The notes beneath the pieces were generated by a model. That model was not told the origin of the DNA. It searched no databases and saw only the letters and a program-made list of their open reading frames with translations. Position numbers and translations under genes: made by a program. From IMG/VR virus record IMGVR_UViG_3300017780_006886, positions 1 through 53,931 of that record: DNA of 53,931 nt. The stretch is one strand, 5' to 3'. Positions 1 to 53,931 of the stretch are shown here, one piece after another (the stretch's first letter is position 1; each line of letters starts with the position of its first letter). The stretch is from a virus (lineage: Duplodnaviria; Caudoviricetes).

Positions 1-2430
1 CGAAAGTACATTCCAATCAAATTGATATCAATGGGAATCAAAGCAGGAATCAAAGGTGCAGAGTACAGTATCACAGCAGTTCCGTTTGCACATTCAGGGT
101 TCCAGGAGTCTGTAGCAGCCGTGCCAGCCAACTTTGAAGTAAAAGCAAGTACCCTTCAAGACTTCTTTAAAGATGATGCAACAGTTGATGCACGAGTCAA
201 ATCCAGTTTTAATCAAAGACAAGAAAGCCAGGCAAAGGCTGCAGAAGCTGCGGCCTCGGCGCAATCAGATGGAGCACAAACAAGAGAAAGTGATGTAGAA
301 AAATCTAAAAAAGGTATTCTTGCACCCTCAGAGGAAGATTCTGGATACACTGTGGCAAGTTTTACATCAGCATATAATTCTTGGCAAGAACTCACTGTGA
401 AAAATAACAATGCCACAGACTTTAATACCATCAGTGTTAAGTTCGACAAAGCGATCCTTGAAGCATTCAATGGCGAAGGTGGAAAAATTGTTGAAGAGAA
501 AGCACAACAAAAAACACAAGTGGCAGAAAAAAATCCCACGGTTAAAAAAGAACGAGCACAAACAGTACAGGCTGATGCAGGCAAACCAACAGGACAACCT
601 GATTTTAAAGTCAGTAAATGGAACGTCAGGGGCGGAGACAGCATTACGACCGTGATTAACAATGTAATGATAAATTCTAATTACATTCGCAAACAAGTGA
701 TCGATCCTACCAAAGGAGTGGAACAAAACGCCGAAGAACTGGGTAAAGAAGGCAAAGACCTACTTTGGTGGAAGATAATTCCGTCTGTGCAGATGCGAAA
801 GTTTTGCACACAGACCAGTCGTTGGTACATGGATATCACATACAACGTGATATCGTATAAAGTGAACAATAGAACACATCCAAATGCTCCCAAGTCAATG
901 CCCACCGGCTGGCACAAGGATTATCAGTATCTTTACACAGGACAGAACAATGACATCATTGATTTTTCAATTGAGTTTGACACAGCATTCTACACAGCCG
1001 TAAGTGTGGACCGAGGCAAGAATCAGAGCGTTACAACAACTCCTGGTAAAGAAGAAGATCGATTGAATGAACAGGCTCCCGGCAAAGGCGATGATAAAGC
1101 AGCACAAAGCGCAGTTACTCCAGCTAAGAAGGTGGCAGTGGGCGAACAAGCAAACATCACTGTCGGCGGCAATACGAAAAAAGATAGTAAAGCTGTGGCA
1201 GCAGCCAGTCTTGCGGCCCAACAGAACGGTGGCGGCGGTGCAGATCAATTGTCTGTGCGTTTGAAAATTGTAGGCGATCCACAGTTTATCAAACAAGATG
1301 ATGTATACTACACACCGGCTGCACGAGAATATGTAGACGGAGAATCAGCATATGGGCAAGGATCTGTTGGCAGCGAAGATGGCTCTATTGCCATGGACGG
1401 CGGCGAAATTCATGTTCGCTTGAGCTGGAGAACACCAACAGACATAGATGAGGAAACCGGATTCATGAGACAAGATACTCGGTATACTACATCTGCATTC
1501 AGTGGAATATACCGAGTTATATCTGTTGAGAGTATTCTTACACAAGGTAAATTTGAGCAAACACTAGAACTAATACGATTGCCAGACCAACCAAATGACT
1601 ATGGATCCAGTGGAAACAGTTCCGCAGACATACGAAAAGATGTGCCTCCTGCACTGTCTGCAAACAATAACAATGAAGGGTACAAAGCAGTTGACAGTAA
1701 CAACGCATCAAACTCAGTTGAAGCACAAAAGACAAAGGTAATGACAGACCTTATGTCACAAAATAAAACCGCAGCTGGAGACGATAATTCAAATCGTGGC
1801 AAAGTAGAAGATGCAGCCGAAGTTGAAGAAAATGTTGATCCACAAACAAATAAACTTAAAGATGTAGTGCAAAATGGAGAAACCGAAGCAATAAGCGATC
1901 AAGCACCAGACAGTCCAACTGTAGCGACCGGTACAGTAGATACAGTAGATAACACCGCAGCCGAACCAGCACCTGTATCTGCAGCACCAGCTCCATCTGA
2001 GACAAAAGATCCATTGTTGGTTACTTACGAAAAAGCCGAAGAAGACCGCAAGGCAGCAGATGCCGCCTGGACCGCAGCACGGGGCTCGGTGTTCAGCAAG
2101 GAAAAACGTTTGAACGAGTTCATAAGTTACGGCGATGTTCCAGCAGAACGATTGGCACAGCAACAACAGTTAGTTAACGAGGCCAAAGCAGAAGCAGCTA
2201 GAACCAGACAAGTATATCAAGATTCTGTGGCCAAGTCTGAAGCTGCTTTGGAAGAGTTGGGAGCAGTACCGACCCCAGCAGCATCTGCCAACATACCTAG
2301 AGATCAGGTAGTATCAAATCCAAACTATACTTCTGTATATCAAGCGGCAATAGCAAATAATACTCCTCCATTGTTGGCTGCAAAACAAGCATCCGAAGCA
2401 GCAAAATCAGCAATCATACTAGGCAACTAA
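1..2430 (+). CDS. Baseplate hub/tail-associated protein (gp27/VgrG-N-like), 5'-truncated
   Basis: Frame is open from base 1 (RKYIPIKLISMG...), so the true start lies outside the window. The motifs LKIVGDPQF and FSGIYRVISVESILTQGKFEQTLELIR resemble the C-terminus of phage hub proteins. It lies directly upstream of the gp5-like gene and has a low-complexity Ala/Pro/Glu-rich tail. Confidence 0.6.
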   Translation, partial: RKYIPIKLISMGIKAGIKGAEYSITAVPFAHSGFQESVAAVPANFEVKASTLQDFFKDDATVDARVKSSFNQRQESQAKAAEAAASAQSDGAQTRESDVEKSKKGILAPSEEDSGYTVASFTSAYNSWQELTVKNNNATDFNTISVKFDKAILEAFNGEGGKIVEEKAQQKTQVAEKNPTVKKERAQTVQADAGKPTGQPDFKVSKWNVRGGDSITTVINNVMINSNYIRKQVIDPTKGVEQNAEELGKEGKDLLWWKIIPSVQMRKFCTQTSRWYMDITYNVISYKVNNRTHPNAPKSMPTGWHKDYQYLYTGQNNDIIDFSIEFDTAFYTAVSVDRGKNQSVTTTPGKEEDRLNEQAPGKGDDKAAQSAVTPAKKVAVGEQANITVGGNTKKDSKAVAAASLAAQQNGGGGADQLSVRLKIVGDPQFIKQDDVYYTPAAREYVDGESAYGQGSVGSEDGSIAMDGGEIHVRLSWRTPTDIDEETGFMRQDTRYTTSAFSGIYRVISVESILTQGKFEQTLELIRLPDQPNDYGSSGNSSADIRKDVPPALSANNNNEGYKAVDSNNASNSVEAQKTKVMTDLMSQNKTAAGDDNSNRGKVEDAAEVEENVDPQTNKLKDVVQNGETEAISDQAPDSPTVATGTVDTVDNTAAEPAPVSAAPAPSETKDPLLVTYEKAEEDRKAADAAWTAARGSVFSKEKRLNEFISYGDVPAERLAQQQQLVNEAKAEAARTRQVYQDSVAKSEAALEELGAVPTPAASANIPRDQVVSNPNYTSVYQAAIANNTPPLLAAKQASEAAKSAIILGN

Positions 2431-2443
2431 TTCAAGGACCACC

Positions 2444-3895
2444 ATGGCACAAGATAGAATATACAGTAGCAAGATTCCAAAGTCAGCAGACCCCAGTGCT
2501 GCTGCAAATGCCAACATCGATCCGGGTCCGTATGAAGCCCTGATCAAGAACGTGGTAGACACCACTCGTGCAGGCCGCCTGCAAGTTTGGATTCCAGAAC
2601 TAGGCGCAGGAGATCAAGACGACCCTGCAAACTGGTATACTGTGAGCTATGCAAGTCCTTTTGCAGGCATGACCTACCAGCCCGATAATCTTAAAGGCGT
2701 TAAACTTAATAATTTTACATATGTACAACACACCTATGGATTTTTTGCAGTACCTCCTGATATTGGAAACGTAGTGCTTGTGACTTTTATCTCAGGTGAT
2801 CCTGGTCGCGGCTATTGGTTTGCATGTACCATGAACAAACTTGGGTTTGGCATGATTCCTGCAATTGGTGGTGGCACAAAAGATAAAATGGATGTTGAGA
2901 GTCTGGCAGCTGATCTTGAAAAATCATTAACACCTGAATCCGTATGGCCATTGAGTGAGTTCAATGAAAATGATGGAGAAAATGTAACCGGAGATTTTAT
3001 GACGGTTAAGAAACCTCCGCATGAATGGCAGGCCAGACGATATATCAAACAAGGTGTGGATCGTGATCCAGCCCGTGGCGCGGTCACCAGCTCTGCACAG
3101 CGTAATCTACCAAGTGCAGTGTTTGGGTGGAGTAGTCCGGGCCGTAAACTGTTGAATGATACAGCTGAGAATGAAACATTACAGGGAAAAATAGATTCCG
3201 GGGACATTGTAGAAGGAGATCTATTTAATCTAGGGCGCCGAGGCGGCCACCACATGGTCATGGACGACGGCGACTTCTACGGCAAAAGCCAGCTTATGAG
3301 ATTCCGCACAGCAACAGGTCATCAGATACTCATGGATGATACCAACAGCAACATGCATATCATCAACAATGAAGGCACCTGCTGGATAGAGTTGGCTGGC
3401 AATGGACAGATGCATATTTTTACAGCCAAAGGATTTAACGTTCGCAGCCAAGGCGACATAAACTTTCATACTGATACCAACATGAATATACATGTTGGAA
3501 AAAAACTGCAGATATATGCAGGAGAACAGATTGATATCAATACCAAGGTGTTTAATCAACTGAGCACAGATCTAACCAAGATCTATGCATCTACTGTGCA
3601 AATTGGTGCCTCTAGTACTATGAATTTGTCAGCTGCTGGTGTTGGCAGTTTCAAGGCAGGAGAACTGTTGCAGTTCAGCGGAGGAAAGATACATCTTAAT
3701 ACCAGTCCTGCTCCCACAGTGGCTAAACCAACTCGGATTCCACAACTGTTGCATAACGATACCTCACTTAATTCAGCTACAGGACTTTGGGAAATACAAA
3801 CAAATAAATTATCCAGCATTGTTGCAGTTGCACCCACTCACGAGCCATGGAAACGCGAAGGTGGTACCAGCGAATCTTCTGCTGTTGGAGGATAA
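2444..3895 (+). CDS. Baseplate central spike, T4 gp5/VgrG-like (OB-fold plus beta-helix)
   Basis: N-terminal OB-fold motifs DTTRAGRLQVWIPEL and VPPDIGNVVLVTF; GHQILMDD and beta-helix-like repeats; ends in APTHEPW. RBS AAGGA upstream. Confidence 0.8.
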   Translation: MAQDRIYSSKIPKSADPSAAANANIDPGPYEALIKNVVDTTRAGRLQVWIPELGAGDQDDPANWYTVSYASPFAGMTYQPDNLKGVKLNNFTYVQHTYGFFAVPPDIGNVVLVTFISGDPGRGYWFACTMNKLGFGMIPAIGGGTKDKMDVESLAADLEKSLTPESVWPLSEFNENDGENVTGDFMTVKKPPHEWQARRYIKQGVDRDPARGAVTSSAQRNLPSAVFGWSSPGRKLLNDTAENETLQGKIDSGDIVEGDLFNLGRRGGHHMVMDDGDFYGKSQLMRFRTATGHQILMDDTNSNMHIINNEGTCWIELAGNGQMHIFTAKGFNVRSQGDINFHTDTNMNIHVGKKLQIYAGEQIDINTKVFNQLSTDLTKIYASTVQIGASSTMNLSAAGVGSFKAGELLQFSGGKIHLNTSPAPTVAKPTRIPQLLHNDTSLNSATGLWEIQTNKLSSIVAVAPTHEPWKREGGTSESSAVGG

Positions 3896-3896
3896 A

Positions 3897-4670
3897 ATGG
3901 CAAACGTAAATCAAACGCCCGAAACTATTCAATTGCTTGAAGAAGAAGAGTGTGTGCCCAGCAATGTGGTACGCAACAGTGCTGGATACCCGGTGTTAAC
4001 TGCTGATGGTAGCTATAGAACGTCAGGAGAAGAGCAACTAGATCCAGGTCCACAAAGTGCAAGGTCGCAAGGACTCTATATTGGAAAAGATATACCAAAA
4101 AGTCTGTTGGTCAGTGAAAGCAACCCAGCTCCACCTGGTGGAGTAGGAAGACTAAACCAGCTGCGCACAAAAGCAGTTATGACTGTGATTGGCAAGGCAG
4201 TGAGCGGATTTAGTTATACCTTTGTTAGTGGAGCTCAGCAAGCTGGAAAATATCAACTTGATGCTGATATTCTAACATCACTAGGCTATGTGAAATCAGA
4301 CTATTATGCTCTATACGGTCGCTCCACTATCACAAAAGACGGAGCATGGTCGGGACTAGATGGAGTTGATAATTTGCAAACCTGGAGTAGTAGCACAGGA
4401 ATCCAGGAAAAAGCCATGTACAGATTATTAACCAAGCACTACGAAACTATGAACAATAATGGTGCTATAAAATCCATGGACAATCTATGCACTATTGCAG
4501 GCATGCTTTGTGTGGCACACATACTAGGTACAGGGGTTGGGACAGAAAAAAATCCAGGTGCAAAACGCTGGCGCGAAACTGGTGGTGGCCAGAACATAAA
4601 CGGGTTCACAGGGACATATTTTTTTGCACTTGGTCGATACGCAATTGACGTCTTGGCCTCTAAATCATAA
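3897..4670 (+). CDS. Lysozyme-like-fold baseplate protein (257 aa; start corrected from 3639 to ATG 3897)
   Basis: ATG lies 1 nt after the gp5 stop and is preceded by GGAGG. Motifs AGKYQL, QEKAM and AGMLCVAHILG resemble lysozyme-superfamily domains. Sits between gp5 and gp25. Confidence 0.55.
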   Translation: MANVNQTPETIQLLEEEECVPSNVVRNSAGYPVLTADGSYRTSGEEQLDPGPQSARSQGLYIGKDIPKSLLVSESNPAPPGGVGRLNQLRTKAVMTVIGKAVSGFSYTFVSGAQQAGKYQLDADILTSLGYVKSDYYALYGRSTITKDGAWSGLDGVDNLQTWSSSTGIQEKAMYRLLTKHYETMNNNGAIKSMDNLCTIAGMLCVAHILGTGVGTEKNPGAKRWRETGGGQNINGFTGTYFFALGRYAIDVLASKS

Positions 4671-4672
4671 CG

Positions 4673-4680
4673 AATAAATA
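4673..4680 (+). promoter_or_regulatory. Late-promoter-like AATAAATA upstream of gp25 (similar motifs at 5104, 8656, 28572, 31947)
   Basis: TAAATA recurs in short intergenic gaps just upstream of structural gene starts. Confidence 0.6.
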
Positions 4681-4687
4681 ACTAACT

Positions 4688-5083
4688 ATGGCAATGTACA
4701 ACGGTTTTAGCACATACAACAGGTTGAAAAAATTTAAAGTGACAGACTTTGAATTGGTTCAACAGGATATATTCAATCACTTTAACATACGTAAAGGTGA
4801 AAAGTTGATGAACCCAGAGTTTGGCACTATTATCTGGGGTATGTTATTTGAACCGTTTACTGATTCTGTGCGCAAGGCCATTACTAACGATGTAAAACGT
4901 ATAGTTACATATGACCCACGAATTGCAGTAGACACTATACAGCTAGATGAATTTCAATCTGGTATTCAAATTACCATTACTTTAACGTACTTGGTTGAAA
5001 ATAAAACTACCACACTTTCCTTTAATTTTGATCGAGATAGCCGCACACTATCGCAAGGCGTGTACGGCGCCAGCAACAATTAA
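4688..5083 (+). CDS. gp25: Baseplate wedge/sheath initiator, gp25-like
   Basis: NHFNIRKGEKLMNPEFGTIIWGMLFEP and YDPRI are gp25-family motifs; size is 131 aa. Confidence 0.9.
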   Translation: MAMYNGFSTYNRLKKFKVTDFELVQQDIFNHFNIRKGEKLMNPEFGTIIWGMLFEPFTDSVRKAITNDVKRIVTYDPRIAVDTIQLDEFQSGIQITITLTYLVENKTTTLSFNFDRDSRTLSQGVYGASNN

Positions 5084-5132
5084 AACACCATATTTTGCCA
5101 GTGAATAAATACATTGAAATGGATAAATTCAC

Positions 5133-8100
5133 ATGGCTGCTACCACAAGACAAACAAATTTACTAATACAGCAAGACTGGAAAAAAGTCTATCAGAGCTT
5201 TCAAAACGCTGATTTTCAAAGCTACGACTTTGAAACTCTGCGCAAAAGCATGATTGACTATCTGCGCACCTACTATCCAGAAGATTTTAACGATTTTTTA
5301 GAGAGCAGTGAGTATGTAGCACTCATTGATTTAATTGCGTTCCTAGGGCAAAGCCTAGCATTTCGCACTGATTTGAATGCTCGTGAAAATTTCCTAGACA
5401 CCGCAGAACGTCGGGACAGTGTGTTGAAACTTGCGCGACTGATCAGCTATAACCCTAAAAGAAATATTGGTGCAAGCGGGCTATTAAAATTTGACAGCAT
5501 AAGCTCAAGCGAAAATATATTTGATAGCAATGGTCTGAATCTCAGCAATATTTCTATATTTTGGAATGACTCAGGAAACGACAACTGGCAAGAGCAGTTT
5601 GCAATTATTTTAAATAGCGCAATGATTGATAGTCAAGTTGTTGGTAAGCCAGGCAATACAAAAACCATTGCAGGTGCTAGGACCGAAGAGTACAGCGCAA
5701 ATCTATTACCTAACATTATTCCAGCCTTTAAGTTCCAGCAGAACATCGAAGGTACTGCAATGAATTTTGAAATCGTTTCTGCTACCAGCGTCAACCAAGA
5801 GTATCTATACGAAAAAGATCCTAACCCTAGTAAAATATTTAATTTCCTGTATCGTAATGATAACCTAGGAAACAACAGCAACAACACCGGGTGGTTTGTG
5901 TATTTTAAACAAGGTGATATAAACACAATTGACTTCACTGTGTCTGATAGTCTTCCTAACAGGATAGTATCTATTAATGTTGACAATATCAATAACACAG
6001 ACCTTTGGCTGTTCAAACTAGACAGCGCAGGCACTCCCAGTGACAAATGGTCAGAAGTTCCTAACGTGGCAGGGTTTAACGTTATCTATAACACTGCGGT
6101 TGAAAGAAATATTTTTCAGGTGAACACCAGAGCAAATGATCAAATTGATCTAGTGTTTGGTGATGGTGCATTTGCAAACATACCAATTGGTACATTTAGA
6201 TTGTTCTATAGGACCAGCAATGGATTTAACTATAAAATTAATCCTGAAGAAATGCAAAATGTAACAGTTCCAATTACCTACGTAAGTCGTAATGGTCGTG
6301 CTGAAACCCTGACTATCAAAGCAAGCCTACGCTATACTGTAAACAATGCCAACACTAGGGAAACCCTAGAAGAGATCAAAACCAAAGCACCGCAACAGTA
6401 CTATACACAGAACCGTATGGTAACTGGAGAAGATTATAATATTCTACCATTTACTAAGTTTAGCAGTATACTAAAAATCAAAGCCACTAATCGTAACAGC
6501 AGTGGCGTAAGTAGATATCTTGATACCATTGATGTAACTGGAAAATACTCTAGTACTAATATCTTTGGCGAAGACGGAGTTTTGTACAAACAAGAAACAA
6601 TCGAAGCGCAAGACTATATTCCGCCAACCTCTGGTGACATTGTGGGTAGTCTGTCTGAAGTGATCAATAATTCTTTATTGATAGATAATTTTGTACCGTT
6701 CAGTCAACTGATATACGATAAGTTACCTCGATACACCACAAGAGATATCACAGTCAATGGAACAATTTTTGATGCAGCCTGGACCCAGCTCACAACAGGG
6801 ACCAATCAGTCTACAGGATTTTTTGCAACCAGTGTGAACTACAATGCGGCAACATTAACCGGAACATTTGCAACACCACTAAAAACTGGAACTGCATCAT
6901 CAAATGCAATGCGATTTATACAAAAAGGTACAATTATAAAATTTAAGGCATCAGCTGAGATTTTAACAACTCCTAAATATTTTGATAAATCAAACGATAT
7001 CCAGTCCGGTGCTCCTAACAAAACTGGTGACCGTACCTATATCTATGCCACTGTTGTAAAAGTAAACGGTGATGGTACAAATGGCGGCATCATAAAAAAC
7101 AATGTCGAAGGTCCTATTACCCTTAGCACTTTTATTCCCGACGGGGCATGTATTGAAGAAATTATTCCTAAGTTTTATAACACTGTTCCAATTGATGTTC
7201 TTAGAACAACTGCAACATTAGTGAATGGAAGAAAAAACTTTGGTCTTAGGTTTGATCAATTAAATCAAACCTGGGCAGTAATTCAGCCGCAAAATTTAAA
7301 ACTAACACAAATATTGAGTACATTGCTTGGTAATGGCATAGTGAATTCTGAATACAATGAAGCTACTTCGGGTAATACTACTGCAAGTAGTTTAGACAGT
7401 AGTTGGATAATTACATTTGTTAGTGGTGCATTTGGATACAAGATCTACTATCGCCAAACAAATTACATATTTGAAAGCAAAAGAGAAACAAAGTTTTACT
7501 TTGATCCTAAGGCCAGGGTCTACGATCCAAAATCTGCACAGGTAATAAGCGATCAAATTAAAATCCTAAGATCAAACTCTGCCGCGGACAGCACTGGTCC
7601 AATATACGATGATAAAATTTATTTCATCTATAGGATGATAATAGATGCAGATGGGTACGAAAATACCAGTAAGATATTATTGCAATTTCCAGACAGTAAC
7701 CGAGATGGGGTTCCCGACAACCCTGATCTATTTGATGAAATTGTAGCACCGGCTGTGAATATTCAAAATAAAAAAATATTTTTTGAGAAGAGTTATAACA
7801 GCAATAATTATATTCAGTACAGCGTTGTCAATGATGGCATAGTTGAAACAGCATTTGCTTCACAAACAGATATTGTTGCGGTTTATAATCAGTACGACAA
7901 TGGACAAGTTTTTTATGCATACGGCGAAAACTTATTTTATAGTCTGGTTGTTGCAACAGTGCAAGGTATACCGACTAGAACATTAACTTCGTCGGCAAAC
8001 GGTGAATTTTATCGGTTGTTACCGGGTCGACAAGATTTGTACTTCCAATATAGACATACCAGTCCGGCCAACCGTCGAATCGATCCTAGCCCAAATAATA

Positions 8101-8645
8101 TCATTGATCTGTTTATCTTGACCAAACAGTATGCAGCTGATTATCAGGCCTGGATACAAGATACATCAGGAAAGACCGTGCAGCCTGCAATTCCCACAAC
8201 CGAAGATCTGCAATTAGAGTATGGTGAGCTTGAAAATTACAAAGCCATCAGCGATAGCCTGATACATTCAAGTGCAAGGTTTAAACCATTGTTTGGTGCA
8301 AAAGCAGATCCAGTGCTTCGTGCTACATTTAAAGTGGTAAAAAATCCTAACGTTGTGATCAGTGACAACGACGTAAAAATAGCAGTTATTTCTGCTGTCA
8401 ACAAATACTTTGACATTGCCAATTGGGACTTTGGTGAAACATTCTTTTTCAGCGAGTTAAGCGCATATCTGCATAGCTCACTGACTCCAAAAATTTCCAG
8501 CATCATCATTGTTCCGACCAGTACTGGTCTGTCATTTGGTAACCTATATCAAATCAATGTTGAACCAGACGAAATAGTTGCCAGTGCCGCTACCGTGGAT
8601 AATGTAGAAATAATTTCTGCTATTACGTCTGTACAACTCCTGTGA
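5133..8645 (+). CDS. gp6: Baseplate wedge protein, gp6-like
   Basis: DFETLRKSMIDYL, ENFLDTAERRDSVLKLARLISYNP, FGDG and QNRMVTGEDY are gp6/baseplate-J motifs; follows gp25. Confidence 0.85.
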   Translation: MAATTRQTNLLIQQDWKKVYQSFQNADFQSYDFETLRKSMIDYLRTYYPEDFNDFLESSEYVALIDLIAFLGQSLAFRTDLNARENFLDTAERRDSVLKLARLISYNPKRNIGASGLLKFDSISSSENIFDSNGLNLSNISIFWNDSGNDNWQEQFAIILNSAMIDSQVVGKPGNTKTIAGARTEEYSANLLPNIIPAFKFQQNIEGTAMNFEIVSATSVNQEYLYEKDPNPSKIFNFLYRNDNLGNNSNNTGWFVYFKQGDINTIDFTVSDSLPNRIVSINVDNINNTDLWLFKLDSAGTPSDKWSEVPNVAGFNVIYNTAVERNIFQVNTRANDQIDLVFGDGAFANIPIGTFRLFYRTSNGFNYKINPEEMQNVTVPITYVSRNGRAETLTIKASLRYTVNNANTRETLEEIKTKAPQQYYTQNRMVTGEDYNILPFTKFSSILKIKATNRNSSGVSRYLDTIDVTGKYSSTNIFGEDGVLYKQETIEAQDYIPPTSGDIVGSLSEVINNSLLIDNFVPFSQLIYDKLPRYTTRDITVNGTIFDAAWTQLTTGTNQSTGFFATSVNYNAATLTGTFATPLKTGTASSNAMRFIQKGTIIKFKASAEILTTPKYFDKSNDIQSGAPNKTGDRTYIYATVVKVNGDGTNGGIIKNNVEGPITLSTFIPDGACIEEIIPKFYNTVPIDVLRTTATLVNGRKNFGLRFDQLNQTWAVIQPQNLKLTQILSTLLGNGIVNSEYNEATSGNTTASSLDSSWIITFVSGAFGYKIYYRQTNYIFESKRETKFYFDPKARVYDPKSAQVISDQIKILRSNSAADSTGPIYDDKIYFIYRMIIDADGYENTSKILLQFPDSNRDGVPDNPDLFDEIVAPAVNIQNKKIFFEKSYNSNNYIQYSVVNDGIVETAFASQTDIVAVYNQYDNGQVFYAYGENLFYSLVVATVQGIPTRTLTSSANGEFYRLLPGRQDLYFQYRHTSPANRRIDPSPNNIIDLFILTKQYAADYQAWIQDTSGKTVQPAIPTTEDLQLEYGELENYKAISDSLIHSSARFKPLFGAKADPVLRATFKVVKNPNVVISDNDVKIAVISAVNKYFDIANWDFGETFFFSELSAYLHSSLTPKISSIIIVPTSTGLSFGNLYQINVEPDEIVASAATVDNVEIISAITSVQLL

Positions 8646-8691
8646 TTTTTAAGACCTTAAATACTAGATAGACATTGAGAGAATAACATAT

Positions 8692-11600
8692 ATGGCTGCA
8701 ATAAAAAGTATCAATTTCCTGCCAGAAATTTTCAAATCTGACGCAAACAGAAAATTTCTTGCTGCAACAGTCGATCAGCTGATCTCTGAACCAGATTTCA
8801 AACGAATCGACGGATACATTGGAAGAAAATTTGCTCCTAATTATCGTGCAGGCGACAAGTACGTTGAAGAACCTTCTGCCGACAGACAAAACTATCAACT
8901 TGAGCCAAGTTTAATAGTACAAGATACTGATGCAACAAAATCAGTGTTATTCTATTCCAACTATGTTGACCTACTGCAAAAAATCAAATACTACGGAGGA
9001 TTGACAAATGATCATAGCCGCCTATTTCAAGGGGAAAGCTATAATTTCAATGGTATGTTTGATTTTGATAAGTTTGTTAACTTTAATCAATACTACTGGT
9101 TGCCCGACGGCCCACCTGAAGTTGCAGTTAGTGCAAATAGCAATATCAGTGTTTTAGATTTTATTGTGGTCAGAGATAGCACCCGTCAAGCATATACCAT
9201 AACAGGATATGGCGGTGATGTAAATCCTATTGTTACCCTGGTTAAAGGAACAACATATACATTTAGACTCAATCAGCTTGGATATCCGTTCTGGATACAA
9301 ACAGCACCGGGCGCCACTGGCTCTCGTTCGTCTGCGGCAGAAGTTCAAATAAGGTCAGTGTTTGGCGTAGCTAATAACGGCGATGACTTTGGTACAATAA
9401 CTTTTAATGTTCCGGCATCAACTGCACAGGATACTGCTCGTCTTGCAGAGCGTGTGGCAGAAGTTGATTACGCTACTACACTAACCTATGCTCAGGTGCA
9501 AAATCATTTGCTATCAATTATAAAAAAATCAGGTGGTATTGATGGATCTTCGTCGGTTGCTCTTAACGGTCGGACAGTGATTTTTTTAACACCAACAGTT
9601 GAACACGACGACTGGACAGACAAAGGCGTATTTGATTTTGATCTATTTGACCAAGATCCAGAATACCTGTATCCGTTTGAAGCAGGAAGTCTATTAGACC
9701 CTGCACTTCGATACGGAATTTTTAGAATCAGGATACTTAACGATTCATTGATTAGATTTGAGTCATTGCAAGAAGTTGATATAGGCAAAAAAGTTTATAT
9801 CAAAGGTGGCAATAAAAATGCTGGAGTTGAATATCTAAAAAACTCTGAAGGATTTTGGGAACTAATCAGGCCAATCACTGCTCCGTTGACTGAGCTGTAC
9901 TATCAAGATGGTGTAAGCAATGAATTTGCTGGATCATTTAAGTTAGTTGAACCAGGTGCAGCACAAATTGATGTGACCATTGAAATCATTGGCAAGAAAA
10001 ACTATACCAGTCTCAATGGAGTTAAGTTTACCAATGGGTTAAAAATTAGATTTGATAACACAGTAACTCCAGTTGCATATACCAACAATGTGTACATTGT
10101 TGAAGGAGTTGGTAAAAGCATACGCCTGGTTAGCATTGGCAATCTTGTGGTACCTGAAGAGTATGCATTAGCAGATCAACTATCTACCCCAGACTACTTA
10201 ACTGTAAGTCGTGGAAGCCAAGACTTGAATGCCTGGAGCCGCAGTAATCGTTGGTTCCACAGCGAACTAATTAATTTAGCGGCTGGGTATAATAACGATC
10301 CAACTATTTTAGAAACAGTTGCAACACGTGGCTCAAGACCAATTATTGAATTTGAACCTGACTTATATTTGTATAACTATGGGCAACGTGCTAAAGCACC
10401 AGTTGACATCTTGGACTACACAGTAACCGATGCATTCAATCAAGTAGAGGGACAAGAAAGTTATGTTATACAGCTGCCTAATAATATTACTCGTCCACTG
10501 ACCGCTGGAACAAGGATAATCTTTGCTGGCGATACTGACACTAATGTTAAAAATAAAATTTACAAAGTAGAGTTTATTACTATTGCAGAAAGAACACAAA
10601 TTCACTTAGTATCTCAAAATACTGAATTACTTCCAACCTATTATGTGTCTGATGTGCAGTTGGTGGAAAATGTTCAGGTTGTATTCGCAGGCGGCAACCC
10701 TGATATTCCAGCAACAGCTAATGTAACGGTAGACAGCGTCACTGGTACAATCACAGATATAACATTTGAAAATTTTGGTAGCGGATACAGAGGAACACCA
10801 ACTGCTACTTTTGTTGGCGGCGGCAACGGTAGTGGAGCTCAAATTGATCTTACAGTAAATAGCGGAACAATCAGTGCATTTACATTAGTAAATGGAGGCA
10901 CTGGATATTCTACATCACCTGCTTATAATTTTGTTCCACAGATAACTTTTGCGAGCCCTGTTCCAAGCATCGGTGCAACACAAGCTGTTGGTACTGCAAT
11001 AATGTCACCAACTACGGTAGCCAATGTTGTGGTAGATTATAGCGGGATTAACTATATAGCAGACCCGTCGGTCAATATTGAAACAAGTAATACTGAAGAA
11101 GCACAAGTTGATGCAATATTTTCAAAATACAAATATGTTGATTACATTCGTGTTGTTGATGGTGGAACTGCGGTAGGAACTTCTCCTACACTAATCATCT
11201 CTAGTCCGAACAGTCTAGAGGCCACTACTACCTATGCAAACACAGCAACATTCACCAGTAACGTAGTTGATCTTGTTAATAACTCAGGATTAAGCAACGG
11301 ACTATTGGTATATGCTGCCGGAGTCACTGGTGGAACAACAATTGGCACTGTTGCCGGCAACAATAAAATTGTACTATCTAATAGAGCCAATATCACCAAT
11401 GGTGGAAAATATGTTTTTAAATCAGCTGGTGCTGCTGGAGTAACACTAACAGAAACTTATGCAAATACCATTGTATTCACTGACAGCAACGTTAGGGTGC
11501 AAGGCACAGTTGGAATAAGCGTCGGATGGAATGTTTATGGTGAAGGTATTCCACGTGGAACCACAGTTGCTGGTATTAATACTGATGGAGTAACTCTTCA

Positions 11601-14600
11601 ATTGAGTAACTCTGCTGTACTGCGCAATGGTAGAACCTTGGTTGCAAAACCAGACAGTACTACTACAGCTACCGTGACCGAAACATCACGATTTAGCACA
11701 GTAGTCACAGTTGATACAACAGCCGTAGCCAGTCAGGACATGTATATAACTGGCGGAGTTGCACCAACAAATATAGCTTCAATTAATCTAGGGAACCCAG
11801 TAATTATTACCACTGATTCTTCACATAACTTAGAAAATGGTGATAAGATTGTAATACGCGGAGTATTAGCATCTGCAGAATCTGAATTAAACGGTGGTAT
11901 ATATTGGGTCGGGGTAACCAACAGACTAACACTGGTTCTTTACAGTGACCCGGCATTGCAGAACACATTGGATGGTCGAAATTATAGTCCTTATGTCAGT
12001 GGCGGATATGTAGCTGGGTTTACGATCGAATATGGAGTAACTGTTACCAAAGTATTGAGTGAAACTCAGTTAGAGTTAAGCAGTGAAGTAAGTTTACTTG
12101 CTGGAACTACATTAGCGTTTGTTGGTAAAACAGCAACAGCTATCCCAGTGAGCACTGGAACAACAATATACGCAGTTAACATAACTGAGCACGGGTCAGG
12201 ATACCTTACTCCGCCATCTCTTTCTTTTACCTATTCTGGCGGCACTGCTCCGGTTGCCACTGCACTATTGAATGATGATGTACTTGATTATTTCAAAATT
12301 GTAAATCCAGGGGCCGGATACCAAATTGAAAATAGTCTAGTGTCTACTATTATCAGCACAGTAGTCGCTACTATATCCGACGATACATTGTATGACACAC
12401 GGTTATTGACATTTGCATCGGCCGACGATATATTTTATGTTAAGCCAGGGTGGATTGCTCTGCTGGTACTAGAAGAAAATCAAAACACAAGATATACAGA
12501 TTTTAGTCGAGTTCCATATGTAAGTACTGGAGTCACCGGGCCAGACCCTGACAACTTCTTGAACTATATGGATGTAGAGTTAACTAACGCCACCGTCTTA
12601 AAGGTACAATCAATTGATGAAAATATTATTACCCTAGATGGAGATATTATTTCTCTTGACGCCGATGGCGAGCCCATTCCATTGGTTGCAGGGTCTAAAA
12701 TACTTTTTACTGCAAAAAGCAGATTCTTTACAGAAGAATACTATGCTACAAGTGATCCAATTGGGGAATCTAAAACAACCTATCTGGTCAGAACTCCAGT
12801 AACAGATAGCAAAACAATTTTTTTAAACTCAATTGAAGGTATCCAATTTGGAATGAGTGTTCGTGATCTAGCCGGTAATTTACCATCAGGCTTACGAGTA
12901 TTATCAATTGATATTGTTAATCAAGCTATTGTGTTATCACAGCGAATAAACAGCGTTGCTGGCATTCCGTTATTGTTTAGTACCGAAGGATCAGTTACTG
13001 CAAATTTAAATTCAGCAAAACTATTAAAAGTACAAATTGAAGATGCTGGCTCAGAATATACTTCGGCACCTACTATTACCATTGAACCAGCTATTCCAAG
13101 TGTAGAAAAAGTTACTTCTAGTACTGGGACTGATCTGATCCAGGTAGACGATCTTGATGGAATTGTGATTGGAATGACAGTGACCAGTGAATACGGCATT
13201 GATGGTAGTGGTGTTACGACCGGCGCAATAGTTCCTCGAGTAATCGGGACAAGCATAGTACAAATAGGTACAGCAACATTTGAATACTTTGTGCAATTAA
13301 ATCAGGTGCAACCAGTTTTTCAAGGGTTGATAGCTAATTTTTCTTTAAGTGCAAAGGCATTAGCAAAAATTGAAAGCCTGAATGTGGTACAGACCGTAAC
13401 AGATGATCCTACGCCTGACACATACGAAGCAGATGATACCGTATTGATTGCATTGCCCACAATTGGGCAATCTGCAATTAAACAACGTCAAGTTGGAGTG
13501 AATACTTATAATCAATATTGGTTTGATGGAACAAACTGGATTCCATCACAGCAAAAAGAAGACTATAATCAGGCTCCGCTATTTGATATATTTGATCTAG
13601 CTGGGTATTCTGCTACTGATACATCAGTATATGTTGGTAGTAAGTTTTTTGGAACAAAATTATTTTCATATAAAACCGGTACCGGACCAACTGATCCTAA
13701 ATTAGGATTTTCACTGAGCTATAAGAATTTCCAGAACGTTGGAGATATTGAGTTTGTCAACAACTACGATACAGAAACTTTTCAATACCTATCAAACAAA
13801 CTAGAACTCAGTAAAGATGTTAACACAATGTACTTGAAGCAACAAACTTCAAGTGGTTTCCGTTATAGAAATATTTGGACTAAATTTGCCGAACCAACCA
13901 AACAGTATCAGATTATTACACACGAGTTTGATGGATTAACTAATTATTTTGAAATTGATGTTTTGCCAGCTGAAAGCAAAACCATCCCTTACGTTAAGAT
14001 CTACGTAGACAATGCAATAACTGATCCTACACAATATGAAATTGTAAAACATGGTGGGCGATATGCTGTAATAATTGATGGATCATTATTGTCAATTGAT
14101 CCTATAAGCAAAGTTGACATATTAATCTATAGCAAGTCATCGTCGTCAATTGGACACTACCAATTACCAGCAAATCTTGATCAAAATGCAGAAAATTTAA
14201 ATTTTGAATCACTAACTCTTGGACAGTTGCGACAACATTTGATAACAATGAGCACCAGCCATTATGGAATGACTGGCAATGTACTTGGCACAAATAATCT
14301 TAGAGATCTGAATATTAAACCATGGCAAGGTGCTGTTGTACAACATGCCAGCCCTGTGATGTATAGTTCTTTATTTCTTGGGGACAACGGTTTAGAATTT
14401 ATTGAAGCAATTGAATATGCTCAGAAAGAGTATACTAAATTTAAAAATAAATTTATTGACCAAGGTATTAAAGCTGACATAGATCCTAGAGATATTCCAC
14501 TGGCAGTTGATACATTAATGAGATTAATTAATGTAGGAAAAAACACCAGCATGCCCTGGTACGATAGCGATATGATACCATACGGTACTGCTGCAATTAC

Positions 14601-17600
14601 TACAATTATTCCAATTGTTGATGTCAGGCTGCGCCGTTATCAATTACCTAATGCGTTTGATGATACAGTATTAAGCAGAAGATCGGTGCTGGTATATCTT
14701 GAGGACTCAACCACTCCACGAGTAAAGACACAGTTAGTAAAAGGTATAGATTTTACGTTTAATGCAGATCTTTCTGCAATCGATATTACGTCCACAGTAA
14801 ATCTAACATACACATCTCAATTGAGAATCATTGATCGTCCAACAACTGTTGGTTGTTATGTTCCTGAGACCCCAACCAAACTTGGACTACATCCTCGATA
14901 TATTCCTCGTATGTTTGTTGACGATACATATCAGACTCCAATACTGGTGATACAAGGACATGATGGTAGTATTACTCCTGCATTCAACGACATCAGAGAT
15001 CAATTACTGTTAGAACTAGAACTAAGAATTTATAACAATATTAAAGTTGACTATCAGGTTACACTGCTAGATATAATTGACTCAGTACCGGGTAAGTTTA
15101 GATCTATTAATTACTCACTCAGTGAGTTCAATCAGTTATTGAGTAAAAATTTCTTGAAGTGGGCAAGCATCGGGCAAGTAAATTATAGTGCAAACACTAC
15201 ATTTGAAAGTAATAATGCATGGACCTGGAACTATAAAAATCTTAAAGATTTCACTGGTGAATTCGTTCCGGGATTCTGGAGAGGAATATATCAGTATTTC
15301 TATGACACTGACAAACCGCACGTGACTCCATGGGAGATGCTAGGGTTTTATGAAAAACCAAGTTGGTGGGAAGAAAACTACGGGCCTGCTCCATATACCG
15401 GGGCAAACACAGTGTTATGGGATGACCTAGAACTAGGATTAATTGCAGGCGGGCCTAGACTTGGAATTGACACACGCTTTGCTCGACCAGGATTAAGTCG
15501 CGTGATTCCAGTTGACGAATTTGGCATGCTAAAAAGTCCAGAGAAAGTTTTATTATCAAGATTTGATTCTACTAGATTAAGTAGCAGCTGGGCAATTGGG
15601 GATGCAGGTCCTGCCGAATCGGCCTGGCGCAAAAGTAGTCATTATCCTTATGCATTGCAAATAGCAATAGCGTTGAGCCGCCCGGGGTTCTATTTTGGAA
15701 CACTGTTTGATATTTCTCTTTACAAACGGAACACAGAAGTTGATCAGTTGTTACTGGTCACAGACAATCAGCGTGTGAGGAAAACAACAGTAAGAATCTC
15801 CGACGACGGTGTAAATTCTGGCACTACAACATTCACAGCAGGGTACGTTAACTGGGTACGTGATTGGTTTAGTAGTAAAGCAATAGATGGAACAGCAAAG
15901 ATTAAAAAATTAATACAGTCATTGGAAGTAAAACTTAGTTACAAGATGGCTGGTTACAGTGATAGTAAATTTTTAAATGTATTAGCTGATCAAAGTTCTC
16001 CGGCCAGTGGCAGTAGTAACATCATAATTCCTCAGGAAAATTATAAAATTTTCTTGAACAAATCGGCACCGTTGTCAAGAATTGTGTACAGTGCAGTAAT
16101 TATCGAACGTACCACCACAGGATTTTCTGTAGCAGGGTATGATCTTGAAAATCCATACTTCACTATTATACCAAGTGAAGTAAACGGTAGTTTTTATTCT
16201 ATCACAGCAATCAATGATACCGCAGTGATCTATAGAGACTTTCAACCTATTAAATTAACAGTTCCATATGGATTTGAGTTTTCGTCCCGCCAGCAAGTGG
16301 TTGACTTTTTAGTCAGCTACGGAAGGTACTTAACTGGGCAAGGCATGGTGTTTGACACGTTTAGTCCTGAACTAGAAGTAAAACAAGATTGGACACTAAG
16401 TGCCCGAGAATTTTTAACCTGGGCACAACAAGGGTGGAAAGCTGGCAATTTAGTTATACTAAGCCCGGTATATAATAGTATTAAAATTATCAATACTGAT
16501 GGAGTAATTGATTCAGTTGAAAACATTTTGAGCGGTAGTAAAATACTTGATCAAAATTTTGTTAAAATAAAAAATAGTCAATTTAGTGTGGTCAGGGATG
16601 AAAATACTTTCTCGCTAACATCAGTTTTTGGTCAAACCATTGCATTGGCTGACTTGAATTTAATTCAGTATGAGCATGTGCTACTGTTGGATAATGTCAC
16701 AGTGTTCAATGATATTGTGTATCAACCAGCATTGAACAATAGGCAATATCGATTGCGTCTAATAGGAAATAAAGTTGGCTCATGGACTGGACAATTGAAC
16801 CCAGCTGGATTTATATACAACAGCGATAGTGTTGATGTTTGGAAAATGCAAACAAACTATAAAAAAGGTACTTTAATTAATTTTAAAGAAAATTATTACT
16901 ATGCTTCCAGCGATGTTCCAGCATCAATTGATTTTGATTTTTCATACTGGACACCTATAGAGAAATCTAGAATTAAAACTGGCCTACTACCAAACTTTGC
17001 GTACAATGCTGAAAAGTTCAATGATATATACGATCTTGACCATCGTCCAGTGGACCTGCAGTTAAATAAACTAAGTCAAGGTATCACTGGGTTTAGAGAC
17101 CGTGCATACTTCCAGGATTTTAAATTAGATGTAACTTCGCAGGCTAAATTTTATCAAGGCTTTATTAAACAAAAAGGCACAGCGAGTGCAATTGATGCAT
17201 TAACCACTGCAACTTTTGAAAACCTAACCAGCAGTATTACTCTTTACGAAGAATGGGGAATGCGTGTTGGGGAGTATGGGGCATTAGGCAGTAATCAGTC
17301 AATTGAGTTTCAACTTGATGAAACCCAGTTTACCAGTGACCCATCAACAGTGGTATTAATTACCCGGGGCGAAACTCCTACCGAAGGAGTAATAAATGTT
17401 AATCCATTGGATCTGTATCGTACATCCGAAGATAAATTTAATCAGTATCCTATACAAACTCGTTTAGATGTCAGAACTCGCCCTGGAGACGCAGTTACAG
17501 CTGGCTATCCAAGAGTGGATGATGTTGATGATACTATTTTTGATCTAGCCGAGTATCAAAACTACAGTAGTCTCGTGACAGATATTGGTTCTGGATTTAA

Positions 17601-20600
17601 ACTCTGGGTAGCTAAAGATTTTAATAAAAATTGGAATGTATATAGAGCAACTGAAACCAATGTACTAATAAACGAATTGCAAATTGGGCTCGACAGCCAG
17701 ATCACTATTAATGTTGACCGACCGCACGGGTTGATGCCAGACGATTTAACTATCATTAAGAATTTTGCCAATGGACAGTTTGACGGGTTTTATAGGGTAC
17801 TTTCAGTTCCAACTGCAATTTCTTTTGTGGTCCAAGGCTATAAAAATGTAGCATCGTTGCGATCACAACAAAGTATAACCGGCAGCGGCATATTATTACT
17901 AATGATATCAGTTAGATACAGTCGTATCAATGAACTGGTATCAACTGTACCATTGCACGGATGGCGTGACAAAGATCGAGTATGGATAGATAACGACATT
18001 GCAAATGATGTATGGGCAGTGTTTGAAAAAAATAACGGCTGGGATTTTGATCGAGTGTTACCAGTACGCCAAGGTGATTGGCGTGTGAATGAAGGATACG
18101 GTGGTGCATTAAAAATCAGTAGAGACAACAGTTTGATATTAGCGGCTGCTAAAAATTCATCATCGGGATCAATATCGGGACTGCGGATAATTCATCCAGG
18201 ATTTTTATATGATGCAGCTGAAGATACATTTAGTTTACCACTAACCGACGGTGGATCTATGGCCACAGTAGATATCGACGAAATCAGTAGAACATTGTTA
18301 TATACTCGAGTTACTAATTCTGGCAGTGGCTACACTCATCAACCCAATGTAACAGTCAGCGACACATCTACTTTGGTTACCACCTATACAGGTAATGTAT
18401 ACAACAGCAGTACTCTTACTCTAACTACCTTATCAGAATCAAATACAAAAACTGCATTGTTAGATGCATATCCTACCAGAGCTAATATTATCCTTGGCAA
18501 TATTAACGATATCTGGATAGGAGATACAGTCACAGGGTCGGACGGACAAGGCAATTCAATTCCTGGAACCACATTGGTGGCCAATATTAACTATAACACC
18601 AATATGGTTACACTGACTAACAGTTTCCAGTGGAACATTACAAGTAATCCAAGTCTGACGTTCACAAGATCTAAAGTCCAAGTTGGTGATATTGTGACCG
18701 CAGCTGATAATGTTGGAAATGTGGTTGGTGTAGAACTAACCACAATTACAACTATTAGTACATCAACAAATCAAATTACGCTAAACAGAAACGTTTACTT
18801 AAACGGTGGAACAACAATCAATCTATCTAGAGGCACTGGCGGCAATGTACAGGCTCGATTAGCACCTACCTCAGTTACTTCGATTACTGTTGTGGATAGT
18901 GGCGCTGGATTTACCGTTGCACCTCAAATTGAATTTATTGGTGGTGGTGGCCGCGGAGCAACTGCACAAGTAACTCTTAGCTCAGAAGGTGCAATTCTTA
19001 GTGTTGCCATTACTAATTCTGGAATAGGATATACTTCGGCCCCAGACGCTGAATTAATTACTACCAATATTGGATCTACTGCAAAACTTAGAGTTAACCT
19101 AGCACCATCAACAGTAGAGTTTTTGTATATTGGAGCAAGTGGCACAGATTATAAAAAACCAAAATTAACAATAACTACCTATACTGGTACATCCGGATCA
19201 GGAGCAACTGGTAATGTTAATGTTACTAATAAATCCATTGGATCTGTGATTATTAGAAACTACGGAGTTGGCTATACAACTAAACCAAATATAGTTATTA
19301 CTGATTCGGTCGGTGTTGGATCAGGCGCAGTGTTTGAAGCATTATATCAGAGCGGTCAAGTAAAAACATTTCAACCTGGTGAAAATAATTTAATTACCCA
19401 GGTTCAAAATGTGCCTGTATTTGGACCAGATGCTGCTGAATTTGGATACGAGATTGACATTGGCCTCCGCTATGCATTTATTGGTGCGCCAGGCACACTG
19501 AATGCCAAAGGAGCAGTAGAAATTGCTTCAAGCACTGGGTCAGCTTGGGTACCACAACAGGTGCTATCACCTACTACGTTAGCATTTGGTGATCGATTTG
19601 GTCACAGTGTGGTAATCTCTAAAGATGAAAGATGGTTGTATGTTGGGGCACCGGGCGCAGGCAAAGTATTTGCGTATGTACGAAAAACCACGCCCGAGAA
19701 TCGTCGTAAACTTACAGTAGGACAAAATCAAACATCCTATGTAACAGATCTTTACACAGTAAAACAAAATATTGAGATTAAAGTTGTTGGAGAAAGTGGA
19801 CGAGTATTTGAACCTTCATTTGATTATAATATTCTTGCAGGTATAATTACTTTTAAAAACTTTGGAATTATTTCTAGTGAACGTTTTCTATTTGTGTCGC
19901 AGTTGTATCCAGCCACAGTAATTACGTCACCACCTAGAGCAAACGATTCAATAGATCCTTACACGATTCAAGGTGTACTTGTTACTACCTACGAGTTAGT
20001 AGCCCCACCGCGCGAAGATGAACAAATGATAGTTCAAGGGTCTGATGGGCGTGTGTTTATTCTTGGAATAGATTATACTATTGCAGGAAAAACTTTAACT
20101 TTTTTAAACACTGAATTCACTGAGCAAGCTTCGATCGTTGTACAAATATTAGAAAAATATTATGTACTGTCAGGGGTCATTGAACCTGATGATCAGACAA
20201 TTTGGGAGGATGGAGTTTCTGCATCTGAATATAACCGAATTGCAATAGCCGGGGAAGTAAACACCTATGCCGACCTAGCCGGCGGCGGGTTCATTACTGG
20301 CGACCTAATCAAAGTTTTAAATTTACAAGTAGACGGTTCGTATAACTCGTACGAGATGTATCTAAAGACGGCCAGTTCGTATGCCCTTAAAGGTACAGAA
20401 AATAGAAGCATAACCCGAGGTGTGGGACAATTTGGATCGTCGTTGGCAACTACGTCAGACTGCTACCAACTGATTGTGGGCGCCCCTGAATATACTGCAA
20501 CAGACACCGGCGAACTAAAATCCGGAAAAGTATACATATTCGACAGACTATACACAGTGTTCACCGGAACCGGCGGAAACTCAACGGTGTTCAATACACT

Positions 20601-23600
20601 GCAATCATTACAAATTGGCACAAAAGTTACGATCAACGGAATTGAAGTAATTGAAAATGTGGATTACACCGCAAATGGTACAGCCATTGAGTTTGTTACA
20701 GCACCTGCTAACGGTGCCAGAATTCAAGTTGATGTTAATGCATTTAACATTGTTCAATCAATCGAGTCACCATCAGCAATATTTAAAGGCTACTACGGCG
20801 CAACTGTTGCAATATCACCAGATAACAAAAATATTTTTGTTGGAGCTCCGGGCTATCGAGATGTTGACTACTACAATGGTAGAGTGTATAGATATATCAA
20901 TCAGGCACTGGCATACGGTAAAATTACTGCAACAATCAGTCGTCCACAAACAATCAGCTCCGACACAATCAGGATCAATGATGTAGAAGTTTTGTTGCAG
21001 GCGTCAGGCAATGTAACAACAAAGATAGCCAAAGATATCAACGGAAAAAATATCACAGGAATATCTTCTCGTACAGATGGTGTTAGTAGTGTAATATTTG
21101 ATGACACACAATCGTTCATCCGAGGGTCTGGGTATTATACATCAAATGTAGCAGCGGTAATTGATCCACCTGATCAGACCATTGGAAATCAGGCCTATGC
21201 AAATGTAGTAACATTATTTGGAAATGGCGCAGTTGAATCAGTGACCATTACTGCAACCGGTGCTGGATATACATTTGCACCTAATATAAGATTCACTGGT
21301 GCCAATACTATCCAACCAACGGCAACGGTTGAAATTGAAAGTTCACCGTTAACAATCTTCACTACAGATTTTGCGCGAGCCAAGACTATCAACATATTGC
21401 CGGGCATTGGATCTGGTCTAGCTGACATTGGCTTAGAAATATATGTGCCAACGCAGATATTCCAGCACCCAGATCTTGGTGTTCCTGAAAAATATGGTAG
21501 CCTTATCAAGGTTGATCCAGAGTCTGGCGAAACACTAATGGTAGGAAGTGAAGGAGCTGCCACATTAAAAACTGCAACATTTGACGCATTGGAGACTTTG
21601 TTTGATAGAGATACCACACGATTCATTGACGTACTCAAAGGCAGCGGTGCCGTATATGTATACGACTACCTACCTGTTACGGGCGAAACACTAGACGAAC
21701 CTAGTCAGTACTTATATAATCAGGTATTACAAAATTCTAACATCTTGTTTGGTGATAATTTTGGATCGGGTTTTTCAATTAATAATAATTGGGTTGTTGT
21801 TGGAGCCAATGCAAGCGATTATTACGACACTAATGCCGGCCTGGTACATTTGTTTAAAAATATGTCTGGCAAAAAAGGATGGACCAAACTCCGTAATAGA
21901 ACTGATGTTGTTGATATAGATTACATTAACAAGGTATTTTTGTATGATAAAAACACTCAACTAATTGATACTGCGCTAGATTATTTTGATCCTGTTAAGG
22001 GAAAAATACTAGGAGCAGCTGATCAAGACATTGATTATAAAACTGCATACGACCCTGCTGTTTATAACAAAGGAAACAGCAGCACAGTTACTATCGATTC
22101 TTCCACTCCATGGAACGAGGTCCAACTGGGGCGTGTCTGGTGGAATCTGGATGTATGCCGTTATATAAATTACGAGCAAGGTGAGTTAACCTATCGTGTA
22201 AATTATTGGGGACAACTATTTCCAGACTCAACGATTGAGGTTCTTGAATGGGTTGAGAGTTTGGTATTACCAAGCCAGTATGCCGCTACAAATGATGGCG
22301 AAGCAAAATACAACGACAATAGTGCCTATGTTGAAATTGTTTATCTTGACACACAGTCTGGCTTGTTTAAAACCAAATATTACTATTGGGTAAAAAATAA
22401 AGTTGGAGTAGACACTGTAAAAACACGCCGTGCCCGCAGTATTTCTGCATTGCAGAATCTAATAGAATATCCTGCCCAGCAAGATATACCTTATCTTGCG
22501 GTTGTTTCACCAAACGCATTTAGCATCTACAATGTTAATACGTTGATCACTTCAACGGACAAAATTCTCAAAATTGAATATGCAACTACATTAAATGAAA
22601 TTATTGCTCATAGCGAGTACGAGTTAATACAACAAGGAAACGCACTGAGCGTGATTCCTGCTAAACTTATCAATAAATTAATTGATAGTTTAAGCGGCGA
22701 AAATTCTGCTGGCGAAGTTGTGCCAGACCTCAGACTTAAAGATAATCAACGGTTGGGTATCGGCATTAGACCTCGACAAAGTATGATAGCAGATGTACCA
22801 ACCGCTGTTAAAATTTTTGTTGGGTATATTAATAGATTCCTACAGTCTGAATTAGTTGTTAGATTATATGACATATCTGGTCTTAGTACATATGAGGCAC
22901 TTCCCTCAGACGCTGGCGGTTTTTATAATCAGGCTGTAGACACTCTTGACGAATTATTTTACATTTTAACAGAATCATTGTTGGTAGGATATAAAGTATT
23001 GATTAAAACAGATTCAGCCAATGAAGGATTCTGGACCATATATGAATACCAACCAGACAATACTCAGACGGACTCTGTATGGGTATTAAACAGAATTCAA
23101 AGCCACGACAGCACACGTTACTGGAAATATGCTGATTGGTATGTAACAGGCTATAATATCAATACTCAGATAACATATATTGTTCCTGAATTTAAGGATA
23201 TTGCAGCACTGGACATCACCGCAGGTGATGTCATTAAAGTGCTCGACGACGGACAAGGTAACTTTGAACTTTATGCTGTTGATGCTAATTTTGTTCCAAT
23301 TATTGCGGGTGTTGAAAATGGAACTATTCAGTTACTATCAAGTTTGTATGATCAAGATGAGGCATTAGTTGGGTTTGATAACACAGGATTTGATAACACA
23401 GGATTTGCAAAGACTGCTGCCATTGAGTTACGCAATATTATCAATGGACTATTCAATGGAGTATTTGTTGGTCTCAATGAGGTAGAGATTAACAAAGTTT
23501 TCTTTGTATTAGTTAATTATATCTTAAGTGAACAAGCATCAGTGGATTGGATATTAAAAACAAGTTTTATATCCATAGTGCATAAAATTCGTAAACTGCT

Positions 23601-26600
23601 ACAATTTCCGTCCTATATTAAAGATCAGCAAGATTACTTTGAAAGCTATATCAACGAAGTTAAGCCGTACAGAACTCAAATCAGAAGCTATCTATTAGAC
23701 TACGAAGGAACAGATATAGTCAGCACGGCCGCGTCTGATTTTGATTTACCTGCATTTTATGATTCAACCATTGGATCATACCGTGCTCTAAATATTGGTA
23801 ATCCAGCTGATCTAGAGTTTATTAATTTTACTTCTGCCAAAAGTTGGCTAGATAATTACAAATACAGTATACAATCAATCACTGTGATTGATGGCGGAAG
23901 TGGATACGTTGGCATTCCTCGAGTTACAATCGCTGGTGGCGGTGGAACAGGTGCAATTGTAACCGCAGAAATTAATGCACAAACTGGAAAAGTTATTGCT
24001 GTTGTTGTTGATACCCCAGGATCTGGATATACCTATCAACCTACTGTGACATTTAGCGGTGGTGGTGGCGATGTTGTAAGTGCAAAGGCTTATGTAAATT
24101 TTGTTCAATTGTCGGGCAATGTGTCAATTAATACACAAAATAAACTTGTGCGATCAATTAACACTACATTAAAGTTTGATCGAACTGCATACCTGTCAGT
24201 GGTTAAACGTTGGAAACAATATACAACATATCACCCCGGCGATATAATTGCTGTGCCCGATGTAACACAATCGTATTTTACAAACTATCCTGACCAACTA
24301 ATATCAAACTATACCAATGCATATCGCATAGTTAAAACAGTATTAGCTGCAGAAACGTTGAGCTTGAATATATTCAACGATTCAACTATTGTAACAAAAC
24401 TTTCAGGCAGTGATATTCCTAATGCATTGGACAGAGTAGCTTTGTATAATAGACCGGGCTCTCCAGATATTGCAGTCCTATATAGTAGCCCAGATACACA
24501 GCGTTTAGACTCAGTTAGTATAAATGATCAAGTTAGTTCATCGGGCAATGAATGGAATAAAGTTATTCATAGCATTGTTGTACCTTCTGTCCATGAATAC
24601 CAATATCTTGCTATTGGCAATCGGGCACTAATAGCAATAAGCCAAGACAGTGTCAATTGGACAATAGTGCCATTGACAGAGCCTCAGATTAATCTTAGAG
24701 ATGCAGTTCTTTATAATGGCACAACCTGGGTAGCAGTGGGGAACCAAGGTACTCTGCTGACAAGTGTTGACACAGCAACCTGGACTAAAGAAATAGTAAA
24801 CGAATACAGATCTAGTCCGTCGGCTGATAACGAATTAGGTACTCTACAACAAAATGTGTCACAAGCAATTGATTTCACTTCGGTAGAATATGCAAAGTCT
24901 ACCAGAGGTGACTACTTAATAGCTGTTGGTAACGGAAGTAACATCTTGGTTAATCCATATGATACTTCTGCAGATATTGATCAAGGTTGGTATAGCGCAC
25001 GCCCACAGCCTGGAATTTTTGGTTCTCCAATACAATTTTTATCAGTGATCACAAAATCATTCAATGACTTGACTGATATAGATGGCACCAATTATTTGTC
25101 AACGCTGGAGTTGTCGGGGTATTTTACAACAATCACAGTGATCAAATCAGCAAGCTGGGGATCTGTAACAGGCAGTACTACATTAACAATCACAGCACCG
25201 GTGCAATCAGTTGCTGGCGCAGTGTTTGTTGGATCAGTATTTTATAATTCAAATTTACCAACCGCGGTTGATTCGGTAGTAACAGATATTGTCAATGATG
25301 GAACAACATATACATTTGAGATTGAATTTAGTCTTGCTCAGACCGTAACAGCAAAAACTGGTCAGACTATTAATTTATCTACTGTGGACACAGGGTTGAC
25401 ACTGCAACAAGGATTCGTTATTGCAGGTGGTGTTAATGGTAATTTTTACATAACTTCATATGCAAGAATTGATGATTTATTACAAGGATATTCAAAACGC
25501 TATAACTACGACCTTGGCAAGAAAGATGATGAAAATTACCCATGGGTGCCAATGAATGCTCCGGCGGCAGTAGCCGGGTCAGGTGATAATGCAAGCGGAG
25601 AACAAATTTCAGGAATTGCAATGAGCAATTTTTACGACCGCTGGATTGTTGCAGTTGGATCAGGTGGTTCACTTATTTGGAATCGATTGGATAGTCCACT
25701 TCAGGTCAGAGCCGGAAGTGTAGAGCTATCGGGCGATACAGATAGTCGGACTGTTATTGATTATGGTATTGAAGTGTTTAAGAATTTTAGAGAATTTAAT
25801 GTAGCCGACTTTGAATATCCATTGACAAAAGAAATACTTGCTAAAATTAATTTTACTGACGTATCTTGGGATGGTGAAAAATTTGTTGCGGTAGGAGATC
25901 GTTCTACAGTGATATGGGGGTATCCGGGAAACCAGGACGAAGCATATATTGAACTTGGTAATCTAAACCCAATACTGATTGCAACTACTAGAACAGCATC
26001 AGCATCCTGGACCGGTGGTAGTAATATTACCACGCTGCTGGTTACCGTTGCAACTTCAGCGATATCTGGGCCAGTGTTACCCGGCATGACAATGTCCAGT
26101 ACTGATCTGCCAGTTGATAGTTTAGTTACTATGGTTAGAACATACAATAATACACTTGATTACTATGAAATTACCATTGAGTTTACAACTGCAACAGTTG
26201 CCACACGTAGTACTCAAAATATTGCAATGAGCTATGTGTTCACTGACGATATTCCTGTAGGCACAGAATTAACATTTGATGGCCCAAGTAATCAAACTGT
26301 TACCTTAACAACCAGCCGTGCTGCCAGCGCTGGTGACACGAGAATATACGTTGAAGGATTTAACAGTGTGTCAGCAAATTGGAGAATAAGCGGAATTGGA
26401 ATCCCACCTGATGCGCGAGTTCGATTGGTAGGTAAGTTTGCACAGTTCAATTGGAAATATGCGCAAGGCAGTGGCCGCGATGTAACAATTGATTACAACA
26501 GCACGTCTGTAAACACAACTACACTACGACTTGATACGCCATTTACTGCTAATATTCCATCTGGCACGTTGTTAACATTCTTTGATTCCACTGGTACAAG

Positions 26601-27540
26601 AATCCAGATTGAGACTTCTCAGTTTTTGAACAAGGATACCAATACTCTAGCATTTGCAAATGCCAGAACAGTCAGCACTGGGTACTCAATTGAAGCCAAT
26701 ACAACACTAGGCATTGTTGGTGGCACCAGAGTGTCTGGTGCGCTAACATACACAATTGCAGGTGTACTAGACCATCTTAAGAAAGATATCCCAGACCTGG
26801 TACCGGGCACTTCTTATAACGGAGTTAAAGTAACAGGACAACCTTATACAGAAACACGTGACGATATACTAAGCCTAGACACTGCTATCAGCAGTGACTA
26901 CGACGACACTGGACTTGGTGTACGTCCTGAAGATATTATTGTTGAAGGCGGCAAATATATTGATTCGTATTCAAGTCATGCTCCACAAGAACTGATACCA
27001 GGTCAGGTGATTGATAGCCTACAAATGAATGTGTTTACAGCAAATATTGTGGGCGGAAACGTAGATTATGGAAATGTAATTGCTTATAAGATATTCACAG
27101 ACTATAAGGCGCCAACTGCATATTATCGTTTACCGTTTGCCAACACCACAGTACTGACTGCTAACCTAGCATACGATGCAACTGAAATTGAAGTAGATAA
27201 CATTAATACACTACCAGATCCAAATCCAGTACAAAATCAACCAGGATCAATTTGGGTCAACGGCGAGAAAATTAATTATTTTGGTCGAGATACCGGACGT
27301 GGTGTGCTAACTGATATACGTCGGGGAGCAGCTAGAACCAGTATTCCTATGCAACACGACGCTGGCAGCATAATTACAGATGCAAGTCCGGCACAGTTGA
27401 TTGGTACAGATACTGTGTTACCAATCACGTCTGATCTGTCCGTGGACAATGGATTTGCAGGCAGCGCCAATGTAGCAATATATCGTTCAGTGGTAGTGTC
27501 AGAAATCACCCAGGGTTCAACCTGGCTAGAACGATCATAA
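8692..27540 (+). CDS. Giant (6282 aa) mosaic baseplate wedge/fibre protein
   Basis: Uninterrupted 18.8-kb ORF after gp6. Contains DFDKFVNFNQYYW near the N-terminus, many GSGY..P/GGGG beta repeats, FG-GAP-like repeats (FGHSVVIS..LYVGAPG), BNR/propeller-like repeats (WVAVGNQGTLLTS) and YINEVKPYRTQIR. Confidence 0.75.
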   Translation: MAAIKSINFLPEIFKSDANRKFLAATVDQLISEPDFKRIDGYIGRKFAPNYRAGDKYVEEPSADRQNYQLEPSLIVQDTDATKSVLFYSNYVDLLQKIKYYGGLTNDHSRLFQGESYNFNGMFDFDKFVNFNQYYWLPDGPPEVAVSANSNISVLDFIVVRDSTRQAYTITGYGGDVNPIVTLVKGTTYTFRLNQLGYPFWIQTAPGATGSRSSAAEVQIRSVFGVANNGDDFGTITFNVPASTAQDTARLAERVAEVDYATTLTYAQVQNHLLSIIKKSGGIDGSSSVALNGRTVIFLTPTVEHDDWTDKGVFDFDLFDQDPEYLYPFEAGSLLDPALRYGIFRIRILNDSLIRFESLQEVDIGKKVYIKGGNKNAGVEYLKNSEGFWELIRPITAPLTELYYQDGVSNEFAGSFKLVEPGAAQIDVTIEIIGKKNYTSLNGVKFTNGLKIRFDNTVTPVAYTNNVYIVEGVGKSIRLVSIGNLVVPEEYALADQLSTPDYLTVSRGSQDLNAWSRSNRWFHSELINLAAGYNNDPTILETVATRGSRPIIEFEPDLYLYNYGQRAKAPVDILDYTVTDAFNQVEGQESYVIQLPNNITRPLTAGTRIIFAGDTDTNVKNKIYKVEFITIAERTQIHLVSQNTELLPTYYVSDVQLVENVQVVFAGGNPDIPATANVTVDSVTGTITDITFENFGSGYRGTPTATFVGGGNGSGAQIDLTVNSGTISAFTLVNGGTGYSTSPAYNFVPQITFASPVPSIGATQAVGTAIMSPTTVANVVVDYSGINYIADPSVNIETSNTEEAQVDAIFSKYKYVDYIRVVDGGTAVGTSPTLIISSPNSLEATTTYANTATFTSNVVDLVNNSGLSNGLLVYAAGVTGGTTIGTVAGNNKIVLSNRANITNGGKYVFKSAGAAGVTLTETYANTIVFTDSNVRVQGTVGISVGWNVYGEGIPRGTTVAGINTDGVTLQLSNSAVLRNGRTLVAKPDSTTTATVTETSRFSTVVTVDTTAVASQDMYITGGVAPTNIASINLGNPVIITTDSSHNLENGDKIVIRGVLASAESELNGGIYWVGVTNRLTLVLYSDPALQNTLDGRNYSPYVSGGYVAGFTIEYGVTVTKVLSETQLELSSEVSLLAGTTLAFVGKTATAIPVSTGTTIYAVNITEHGSGYLTPPSLSFTYSGGTAPVATALLNDDVLDYFKIVNPGAGYQIENSLVSTIISTVVATISDDTLYDTRLLTFASADDIFYVKPGWIALLVLEENQNTRYTDFSRVPYVSTGVTGPDPDNFLNYMDVELTNATVLKVQSIDENIITLDGDIISLDADGEPIPLVAGSKILFTAKSRFFTEEYYATSDPIGESKTTYLVRTPVTDSKTIFLNSIEGIQFGMSVRDLAGNLPSGLRVLSIDIVNQAIVLSQRINSVAGIPLLFSTEGSVTANLNSAKLLKVQIEDAGSEYTSAPTITIEPAIPSVEKVTSSTGTDLIQVDDLDGIVIGMTVTSEYGIDGSGVTTGAIVPRVIGTSIVQIGTATFEYFVQLNQVQPVFQGLIANFSLSAKALAKIESLNVVQTVTDDPTPDTYEADDTVLIALPTIGQSAIKQRQVGVNTYNQYWFDGTNWIPSQQKEDYNQAPLFDIFDLAGYSATDTSVYVGSKFFGTKLFSYKTGTGPTDPKLGFSLSYKNFQNVGDIEFVNNYDTETFQYLSNKLELSKDVNTMYLKQQTSSGFRYRNIWTKFAEPTKQYQIITHEFDGLTNYFEIDVLPAESKTIPYVKIYVDNAITDPTQYEIVKHGGRYAVIIDGSLLSIDPISKVDILIYSKSSSSIGHYQLPANLDQNAENLNFESLTLGQLRQHLITMSTSHYGMTGNVLGTNNLRDLNIKPWQGAVVQHASPVMYSSLFLGDNGLEFIEAIEYAQKEYTKFKNKFIDQGIKADIDPRDIPLAVDTLMRLINVGKNTSMPWYDSDMIPYGTAAITTIIPIVDVRLRRYQLPNAFDDTVLSRRSVLVYLEDSTTPRVKTQLVKGIDFTFNADLSAIDITSTVNLTYTSQLRIIDRPTTVGCYVPETPTKLGLHPRYIPRMFVDDTYQTPILVIQGHDGSITPAFNDIRDQLLLELELRIYNNIKVDYQVTLLDIIDSVPGKFRSINYSLSEFNQLLSKNFLKWASIGQVNYSANTTFESNNAWTWNYKNLKDFTGEFVPGFWRGIYQYFYDTDKPHVTPWEMLGFYEKPSWWEENYGPAPYTGANTVLWDDLELGLIAGGPRLGIDTRFARPGLSRVIPVDEFGMLKSPEKVLLSRFDSTRLSSSWAIGDAGPAESAWRKSSHYPYALQIAIALSRPGFYFGTLFDISLYKRNTEVDQLLLVTDNQRVRKTTVRISDDGVNSGTTTFTAGYVNWVRDWFSSKAIDGTAKIKKLIQSLEVKLSYKMAGYSDSKFLNVLADQSSPASGSSNIIIPQENYKIFLNKSAPLSRIVYSAVIIERTTTGFSVAGYDLENPYFTIIPSEVNGSFYSITAINDTAVIYRDFQPIKLTVPYGFEFSSRQQVVDFLVSYGRYLTGQGMVFDTFSPELEVKQDWTLSAREFLTWAQQGWKAGNLVILSPVYNSIKIINTDGVIDSVENILSGSKILDQNFVKIKNSQFSVVRDENTFSLTSVFGQTIALADLNLIQYEHVLLLDNVTVFNDIVYQPALNNRQYRLRLIGNKVGSWTGQLNPAGFIYNSDSVDVWKMQTNYKKGTLINFKENYYYASSDVPASIDFDFSYWTPIEKSRIKTGLLPNFAYNAEKFNDIYDLDHRPVDLQLNKLSQGITGFRDRAYFQDFKLDVTSQAKFYQGFIKQKGTASAIDALTTATFENLTSSITLYEEWGMRVGEYGALGSNQSIEFQLDETQFTSDPSTVVLITRGETPTEGVINVNPLDLYRTSEDKFNQYPIQTRLDVRTRPGDAVTAGYPRVDDVDDTIFDLAEYQNYSSLVTDIGSGFKLWVAKDFNKNWNVYRATETNVLINELQIGLDSQITINVDRPHGLMPDDLTIIKNFANGQFDGFYRVLSVPTAISFVVQGYKNVASLRSQQSITGSGILLLMISVRYSRINELVSTVPLHGWRDKDRVWIDNDIANDVWAVFEKNNGWDFDRVLPVRQGDWRVNEGYGGALKISRDNSLILAAAKNSSSGSISGLRIIHPGFLYDAAEDTFSLPLTDGGSMATVDIDEISRTLLYTRVTNSGSGYTHQPNVTVSDTSTLVTTYTGNVYNSSTLTLTTLSESNTKTALLDAYPTRANIILGNINDIWIGDTVTGSDGQGNSIPGTTLVANINYNTNMVTLTNSFQWNITSNPSLTFTRSKVQVGDIVTAADNVGNVVGVELTTITTISTSTNQITLNRNVYLNGGTTINLSRGTGGNVQARLAPTSVTSITVVDSGAGFTVAPQIEFIGGGGRGATAQVTLSSEGAILSVAITNSGIGYTSAPDAELITTNIGSTAKLRVNLAPSTVEFLYIGASGTDYKKPKLTITTYTGTSGSGATGNVNVTNKSIGSVIIRNYGVGYTTKPNIVITDSVGVGSGAVFEALYQSGQVKTFQPGENNLITQVQNVPVFGPDAAEFGYEIDIGLRYAFIGAPGTLNAKGAVEIASSTGSAWVPQQVLSPTTLAFGDRFGHSVVISKDERWLYVGAPGAGKVFAYVRKTTPENRRKLTVGQNQTSYVTDLYTVKQNIEIKVVGESGRVFEPSFDYNILAGIITFKNFGIISSERFLFVSQLYPATVITSPPRANDSIDPYTIQGVLVTTYELVAPPREDEQMIVQGSDGRVFILGIDYTIAGKTLTFLNTEFTEQASIVVQILEKYYVLSGVIEPDDQTIWEDGVSASEYNRIAIAGEVNTYADLAGGGFITGDLIKVLNLQVDGSYNSYEMYLKTASSYALKGTENRSITRGVGQFGSSLATTSDCYQLIVGAPEYTATDTGELKSGKVYIFDRLYTVFTGTGGNSTVFNTLQSLQIGTKVTINGIEVIENVDYTANGTAIEFVTAPANGARIQVDVNAFNIVQSIESPSAIFKGYYGATVAISPDNKNIFVGAPGYRDVDYYNGRVYRYINQALAYGKITATISRPQTISSDTIRINDVEVLLQASGNVTTKIAKDINGKNITGISSRTDGVSSVIFDDTQSFIRGSGYYTSNVAAVIDPPDQTIGNQAYANVVTLFGNGAVESVTITATGAGYTFAPNIRFTGANTIQPTATVEIESSPLTIFTTDFARAKTINILPGIGSGLADIGLEIYVPTQIFQHPDLGVPEKYGSLIKVDPESGETLMVGSEGAATLKTATFDALETLFDRDTTRFIDVLKGSGAVYVYDYLPVTGETLDEPSQYLYNQVLQNSNILFGDNFGSGFSINNNWVVVGANASDYYDTNAGLVHLFKNMSGKKGWTKLRNRTDVVDIDYINKVFLYDKNTQLIDTALDYFDPVKGKILGAADQDIDYKTAYDPAVYNKGNSSTVTIDSSTPWNEVQLGRVWWNLDVCRYINYEQGELTYRVNYWGQLFPDSTIEVLEWVESLVLPSQYAATNDGEAKYNDNSAYVEIVYLDTQSGLFKTKYYYWVKNKVGVDTVKTRRARSISALQNLIEYPAQQDIPYLAVVSPNAFSIYNVNTLITSTDKILKIEYATTLNEIIAHSEYELIQQGNALSVIPAKLINKLIDSLSGENSAGEVVPDLRLKDNQRLGIGIRPRQSMIADVPTAVKIFVGYINRFLQSELVVRLYDISGLSTYEALPSDAGGFYNQAVDTLDELFYILTESLLVGYKVLIKTDSANEGFWTIYEYQPDNTQTDSVWVLNRIQSHDSTRYWKYADWYVTGYNINTQITYIVPEFKDIAALDITAGDVIKVLDDGQGNFELYAVDANFVPIIAGVENGTIQLLSSLYDQDEALVGFDNTGFDNTGFAKTAAIELRNIINGLFNGVFVGLNEVEINKVFFVLVNYILSEQASVDWILKTSFISIVHKIRKLLQFPSYIKDQQDYFESYINEVKPYRTQIRSYLLDYEGTDIVSTAASDFDLPAFYDSTIGSYRALNIGNPADLEFINFTSAKSWLDNYKYSIQSITVIDGGSGYVGIPRVTIAGGGGTGAIVTAEINAQTGKVIAVVVDTPGSGYTYQPTVTFSGGGGDVVSAKAYVNFVQLSGNVSINTQNKLVRSINTTLKFDRTAYLSVVKRWKQYTTYHPGDIIAVPDVTQSYFTNYPDQLISNYTNAYRIVKTVLAAETLSLNIFNDSTIVTKLSGSDIPNALDRVALYNRPGSPDIAVLYSSPDTQRLDSVSINDQVSSSGNEWNKVIHSIVVPSVHEYQYLAIGNRALIAISQDSVNWTIVPLTEPQINLRDAVLYNGTTWVAVGNQGTLLTSVDTATWTKEIVNEYRSSPSADNELGTLQQNVSQAIDFTSVEYAKSTRGDYLIAVGNGSNILVNPYDTSADIDQGWYSARPQPGIFGSPIQFLSVITKSFNDLTDIDGTNYLSTLELSGYFTTITVIKSASWGSVTGSTTLTITAPVQSVAGAVFVGSVFYNSNLPTAVDSVVTDIVNDGTTYTFEIEFSLAQTVTAKTGQTINLSTVDTGLTLQQGFVIAGGVNGNFYITSYARIDDLLQGYSKRYNYDLGKKDDENYPWVPMNAPAAVAGSGDNASGEQISGIAMSNFYDRWIVAVGSGGSLIWNRLDSPLQVRAGSVELSGDTDSRTVIDYGIEVFKNFREFNVADFEYPLTKEILAKINFTDVSWDGEKFVAVGDRSTVIWGYPGNQDEAYIELGNLNPILIATTRTASASWTGGSNITTLLVTVATSAISGPVLPGMTMSSTDLPVDSLVTMVRTYNNTLDYYEITIEFTTATVATRSTQNIAMSYVFTDDIPVGTELTFDGPSNQTVTLTTSRAASAGDTRIYVEGFNSVSANWRISGIGIPPDARVRLVGKFAQFNWKYAQGSGRDVTIDYNSTSVNTTTLRLDTPFTANIPSGTLLTFFDSTGTRIQIETSQFLNKDTNTLAFANARTVSTGYSIEANTTLGIVGGTRVSGALTYTIAGVLDHLKKDIPDLVPGTSYNGVKVTGQPYTETRDDILSLDTAISSDYDDTGLGVRPEDIIVEGGKYIDSYSSHAPQELIPGQVIDSLQMNVFTANIVGGNVDYGNVIAYKIFTDYKAPTAYYRLPFANTTVLTANLAYDATEIEVDNINTLPDPNPVQNQPGSIWVNGEKINYFGRDTGRGVLTDIRRGAARTSIPMQHDAGSIITDASPAQLIGTDTVLPITSDLSVDNGFAGSANVAIYRSVVVSEITQGSTWLERS

Positions 27541-27549
27541 GGTAATTAA

Positions 27550-28494
27550 ATGAGTTTAACTAATAATGTAACTGTAACAGGCACTGGACTTTATGTCAGT
27601 AACACACGGGAAAGCAATTTTCTAAGAGAAAGCCCCGGGTACACATCCAATGTTGATCCACGACTACCCAACTATGATTATATTACTTCAAATTTGACCA
27701 TATGGTCAAATGCACAAATTGTTGTTAGTAACATTAATTTATTTTCCAACCCTGGAGAAATCACTGCCAACAGCACTGTTACCGCAAACTCGTTGTTGAG
27801 TAACTTATTGGTAGTACCAGTAAGTAGCGTGAGCACAGTTGTGCTAGGACGTCGAGTTATTACAGCAAATATTGCCAACACTGCAAATGTCAAAGTAGCC
27901 AGGATCTTTTCTGCCAATGGTAATATACTGCTTAGTGGGTACACTGCTAACGCCCGGATTACCGCAGGAGAAACTGTATATTTTTGGCCGCGTACACAAG
28001 TAGGTGCTGTACGAGTCAAAAGTGAAGTTATCTGGTATGATCATGCATGGGAATCAAACAGCAGTTTAACTGGGCTGACAAGAAATGTAGGCAACACCAC
28101 AAATTCTACTATCAATGGTAACATTTGGGGCGGAAATATCATCAGCGTACTTGGATTACGCACAACAGCATCAGCAGTGCCTTCAAGCGGAATAACACTT
28201 GTGGGATTTATAGATGGAATAACATATTATGGCTCGTACCATGTTCATGAGGGACAAAAAATGACGGGCAGTACTCATACAACCACATTCCATCGGTATA
28301 TCTATGATACAGTGGAAGAGAGCCTGGCCAACTTGCAACTGGTGGTCAATATGTTCTCCACCGTGCGCAGCGCCAGCGGCGGCAGCGGCAGCGCCAGCGG
28401 TGGCAGTTCTGGTGGCTCAAGCGGTGGCAGTTCTGGCGGCTCAAGCGGTGGCAGTTCTGGCGGCTCAAGCGGTGGCGGCTACGGAGGATATTAA
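27550..28494 (+). CDS. Putative virion protein with a His-rich motif and Gly/Ser tail
   Basis: Thr/Asn/Val-rich beta-type sequence; C-terminal YHVHEGQKMTGSTH followed by (GGSS)n-GGYGGY; RBS AAGG upstream. Confidence 0.6.
   Translation: MSLTNNVTVTGTGLYVSNTRESNFLRESPGYTSNVDPRLPNYDYITSNLTIWSNAQIVVSNINLFSNPGEITANSTVTANSLLSNLLVVPVSSVSTVVLGRRVITANIANTANVKVARIFSANGNILLSGYTANARITAGETVYFWPRTQVGAVRVKSEVIWYDHAWESNSSLTGLTRNVGNTTNSTINGNIWGGNIISVLGLRTTASAVPSSGITLVGFIDGITYYGSYHVHEGQKMTGSTHTTTFHRYIYDTVEESLANLQLVVNMFSTVRSASGGSGSASGGSSGGSSGGSSGGSSGGSSGGSSGGGYGGY
28396..28476 (+). repeat. 24-bp tandem repeat x3.4 (AGCGGTGGCAGTTCTGGYGGCTCA) encoding SGGSSGGS
   Basis: Units at 28396, 28420 and 28444, plus a partial unit at 28468, read directly from the sequence. 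Confidence 0.95.
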
Positions 28495-28584
28495 TAATGA
28501 GTAGATTTTTTACGCAAGTATTTCTGGCACATTTGAATACCTTGCTCTTAATTCGTAGGATTTGCGATCATGCTAAATAAGGAT

Positions 28585-29262
28585 ATGAACACTTTACCAG
28601 AACAACCACCAGTACAACCTGCAGAACCCACACGGCCACCAAATGATGTTGGTGGAATTTATGTGCGTGGGCATATCAAGATTCATGACCCAGAAACAGG
28701 CGAAGTTTTTATAGATAAGCCCAATGCTATCCATTATGAAAACATTAGCGAGGCTATTGCTTATTCGTTGAGCCATAGAGATCAGCAGTATTTTTATGAA
28801 ATGCATTTTGGAAATGGCGGCAGCGCAGTTGACAGCACTGGCATTATTACCTATTTGATCCCAAATACCACATCATTGAACGCTACCCTCTATAATCCGA
28901 CATATTCTAAAATCATTGATGACACAGCCTCAGATAATCCAGACCCAAACAATAACAAAATGCAGGTAAGGCATGTGCCAGGTAATGTGTATAGTGACAT
29001 TATAATCAGCTGTCTTTTGGATTATGGCGAGCCAGCCACACAAAGCGTGTTTGATAATAGCACAACACTTAATGATACATATACATTCGACGAGCTAGGA
29101 ATCAAAGCAAGAAGCCTAGATGGAACCAGTGGACTTACTGGAACTGGTAAATTGCTAACGCACGTGATTTTTCACCCGGTTCAAAAGTCATTGAATCGCT
29201 TGGTTCAAATTGATTACACAATTCGTATTCAAACATTGACCAATTTGAGTACAATAGGATAA
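28585..29262 (+). CDS. Conserved-type virion/baseplate structural protein
   Basis: FDELGIK and LLTHVIFHPVQKSLNRLVQIDYTIRI resemble tail-fibre-attachment/baseplate proteins of large phages. The ATG at 28585 follows a TAAATA motif; 28570 is an alternative start. Confidence 0.6.
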   Translation: MNTLPEQPPVQPAEPTRPPNDVGGIYVRGHIKIHDPETGEVFIDKPNAIHYENISEAIAYSLSHRDQQYFYEMHFGNGGSAVDSTGIITYLIPNTTSLNATLYNPTYSKIIDDTASDNPDPNNNKMQVRHVPGNVYSDIIISCLLDYGEPATQSVFDNSTTLNDTYTFDELGIKARSLDGTSGLTGTGKLLTHVIFHPVQKSLNRLVQIDYTIRIQTLTNLSTIG

Positions 29263-29268
29263 TAGCAA

Positions 29269-31941
29269 ATGGCTTATATTATAACAAAAACAAATGGCGA
29301 CAGTTTAGTTACAGTTCCAGATACTGAAAAAAATACAGATTATGGTGTAACACTGGTAGGGCGAAACTATTCAGGCTACGGAGTCTATCTTAACGATAAT
29401 TTTGTGGCGTTAATGGAAAACTTTGCAAATAATACAGCACCAGGTGCACCGCTTGAAGGACAGCTTTGGTTTAATACATCTACTGCTACCCTTAGTCTCT
29501 GGAACGGCGATGCCTGGCGTTCCTTGGCTGTGCTAACTAATTCAGGTTCTGCTCCAGGAACATCAGGAACATTGGTAGGACACATGTGGTGGGACAATCT
29601 AAACTACCAGCTGAAAGTCTGGAGCGGACAAACAGAATATGCAAGAACTGCAACACAAACTATCACACTAGGAAATGTTGTATCGGTGACCAGCACCGGC
29701 AGTATTGCCGCTGGAGATTTTGTTACACATGCAAACATTAGTGCGCTGGACAGGATTGTAGTTGAACAGGTTTTAAATAGCAGTCAGGTACGTATCAGTA
29801 CACTTGCTAATATTTCAAATGGTCAAACAGTAACATTTACCAATGGTATTGGTTGGCAAACTGTAGGACCAGTATACACAAAAGATCAAAATTTAAACGG
29901 CATCATACCAGGCGATATCACTGACACAAGTGGTATACCCCATGTTGTTGCACTGATGTATAATGATGGACAAGTAGTTGGAACAATAAGTCGAGACATT
30001 GAGTATACACCTCGGACCGAAGATGCTATCTCTGGGTTCACCACAATCAAACCAGGACTACAACTTAAATCGTCTGTGTCAAGACAATTTACTAAGACCG
30101 TGCAAGCAACAGCAACAGGATCTGCAGGGTCTACTACATTTGTACTTGGATCAAACAGTGATCTAGCAGTTGGCGATTATTTTATTTCTGGTAACGTTCA
30201 ACTAGGAACCTATACACAACTAGGTGCGATCTATGCCAATGGAGCAGTTACCGTTGGAACAACCACTACTGTATACCAAAATGAAACAGTTACATTCCAG
30301 AGAGGAACATTACCTGTACTGACGTTCAATGGAACAGCAAACAACAGTCAATTGTTTAATGGTAGATCACCGGACGGATTTGCACAAACTGATCTGGCTA
30401 CTACTTTCTTTGCAGATTTTACCATCAATGGAAACACATATCTGAATGGCGGAAACATTGCGATCACCACAACTGATCGCGGCAATGTTACTGTTAGAAA
30501 CACTATCTATAATGCAAATGTTTCCTTCACCGCCAACGTGCCAGGTGTTGGTGTTGACGCCCAACTACTAAACCTAAGCGGTAATGACGGCTTGGTTACC
30601 GTTAGGGCAGAACCAACAGCAGCACTTGGAGTGGCAACCAAGAGTTATGTTGACACCCGCGACAATAACACTCGTGCTATGTTGGCCACAAATGTGGCAG
30701 CATTAATTGGCAATGCGCCTGCAGGATTCCAAGACCTAGGCCTAGCAAGTGCTAATGTGGGTGCTATAACAACCACTCTGACTGCGGTGCAAGCAGCCGT
30801 TGCATTAAGAGCCTACGCGGCAGATACCGCACTGACTGGTACTCCAACTGCTCCAACAGCAACAGCTGGAACCAACACAACACAAATTGCTACCACAGCA
30901 TTCACAACCTCAGCAGTGGCAACCTTGACCGACACAGTTACCACAGCACTAGGCCTAAAAGCACCTATTGCAAATCCTACATTCACTGGTGTTCCGCTTG
31001 CACCAACAGCAAGTGCCGGCACAACCACCACACAAATTGCCACTACACAGTTTGTAACAACAGCAATAGGAGCTGGCCTGGGAGGAGTAAACCTGGCTCC
31101 GTATGCTACAGTAGCAAGCCCTATATTTACTGGTGTGCCTGCTGCACCAACAGCAGCGGCCAGTGTTAACAACACACAACTTGCTACAACAGCATTTGTG
31201 CATTCAGTAATACCAGCTGGTATTATCATGCTATGGTCTGGCAGTAGTGCATCTATTCCAGCTGGTTGGGCACTATGCGATGGCACCAACAGCACACCAG
31301 ACTTGGCAGATAGCTTTGTAGTAGGAGCAGGAGCAGCCTACAATGTAAACGCCACTGGAGGATCTCGAAATTCTGTAGTTCCGAGTCATACACACAGTGC
31401 AACTGGTACGTCAACATTCAGTGGTGCTGCCCTGTCCACACACAGTCACACGTTTACTGGCACAGCATTGGCAGCACACGGTCACACATTTACTGGAACA
31501 GCACTGCCAACACACAGTCATACGTTTACAGGCGATGCGTTAAGTACTTCTCATACGCACACAGTAAATGACCCAGGACACGCACACGCAATCAGCCCAG
31601 TGCTGAGCACCAGCGGTAGTGGAAATCCTGCACACAAATCTAGCCAAGCATATGGTACAGTATCTCAAACAAATTCAACATCAACTGGTATTACACTAAA
31701 CGCCGCCTCAGCAGGAACACCAGCTGGAACAAACAGCGGAACCAGTGGCGGAACACCAGCAGGTTCAAACAGTACAACCAGCGGCGGAACACCAGCAGGA
31801 ACAAACAGCAGTGAAAGCGCAGGGACACCAAGTGGTACAGTTGCTACTTCTGTTAGCGTGGCAAGCACAGGAGTTTCTGTGACAGATGCAAATTTACCAC
31901 CGTACTATGCACTTTGCTACATCATGAAAACATACGGTTAA
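29269..31941 (+). CDS. Tail fibre with collar domain and HxH needle tip
   Basis: Three TG(T/V)P.APTA...TQ.ATT.F repeats; collar motif IPAGIIMLWSG...PAGWALCDG...PDL; six HxH motifs; C-terminal NLPPYYALCYIMK. Confidence 0.85.
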   Translation: MAYIITKTNGDSLVTVPDTEKNTDYGVTLVGRNYSGYGVYLNDNFVALMENFANNTAPGAPLEGQLWFNTSTATLSLWNGDAWRSLAVLTNSGSAPGTSGTLVGHMWWDNLNYQLKVWSGQTEYARTATQTITLGNVVSVTSTGSIAAGDFVTHANISALDRIVVEQVLNSSQVRISTLANISNGQTVTFTNGIGWQTVGPVYTKDQNLNGIIPGDITDTSGIPHVVALMYNDGQVVGTISRDIEYTPRTEDAISGFTTIKPGLQLKSSVSRQFTKTVQATATGSAGSTTFVLGSNSDLAVGDYFISGNVQLGTYTQLGAIYANGAVTVGTTTTVYQNETVTFQRGTLPVLTFNGTANNSQLFNGRSPDGFAQTDLATTFFADFTINGNTYLNGGNIAITTTDRGNVTVRNTIYNANVSFTANVPGVGVDAQLLNLSGNDGLVTVRAEPTAALGVATKSYVDTRDNNTRAMLATNVAALIGNAPAGFQDLGLASANVGAITTTLTAVQAAVALRAYAADTALTGTPTAPTATAGTNTTQIATTAFTTSAVATLTDTVTTALGLKAPIANPTFTGVPLAPTASAGTTTTQIATTQFVTTAIGAGLGGVNLAPYATVASPIFTGVPAAPTAAASVNNTQLATTAFVHSVIPAGIIMLWSGSSASIPAGWALCDGTNSTPDLADSFVVGAGAAYNVNATGGSRNSVVPSHTHSATGTSTFSGAALSTHSHTFTGTALAAHGHTFTGTALPTHSHTFTGDALSTSHTHTVNDPGHAHAISPVLSTSGSGNPAHKSSQAYGTVSQTNSTSTGITLNAASAGTPAGTNSGTSGGTPAGSNSTTSGGTPAGTNSSESAGTPSGTVATSVSVASTGVSVTDANLPPYYALCYIMKTYG

Positions 31942-31977
31942 TTACCGATAAATAATAGATAAATTGGAGTTTAAGGA

Positions 31978-34176
31978 ATGAGTTATAACATAATTAAAAC
32001 GGACGGAACACCATTAGCTGTTGTGGCAGATGGTCAAACCAAGCAGGATGCAACAAGTTTGGTCTTGATTGGCAAAAACTACGCAGGTTATGGCACGTTC
32101 CTTAACGAAAACTTTATCAAGCTGCTTGAGAATTTTTCATCTGCAACAGAACCACTGTACCCATTGGTTGGGCAATTATGGTGGAAAAAAGATACTCGTC
32201 TACTAAAAGTATACGATCAATTTGGAACCTGGAAAACCATCAGTGGAGCGCAAAGTCAAAGCGATACACCAACCAATTCTATTGCAGGTGATCTGTGGTT
32301 TGACACAGTCAATCAGCAGTTAAAAACCTATTCAGGCGCCAGTTGGATTGTTATTGGTCCTAGCTTTACTGCTACCACAGGAACCTCGGGCGCTATCGCT
32401 GACACTGTGATTGCAAGTGACCTGTTGCCACACGTGGTAGTTAAATTCTTTGTACAAAATCAGCTGATCGCAATCCTAAGCAAAGATGACACATTTACTC
32501 CAGGAACAACTATCCCTGGATTTAGCACAATCAGGCCTGGCTTCAATCTTGCACGAGATCGTGTTCCATCACTGGTATACTATGATAATGCCAACAATGC
32601 TTCTTATCTTGGCGGCGTATTAGCCAATAGATATGTGCTAAAAACAGCACCTACGCTTGAAGCTAAATTAGTAATCCAAAACGTTGACGGATTAGAAATA
32701 CAAGAAACTGGTGGCACAGTCAGCTACTTTGAAATGAATCAAAGTGGTAGTAACATTAACTTCATTGGTAAACAGCGTGGTCAAGGTTTTGTCTTCAAGA
32801 TGATTCCAGACTCTGGTGGTTTACAGATCAATGCACTAACCATTGACCGTGTTACTGGTCTAGTATCAGTTTCTGCACCTACTCCAGACGCTGGATCTGC
32901 ACTGTTGATAGCCACCAAAGGTTATGTTGATGCTGCTGACGTTGTGCTAAGTGGTTCTATCACATCAGCTGTTAACGCACTTAACAGCACAATTGACACA
33001 TTAGCTACTAATACCACTGTTGCATATGGTAACATTCGTGTTATACAAAGCACACTAGGCATAGGTGGCCCACCTGGAGCAAATACAACACCCTGGACTC
33101 AGCTCACTGTAGGGTCTGGTCAGACCGTTGCTGCCAATATTATATCACTATGGAGCAACGTTGCGTCTATACATGCAAACGTATTAAGCAACACCGGTAC
33201 TGCGCCAGCAAGCACCGCCAGCATGTATTCCAATGTACGATTACTACAAAACGGATTATCCAATCTTAACACCACGGCAATGTTGCGAAACGGTGATTCG
33301 ACCTGGCTTGGTGTTCAGCGGCCTGATGCAACCAATACCTATGACATTGGAACTTCAGGTCTACGTTTTAGAACAATTTATTGTACTGCACTTGATGCGA
33401 GTGGATCTGGTGCGCTAACTATTCCAGTTGGTACTACTGGAAACAGACCAGATCCAGGCGCGACTGGTATGATACGCTACAATACTTCTCTTAGTAGTTT
33501 TGAAGGCTATGCAGCAGCATCATGGCAAAGTCTAGGTGGAGTTAAATCAGTTGATGGATTGACCTATATCATTGCTGAAACCACAGCTGGTGCAAGCAAC
33601 GGCGAATTAGATTTTTATGTTGAACAGACCGGCGGAACCACCAGTGCCAAAGCAGCTGGAGTAAACAAAGATAGATTCCTAATGAGTGTTCCGGTGCAAG
33701 CAACCACACTAACAACCGGAGCAGCTGGCACTGGAGGTACTATTACTGGGACCTGGACCTTGAGTGCTGGGTCAAAGATGCAAGCTACATATTCTGACTT
33801 GGCAGAAAGATTTGCAGCCGACGCAAACTACACCGAAGGTACAGTTGTTGCACTGGGTGGAACAGCTGAAATAACACAGGAAACTGTGGATCTCAGCGAA
33901 AATGTGTTTGGCATCGTGAGTCACAAATATGCATACCTAATGAATGAGGCAGCAGGCGATCATACCACTCATCCTCCTATAGCATTGGTAGGACGAGTAC
34001 CTGTCAGGGTCATTGGTACCGTAACCAAAGGTCAGCGCCTAGTAAGTGCCGGTAATGGATGTGCTCGTGTAGCAGTTGATGGAGAGCTGTCTCCATTTAA
34101 TGTGATTGGCCGTTCGTTAGAAGATAAAACTGATCCAGCCGAGGCATTAATCTTGTGCGTGGTTAAGATCAACTAA
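31978..34176 (+). CDS. Tail fibre/virion protein with a C-terminal intramolecular-chaperone-like domain
   Basis: N-terminus is paralogous to the preceding fibre (LIGKNYAGYG..LNENF..LLENF). Contains GMIRYNT..FEGY. C-terminal YSDLAERF..YTEGTVV..GRVPVRV resembles peptidase G2/IMC-type domains. Confidence 0.75.
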   Translation: MSYNIIKTDGTPLAVVADGQTKQDATSLVLIGKNYAGYGTFLNENFIKLLENFSSATEPLYPLVGQLWWKKDTRLLKVYDQFGTWKTISGAQSQSDTPTNSIAGDLWFDTVNQQLKTYSGASWIVIGPSFTATTGTSGAIADTVIASDLLPHVVVKFFVQNQLIAILSKDDTFTPGTTIPGFSTIRPGFNLARDRVPSLVYYDNANNASYLGGVLANRYVLKTAPTLEAKLVIQNVDGLEIQETGGTVSYFEMNQSGSNINFIGKQRGQGFVFKMIPDSGGLQINALTIDRVTGLVSVSAPTPDAGSALLIATKGYVDAADVVLSGSITSAVNALNSTIDTLATNTTVAYGNIRVIQSTLGIGGPPGANTTPWTQLTVGSGQTVAANIISLWSNVASIHANVLSNTGTAPASTASMYSNVRLLQNGLSNLNTTAMLRNGDSTWLGVQRPDATNTYDIGTSGLRFRTIYCTALDASGSGALTIPVGTTGNRPDPGATGMIRYNTSLSSFEGYAAASWQSLGGVKSVDGLTYIIAETTAGASNGELDFYVEQTGGTTSAKAAGVNKDRFLMSVPVQATTLTTGAAGTGGTITGTWTLSAGSKMQATYSDLAERFAADANYTEGTVVALGGTAEITQETVDLSENVFGIVSHKYAYLMNEAAGDHTTHPPIALVGRVPVRVIGTVTKGQRLVSAGNGCARVAVDGELSPFNVIGRSLEDKTDPAEALILCVVKIN

Positions 34177-34552
34177 TAGTTGACAATATTGCTGAGGCAA
34201 TCAGCAATCCTTTATCGTGGCTTATGCTAATATGACAATGTTTATTGTTAGCATAAGCCACTAATTCATTTGCAAACGTAATAATTGGTTGTCCTAGTCC
34301 CGTCTTACTCAATATCATATTTTTCCAGACCACAGCGTCACGAATTCCGGTGCCAAAACTTTTTGCCACTGCTTCTTTGACCGCCCATGCAGTGGACACA
34401 AATCTTACTTTGTTATGTAAATCGCTAACGGTGGTGTACTCTGCATGTTCTTCAATTGACAGTATACGAGCCGCTACACTATCAAGTCGCTGGCTGTCCA
34501 TATTGTAAAATCTATCAACGTCAACAATATCAATTCCGTGTCCTGTTATCAT
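34169..34552 (-). CDS. acpS: Holo-[acyl-carrier-protein] synthase (4'-phosphopantetheinyl transferase, AcpS type)
   Basis: MITGHGIDIV, WAVKEAVAKSFGTGI, GQP and HISISHD are AcpS signature motifs; 127 aa from the ATG at 34552. Confidence 0.93.
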   Translation of the reverse strand: MITGHGIDIVDVDRFYNMDSQRLDSVAARILSIEEHAEYTTVSDLHNKVRFVSTAWAVKEAVAKSFGTGIRDAVVWKNMILSKTGLGQPIITFANELVAYANNKHCHISISHDKGLLIASAILSTIS

Positions 34553-34556
34553 GACT

Positions 34557-34760
34557 CTATAATTCTTTTGTACTGGTGATATCAAAATTACAGTGACACA
34601 TTGTTTTGTTGCAGATTATTGGTTCTTTTGGGATTTCAAAATCTTCAAATATATTTCCAATCTTGCCACCTACATTACACCACCCTCTGAAAACATCGCC
34701 GGAAAAATATACTGCGATTTGTTCTACTCCTGCATGGCATTTCCACCCACTCCAGTCATA
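34557..34760 (-). pseudogene. Start-less C-terminal SPASM/Twitch fragment of a radical SAM protein
   Basis: Manual translation gives YDWSGWKCHAGVEQIAVYFSGDVFRGWCNVGGKIGNIFEDFEIPKEPIICNKTMCHCNFDITSTKEL*. The pattern C..G...GDV..C...GNI...CxxxxCxC is present. An in-frame TAA lies immediately upstream and there is no suitable start codon. Confidence 0.7.
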
Positions 34761-34830
34761 TTACTTAGTGTATTATTTTTTATATACATTATTTGATTTG
34801 AACTAATTATTGGACAGCTACATAGATAGC

Positions 34831-34838
34831 TATAAATA
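34831..34838 (+). promoter_or_regulatory. T4-like late promoter TATAAATA upstream of the ACP gene
   Basis: Exact match to the T4 late consensus, followed by the RBS AGGAG and the ATG at 34856. Confidence 0.7.
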
Positions 34839-34855
34839 TTCCAGGAGACTCAATC

Positions 34856-35119
34856 ATGCAAACTATCGAAGAAAAATTTATGGAATTGGTTAGCACCGAA
34901 TTCAATAGAAAAAAAATGCCAGACATCACGCTAGACGCCGCTTTTCGGAAAGACCTAGGATTAGACAGTTTAAGTTTAACTGAGTTAATTATTGCCTGCG
35001 AAGAAACATTTGGGGTTGAGATAGATGTTGACCATCCAGCCACTATAGAAGCTAAGACACTTCGTCCTTTGTATGATGCAGTAGTACAGCTTGTTAATCA
35101 GACCGAAGCAGCCAAATAA
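34856..35119 (+). CDS. acpP: Acyl carrier protein
   Basis: 87 aa and acidic, with DLGLDSLSLTELIIACEETFGVEI; Ser38 is the predicted phosphopantetheine site. Divergent from acpS. Confidence 0.92.
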   Translation: MQTIEEKFMELVSTEFNRKKMPDITLDAAFRKDLGLDSLSLTELIIACEETFGVEIDVDHPATIEAKTLRPLYDAVVQLVNQTEAAK

Positions 35120-35876
35120 CCCAACTGGTAGGGTCTAGTTCCCACCAGCGTCTCCCACCAAAGTTGCTGTTACTTGCAACACCATGATGATTGTTATGCC
35201 ATGCTTCTCCCAGTATCAATGGCCACAACCAAATAACATTGATACTGTCGTCTTTGGTTTCATAGTTCCTATACCCTGCCTTGGTCCAATGATTGACACT
35301 GGTATTGATCGCATAACTGTGAAACGCAATGAATGCTGGAAACATCAATCCCCATACCCATACCACAGGACTTAGTGTAAACACAATAGCATGAGTGATC
35401 CAGAATATCGGAAGATAGTACTTGTGTGCAAACACCACATCGAGGTCACGCATAAGATCAACAATGTACTTTGGGCTCAGGCTGTCCTGTTTCATCTTAA
35501 ACATCCAGCCAACATAGCTGTGCCAAAAGCCATGATGTGGGCTATGAGGATCGCGATCGGTATCTGCAAGCCTGTGATGGTAGCCACGATGTATCAGCAC
35601 CCAGTAGATAGGACTTCCTTGGCCACTCATTATCGCACACCAGATCATAAAACACTTGCGCAGTCTTCCTGTTTTAAAACTACGATGGCTTAATAGTCTA
35701 TGATAACATGCACTAAGTCCTACCATCATCAACAGGATGTATCCTATGATAGAATATATCCACCAGTGGTCCGGAGCAGTTGTAAACACAGCATAAATGC
35801 CAGCCAGCTGTATAGGTAACCAGCCTCCCCACATAGGCGCCCAAAATTTTACACGTTCGATTATTTGCGTGACCAT
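35094..35876 (-). CDS. Membrane fatty-acid desaturase (delta-9/DesC-like), copy 1
   Basis: Three His boxes (HRLLSH, HRGYHH, HNNHH), DPHSP, WWELD and hydrophobic segments. Probable start is the ATG at 35876. Confidence 0.9.
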   Translation of the reverse strand: MVTQIIERVKFWAPMWGGWLPIQLAGIYAVFTTAPDHWWIYSIIGYILLMMVGLSACYHRLLSHRSFKTGRLRKCFMIWCAIMSGQGSPIYWVLIHRGYHHRLADTDRDPHSPHHGFWHSYVGWMFKMKQDSLSPKYIVDLMRDLDVVFAHKYYLPIFWITHAIVFTLSPVVWVWGLMFPAFIAFHSYAINTSVNHWTKAGYRNYETKDDSINVIWLWPLILGEAWHNNHHGVASNSNFGGRRWWELDPTSWVIWLLRSD

Positions 35877-36406
35877 TGTTCTAGTAGTTCCTCGTTGCCT
35901 TGATATATTATACGCTGCCAACAACTGTCATCTGTTGGATTGTTGCATACCAGATACTTATGCCCATCGAATTTAAAGTCGTGGATCTCGTTTTTTTCAA
36001 GCTGTTCTACAGTCCACTTTTGCCAAAATTTTGCTTCTCTGCTGATAAATAGCAAATCACATCTTTCATTTTCGTGTAGCCAGTTGATCTGTGATCGCAA
36101 TAGCTCAACCCCTACCAGATTGTAATCTTTAATTGGACTGGCAATATGGTTAACTGACCAAAATCTATTAACCACTCTGTATGTATGATCGGGCCAGCAA
36201 TCTCGTTTCAATATGCTTCCACAAAAATAAGGCATCCAATTTTCATCAAATGCAATAGTGAGTGCAGCACATTCATTGATAAAATGATCTTTATTGTAAT
36301 TTTTTGACAGCGGGTGTTCATGATCTCTATACTGACGTTCCCTCAGATGATCAAACAACGGATCAAATAGTGTATCGGTTCCGGTCCGCCAGGTTATTGC
36401 ATGCAT
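35861..36406 (-). CDS. Hypothetical protein (possibly GNAT-like fold)
   Basis: 181-aa ORF coupled to desaturase 1. The fold guess rests only on size and the alpha/beta pattern. Confidence 0.5.
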   Translation of the reverse strand: MHAITWRTGTDTLFDPLFDHLRERQYRDHEHPLSKNYNKDHFINECAALTIAFDENWMPYFCGSILKRDCWPDHTYRVVNRFWSVNHIASPIKDYNLVGVELLRSQINWLHENERCDLLFISREAKFWQKWTVEQLEKNEIHDFKFDGHKYLVCNNPTDDSCWQRIIYQGNEELLEQWSRK

Positions 36407-36418
36407 GATTTTAATACC

Positions 36419-37327
36419 TTAATAATATATGCGATCAATTGGATCAAGTTGGACTTGGCCGTAATTAATGCCATTATTAGCTTCTACTAATCTTTTTTCT
36501 AGTTCTAGTATTTGAGGTAAAATATTTTCCATACCCCAGCTTTTACGTCTAACAATCAGCTCAGGGTAGATTTCTCTGTAGCCATGTATCTTGGATGATT
36601 CTTTACCTAGTTTACCGTAGATCTTATTAGCCAATAGATCATTCCACCACACAGTCTTTGTGATAGATTTCAACAACCTATGATTCCAGCGAAAGAAGTC
36701 TGTAACAGCTGGTCTATTTTGTTTTAACAAATACTTTGCACAACCGTAGTCTGCTTCAATCTCAACATTGCACCACATGTGAGGACGTCCGTCATATGGG
36801 TAAGGTCTACGCATGATACATGCATCTCCGTTACCAGCAATCGGAAGTCCGTCAATTTTGTCAACTACTGCACAGACCACAAGCTGTGACGGATAGGTCA
36901 TTTCTGCATTCTTGCTGTAGTCAAATATTTCACTTTCAAAGAACTTAACGTGATCAAAGTCAATGATCTTATAAGGGATGCCTAGGTTTTCACACAGGAT
37001 CACAGCATGGCTAACATCGTATATATTTAAATCATTTGCCAGGCGAGTTATGTAGATATCATAAGGAACCTTGGCTTCTACAAATGCACGTACCATGAGT
37101 TCGCTTTCAGACCCACCACTCAGCATCAGACTAAATTTTTCATTGGGATAGGTATCACGCACACTGTGACACGCTCTGATCAGTTCTGTTCTTAGATCGT
37201 CTGGGGGTGTGGGGTCAAGATCAAAATCAACATTGAAAATTTGGTCTGCAGATGTTCGGTATATTTGAGTAGGATCGTCATCATAGTACCAGCGTTGCCA
37301 ATTGTTTTCAAGATATTGATACATCAT
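36419..37327 (-). CDS. PP-loop/adenine-nucleotide alpha-hydrolase-like protein
   Basis: LMLSGGSESELM is a variant of SGGxDS; also CENLGIPYKIID and IAGNGD. Confidence 0.6.
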   Translation of the reverse strand: MMYQYLENNWQRWYYDDDPTQIYRTSADQIFNVDFDLDPTPPDDLRTELIRACHSVRDTYPNEKFSLMLSGGSESELMVRAFVEAKVPYDIYITRLANDLNIYDVSHAVILCENLGIPYKIIDFDHVKFFESEIFDYSKNAEMTYPSQLVVCAVVDKIDGLPIAGNGDACIMRRPYPYDGRPHMWCNVEIEADYGCAKYLLKQNRPAVTDFFRWNHRLLKSITKTVWWNDLLANKIYGKLGKESSKIHGYREIYPELIVRRKSWGMENILPQILELEKRLVEANNGINYGQVQLDPIDRIYY

Positions 37328-38166
37328 GCTTTTTTTATTTTGTTGTTCTTGACCCAGTTACCAAAGTGTATGCAATGATCCTCGTATTGATTCATGGCTT
37401 TCATCAATGGAAAGTAATCGCCTTTTTGTAACTCAGCTGTGGCTACATCTTCTTTGAACACTGCATCCAGTGTTTCAAAAATCATTCGTTCGTTGGGGCC
37501 TACAGATGGGTCATAGTAAAACTGCGTGATCCATTTAAATCCGTATTCGGTATTGATGTCGTCTGGTATAACAGTGTTGACCATGACACAACCTGGGCTT
37601 CCATATTCTACAAATGTAAAGGGAAATATATAAAGCCACCAGCCGTGTGGGTGTTGTTGTAATATCCACCCATCACCTTGATCTGTAACAATATCTTTTA
37701 AATCAACTTGAGAGGATAAGAACGGATGTATTCCGCCTTTGTACACATGCAGTAAATCGGCTTCTGCGTCCATGAGCCATAGCCAGCTGCCTTTGCTTTC
37801 GCCTTGCACAGAATGACTATATTCTAATGCTGTTTCTTTTGCTAGATCTTTAACCCACATGTGGTCTGGTTCTTCAAAATTTTTAAAAACAAGTCCGCTT
37901 TTACCAATCTTGGCTTCACCGCAGGATAGTTTTTTAGTATTGTTAATTGGTACACCATGTTGATCCCACTGAAATCCATGAAATTTGCAAGTTATCTCTT
38001 TGACAAATTCGCCCGTTGAGTGTAGCGGATACATTCTATGAGGGCAAAATCTATGAAATAGATTGGCTTCGTTGTTGTTGACATTTAGAATATATTCGGG
38101 CAATACAAAGTTTCCATTTTTTGAAGCTGCCACATGAGCAAATATTTTTGGAGAGTTTATGAACAC
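37324..38166 (-). CDS. Rieske [2Fe-2S] non-heme iron oxygenase, alpha-subunit-like
   Basis: CPHR...CKFHG are Rieske ligands; EADLLH....IH and a distal ED form the mononuclear-iron motif. GTG start with RBS AAAGGA. Confidence 0.85.
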   Translation of the reverse strand: MFINSPKIFAHVAASKNGNFVLPEYILNVNNNEANLFHRFCPHRMYPLHSTGEFVKEITCKFHGFQWDQHGVPINNTKKLSCGEAKIGKSGLVFKNFEEPDHMWVKDLAKETALEYSHSVQGESKGSWLWLMDAEADLLHVYKGGIHPFLSSQVDLKDIVTDQGDGWILQQHPHGWWLYIFPFTFVEYGSPGCVMVNTVIPDDINTEYGFKWITQFYYDPSVGPNERMIFETLDAVFKEDVATAELQKGDYFPLMKAMNQYEDHCIHFGNWVKNNKIKKA

Positions 38167-38187
38167 GCTGTATCCTTTCGAGGAAAA

Positions 38188-38231
38188 TATTTAGCAGTAA
38201 CAACAAGCTCGCCGAAGATTTATGCTAAATA
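38188..38231. promoter_or_regulatory. Back-to-back late-promoter motifs GCTAAATA (minus 38188-38195; plus 38224-38231)
   Basis: Identical octamers on opposite strands within a 90-bp divergent intergenic gap. Confidence 0.6.
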
Positions 38232-38255
38232 CCTAGTCACTAATGGAGATACTAG

Positions 38256-38738
38256 ATGTCGAACTACCTACATATAATATGGTTAGAAAACTACACAATG
38301 CCGGATGTGTGTAATGCTACAGTTGAATCAAATCGTCAACTGCTCAAAGAAACAGAAATCTACAAAACAGCAGACGATGGCGTCAAATCTCTAGTTGACG
38401 AATATCTTGTGCATGATGCGATCAAAGGCGCATATTTTTATAGAGAAGGCAAAGTATACAAGTACGAAAGTCCGGACGGAAAGCAATTACTTTGCCAGAC
38501 TATATTTCCTCCTCCAGTATGGAACAACGAACGCAATGATCCAACACTAGACTCAGAGTACCATGAATTTTTGCGAGCCGCTGTATATTGCGACTTGTTT
38601 GGGGTTGTTGAATATGGGATATCTGACCTTGTGCCCGAAGAAGAATCAGAACCGCAAGCGTTTGGGTCATTCGAAACAGGATATGCAGAGCTACTTAGAA
38701 TAATTAAAAAATGGAACGCACCACCGTTACCTTTTTAA
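38256..38738 (+). CDS. Hypothetical acidic protein
   Basis: 160-aa ORF with RBS GGAG and an upstream TAAATA; no recognisable motif. Confidence 0.65.
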   Translation: MSNYLHIIWLENYTMPDVCNATVESNRQLLKETEIYKTADDGVKSLVDEYLVHDAIKGAYFYREGKVYKYESPDGKQLLCQTIFPPPVWNNERNDPTLDSEYHEFLRAAVYCDLFGVVEYGISDLVPEEESEPQAFGSFETGYAELLRIIKKWNAPPLPF

Positions 38739-40214
38739 TTTTTTGTTGACATAGTTTTTTGTTTTATCAATTGCGATTGAATCATCAGGAAGTGTATTAA
38801 CTCGATCCTCAATGGGCCCGTTAAAATTCAGTCCCGACAGCATCCAGTTGCAAGGTTTAAACTGTAATTCTTTGTGTGTTTTTTCGTACTCTTGATTAAC
38901 GAGATATGCATCAAACACAGTCATGTTTTCATTCTTCCAACGTAGTACTTCGGATCCTCGGGTATATTTTTCCCATTCATAATATCCTTTAACCACTGCT
39001 GGGTCATACCGTTCAGTATCAGACTGAGTTATCTCTTCATATTTAAATTTTGAATATTCAGTGCTCAGTTTTGATTTGATATCAAGTTCGCCTGTTGGGA
39101 TACCAAGTACATAATGATAAAACGCTTGATCTTGCCAGTTGTCAACTAACCACTGGCGTGTGTGTTCTAGTGTTTGAACTGTTTCATGCGGCAACCCCAG
39201 GATTAAACTGATAGTGGCTCTAAACACTTTTCTGTTTGTAGTTAGATAATATTTTTTAAGATCCAAAATTCCTTGTTTAAGTTTTTCTGGATCCATGCCT
39301 TTGCCTACGGATTTTCCGCTTTGGTGGTTGAATGTTTCAAGTCCATAGTACTGTCCAAGAAAGTTCATTCTTAGCAATTCTTCTTTTTCCTGCGGCCTGG
39401 CTACCAGTAGGTCAGCACGTATAAAGCCACTGAACGTGGGAACAAAATCCAGTTCCTCTACTGCATTAGCATACTTGGTGATTTTTTCTGTTGAGTCGTT
39501 AAAAGTTTCGTCGGACACCGTATAGTTTTTTACACCAAATCTATCATACGCATCTCTAGTCTGATATAAAAAACTATCACTACTCCTGGTGTGGTCGGCC
39601 TTTACTCCTATAATAGGAAAATCGCAAAAAGTACAAGAAAATTTACATCCCCTAGAAAACTCAATTCCCAACCATTCGTCTTCCAATATGTAATCTCTAT
39701 CTTCGTATATGATAGATAAATCTGCCATTGGGTATGCTGGATAGAATGTATTTGCTGGTATTATCTTGTCACGCCCTATTAGAAATTTAGGACGTGGTCC
39801 GTTACTATACAAATACTGCAACAGAGTAATAATACCGTTTTCCCCGAACCCTTGCACATGATAGTCTATTAGATTAGAATCACTGCGATAGTTTGTAAGT
39901 GAGCTTGGTTTTAGATTCGAAGCTGACCCACTGATGATTTGTATATGTGGATATTGTTCTTTAATCCAGGTGCAAATTGATTGCAATTGGGAACTCCATC
40001 CAAGAAAAAGAAAACTCAACCCAATAAATTTTGTATCTGGAGTGATACGCGATTTAAAAAATTCTTGTAGGTCAGAGTGTTCCCAAAAATAAAAATAATC
40101 AAGTACTTCAACATCCCAGTTGTTTTGTCTAAGTATATGCGCAATTCTATATGCTCCCGGCAATCTTCCTGCATACAGTGTAGTAGAAACGTTGATTATT
40201 ATGGAATGCGGCAT
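38727..40214 (-). CDS. Radical SAM protein with a B12-binding-like N-terminal domain, copy 1
   Basis: EFSRGCKFSCTFC (CxxxCxxC), DETFND, GLETFN and ILGLPHET; Rossmann-like N-terminal region. Likely start is the ATG at 40214. Confidence 0.85.
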   Translation of the reverse strand: MPHSIIINVSTTLYAGRLPGAYRIAHILRQNNWDVEVLDYFYFWEHSDLQEFFKSRITPDTKFIGLSFLFLGWSSQLQSICTWIKEQYPHIQIISGSASNLKPSSLTNYRSDSNLIDYHVQGFGENGIITLLQYLYSNGPRPKFLIGRDKIIPANTFYPAYPMADLSIIYEDRDYILEDEWLGIEFSRGCKFSCTFCDFPIIGVKADHTRSSDSFLYQTRDAYDRFGVKNYTVSDETFNDSTEKITKYANAVEELDFVPTFSGFIRADLLVARPQEKEELLRMNFLGQYYGLETFNHQSGKSVGKGMDPEKLKQGILDLKKYYLTTNRKVFRATISLILGLPHETVQTLEHTRQWLVDNWQDQAFYHYVLGIPTGELDIKSKLSTEYSKFKYEEITQSDTERYDPAVVKGYYEWEKYTRGSEVLRWKNENMTVFDAYLVNQEYEKTHKELQFKPCNWMLSGLNFNGPIEDRVNTLPDDSIAIDKTKNYVNKKLKR

Positions 40215-40224
40215 AGTGAGCAAT

Positions 40225-40259
40225 TATTTATAGGATGCATGTGGTTTGCCTTATAAATA
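40225..40259. promoter_or_regulatory. Back-to-back TATAAATA late promoters (minus 40225-40232; plus 40252-40259)
   Basis: Two perfect T4-late consensus octamers pointing divergently at radical SAM 1 and desaturase 2. Confidence 0.72.
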
Positions 40260-40284
40260 TGCATAACAGAGGATTTAATCTAAC

Positions 40285-41112
40285 ATGTTTAAAAATTTTA
40301 GCACCAAAAACATTAGCCTTTACTCTTGGTTTAGCTTTATTCCGTTTGTGGTTGCTGTTCCAGTGATAGTGTTTCTTTTTGCCGTGGGGATCATCCCAGC
40401 AGTGTACCTATGGGCAACAATGATAGGATGGATACTGATCAGCGGACTAGGAATAGCCACTGGTTACCACAGGATATTTTGTCATAAGACACATCCTAAC
40501 CTACCGAGATGGAAAGAAAACATTATTTTGTTTTGTGGTGCACTAGGTGGACAAGGGTCAAGTATTACTTGGACAGCAATACACCGCGGATATCATCACA
40601 GGTATGCAGATACTGAAAAAGACTTGCATTCTCCAATCCACGGCTTTTGGCATTCATTTTTTGGATGGACATTGGCTGTGACTGAAAAATCTCAAATTAT
40701 AAAACTAAATTCTGCTACTGATCTACTGCGTAAATCAAATCACATATGGTTTCACAATCGTCAACTCAGGATACAATGGCTGGTTCCAATCTTATTAGCT
40801 ATCGTGAATTGGCAGCTGGCATTAGCATTGGTTGTGCTACCAACTGGTATATCAATATTGCAAGACAATCTAGTAAACTACTTCGCACATCGTAAATCGT
40901 TGATTGGCTACCGCTACGGAGAAACAAAAGATCAAAGTTATAACAACCTGATACTGGGTCTGATCGGATGGGGCCAAGGATGGCATCATGGACATCACCT
41001 AAAACCTAATTCATTTAATCCTGGTTCAGCTGTGAGTGGGTACTGGTGGGAAATAGACACTTGTGTTATATTTCTTCCATTCATTGGGAAACCACGCCCG
41101 GAGGCGCAATGA
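40285..41112 (+). CDS. Membrane fatty-acid desaturase, copy 2
   Basis: His boxes HRIFCH, HRGYHH and HHGHH; DLHSP; WWEID; hydrophobic segments. Confidence 0.9.
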   Translation: MFKNFSTKNISLYSWFSFIPFVVAVPVIVFLFAVGIIPAVYLWATMIGWILISGLGIATGYHRIFCHKTHPNLPRWKENIILFCGALGGQGSSITWTAIHRGYHHRYADTEKDLHSPIHGFWHSFFGWTLAVTEKSQIIKLNSATDLLRKSNHIWFHNRQLRIQWLVPILLAIVNWQLALALVVLPTGISILQDNLVNYFAHRKSLIGYRYGETKDQSYNNLILGLIGWGQGWHHGHHLKPNSFNPGSAVSGYWWEIDTCVIFLPFIGKPRPEAQ

Positions 41113-42311
41113 TACGTAGGCTGACACCAGCTGATGCATCATTATATCATGACCACCTGCACAGGGTAGCTGATAACAAAGGCTGGTTTTATTCGTCCCC
41201 GTTGCCAGGAGATCCAACCCATTGGCTAGAAAAAGATTGGGTACACATATGGGCCAGGTTTGATACGAATGGCAATATCACACAATCCATGCGTGTTCAC
41301 ATAAACATTAAGCATATTCCAGAAGCTTTAATAGTAAATTATCAAAGCGAACTTCCGGGATTGTTTAATCCAGCCAGAGACATGTTGCCTATACTGGATG
41401 TTGTAATGACCTATTTTGAAAACATGGGCGTATACAATTTCATTCTTGTTAGGAAATTTGGCTTCTTTGAATGGCGAAAGAATAAATTTTTTGAAGATGT
41501 TCCTCCACTAAACAGATATAACTGCTATATAGACGAAGTTGTATCAGCTGGTTGTGCGTCTAACTATAGTGCGCATCGATTTTTTGCTTTTGATGAAATA
41601 TATCCTGTTGACACCAGCGTGGTTAATATGTCGTTGAAACAAGAGCTTAGAAGTTACCAAGGAAAAAAAGTTTTCCCAGACACAAAAGAGATGCATAAGA
41701 GATTGCAAAATAAACAATCATTCTGTATAATTGGCTACAATCCAGCAAGTCAAAAACTTGGCAATGCATTGGTAGCTAATCTAGTGAGTCACAATGTGAC
41801 TACCATCGGCAAGGATAACTTTGATTTCTCTCTAGAGAATTGGAATGCCGCACTCGGGACTCGTCTTGCTGGACTTGGTACACCATTGGTTATTATCATA
41901 AACTTATTTGATCACAATAGGATGTCCTTGCAACAAGAAATATTTGATCTAGTTTGGAAAGAATACAAAAACAATGCAGATGTGCATATTGTAGTGCTTG
42001 GCTCATTTGCACATCACCTCGACGAAGAAAACTTCATATCAAAAGAGTATTTTACTGCTAAAAAAATGTTAAGCAACACCTGCTTTCAGCGAGTGACCAA
42101 GACAGCATTTAAATGTAAATTACTATTGGTTGAGCCAGCTGTTATAGAGTCTTATCTTATTGAGCACACACCAGACTGGACTGTGTATTATTTGACCACT
42201 GACGAGGCAGCTAAAAAAATACTTGAGCTGATAGAAATTAATTCACAGTTCTTATCGGCTGCTATTGCTGGTTCGCATTTATACACGCCCAACAACGGAG
42301 ATTCTATATAA
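41109..42311 (+). CDS. Two-domain protein: GNAT-like N-half plus SDR-like C-half (start corrected to 41109)
   Basis: ATGA overlap with the desaturase 2 stop. The N-terminus MIRRLTPADA is typical of GNATs. The C-half has IVVLGS, YFTAK (YxxxK) and LLLVEPAVIES as in SDRs, with a degenerate glycine motif. Confidence 0.5.
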   Translation: MIRRLTPADASLYHDHLHRVADNKGWFYSSPLPGDPTHWLEKDWVHIWARFDTNGNITQSMRVHINIKHIPEALIVNYQSELPGLFNPARDMLPILDVVMTYFENMGVYNFILVRKFGFFEWRKNKFFEDVPPLNRYNCYIDEVVSAGCASNYSAHRFFAFDEIYPVDTSVVNMSLKQELRSYQGKKVFPDTKEMHKRLQNKQSFCIIGYNPASQKLGNALVANLVSHNVTTIGKDNFDFSLENWNAALGTRLAGLGTPLVIIINLFDHNRMSLQQEIFDLVWKEYKNNADVHIVVLGSFAHHLDEENFISKEYFTAKKMLSNTCFQRVTKTAFKCKLLLVEPAVIESYLIEHTPDWTVYYLTTDEAAKKILELIEINSQFLSAAIAGSHLYTPNNGDSI

Positions 42312-43963
42312 TGGCTGACGCAGTTATTTTTGGTGGCTATAATCATGTCTGGTTTGCAACAAAGCCGGCCGGCGCACATGTCATTGCAAGTACTTTTAGA
42401 GACATGGGCATGACAGCAGTGGTTGTGGATCATGTGTTTGCGATCTCTATGTATTCTCCGTACTGGATGAGTGAAATTATTAAAAAATTTATTGACAAAG
42501 ATACAAAATTTATATGCTTGTCCACTACATTGCTTGGTCCTGTAACAGCAGGCGTATCATCAATGAGTGAGTGTGATAATTTGTTCGAGCCTATCATGAA
42601 TGAAATCAAAGCAATAGCACCACAGGCTGTTTTTGTGGTTGGTGGACCATTTATGGCCATGGAGCAAGAAACCAGATTGCCATTTGATTACAAAGTCAAA
42701 GGACAAGGAGAAGTCTGTATACGAGCAATCGCAGCCAAAGTTATATCGGGGCACGAACTAATACTAGATGATGATGGTTATGTAAGTGATAAAATTTATG
42801 ACTATGGTACCTTCAATGAAGATGCTTCTTTAATTTTTACCAAGGATGATGCAATACTCAAAAACGAAACACTTCCAATTGAGTTTGCTAGAGGGTGCGT
42901 GTTTAAATGCGCCTACTGTGATTATGCGCTAACCGGAAAAAACTTTGGTGACTTCAATAAATCAGAAGAAGTTATGTACGCTACACTGATGTCAAACTAT
43001 GAAAAGTTTGGTACTACTAACTATGTGGCCTCCGATGATACGCTGAATGACAGCGAAGAAAAAGTTGATCAATTGCTAAAGGTATCTAAACGATTGCCAT
43101 TCCAATTGCAATTTGGTGCATATCTTCGATCAGAGCTACTGGAAAAACATCCTGACATGGCCGCAAAATTGCTGGATGCTGGGCTTCGTGGTGCAAATAT
43201 TGGAATAGAAACCTTGAACAAAAAAGCAGGATCTACAGTCGGAAAAGGCTACGGCATGAAAGCAGTTGACACACTGTTAAAAGCCAGGGATACCTGGAAC
43301 GGAGCTGTATCAGTCAACGCCAATCTAATTCTAGGATTACCATATGATACAGTAGAAGATCTTAAGATCCAGAACGACATATTTCTTAATAATGACTTAT
43401 GCGACTTCCTTTTCTACAGTAGATTAGGTATACCTAAGAAAAATAAAGGAACTGGCGCATCTTTATTCTCTGAGGGTAGCTGGGGAAAGTATTATAAAGA
43501 AATGGATCCTACCAGTTCCAAATATGCACAATTATTAGAACACTATAAAGATGACGCATTTGAGTTATACTGGATAGATAGATCCATCGTGTGGGAAAGA
43601 AAAGAGGATGGGTTTGATTATCTAGACGCAATACTGCTAATAGACAGATTTAATAATGACTGGTACAAAACGCACGATCGTTTAATAAATCATTTAGGAT
43701 CATTCAATGCGGTGCAATTACTGTCGGATTTTTCAATGGATGAACTCAGAGCTTACCCGTTTGAAAAATGGTCACAGCCTGACGTTACAGGGATTAATAG
43801 ATTTCATGCGCATGGGATAAAAAAAGTAGTAGAGTACCGCAAACTACTGATGTCAGACAAGATATCAGTTCCTAGTACCACTACACCTTTGTATCTAGAT
43901 CCAGTGCCGCCGACATATATGCCATTCCAATCAAAGATTAAAATACATGTGGCTAAAGATTAA
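42311..43963 (+). CDS. Radical SAM protein with a B12-binding-like N-terminal domain, copy 2
   Basis: EFARGCVFKCAYC, DDTLND, GIETLN, ILGLPYDT and VVGG; paralogous to 38727-40214. Confidence 0.85.
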   Translation: MADAVIFGGYNHVWFATKPAGAHVIASTFRDMGMTAVVVDHVFAISMYSPYWMSEIIKKFIDKDTKFICLSTTLLGPVTAGVSSMSECDNLFEPIMNEIKAIAPQAVFVVGGPFMAMEQETRLPFDYKVKGQGEVCIRAIAAKVISGHELILDDDGYVSDKIYDYGTFNEDASLIFTKDDAILKNETLPIEFARGCVFKCAYCDYALTGKNFGDFNKSEEVMYATLMSNYEKFGTTNYVASDDTLNDSEEKVDQLLKVSKRLPFQLQFGAYLRSELLEKHPDMAAKLLDAGLRGANIGIETLNKKAGSTVGKGYGMKAVDTLLKARDTWNGAVSVNANLILGLPYDTVEDLKIQNDIFLNNDLCDFLFYSRLGIPKKNKGTGASLFSEGSWGKYYKEMDPTSSKYAQLLEHYKDDAFELYWIDRSIVWERKEDGFDYLDAILLIDRFNNDWYKTHDRLINHLGSFNAVQLLSDFSMDELRAYPFEKWSQPDVTGINRFHAHGIKKVVEYRKLLMSDKISVPSTTTPLYLDPVPPTYMPFQSKIKIHVAKD

Positions 43964-44499
43964 GCGGCGCAGATAACAAGGTGTATTCTCTCGGTCATCC
44001 CGCCGTTGTATACAAAATGCTCTAGTCGAGTATCAACCTTATAAAAGATTCCGTTAGCAGGAACATGCTGACAAAATGCCATTCCTGTATTTTTACTAAC
44101 ACATACATAGCTAAACGGGTTGGTTGTTAACACATAGTGAAATCTAACGTTAGAATCTGTATGCACAGTTAGTCCAGTTTTTGGAGGTAGGCGCATGTAT
44201 CTGACCCTGCCAACATCAAATCGTTGTTGTTCGGCTAATGCAATGATTTGATTTTTTGTATACTCTGGGATACCTTGGTTCCAGTTAGAAAATTCTGCTT
44301 CCTGTGCTAGATATACATTGTTATCGTAATCATAAAAACTACCTACAGCATCAAGCCACTCATCTTCTGCACCAGTGCGGTGCCGTAGTGCAATTTGATT
44401 ACTGTTAGCCCATGGATGCAAGGCCAGCACAGTTTCTAAATCTGCAATCATTTGATTGTGGTCAGCTTGGAATTTAATTTGTTTAATGAATACGCTCAT
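43960..44499 (-). CDS. 2OG-Fe(II) oxygenase (Asp/Asn beta-hydroxylase-like)
   Basis: HTD (HxD), a distal His in EHFVYNGG and Arg in ERIHLV. Confidence 0.75.
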   Translation of the reverse strand: MSVFIKQIKFQADHNQMIADLETVLALHPWANSNQIALRHRTGAEDEWLDAVGSFYDYDNNVYLAQEAEFSNWNQGIPEYTKNQIIALAEQQRFDVGRVRYMRLPPKTGLTVHTDSNVRFHYVLTTNPFSYVCVSKNTGMAFCQHVPANGIFYKVDTRLEHFVYNGGMTERIHLVICAA

Positions 44500-44503
44500 G
44501 TTA

Positions 44504-45058
44504 TTATTTAATACCGATCAACATATAGCGAGTGAACTTCCACCCTGGGTACTCAAAAGGTAGTTTGCCTTTGTAGACCATTTGGCTCAGCTGATACTGA
44601 TAACAAAATGTATCAAGATCGTCAACAATACCCACATGGTCGTCGTGTGGCATGTTGTTGCTCTGTAGCACAACACGAGTGCCTGTTGGTATATTCTCCC
44701 ACCATTGAGTGTTATCAAAGTGTTCTGTTGATGTGTTGATGATCAAGTCTGCATCGGTAATCAGATTATTGCAATCGGCTGTGTTGGCTTTAAACTTCCA
44801 ATCTTGCCATACCCAGTTTTCGTTTATCATGTCGGCAACAGGTTCACAGGCAGGGTCTTGATCGTAACTGCGTATCTTTTCAACTTCGAATCGGCCCCTG
44901 CTCAGTAACAAAAATGCAGTAACCGCAAGCCAGCCTCCGTATATAGCAGTCTCACGACTGGTCCACTCAGTGCGTTCCAGCTCTTCACACAGCCATATCT
45001 TGCTGCCAATTTGTCCGCTACTAAAAGCGTCTTGGTGAATGTTAAAATGTTTGGTCAT
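44504..45058 (-). CDS. Class I SAM-dependent methyltransferase-like protein
   Basis: AIYGGW, RSYDQD and LIINTSTEH; ATGA overlap with the upstream radical SAM gene. Confidence 0.6.
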   Translation of the reverse strand: MTKHFNIHQDAFSSGQIGSKIWLCEELERTEWTSRETAIYGGWLAVTAFLLLSRGRFEVEKIRSYDQDPACEPVADMINENWVWQDWKFKANTADCNNLITDADLIINTSTEHFDNTQWWENIPTGTRVVLQSNNMPHDDHVGIVDDLDTFCYQYQLSQMVYKGKLPFEYPGWKFTRYMLIGIK

Positions 45059-46419
45059 GATTTTTCGCAAAGAGTATAAAAATCTTTCATTTTAGGAAAT
45101 GTTTCTAAAAAGTTAGTGCCACGTCGACGATCGTGCTCGTCAACAAATACTTTAAAATCTCTACGAAACATATCCAGTTGTGGCATTGGATCGGTTAACC
45201 TAGATTCAAAGTACTCTAGAATTCTTTCAATTTTATGTAGTTCCCAGTCGCCAAATGTATTGTTACGGTGCAGTATTTTAACATAATTTAATTGTTGTTG
45301 TATGTAGATTAAATAATCAGCTGGTAGGATATCAATTGACATCATTTTTGGATTTGCCATATACACTGTGTCGACTATCACCCTGTTATTAAACGTTTTC
45401 TTTAACTGCACCATGTCTATTAGGAAATTAACATAGGATGTTACACTCATTGCATTGTAGGTACTCATTAAACTTACTCTTGCATCCGGCACCTGTGTTA
45501 AAAACAACTTGCAATTATCTAACCATTCATTGTAGTCCATCCCGTTACGTATATATTCTGCGTGTGCGCCATGTGCTTCGCAACTGGTGTACAGCACAAA
45601 TGATTTTATTGCTTTTGCTTCTAGCATGATTTTTACTTTTTCAGTGAAACGTTGTATGAGCACAGGCGGTACACACATATTACTGTTGACAGCTAGGTCT
45701 AGATCTGGCCGTGGGTTTGCAATTATCCAATCAAATACTTTAAACGTATGGGGACTCAATAATGGTTCACCACCGGTGATTCGAATTTTTTTAAGGTGAG
45801 GGTAAGAGTCCGGCCACCATTGCCAGAATGCATCTATGTATGGATTGGGATCACGGTCCGGAATAGGCATTTTTCCGCTACGAGAAATTTGCTGTAGCGT
45901 GATCAACGGAAATTCAGTTGGATATGACCCATGTTCTTTTAGCTCTTTCATCCAGCTACTGCTCACATCCGCACTGCAATAGCTACATTTAAAATTACAA
46001 GTGGTGCTAAAACTAACTTCCATATCGGTGGGGTAAGGATTTGCATTCCACCCAGCAGATACCAAGTCTTCAAGTTCTGCCATTGGGTACCCTGCACTTT
46101 TAAGCACACGATCAGAAAACACATCCTTACTGTTCACTGTGTCTTCGATGTTCCAGCAGTAACGACATTCTCTTGGTCTACGCTTCTCTAGCATTTCTCT
46201 ACGCTGATATTTCTTGTGACGAGAATTGTGCAAAGATCCTGGATTTTCCAGTTCGTCGAGTTGAGTCTGGTGGGTAGCAGGATGATGGCAACTGTGATTG
46301 TGACCATTTTCTAGATGTAGAGTAACCTGATGCCATTTGGCCATGCACATGCCTGGCCCCACTGCGTCAAGTTTTTCTTTTACTGATCGATAAAAAGTTA
46401 GTGCGTGTTCAGTCGTCAT
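45055..46419 (-). CDS. Radical SAM protein with an N-terminal Twitch/SPASM-like domain
   Basis: CMAKW..HSCHH..ECRYCW auxiliary Cys cluster; CNFKCSYC; ITGGEPLL. Confidence 0.88.
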   Translation of the reverse strand: MTTEHALTFYRSVKEKLDAVGPGMCMAKWHQVTLHLENGHNHSCHHPATHQTQLDELENPGSLHNSRHKKYQRREMLEKRRPRECRYCWNIEDTVNSKDVFSDRVLKSAGYPMAELEDLVSAGWNANPYPTDMEVSFSTTCNFKCSYCSADVSSSWMKELKEHGSYPTEFPLITLQQISRSGKMPIPDRDPNPYIDAFWQWWPDSYPHLKKIRITGGEPLLSPHTFKVFDWIIANPRPDLDLAVNSNMCVPPVLIQRFTEKVKIMLEAKAIKSFVLYTSCEAHGAHAEYIRNGMDYNEWLDNCKLFLTQVPDARVSLMSTYNAMSVTSYVNFLIDMVQLKKTFNNRVIVDTVYMANPKMMSIDILPADYLIYIQQQLNYVKILHRNNTFGDWELHKIERILEYFESRLTDPMPQLDMFRRDFKVFVDEHDRRRGTNFLETFPKMKDFYTLCEKS

Positions 46420-48013
46420 TGTTGAATTGTTCTTTAAGAAAGTCGTAGTCGTTTATTAACTGCATACGGTCAGTGCCAGCATTTTCAAGACCAAATTTTT
46501 GTCCAGCCTGGGCGCCTGCGATTGCCCATTCTCCAAATGCGGCGCCTGCGCCGCGAGCTAACCATGCTTGTAATCGCTGTTCAGTTTCGTTATCCACCTG
46601 CCCAGTAATAGACCTGGATGCTAACTTAGCACATTCTCTAAAGCCACTCCTCCAGGCATCATACTTGGAGGTATTGAATTTTGTGACACAACTGATTTCT
46701 GGCATTACCTTTATGTATTTTGCTATGGTTGTGGTCATGTCTACGATGATATCATGAGCAGTAGAAAACATTTGTTTTGCAAACAGTTTTACTCCTCCGT
46801 AACCGTACACACATAGGTTTACAGGATTAAGACTATGCCAGACATATACTGTTTCAGAATTGACTTGATCTGCATTAACTGAAAACATAAATGAATCCAG
46901 AACACACGCATCAGCATCAACTACAAAAAATAAATCAGTGGTGCTCAATTCAGACGCGGCCTTGTGAGCATTGTATATACCCTGTATATTGTCTATACGT
47001 TTTGCAGCTGGGTATACTTTTAATAGTTGCTGCCAGTTTTCTTCTGCATTGGATTCTCCATTGGCAATGAATACCACATCAGTGTCTAACACTAATGGTA
47101 AAGCAGTTACATAGCCCATTGGTTCTCTAGCATTTCGAGGCAGATTATTGTAATTTAATTTAAAAAATCTACTACTGTTTTTGTCAATGCACGAAACATC
47201 AAATCCTAGTTTTGAATTAATTTCTTGTCCAATGCGAATTGATTCTTCACTGATATCTTTCTTTTGTTCTTTGTGATATAGCGATGTTAGATAGTCGAAA
47301 TCACGCACCTGCCGGTAATCCCAGTCTGTCAGCATGGTCATGTGTGTGCCAAGGCGGGCACCATATATTGCCCAGTCTCCGTGGATAACATCAGTACCAA
47401 TATTCATCCAGATTGACAAACGTTGACGATTCCAGGCCCACAAATTGCCTAGATTATTAAACACTGCTAACGTTGGCTTGACTCCGTTTTTTAAGCACAT
47501 TTTAACACCTTCGCGGAATCCAGCACGAAATGCTTGTAATGCACTGGCATTGTTATGCGATATTGAATAACATTCTGACAGGTGTTGATAATTACTATTC
47601 CAACAAAAATCAACCTGGTTGGTATCGTCTTCTGCTGCTTCGTGTGTTTTCATGTTCCACACATGCTCTCTTGTCCAGCATTTTAGACCGCCATTTCCGT
47701 ACACCAGCCCATTGATATGATTTCTTCCAGCCCAGCTTAGTTGAGTTTGGTCTCCGTTGGTCCAACGATCCAGATCAACTTGATGATCAAAAAACACAGG
47801 ATCAACTATGTTGTCCCCATCCACGGTGATAAACCTTTCGGTGTTGCTCAGATCAGCACAGGCCTTGTGGGCGGCGTCTGACCCTTTGACCCCATGCACA
47901 CGCAACGCCCATGGGGCCTTGGTCAGCAAATCAGCGTAGTTTTTTTCTGCGTTAGGCTCATCGTAGCTGAGAAAAATACAATCAAGGTCGGCTAATTTAA
48001 TCAAATTGCTCAT
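46409..48013 (-). CDS. Glycosyltransferase with two tandem GT-A-like domains
   Basis: DxD motifs VDGDN and VDADA; the two halves share NAE.N, AHKA, YG.GG.K and R.GFRE..K. Confidence 0.72.
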   Translation of the reverse strand: MSNLIKLADLDCIFLSYDEPNAEKNYADLLTKAPWALRVHGVKGSDAAHKACADLSNTERFITVDGDNIVDPVFFDHQVDLDRWTNGDQTQLSWAGRNHINGLVYGNGGLKCWTREHVWNMKTHEAAEDDTNQVDFCWNSNYQHLSECYSISHNNASALQAFRAGFREGVKMCLKNGVKPTLAVFNNLGNLWAWNRQRLSIWMNIGTDVIHGDWAIYGARLGTHMTMLTDWDYRQVRDFDYLTSLYHKEQKKDISEESIRIGQEINSKLGFDVSCIDKNSSRFFKLNYNNLPRNAREPMGYVTALPLVLDTDVVFIANGESNAEENWQQLLKVYPAAKRIDNIQGIYNAHKAASELSTTDLFFVVDADACVLDSFMFSVNADQVNSETVYVWHSLNPVNLCVYGYGGVKLFAKQMFSTAHDIIVDMTTTIAKYIKVMPEISCVTKFNTSKYDAWRSGFRECAKLASRSITGQVDNETEQRLQAWLARGAGAAFGEWAIAGAQAGQKFGLENAGTDRMQLINDYDFLKEQFNNDD

Positions 48014-48542
48014 GTACGTAGTTTCCTAAGGGTATTGGTGAAAAAAACCTTATGTCGTCGTCGCCTTGATAGATGTGTATCAAGGGGTCAGTTGACAGTG
48101 TATTGCCAGGAATTCTTAATTCCCAGATTGGGTAATGCGGATCGTTGGTTTTACATGCCATTAGTATAACAGATTGCTGTAAAACATCTAGATCAATTAT
48201 TGATCTAGGTGTAGCCACGATGTGTATGTTTTTGGTTTTTTTATACTGCTTGATATAGACATCAACGTCACCGGATGCCACTGTAGGTACACTATACCTC
48301 TGCACATAAGAAGTTACAGTTGATTTAATTTTTATATCATTAAATTTTTTCTCTAGTCGGCCTTGATGTAGCTCAGCATTGTCAATTACTACTAAAAATC
48401 TATGTCCGTGAAATTGATTAGCTATGAGTAAATTTTCGTCAGACTCGCTTAATTCAATAAATGGATTTGTCGCTGATCGATCTACACTAGGTGCCATTTG
48501 TGTAATTTCTCGTGTGTCTTTGTTGTAGTAGATATATTTCAT
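47997..48542 (-). CDS. Hypothetical protein
   Basis: 181-aa ORF overlapping both of its glycosyltransferase neighbours. Confidence 0.7.
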   Translation of the reverse strand: MKYIYYNKDTREITQMAPSVDRSATNPFIELSESDENLLIANQFHGHRFLVVIDNAELHQGRLEKKFNDIKIKSTVTSYVQRYSVPTVASGDVDVYIKQYKKTKNIHIVATPRSIIDLDVLQQSVILMACKTNDPHYPIWELRIPGNTLSTDPLIHIYQGDDDIRFFSPIPLGNYVHEQFD

Positions 48543-49339
48543 TTGAATATTTCCATGACATGAGTATTAGCAAAATCTTTACTCACATAGTGTAACACAC
48601 CTTGTTGTATATAGTCGCCAAATTTTAAATTTTTTCCATGTATGAAGTAAGGAAGATATTTCTGCCAATCTTCGGGATATTGTTTCCAGCCCTGGCATCC
48701 ACTTTTCATGTGCGTAAAGGTAGGATAATCTCTGGCGGAAGTTACTTCTGATTCGCAATCCAGTATTTTAACAGCAATGGCCATGGCAACATCAATGCTA
48801 GGATATTCCTGCCGATGATGGAAAGAATACAATTCAGACCAGGTGTCCCAGTTGTTGATGATGCTGGTCAGCAGTTGAAAAAAAGTTTCTGCTAGATCTG
48901 ATTTTTTAAAATATGTAAATGCAGAGTAAACATCTGGCAGCTGGTTTGCTCTAAATGTTTTTCTATAAGGACTGTTGGTGACCCATTCATTTCTGTAGGT
49001 TTTAACACGATTGGTTAACAGTAAATCGTAACGATTCATATCAACCCACCATGAACTAATATCAGTTAAAAACAACATGTCTGCATCTAGTATAACAGTT
49101 TCATCATAGGGAGACAGATCATAAAACTGGCAACGATTGTGTATCTTCCACACAGCATCACCAGACATGTCGGTTGGCAGCTCAATGAACTTGTCCACGG
49201 CAGAATGTTTGGTTACATCGCAGTCAACAATGATGCTGATGTTGTTCACAGCGGATTGTGTTTGCTTGATGCTCTTAGCCAGTGCTATAGCCATGTCTAG
49301 ATAGTTGCCCTGAGCCATAACTAGGTAACCTTTAGTCAT
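48539..49339 (-). CDS. GT-A glycosyltransferase (GT8/mannosyltransferase-like)
   Basis: LSPYDETVILDADMLF (DxD), FTHMK and LHY. Confidence 0.75.
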   Translation of the reverse strand: MTKGYLVMAQGNYLDMAIALAKSIKQTQSAVNNISIIVDCDVTKHSAVDKFIELPTDMSGDAVWKIHNRCQFYDLSPYDETVILDADMLFLTDISSWWVDMNRYDLLLTNRVKTYRNEWVTNSPYRKTFRANQLPDVYSAFTYFKKSDLAETFFQLLTSIINNWDTWSELYSFHHRQEYPSIDVAMAIAVKILDCESEVTSARDYPTFTHMKSGCQGWKQYPEDWQKYLPYFIHGKNLKFGDYIQQGVLHYVSKDFANTHVMEIFK

Positions 49340-50153
49340 TGTTTAGTTCCTTTGTTGCCAGTGGCACAAGATCAAATTTATTCATGACATGGATATCGTG
49401 ATTATGTACCCGACGGATGCCAAACAGTTCATTGTATAGTGTTATTGATCGATTGGTCATAGTATGTATATTCACTTCATCAGTTACGTGTACCAAGGTC
49501 CATGGAAGTGTTGAGCACCATGCGGCATTTTGTGTTCCACCAAGTTCGTGTAGTGCAATGCTCCAGATATGGTCGTTGCGCAGTAGTTTAAATATTCCAT
49601 AGATATTTCTCAACCAGTTGTAATTGCCGCGAACCCATTTGCAGGTTTCAAAGAACACACGAGATTCCTCTGTCTTGCGAAAATAAAATTGTGTAGCCCA
49701 GTAGAAGTTAATCCCTGGGTCGCTTAGTCGCAAGAATTCTGATCTTGTGGTGTGTACATCAAATGCATCCACTGATTTTTCGCACACCATGAGATCATCA
49801 CGGCTGTTCCATACCCGGTTCATCACAGCGGACTGTATCACAATGTCAGTGTCCATCACCATGGTTTCATCATAGGGCGTGAGTTCCCATGCATTGCATC
49901 GATCATAGTTATGGAAGGAAAGTTGTCTGTCTCTGTATCTTTTAGACTGCGCATAGCTGATTTCTGAACTGATGATCTGGTCAAAATATTTTACCAGGCC
50001 TTTTTGCTCAAGACTTTCTATTGTTTGTCTGTCAGCTACTAGACTCACCGGCTTGTCCAACCACTGCGATATCCTTTTGGCAGTCCATGCTGCCAGGACG
50101 CCGTAGTCAATTTCTTCGTTGTTGTGAGCAAACAGTAAAAAGCCTTGACTCAT
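49332..50153 (-). CDS. GT-A glycosyltransferase paralog
   Basis: LTPYDETMVMDTD (DxD), RND and HVMNK; paralogous to the adjacent gene. Confidence 0.72.
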   Translation of the reverse strand: MSQGFLLFAHNNEEIDYGVLAAWTAKRISQWLDKPVSLVADRQTIESLEQKGLVKYFDQIISSEISYAQSKRYRDRQLSFHNYDRCNAWELTPYDETMVMDTDIVIQSAVMNRVWNSRDDLMVCEKSVDAFDVHTTRSEFLRLSDPGINFYWATQFYFRKTEESRVFFETCKWVRGNYNWLRNIYGIFKLLRNDHIWSIALHELGGTQNAAWCSTLPWTLVHVTDEVNIHTMTNRSITLYNELFGIRRVHNHDIHVMNKFDLVPLATKELNND

Positions 50154-50494
50154 AGTTTAATCATGGCCTTTACTGATCTTTGTCTGCGTAGCTCAGTGTA
50201 TTCTGTACCAAATTGTTCAGCTGCCAGATTATACGCAGCAACAGCCTGTGCGATAAAGTCCGTGACATCAAGTATCTGCACAGGTGTTTGATTGCGATCC
50301 AGCACCCAGATCGTGTTGCTGGATTGATTTCGTAGCTGTAGTCCTGCCAGGAATTCTGGAGTGATATCAAATTGCCCACCGTTGTGGGCCAGCACACATG
50401 CATCCTGGAATGTTACTTCCAGCAGTTCTCTTTGTTGTTTGAATTGAGTGCGGAGATCCGCCCATTCTAGAATAGTATCAAGTTGTTCAGCCAT
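50150..50494 (-). CDS. Hypothetical protein
   Basis: 114 aa; strong RBS AGGAGG; ATGA overlap with the downstream glycosyltransferase. Confidence 0.75.
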   Translation of the reverse strand: MAEQLDTILEWADLRTQFKQQRELLEVTFQDACVLAHNGGQFDITPEFLAGLQLRNQSSNTIWVLDRNQTPVQILDVTDFIAQAVAAYNLAAEQFGTEYTELRRQRSVKAMIKL

Positions 50495-50552
50495 ATAGCC
50501 TCCTATACGTAATTATCTTAGTAAGGCTGGCTAGAAAATCTTTTAGTGAAAT

Positions 50553-50771
50553 TTATTGGGCGGCTATGAGAGAATCTCGACGATCTCGCACGAGAGCATC
50601 AAGAGTTTTGAATGCAGCAAGATCCTGGCTGGTTAGATTTGCTATTTGTTGTTCTAGCTCTTCTTGAGTAAAATACAGCCAAAGACACTGCACAGGATCC
50701 AGCGGCAACCCAAATTCATGTGCAGGACGTAGTCTCGCAAAAGTGTCTACTACTTGTTGTTGTGTGAGCAT
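50553..50771 (-). CDS. Small hypothetical protein coupled to the fibre gene
   Basis: 72 aa; TAATG stop/start overlap with 50771-53023. Confidence 0.6.
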   Translation of the reverse strand: MLTQQQVVDTFARLRPAHEFGLPLDPVQCLWLYFTQEELEQQIANLTSQDLAAFKTLDALVRDRRDSLIAAQ

Positions 50772-53023
50772 TATACTGTTCCTTTGTCTTCGAATTTGTC
50801 GTAGCCGGTACCTGTTATGTAGGAAGTCGAAGGTGCGAGCATTCGTGTTCCGTCTTGCGTGGTTAGACTCGCACCAGCAAAGAAGGACACCTTAAGGTCT
50901 TCTGTGGGGACAGTGGTACTGGTTTGACCAAATGTATCAAGTAGTCCTAGCCAGTATACAAAGCCATCCACCTCGGGATTCCTGTAGAGACCGTATCTTG
51001 TAGAACCAGCAACACTATATGCGTCTCTACTTGCGTACAGGGGATAAATTACGCCTTGACCTATTGCTATCTGCGTACCAGTTAAACCATATTCTGCTTG
51101 AAGCTCAGTGAACCCGTAGGTGACATGTGCAGGTATTGCCAGGGTCAGCACAGTTTCAGCCTGGTTGGTCTGAGTCAGGGTCACAGTGGCAGTGCCAGCA
51201 GAATGCGGATTGGCTATCCTGATCTGAACATTTTGGTAGACGCCCAAGGTACCTGATGAGGCATTGCCATATGCGGTTGCGGTGTATGGACCAGTTGCAA
51301 CATAGTTCAATCCACCGTATCCTGTGTTATTTTGAAGTGTGGCTCCTCGCTGTCCTGTTGTAGAAGCAGCATTTAGAATATCTAGAGAAGTCACTAACAG
51401 CGTAGTCCAGGTAGCATTGATCAAACTTTGTGTGGTGGCACTTCTGACTGTGCCTGTTGCGGCAAACGTCACTGTGAATGTAAAGGTGCCCGGGCCCGAT
51501 AAGAACACACCACTGGCGCCGGCGGTGCCAGCTGCACTGAGTGTAAATGTATTGGTGGCCAATCCGGTGTAGTTGCTGCCGTCAGGTTTGACACCAGTCC
51601 ATGAATATGTGGCCTGAGTGTTTGGCGTTCCGGTCACAGTATAGGTCAGTACCGAGCCAATGGTAAATGTTGCTCCAATTCCACTTATGCTTTCGACGAC
51701 CCCTGCGCCAGCCTGGCTGGTGTCATTGATAGTGACCGAGGCACTGGTGCCAATTACTGAGCCACCTGCGCTGCCTGTACGAACAGATGCTGTGAATGTT
51801 TCGGCGCCTTCTGTTGTTGAGTCCGAACTAGGAGTCACCGAGAATGATCCACTGTTACTGGTTATCGTGAACGATCCAGAGCCTGCGACAAAATCTCCAC
51901 TGTTGGTCACAGTGAAGTAGTATGTGCCATTGGGAGTGTTTGTACCAGCCACATAGAATGTTATATTATTACCTTCATTCACATTTGTAGCACCGCGAGT
52001 GACAACGGCCGAAGCTCCTGGCACGGGCACGCCGACATTACCGCCGAATCCACTACCTATAGGAGCGACCTGAGTATCGGTACGCACCACAGAGAAGGCA
52101 CTTGCAACCACAGTGGATGGAGTGGGAGATACGATAGCATCAAATGATTTGTAGTAGTTCACCGCGCTGGTAATATCAAGAGTAACCACTTCGTCATACA
52201 CATCACCTGAGCCAGCAACTCCGCGCTCCCCTTCAATAGCAGAAGCATCATCAAATAACGCTGTTATTTTAATAGTAGTGGTGCTGGTACGATGTCCCCA
52301 TGCTTTGAAATAGTTTTGTCCGTAGCTAGAACCATAGGTTTCGCTTCGTATAACCACGTTGGCTGTACCACTACGATAGTCACCAGCGTCATAAGTGGAA
52401 TTGTCTGCATCGGCGAGTATACTCTGCCAGTCCTGATCTTTTGATCTGGAATTGGGAGCAGTGCCAGATGCCGCAAGATTTTCACTGTCGAGCTCCAGCA
52501 CCAAATATCCGCCTGCATTGAAAAAATTTCGAGCATCGTCTGCAGAGGCAAAGGTAACAATTGTTTCTTGTGCAATGGCACCGTTCCATGACGATGTGTA
52601 AGTTCGAGTTGCACCAGTTATTATTCTTGTGAGCTGGTTTGCTGCCGCAGTATCTTTGTTGGTAACAGCAGCATCAATCGTGGTTTTAAACAAATTAACG
52701 TCAGCAATACCAATTTCTCCTTCACCTGAGGTTAATTTTGTTGTAACTGTTGCAAATGACGTAACAAGATTATTATATGCAGTGCCAGTGCCAAGTTGGT
52801 GTTTGCGAGCAATCAAAGCATCATTTTTTAAACGTGTCCACGACAGGCCAAAAATCGTGTCATCTTGAATAACACCGCTACTTTCCATTGGCGTGGCAGC
52901 ACCATAGCCCGATGTACCGGACCCTACTCCAATAATGGGTATTAGGAGATTACGTAATGTATTGTAGTCGTTGGCAAAAACTGTATCGCCTGAAACTTTT
53001 GGAAATGCACCTGATCCGGCCAT
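50771..53023 (-). CDS. Virion structural/fibre protein with Calx-beta/Ig-like domains
   Basis: TFASADDARNFFNAGG N-terminal module; NEG..ITF...DSTTEGAETF...VTIND is Calx-beta-like; Thr/Gly/Ser-rich; TAAATA motifs upstream at 53047-53054 and 53094-53101. Confidence 0.7.
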   Translation of the reverse strand: MAGSGAFPKVSGDTVFANDYNTLRNLLIPIIGVGSGTSGYGAATPMESSGVIQDDTIFGLSWTRLKNDALIARKHQLGTGTAYNNLVTSFATVTTKLTSGEGEIGIADVNLFKTTIDAAVTNKDTAAANQLTRIITGATRTYTSSWNGAIAQETIVTFASADDARNFFNAGGYLVLELDSENLAASGTAPNSRSKDQDWQSILADADNSTYDAGDYRSGTANVVIRSETYGSSYGQNYFKAWGHRTSTTTIKITALFDDASAIEGERGVAGSGDVYDEVVTLDITSAVNYYKSFDAIVSPTPSTVVASAFSVVRTDTQVAPIGSGFGGNVGVPVPGASAVVTRGATNVNEGNNITFYVAGTNTPNGTYYFTVTNSGDFVAGSGSFTITSNSGSFSVTPSSDSTTEGAETFTASVRTGSAGGSVIGTSASVTINDTSQAGAGVVESISGIGATFTIGSVLTYTVTGTPNTQATYSWTGVKPDGSNYTGLATNTFTLSAAGTAGASGVFLSGPGTFTFTVTFAATGTVRSATTQSLINATWTTLLVTSLDILNAASTTGQRGATLQNNTGYGGLNYVATGPYTATAYGNASSGTLGVYQNVQIRIANPHSAGTATVTLTQTNQAETVLTLAIPAHVTYGFTELQAEYGLTGTQIAIGQGVIYPLYASRDAYSVAGSTRYGLYRNPEVDGFVYWLGLLDTFGQTSTTVPTEDLKVSFFAGASLTTQDGTRMLAPSTSYITGTGYDKFEDKGTV

Positions 53024-53112
53024 GTTTTAATCCTGAATTGATCATGTATTTAGTCGGGCACCAATCGGCACCTGCCCAGAAATACTATGCTATTATTTAT
53101 CAGGAAATTGAA

Positions 53113-53931
53113 TTAGGACTGTGGTGCGTAGATGCTGGTTTTGAGCCATTTGTGGTAGAGCTCAAATCCACGGGTGATATCCACAGTGGGCTCGTAGCCA
53201 AAGTCTTCACGAGCTCGATTGATCTTTAAACTGGCCCTGCTGGGATATTCTGCATCTCGGCTTTCAACTTCAACAGTGCCTGCACCTACTGTTTGGATAG
53301 CTAATTCGGCTGCTTGCAACAGGGTGTGACTTGCTGACCGTGTGATATTATAGGTCCTGGAGGCCGTTTTATCGCTTAAAGCAGCGCCTATTATGCCTGT
53401 TACAGCGTCATCTACATAGGTAAAATCTAGCATTTCGTGTTCGCCCTTGACTCGCAGTGTCTTACCCTGCATCGCGGCAATTAAAAACTTGCTGACCACA
53501 CGGTCCTCGATATCACGTGGACCATACACAGCACTTGGACGGATTATGGTGTACTCCATGCCTGTGCGGCGAGCATAATCTTTTACCAGCCATTCTCCTG
53601 CTAACTTCATGATTCCGTACTGTCCAATTGGGTTGCACGGATCGTCTTCCCCAATGTCCTCAGTAAAATCACCGTAGACCATGCTGGAGCTGATGTATAT
53701 AAAACGGCGCACACCGTGTGCTTTGGCAGCTTCTAGTAACTGCATCAGCCCAACCATCATTACTTCTGCACCCCAAGCAGGGTTCGCACTCACAACTTTT
53801 TGCCTTGGAAAACTTGCCATGTGTATGACTATTTCTGGTTTGTAATGGTTAACAATCCAGTCTACGCTGTGACTTTTGGCACCTAGATCAATACGATGTA
53901 CAGGTGCTGTATACAGTTCTTTACGTTCTGC
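53113..53931 (-). CDS. NAD-dependent epimerase/dehydratase (extended SDR), 5'-truncated
   Basis: ISSSMVYG, YGIMK (YxxxK), RPSAVYGP and DFTYVDD; the frame is open to the window end (AERKELY...VIHMASFP). Confidence 0.9.
   Translation of the reverse strand, partial: AERKELYTAPVHRIDLGAKSHSVDWIVNHYKPEIVIHMASFPRQKVVSANPAWGAEVMMVGLMQLLEAAKAHGVRRFIYISSSMVYGDFTEDIGEDDPCNPIGQYGIMKLAGEWLVKDYARRTGMEYTIIRPSAVYGPRDIEDRVVSKFLIAAMQGKTLRVKGEHEMLDFTYVDDAVTGIIGAALSDKTASRTYNITRSASHTLLQAAELAIQTVGAGTVEVESRDAEYPSRASLKINRAREDFGYEPTVDITRGFELYHKWLKTSIYAPQS

Follow-up and report, generated by a model that had tools for sequence, protein, structure and literature searches.

Single desaturases encoded by cyanophages act on the phospholipids of the host membrane. 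The auxiliary metabolic genes reported so far include phage acyl carrier protein (ACP) genes as well as single phage desaturases, according to the accessible portions of two studies (PMC8224337; PMC13291599), and in jumbo cyanophages, clusters combining glycosyltransferases with 2OG oxygenases and cupins have been interpreted as serving capsule modification or secondary metabolism (PMC7824862, accessible portion). A precedent for desaturation of a chain thiotemplated on a dedicated ACP has been published as well (PMC9828172, accessible portion). No description of a phage lipid-tailoring island of the kind considered here was found in the published literature.

The window, that is, the whole stretch of 53,931 nucleotides analyzed here, is a fragment of a jumbo myovirus, with a completeness of 9% as a phage genome. 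Between positions 34169 and 46419 it carries an island with genes for AcpS, ACP, two desaturases, a Rieske protein, a PP-loop protein, three radical SAM proteins, a GNAT-SDR fusion, an AspH-type cupin and a weakly methyltransferase-like protein (Table 1). This composition points to a phage that produces or remodels a special lipid while infecting its host, of a kind not yet described for phages.

Gene content and synteny of the island

Domain, motif and fold searches bore out eleven of the twelve kinds of gene proposed in an earlier note on this sequence; for the methyltransferase, the support was faint. The position directly behind the tail fibers, also proposed there, was confirmed by two genes of PHROG tail-fiber families immediately upstream. 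Every gene of the island is intact, and the catalytic motifs are conserved, namely the ACP serine, the histidine boxes of the desaturases, the radical SAM cysteines and the PP-loop. The genes are arranged as several small units on both strands.

Table 1. Features of the island and its surroundings (positions in the window).
Feature	Position	Strand	Basis or remark
Two tail-fiber genes (TF1, TF2)	29269-31941, 31978-34176	+	PHROG tail-fiber families; directly upstream of island
AcpS, holo-ACP synthase, group I phosphopantetheinyl transferase	34169..34585	-	TIGR00516, PF01648
ACP, 87 aa	34856..35119	+	PF00550 40.6 (cut-off 20.8)
Des1, SCD/DesC-type membrane acyl desaturase	35094..35924	-	PF00487 47.9 (cut-off 29.7)
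181-aa protein, no family	35861..36406	-	no Pfam, NCBIfam or PHROG match
PP-loop ATP-pyrophosphatase, AsnB/beta-lactam synthetase-like	36419..37327	-	fold match; no Pfam match
Rieske [2Fe-2S] protein, 280 aa	37324..38166	-	PF00355 32.3 (cut-off 20.3)
160-aa ORF, no family	38256..38738	+	no Pfam, NCBIfam or PHROGs match
B12-type (class B-like) radical SAM 1	38727..40223	-	PF04055 43.8; CKFSCTFC motif
Des2, second SCD-type membrane desaturase	40285..41112	+	PF00487 54.6 (cut-off 29.7)
GNAT-SDR fusion, 400 aa from ATG at 41109	41109..42311	+	N-terminal GNAT fold, C-terminal SDR fold
B12-type radical SAM 2	42311..43963	+	PF04055 42.4
AspH/LpxO-family cupin	43960..44499	-	PF05118 23.2 vs cut-off 22.6, borderline; HTD...H motif
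Weakly class-I methyltransferase-like protein (o44504), 188 aa	44504..45070	-	faint profile support
Twitch-domain radical SAM	45055..46419	-	NF033640 304.9 bits (cut-off 170)
Flanking conserved module	46409..53931	-	from 534-aa two-repeat protein to epimerase at window end
GT8-like glycosyltransferase (o48539)	48539-49339	-	family profile vs glycogenin E 3.2e-7
Paralogue of GT8-like glycosyltransferase (o49332)	49332-50153	-	in flanking module

The same island occupies the same place in G001, a complete phage genome of 354,959 bp with terminal repeats, and in L143, a contig of 71 kb, at protein identities of 50-80% (50-66% between the island genes of G001 and the window). Orthologues of the tail-fiber genes hold the same position in both. 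The gene order in G001 is giant ORF, TF1, TF2, AcpS, desaturase, ACP, desaturase, 181-aa ORF and PP-loop, and later on a B12 radical SAM, two desaturases, an o44504-like gene and the twitch radical SAM, with an epimerase further on; L143 has the same order. The co-occurrence in related phages that had been anticipated holds: right behind these tail-fiber genes, both G001 and L143 retain AcpS and ACP, desaturases and the PP-loop protein, together with the 181-aa ORF, one B12 radical SAM, the twitch radical SAM and the o44504-like protein. Because the same gene set recurs syntenically in independent assemblies, the island is more than a chance arrangement. Gene content varies greatly among the window, G001, contig L185 and other loci; the G001 island additionally holds a FabG-like SDR and an FA_hydroxylase, and L185 shows nine desaturase-like matches together with AcpS and ACP.

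The conserved core and the carrier protein

The PP-loop protein is similar to the synthetase part of asparagine synthetase B (AsnB) and of beta-lactam synthetase; a glutaminase domain is lacking. Its AF2 model (pLDDT 93.4) gave VIA Z scores of 15.4 to 1ct9 (AsnB), 14.4 to 1jgt and 12.6 to 1q15, as against at most 9.5 for other PP-loop enzymes, and in the SGGSES motif S70, G71, G72, S75 and E76 are invariant. There are 29 close homologues and 1474 representative relatives; a fused GNAT domain was detected in 6 of the 16 long relatives scanned and, weakly, in one more. Of 80 loci, 67 have a desaturase no more than 10 kb from the PP-loop homologue; after dereplication at 90% identity the figure is 43 of 51 clusters, compared with 2 of 51 control loci that had been retrieved through the twitch radical SAM. 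The same 51 clusters contain an FA_hydroxylase (22), a B12 radical SAM (19) and an SDR (7). The PP-loop synthetase and the desaturases are the conserved core of a widespread, quickly changing viral module. Tail-fiber genes are found within 10 kb in 4 of the 51 clusters, and the tail-module position of the island is a feature of this lineage. The 150 neighboring ORFs of PP-loop homologues include five GNAT, six cytidylyltransferase-like and four UDP-sugar dehydrogenase genes; given these sugar-nucleotide neighbors and the flanking GT8 genes, the PP-loop enzyme may use a sugar acid as its substrate in place of a lipid.

Des1, whose start is likely the ATG at 35876, matches the structure of human SCD1 (4zyo) with E 8.3e-20. 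The histidine boxes HRxxxH, HRxxHH and WHNNHH are invariant in 21 phage desaturase sequences and intact in Des2. Desaturases of the SCD/DesC type use acyl-CoA or membrane lipids, and ACP-bound substrates are therefore not required.

AcpS scores 84.2 bits with TIGR00516 (cut-off 59.8) and 47.2 with PF01648. Its true start is likely the ATG at 34552, where the alignment with the G001 orthologue (51% identity) begins. In the ACP the phosphopantetheine serine is Ser38 within the DLGLDSL motif, and D33, L34, G35, D37, S38 and L39 are invariant in six phage ACPs; with TIGR00517 it scores 46, under the cut-off of 70.45. The 3' ends of the ACP and Des1 genes overlap convergently by 26 bp, and the ACP gene directly adjoins a desaturase gene in the window, G001, L143 and L185. 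The earlier note had placed ACP and AcpS at the center of the cluster. This view did not stand: ACP occurs in 4-5 and AcpS in 3 of the 51 dereplicated PP-loop loci, and within 10 kb of the PP-loop/desaturase core in 9 (6 strong) and 3 of 136 loci, respectively. Both are rare add-ons outside the conserved core. Three of five near-complete related genomes carry any ACP, in two of them far from the island. As most core loci have no ACP nearby, the core chemistry is independent of a phage ACP. A bacterial precedent was seen in 2 of 80 loci, where an ACP gene immediately precedes the closest bacterial type of desaturase and an acyl-reductase-like gene comes after it.

Five near-complete related genomes contain no match to ketosynthase PF00109, PlsC acyltransferase PF01553 or thioesterase PF00975; AMP-binding PF00501 was found in one of the five, and not in G001. 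With ketosynthase, AMP-ligase, PlsC acyltransferase and thioesterase not found in G001, the acyl chains would have to come from the host, which strengthens the earlier proposal of host-derived chains. A Fer2 electron donor was likewise found in none of the five.

Putative tailoring enzymes and the flanking glycosyltransferase module

The Rieske protein is probably an oxygenase. Its CPH...CKFH motif aligns with Rieske proteins of the PDB, its gene end overlaps the start of the PP-loop gene by 4 bp, and orthologues (56-65% identity) adjoin the PP-loop gene in eight loci, with a 39% homologue in two more. All three radical SAM proteins of the island contain the CxxxCxxC motif. For B12 radical SAM 1 the best NCBIfam models are TIGR04072 (lipid biosynthesis B12/rSAM, 54 bits), PhpK and HpnJ, all far under their cut-offs; 45% homologues occur in five viral loci devoid of other island genes. 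B12 radical SAM 2 reaches 65 bits with TIGR04072 (cut-off 360) and 28.7 with the B12-binding domain PF02310 (cut-off 32.1). Matches of the B12 radical SAM proteins to RiPP C-methyltransferase models (TIGR03975, E 2.6e-10; ApyD) are also far under cut-offs.

The GNAT-SDR fusion has no Pfam match and is confirmed at the fold level only. In the AF2 model (pLDDT 72), the N-terminal half has GNAT acetyltransferases as top Foldseek matches (TMt 0.6-0.7), and residues 200-392 compare with SDRs at a VIA Z of 16.1; the YxxxK motif (Y314, K318) is conserved, and BLASTP against the G001 SDR gave E 2e-5. Ten homologues were found, and the fusion is absent from G001. The AspH/LpxO-family cupin is a probable Fe(II)/2-oxoglutarate hydroxylase, with homologues in 22 of 80 PP-loop loci. 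A methyltransferase function of o44504 is unconfirmed: its family profile matches the PDB methyltransferase 3mgg with E 0.025, and 4 of 19 members match Methyltransf_25 (best E 0.006). The protein is 66% identical to its G001 counterpart. Its homologues are encoded at 34 of the 80 PP-loop loci and, in seven loci, next to the twitch radical SAM; the o44504-like gene thus accompanies either module.

For the 160-aa ORF, tblastn detected no homologue in the fetched loci at E <= 1e-4 or 1e-3. The 181-aa protein encoded at 35861..36406 has orthologues in G001 (57%) and L143 and occurs, within this data set, only alongside the AcpS/ACP set. None of its 16 homologues has a Pfam domain. ESM Atlas features place it near GNAT clusters (0.95-0.96), profile comparisons were negative, and its GNAT-like nature is a lead only.

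The twitch radical SAM, found in 51 related viral loci and with a homologue (40%) in Ralstonia phage RsoM2USA, opens a module of its own, which is widely conserved and contains glycosyltransferases. This flanking module also holds a 181-aa ORF, a 114-aa ORF, a probable structural protein of 750 aa and, truncated where the window stops, an NAD-dependent sugar epimerase (PF01370, E 9.5e-36); tblastn against 56 loci retrieved o46409 in 40, o48539 in 39 and o49332 in 40.

A possible pathway and its alternatives

Our preferred, still tentative reading, favored at a little short of even confidence, is a phage-borne lipid-tailoring island in which host acyl chains are tailored and amide-linked to an envelope or small-molecule acceptor; we infer both the chemistry and the acceptor. 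The phage AcpS would convert the phage apo-ACP to holo-ACP at Ser38, and host fatty-acid synthesis would load and extend acyl chains on it; phages devoid of ACP would use host acyl-ACP or acyl-CoA instead. The two SCD-type di-iron desaturases would then introduce double bonds, the B12-type radical SAM enzymes could methylate or otherwise functionalize unactivated carbons, and the Rieske and AspH-type oxygenases may hydroxylate the chain. Transfer of the acyl group to an amine might be accomplished by the GNAT domain of the fusion, perhaps also by the 181-aa ORF, and the AsnB-like PP-loop synthetase would adenylate a carboxylate and close a second amide bond. The putative product, a decorated N-acyl or amide-linked lipid or glycolipid, would alter the envelope of the infected cell or act as a small molecule. 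ACP and AcpS may represent an optional upgrade that lessens the dependence on the host carrier, in a modular island with rapid turnover around the PP-loop/desaturase core. Points against this pathway are the rarity of the GNAT-SDR fusion, the low scores of the radical SAM proteins with named lipid families and the missing Fer2 donor in the near-complete relatives.

The mixed strands and strongly differing content of the window, G001, L185 and other loci are also compatible with a hot spot of independent auxiliary genes serving no single pathway, a somewhat unlikely alternative. The desaturases would then act directly on host membrane phospholipids, ACP and AcpS would merely boost host fatty-acid synthesis, and the radical SAM, Rieske, cupin and PP-loop genes would serve unrelated ends. 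The stand-alone homologues of B12 radical SAM 1, the many loci devoid of ACP and AcpS, and the known auxiliary genes for ACP and single desaturases (PMC8224337; PMC13291599, accessible portions) fit this picture. It is opposed by the PP-loop/desaturase link, far above the control, by the ACP adjoining a desaturase in four lineages, and by the recurrence of FA_hydroxylase, B12 radical SAM, AspH and o44504-like genes around the PP-loop in many unrelated loci; moreover, Fab genes would be expected in a phage that needs only a larger fatty-acid supply, and no ketosynthase was found in any of the five near-complete relatives. It is unlikely that the island and the glycosyltransferase/epimerase module jointly remodel a host surface glycan or a lipopolysaccharide-type glycolipid, with superinfection exclusion or avoidance of adsorption to debris as the purpose. 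The PP-loop protein would be a sugar-acid or N-acetyl-sugar amidotransferase, the GNAT a sugar N-acyltransferase, and the desaturases, hydroxylases and ACP would modify lipid A-type acyl chains. LpxO, which hydroxylates lipid A, belongs to the AspH family, and acyl-ACP is the substrate of lipid A acyltransferases. The adjoining GT8-like transferases and epimerase, the sugar-nucleotide genes beside PP-loop homologues and the capsule reading of jumbo cyanophage clusters with similar enzymes (PMC7824862, accessible portion) point the same way. Against it, no Lpx-type or PlsC-type acyltransferase is present among the window ORFs, nor PF01553 in the near-complete relatives, and the glycosyltransferase module is kept in about 40 loci without lipid genes, so the two modules can work apart.

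Modification of a virion protein, for example the adjoining fibers, or of a RiPP-like peptide, yielding a lipidated protein, is quite improbable. Here the B12 radical SAM enzymes would be C-methyltransferases, the AspH-type enzyme would hydroxylate Asp/Asn, the AsnB-like enzyme would make isopeptide bonds and the GNAT would attach the ACP-borne chain. GNAT enzymes are known that pass ACP-bound acyl chains on to RiPPs, the AspH family name refers to peptide hydroxylation, the B12 enzymes match RiPP models, and tail-fiber genes adjoin the island in the window, G001 and L143. These RiPP scores, however, lie as far under their cut-offs as those of the lipid models, tail-fiber genes are near few PP-loop clusters, neither a precursor peptide nor a protease was seen, and the several membrane desaturases and FA_hydroxylase indicate lipids. 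An assembly chimera of phage and host DNA, as gene kinds typical of bacteria on so incomplete a fragment might suggest, is scarcely credible. A pattern scan of species-representative genomes with the PP-loop profile returned no confirmed relative, and one homologue (41% identity) lies on a contig of an archaeal bin (L075). The island GC of 0.38-0.41 falls inside the range of the remaining window, with no break, and near-identical proteins exist on other contigs. The chimera that the earlier note had allowed for is contradicted by the shared position in G001 and L143, and the TF2-AcpS and o44504-like-twitch radical SAM junctions recur in the complete 355-kb G001 and in L143, which stem from other assemblies.

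Gene content and setting of the island

The window, an entire IMG/VR record of 53,931 bp, is a linear fragment (~9% complete) whose left half carries T4-like baseplate genes (gp5-like, gp25 and gp6-like). The gp6-like protein retrieves 127 matching records, every one below 60% identity, and is 34-36% identical to its counterparts in Phosso, Atu_ph07 and PA5oct, which are jumbo phages; the window thus derives from a jumbo myovirus without a close cultured relative. By megablast, none of 50,697 GenBank phage records matched the island, and a scan of bacterial genomes with AcpS returned two weak loci, uninformative about the host. The ORFs of 34169-46419 were scanned against Pfam, PHROGs and NCBIfam, and the gene calls that the earlier note had read from the sequence could be confirmed but for one weak item (44504-45070), with fold models for two calls that had no family match.

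Features of the window, with profile scores given in bits against the model cut-off
Feature	Position	Strand	Evidence
6282-aa ORF	8692-27540	+	between baseplate and tail-fibre genes; FG-GAP repeat match
TF1 (tail fibre)	29269-31941		
TF2 (tail fibre)	31978-34176		
AcpS (holo-ACP synthase, group I PPTase)	34169-34585	-	TIGR00516 84.2 vs 59.8; PF01648 47.2 vs 25
ACP	34856-35119	+	PF00550 40.6 vs 20.8; Ser38 in DLGLDSL; opposite a spurious 78-aa ORF
Des1 (desaturase)	35094-35924	-	PF00487 47.9 vs 29.7; matches solved SCD1, E 8.3e-20
181-aa ORF	35861-36406	-	
PP-loop protein	36419-37327	-	302 aa; AF model pLDDT 93.4
Rieske protein	37324-38166	-	PF00355 32.3 vs 20.3
B12-type radical SAM 1	38727-40223	-	PF04055 43.8 vs 29.5; CxxxCxxC
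Des2 (desaturase)	40285-41112	+	PF00487 54.6 vs 29.7
GNAT-SDR fusion	41109-42311	+	AF model pLDDT 72; no Pfam match
B12-type radical SAM 2	42311-43963	+	PF04055 42.4 vs 29.5; CxxxCxxC
AspH-type cupin	43960-44499	-	PF05118 23.2 vs 22.6
Weakly methyltransferase-like protein	44504-45070	-	
Twitch radical SAM	45055-46419	-	NF033640 304.9 vs 170
GT8-like glycosyltransferase	48539-49339	-	

AcpS exceeds the curated AcpS cut-off and is predicted to transfer phosphopantetheine to the serine of its ACP. A protein search of GenBank phages with AcpS found only three short unannotated Listeria/Staphylococcus records (28-30% identity), which are probably host-derived. In the ACP, residues D37, S38 and L39 are unchanged across six phage ACPs, and the score of 46.0 bits against the housekeeping AcpP equivalog TIGR00517 stays under its cut-off of 70.45. 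Both desaturases combine an FA_desaturase domain with three histidine boxes, as is typical of SCD/DesC-type membrane desaturases, and the boxes (H59/H64, H96/H100/H101 and H227/H230/H231) are invariant in 21 phage sequences. With the DesA equivalog NF049918, whose cut-off is 400 bits, they reach no more than 55 and 28, so that the desaturase subfamily is not assignable. The ACP and Des1 genes converge, their 3' ends overlapping by 26 bp (window 35094-35119), and this overlap is kept in G001, a complete related phage genome (locus L060:16861-16883). A complex prediction for Des1 and ACP, run without controls, scored 0.03 against a mark of 0.32 and says nothing either way.

Of the two B12-type radical SAM enzymes, enzyme 2 scores 28.7 with the B12-binding domain PF02310 (cut-off 32.1) and enzyme 1 has no match, while TIGR04072 alignments of these enzymes extend into the N-terminal part. 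Named B12 radical SAM equivalogs give at best 54-65 bits against cut-offs of 282-775, the nearest families being ladderane-type lipid, PhpK, HpnJ/HpnR and RiPP methylases; a search of GenBank phages with the enzyme 1 protein gave no match. The Rieske protein matches PDB sequences in the cluster-binding motif alone. The methyltransferase that the earlier note had placed in the island drew a faint signal, the family profile of 44504-45070 matching the PDB methyltransferase 3mgg at E 0.025 and Methyltransf_25 appearing in 4 of 19 members (best E 0.006); a weak likeness is what is left of this call.

A search with the twitch radical SAM protein yielded 51 related viral loci, and the closest, L007, lies within G001, which is complete at 354,959 bp with terminal repeats. 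All window proteins were compared by tblastn with 60 kb of this genome. The order found there is the orthologue of the giant ORF (~57% identity), TF1, TF2 (65%), AcpS (51%), a desaturase, ACP (52%), the Des1 orthologue (52%), the 181-aa ORF (57%) and the PP-loop gene (53%), then a differing stretch of 6 kb, followed by a B12 radical SAM gene, two desaturases, a relative of 44504-45070 (66%), the twitch radical SAM (65%), the glycosyltransferase module and an epimerase (76%). Besides several unknown ORFs, Pfam assigns to the differing stretch an FA_hydroxylase, a FabG-like SDR and a PP-loop protein of QueC-like type; the Rieske protein, the AspH-type cupin and the GNAT-SDR fusion are absent from it. 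Two desaturases accompany the ACP in the window and four in the G001 island; the 270-bp spacer between AcpS and ACP in the window holds no remnant of the extra G001 desaturase. The arrangement of G001 recurs in L143, a locus on a 71-kb contig. Co-occurrence in related phages, on which the earlier note had made its proposal depend, is thus borne out by a common gene order, and the contrary case of genes that do not travel together is rejected. The island is real, conserved and unusual.

To its right follows a module on the minus strand (45055-53023; loci L007-L057) that is conserved in its own right. Besides the twitch radical SAM and two GT8-like glycosyltransferases it comprises a 534-aa protein and one of 750 aa, the latter probably structural. 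The 534-aa protein consists of two repeats with DxD-like motifs, and a PDB search with its N-terminal half gave no match. For 48539-49339 the GT8 assignment could be supported by a profile match to glycogenin-1 (E 3.2e-7, profile positions 4-105, DxD region). The twitch radical SAM has no match in a PDB sequence search, and among GenBank phages it is found in Ralstonia phage RsoM2USA only, where all 33 neighbouring features are hypothetical. The module stands after tail fibres without lipid genes in ~40 of 56 viral loci and in RsoM2USA, and it may add sugars to fibres or to the host surface.

The PP-loop synthetase and its neighbourhood

The special feature of the PP-loop protein is its fold, which bears out the call made in the earlier note despite the lack of any family match: Pfam Asn_synthase and TIGR01536 gave none, and NAD_synthase alone appeared, with E values of 0.17 and 0.038. 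Over ~255 residues the model superimposes on AsnB (Z 15.4), human ASNS (15.2), beta-lactam synthetase (14.4) and carbapenam synthetase (12.6), no further PP-loop enzyme exceeding a Z value of 9.5. The protein has 29 homologues, and the SGGSES motif is invariant. The N-terminal Ntn glutaminase domain is absent (302 residues vs ~500 in the matched chains), and in the N-terminus, MMYQ, no Cys follows the Met. An AsnB-like fold with a PP-loop motif implies carboxylate adenylation and subsequent amide formation.

At E <= 1e-3 the profile of this protein recovers 1474 representatives among 1.84 billion, most of them ~300 aa long; they form a large separate family, found almost exclusively on viral contigs and often fused to GNAT. 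Among 16 longer forms scanned, a GNAT domain was present in six, at either end, and weakly in one more. These recurrent fusions argue that the PP-loop enzyme and the GNAT acyltransferase share the same substrate. Examples of fused or tandem forms are P0068, P0078, P0164, P0157, P0108 and P0172, the ~660-aa forms containing tandem copies. Single-sequence viral scans with the PP-loop protein or with B12 radical SAM 2 returned no relatives, and an alignment-based scan was required to recover the viral PP-loop relatives. In bacterial genomes, a scan with one pattern of low sensitivity derived from the profile gave 17 pattern matches, none of which was confirmed. L075, a 12.7-kb contig in a bin labelled Nitrososphaerales archaeon, encodes a 41% PP-loop homologue together with two desaturase genes; it probably represents viral DNA that was sorted into the archaeal bin.

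In the window the GNAT domain is located within the 41109-42311 fusion, for which 10 homologues were found. Its N-terminal half adopts a GNAT fold (Foldseek against solved GNATs, E 4e-6 to 8e-5, TMt 0.55-0.70) and its C-terminal half an SDR fold (Z 16.1 to 3gem over 175 residues), as the earlier description of a GNAT/SDR-like fusion had it; Y314 and K318 of the YxxxK motif are nearly invariant and the glycine-rich nucleotide motif is degenerate. ESM Atlas scores for the fusion (0.75-0.76) were too low for use. An ESM Atlas lead suggests that the 181-aa ORF adjoining the PP-loop gene may be a second GNAT; PDB profile searches did not back this, and hhalign comparisons with the GNAT-SDR family and with GNAT/PP-loop fusions gave probabilities <= 0.2.

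The alignment-based scan provided 137 viral PP-loop relatives, and the best 80 of the 137 loci, dereplicated at 90% identity into 51 clusters, were surveyed for neighbouring genes.

Genes within 10 kb of a PP-loop homologue (tblastn with window and G001 proteins, E <= 1e-3; best 80 of 137 loci)
Neighbour	Loci	Clusters
Desaturase	67/80	43/51
FA_hydroxylase	33/80	22/51
B12 radical SAM	25/80	19/51
Relative of 44504-45070	34/80	19/51
AspH-like	22/80	9/51
Rieske	10/80	7/51
SDR	10/80	7/51
Tail fibres	7/80	4/51

In a control of similar contigs, a desaturase was present in 2 of 51 twitch-radical-SAM loci (Fisher p ~5e-21 for the difference, indicative only as the loci are not independent). Desaturase copies per locus range, among the best 80 of 137, from none (13 loci) to nine in the viral locus L185. 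There, nine desaturase-like matches lie within ~13 kb (L185:7929-20731) together with Rieske, AcpS, ACP and B12 radical SAM genes. Profile HMMs detected ACP in nine (six strong) and AcpS in three of 136 viral loci, and among five near-complete genomes (335-453 kb) PP-binding was present in three, ACPS in one (G001) and FA_desaturase in all. From the neighbour frequencies and the rarity of ACP and AcpS it follows that the conserved core pairs the PP-loop synthetase with desaturases, to which phage ACP and AcpS add an accessory layer without being the heart of this module. Phage ACP genes, where they occur, tend to adjoin a desaturase (window, G001, L143 and L185). The best-conserved neighbour is the Rieske protein, at 56-65% identity in eight loci where the PP-loop proteins themselves reach only ~27-33%.

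The earlier note had seen neither a ketosynthase nor an adenylation domain and had looked for the source of the chains outside the window. The five near-complete genomes agree with this: ketosynthase, PlsC acyltransferase, PF00975 thioesterase and Fer2 ferredoxin are each found in 0/5, and AMP-binding (PF00501) in 1/5, not G001. With the chain-building families missing, chain building must come from the host; electron supply, too, is probably provided by the host. In G004 (345 kb) an AMP-binding gene of the acyl-AMP ligase type is located ~17 kb from the PP-loop/desaturase island and an ACP gene ~63 kb away (AMP-binding and ACP at G004:C1:221869-222711 and 323523-323720).

Around the PP-loop homologues of 51 representative loci, 344 unexplained ORFs lie within 3.5 kb, and the nearest 150 of these were scanned. 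A Pfam family (E <= 0.001) was assigned to 43 of the 150, leaving 107 without one. The recurrent families among these nearest ORFs are cytidylyltransferase-like (6), AspH (6), GNAT (5), DUF2061 (5), UDP-sugar dehydrogenase (4) and TctC (4), with 13 singletons including TauD, Rieske ring-hydroxylase, cupin and rubrerythrin, so that the neighbourhood blends lipid-type, oxygenase and sugar-nucleotide genes. The DUF2061 membrane proteins stand beside PP-loop homologues in L157, L158, L165, L166 and L175, the TctC-like periplasmic binding proteins in L167, L177, L181 and L186.

Proposed function and its alternatives

Most of the evidence fits a lipid-tailoring line that is fed by the host, a reading put forward tentatively and held at somewhat less than an even chance. 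Gene identities, motif conservation, synteny and co-occurrence were observed, and from these we infer every chemical step. The phage ACP would be activated by the phage AcpS, and host enzymes would load and extend acyl chains on it. The chain would then be functionalised by SCD-type desaturases, B12 radical SAM enzymes and Rieske and AspH oxygenases, and amide links to an acceptor would be made by the GNAT and the AsnB-like synthetase. As a mechanism for the island this is plausible. It is doubtful whether one may go further and assume a self-sufficient phage carrier-protein line (PPTase, ACP, desaturases, B12 radical SAM and a GNAT + AsnB-like pair) that makes a specialised lipoamide or glycolipid during infection, converting host acyl chains into a polyunsaturated or branched product that would serve as signal, toxin or envelope component. 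If this were true, a bacteriophage would for the first time be seen to encode a natural-product-like lipid pathway that depends on a carrier protein, and the PP-loop synthetase would represent a large virus-specific enzyme family with new chemistry.

The island could also be a hot spot of unrelated auxiliary genes whose desaturases act on host phospholipids, which we regard as unlikely, if worth serious consideration: a gene content that differs strongly between the window, G001, L185 and other loci would suit such a hot spot, and against it stand the desaturases found beside most PP-loop homologues surveyed. Sugar-nucleotide genes in the neighbourhood and the glycosyltransferase flank would be at home in a remodelling of glycan or LPS type in which a sugar acid would be the substrate of the PP-loop enzyme; this is improbable, and most relatives of the flank occur without lipid genes. 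It is distinctly improbable that the enzymes modify or lipidate a peptide or virion protein, a reading to which the position of the island behind the tail fibres might point; among the wider PP-loop loci tail fibres are rare neighbours. An assembly chimera with host DNA has next to no chance and was rejected, since the island order is present in the complete G001 and in L143, single island proteins have near-identical copies on other contigs and the GC content is even across the island junctions.

Comparison with known systems

[quoted passage not shown] Both systems place a dedicated ACP beside several membrane desaturases, and both take chains from primary metabolism without ketosynthase building. 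The island, however, has no acyl-AMP ligase (window ORFs and G001) and no PF00975 thioesterase (0/5 genomes, unassigned ORFs and other hydrolases being outside this test), and it goes beyond the polyyne pathway in its own AcpS, the PP-loop synthetase, B12 radical SAM, Rieske/cupin oxygenases and GNAT-SDR fusion. Because the ligase is missing and no thioesterase was found, the island is not a member of that pathway.

Cyanophage-encoded lipid desaturases were reported by Roitman et al. 2018 (as cited in PMC8224337), and among GenBank phages Des1 matches Pelagibacter phage Mosig and Acinetobacter phage MD-2021a at 29-30% identity. These single enzymes and the island have in common phage-encoded membrane fatty-acid desaturases that are taken to change host lipids in infection; unlike the island, the single desaturases come without carrier protein, PPTase or companion tailoring enzymes. 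Phage-borne ACPs tied to host fatty-acid metabolism are likewise on record, as prophage acpP-fabF-fabG auxiliary genes in Rhodobacteraceae (PMC8224337) and as a phage ACP whose predicted partner is host FabZ (PMC13291599). Those earlier cases copy the host fab operon, whereas the island has no Fab genes and its ACP, under the AcpP cut-off, is accompanied by its own AcpS and tailoring enzymes. Iyer et al. 2021 (PMC7824862) assigned clusters of glycosyltransferase, 2OG oxygenase, cupin and methylase genes in jumbo cyanophages to capsule decoration or secondary metabolism. They resemble the island as variable multi-enzyme sets of jumbo phages that mix glycosyltransferases and oxygenases, but are centred on sugars and amino acids; desaturase, acyl carrier and phosphopantethein do not occur in the article text of PMC7824862. 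The PP-loop protein itself shares synthetase-domain fold and PP-loop motif with AsnB, beta-lactam and carbapenam synthetases, and differs from AsnB and the beta-lactam synthetases in its length of 302 aa, the missing glutaminase and the lack of a match to Pfam Asn_synthase.

Literature searches on phage ACP, PPTase, desaturase and jumbo-phage topics, which covered main texts and not supplementary tables, gave no account of such an island among the papers listed, and a publication on an aquatic lineage of jumbo phages does not contain the searched terms; within this scope the island is undescribed. Phage lipid auxiliary genes known so far are single desaturases or copied fab genes. In the island a carrier protein is joined by the enzyme that activates it and by a dozen tailoring enzymes, a set that diverged jumbo phages have conserved, and the PP-loop/desaturase core behind it is widespread, with 1474 representative PP-loop relatives and 137 confirmed viral stretches. 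If the genes act together, phages would produce specialised lipids or lipoamides of their own, and virus-encoded metabolites of a new class would come into view; a function would be gained for a large viral enzyme family that now lacks annotation, and new desaturase and radical SAM chemistries would be on offer.

In this context one should mention two actinobacterial loci (L080:7495-11558 and L088:7477-11564), in which an ACP gene, the gene of an SCD-like desaturase immediately downstream of it and that of an 860-880-aa protein with a C-terminal acyl-reductase domain (NAD_binding_4) form an operon-like set. The desaturases are ~35% identical to Des1. These loci differ from the island in being bacterial and in having no PPTase, PP-loop or radical SAM gene nearby, and operons of this type are, to our knowledge, not functionally characterised. 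Their adjacency of ACP and desaturase provides a genomic precedent for ACP-coupled desaturases of the SCD-like type.
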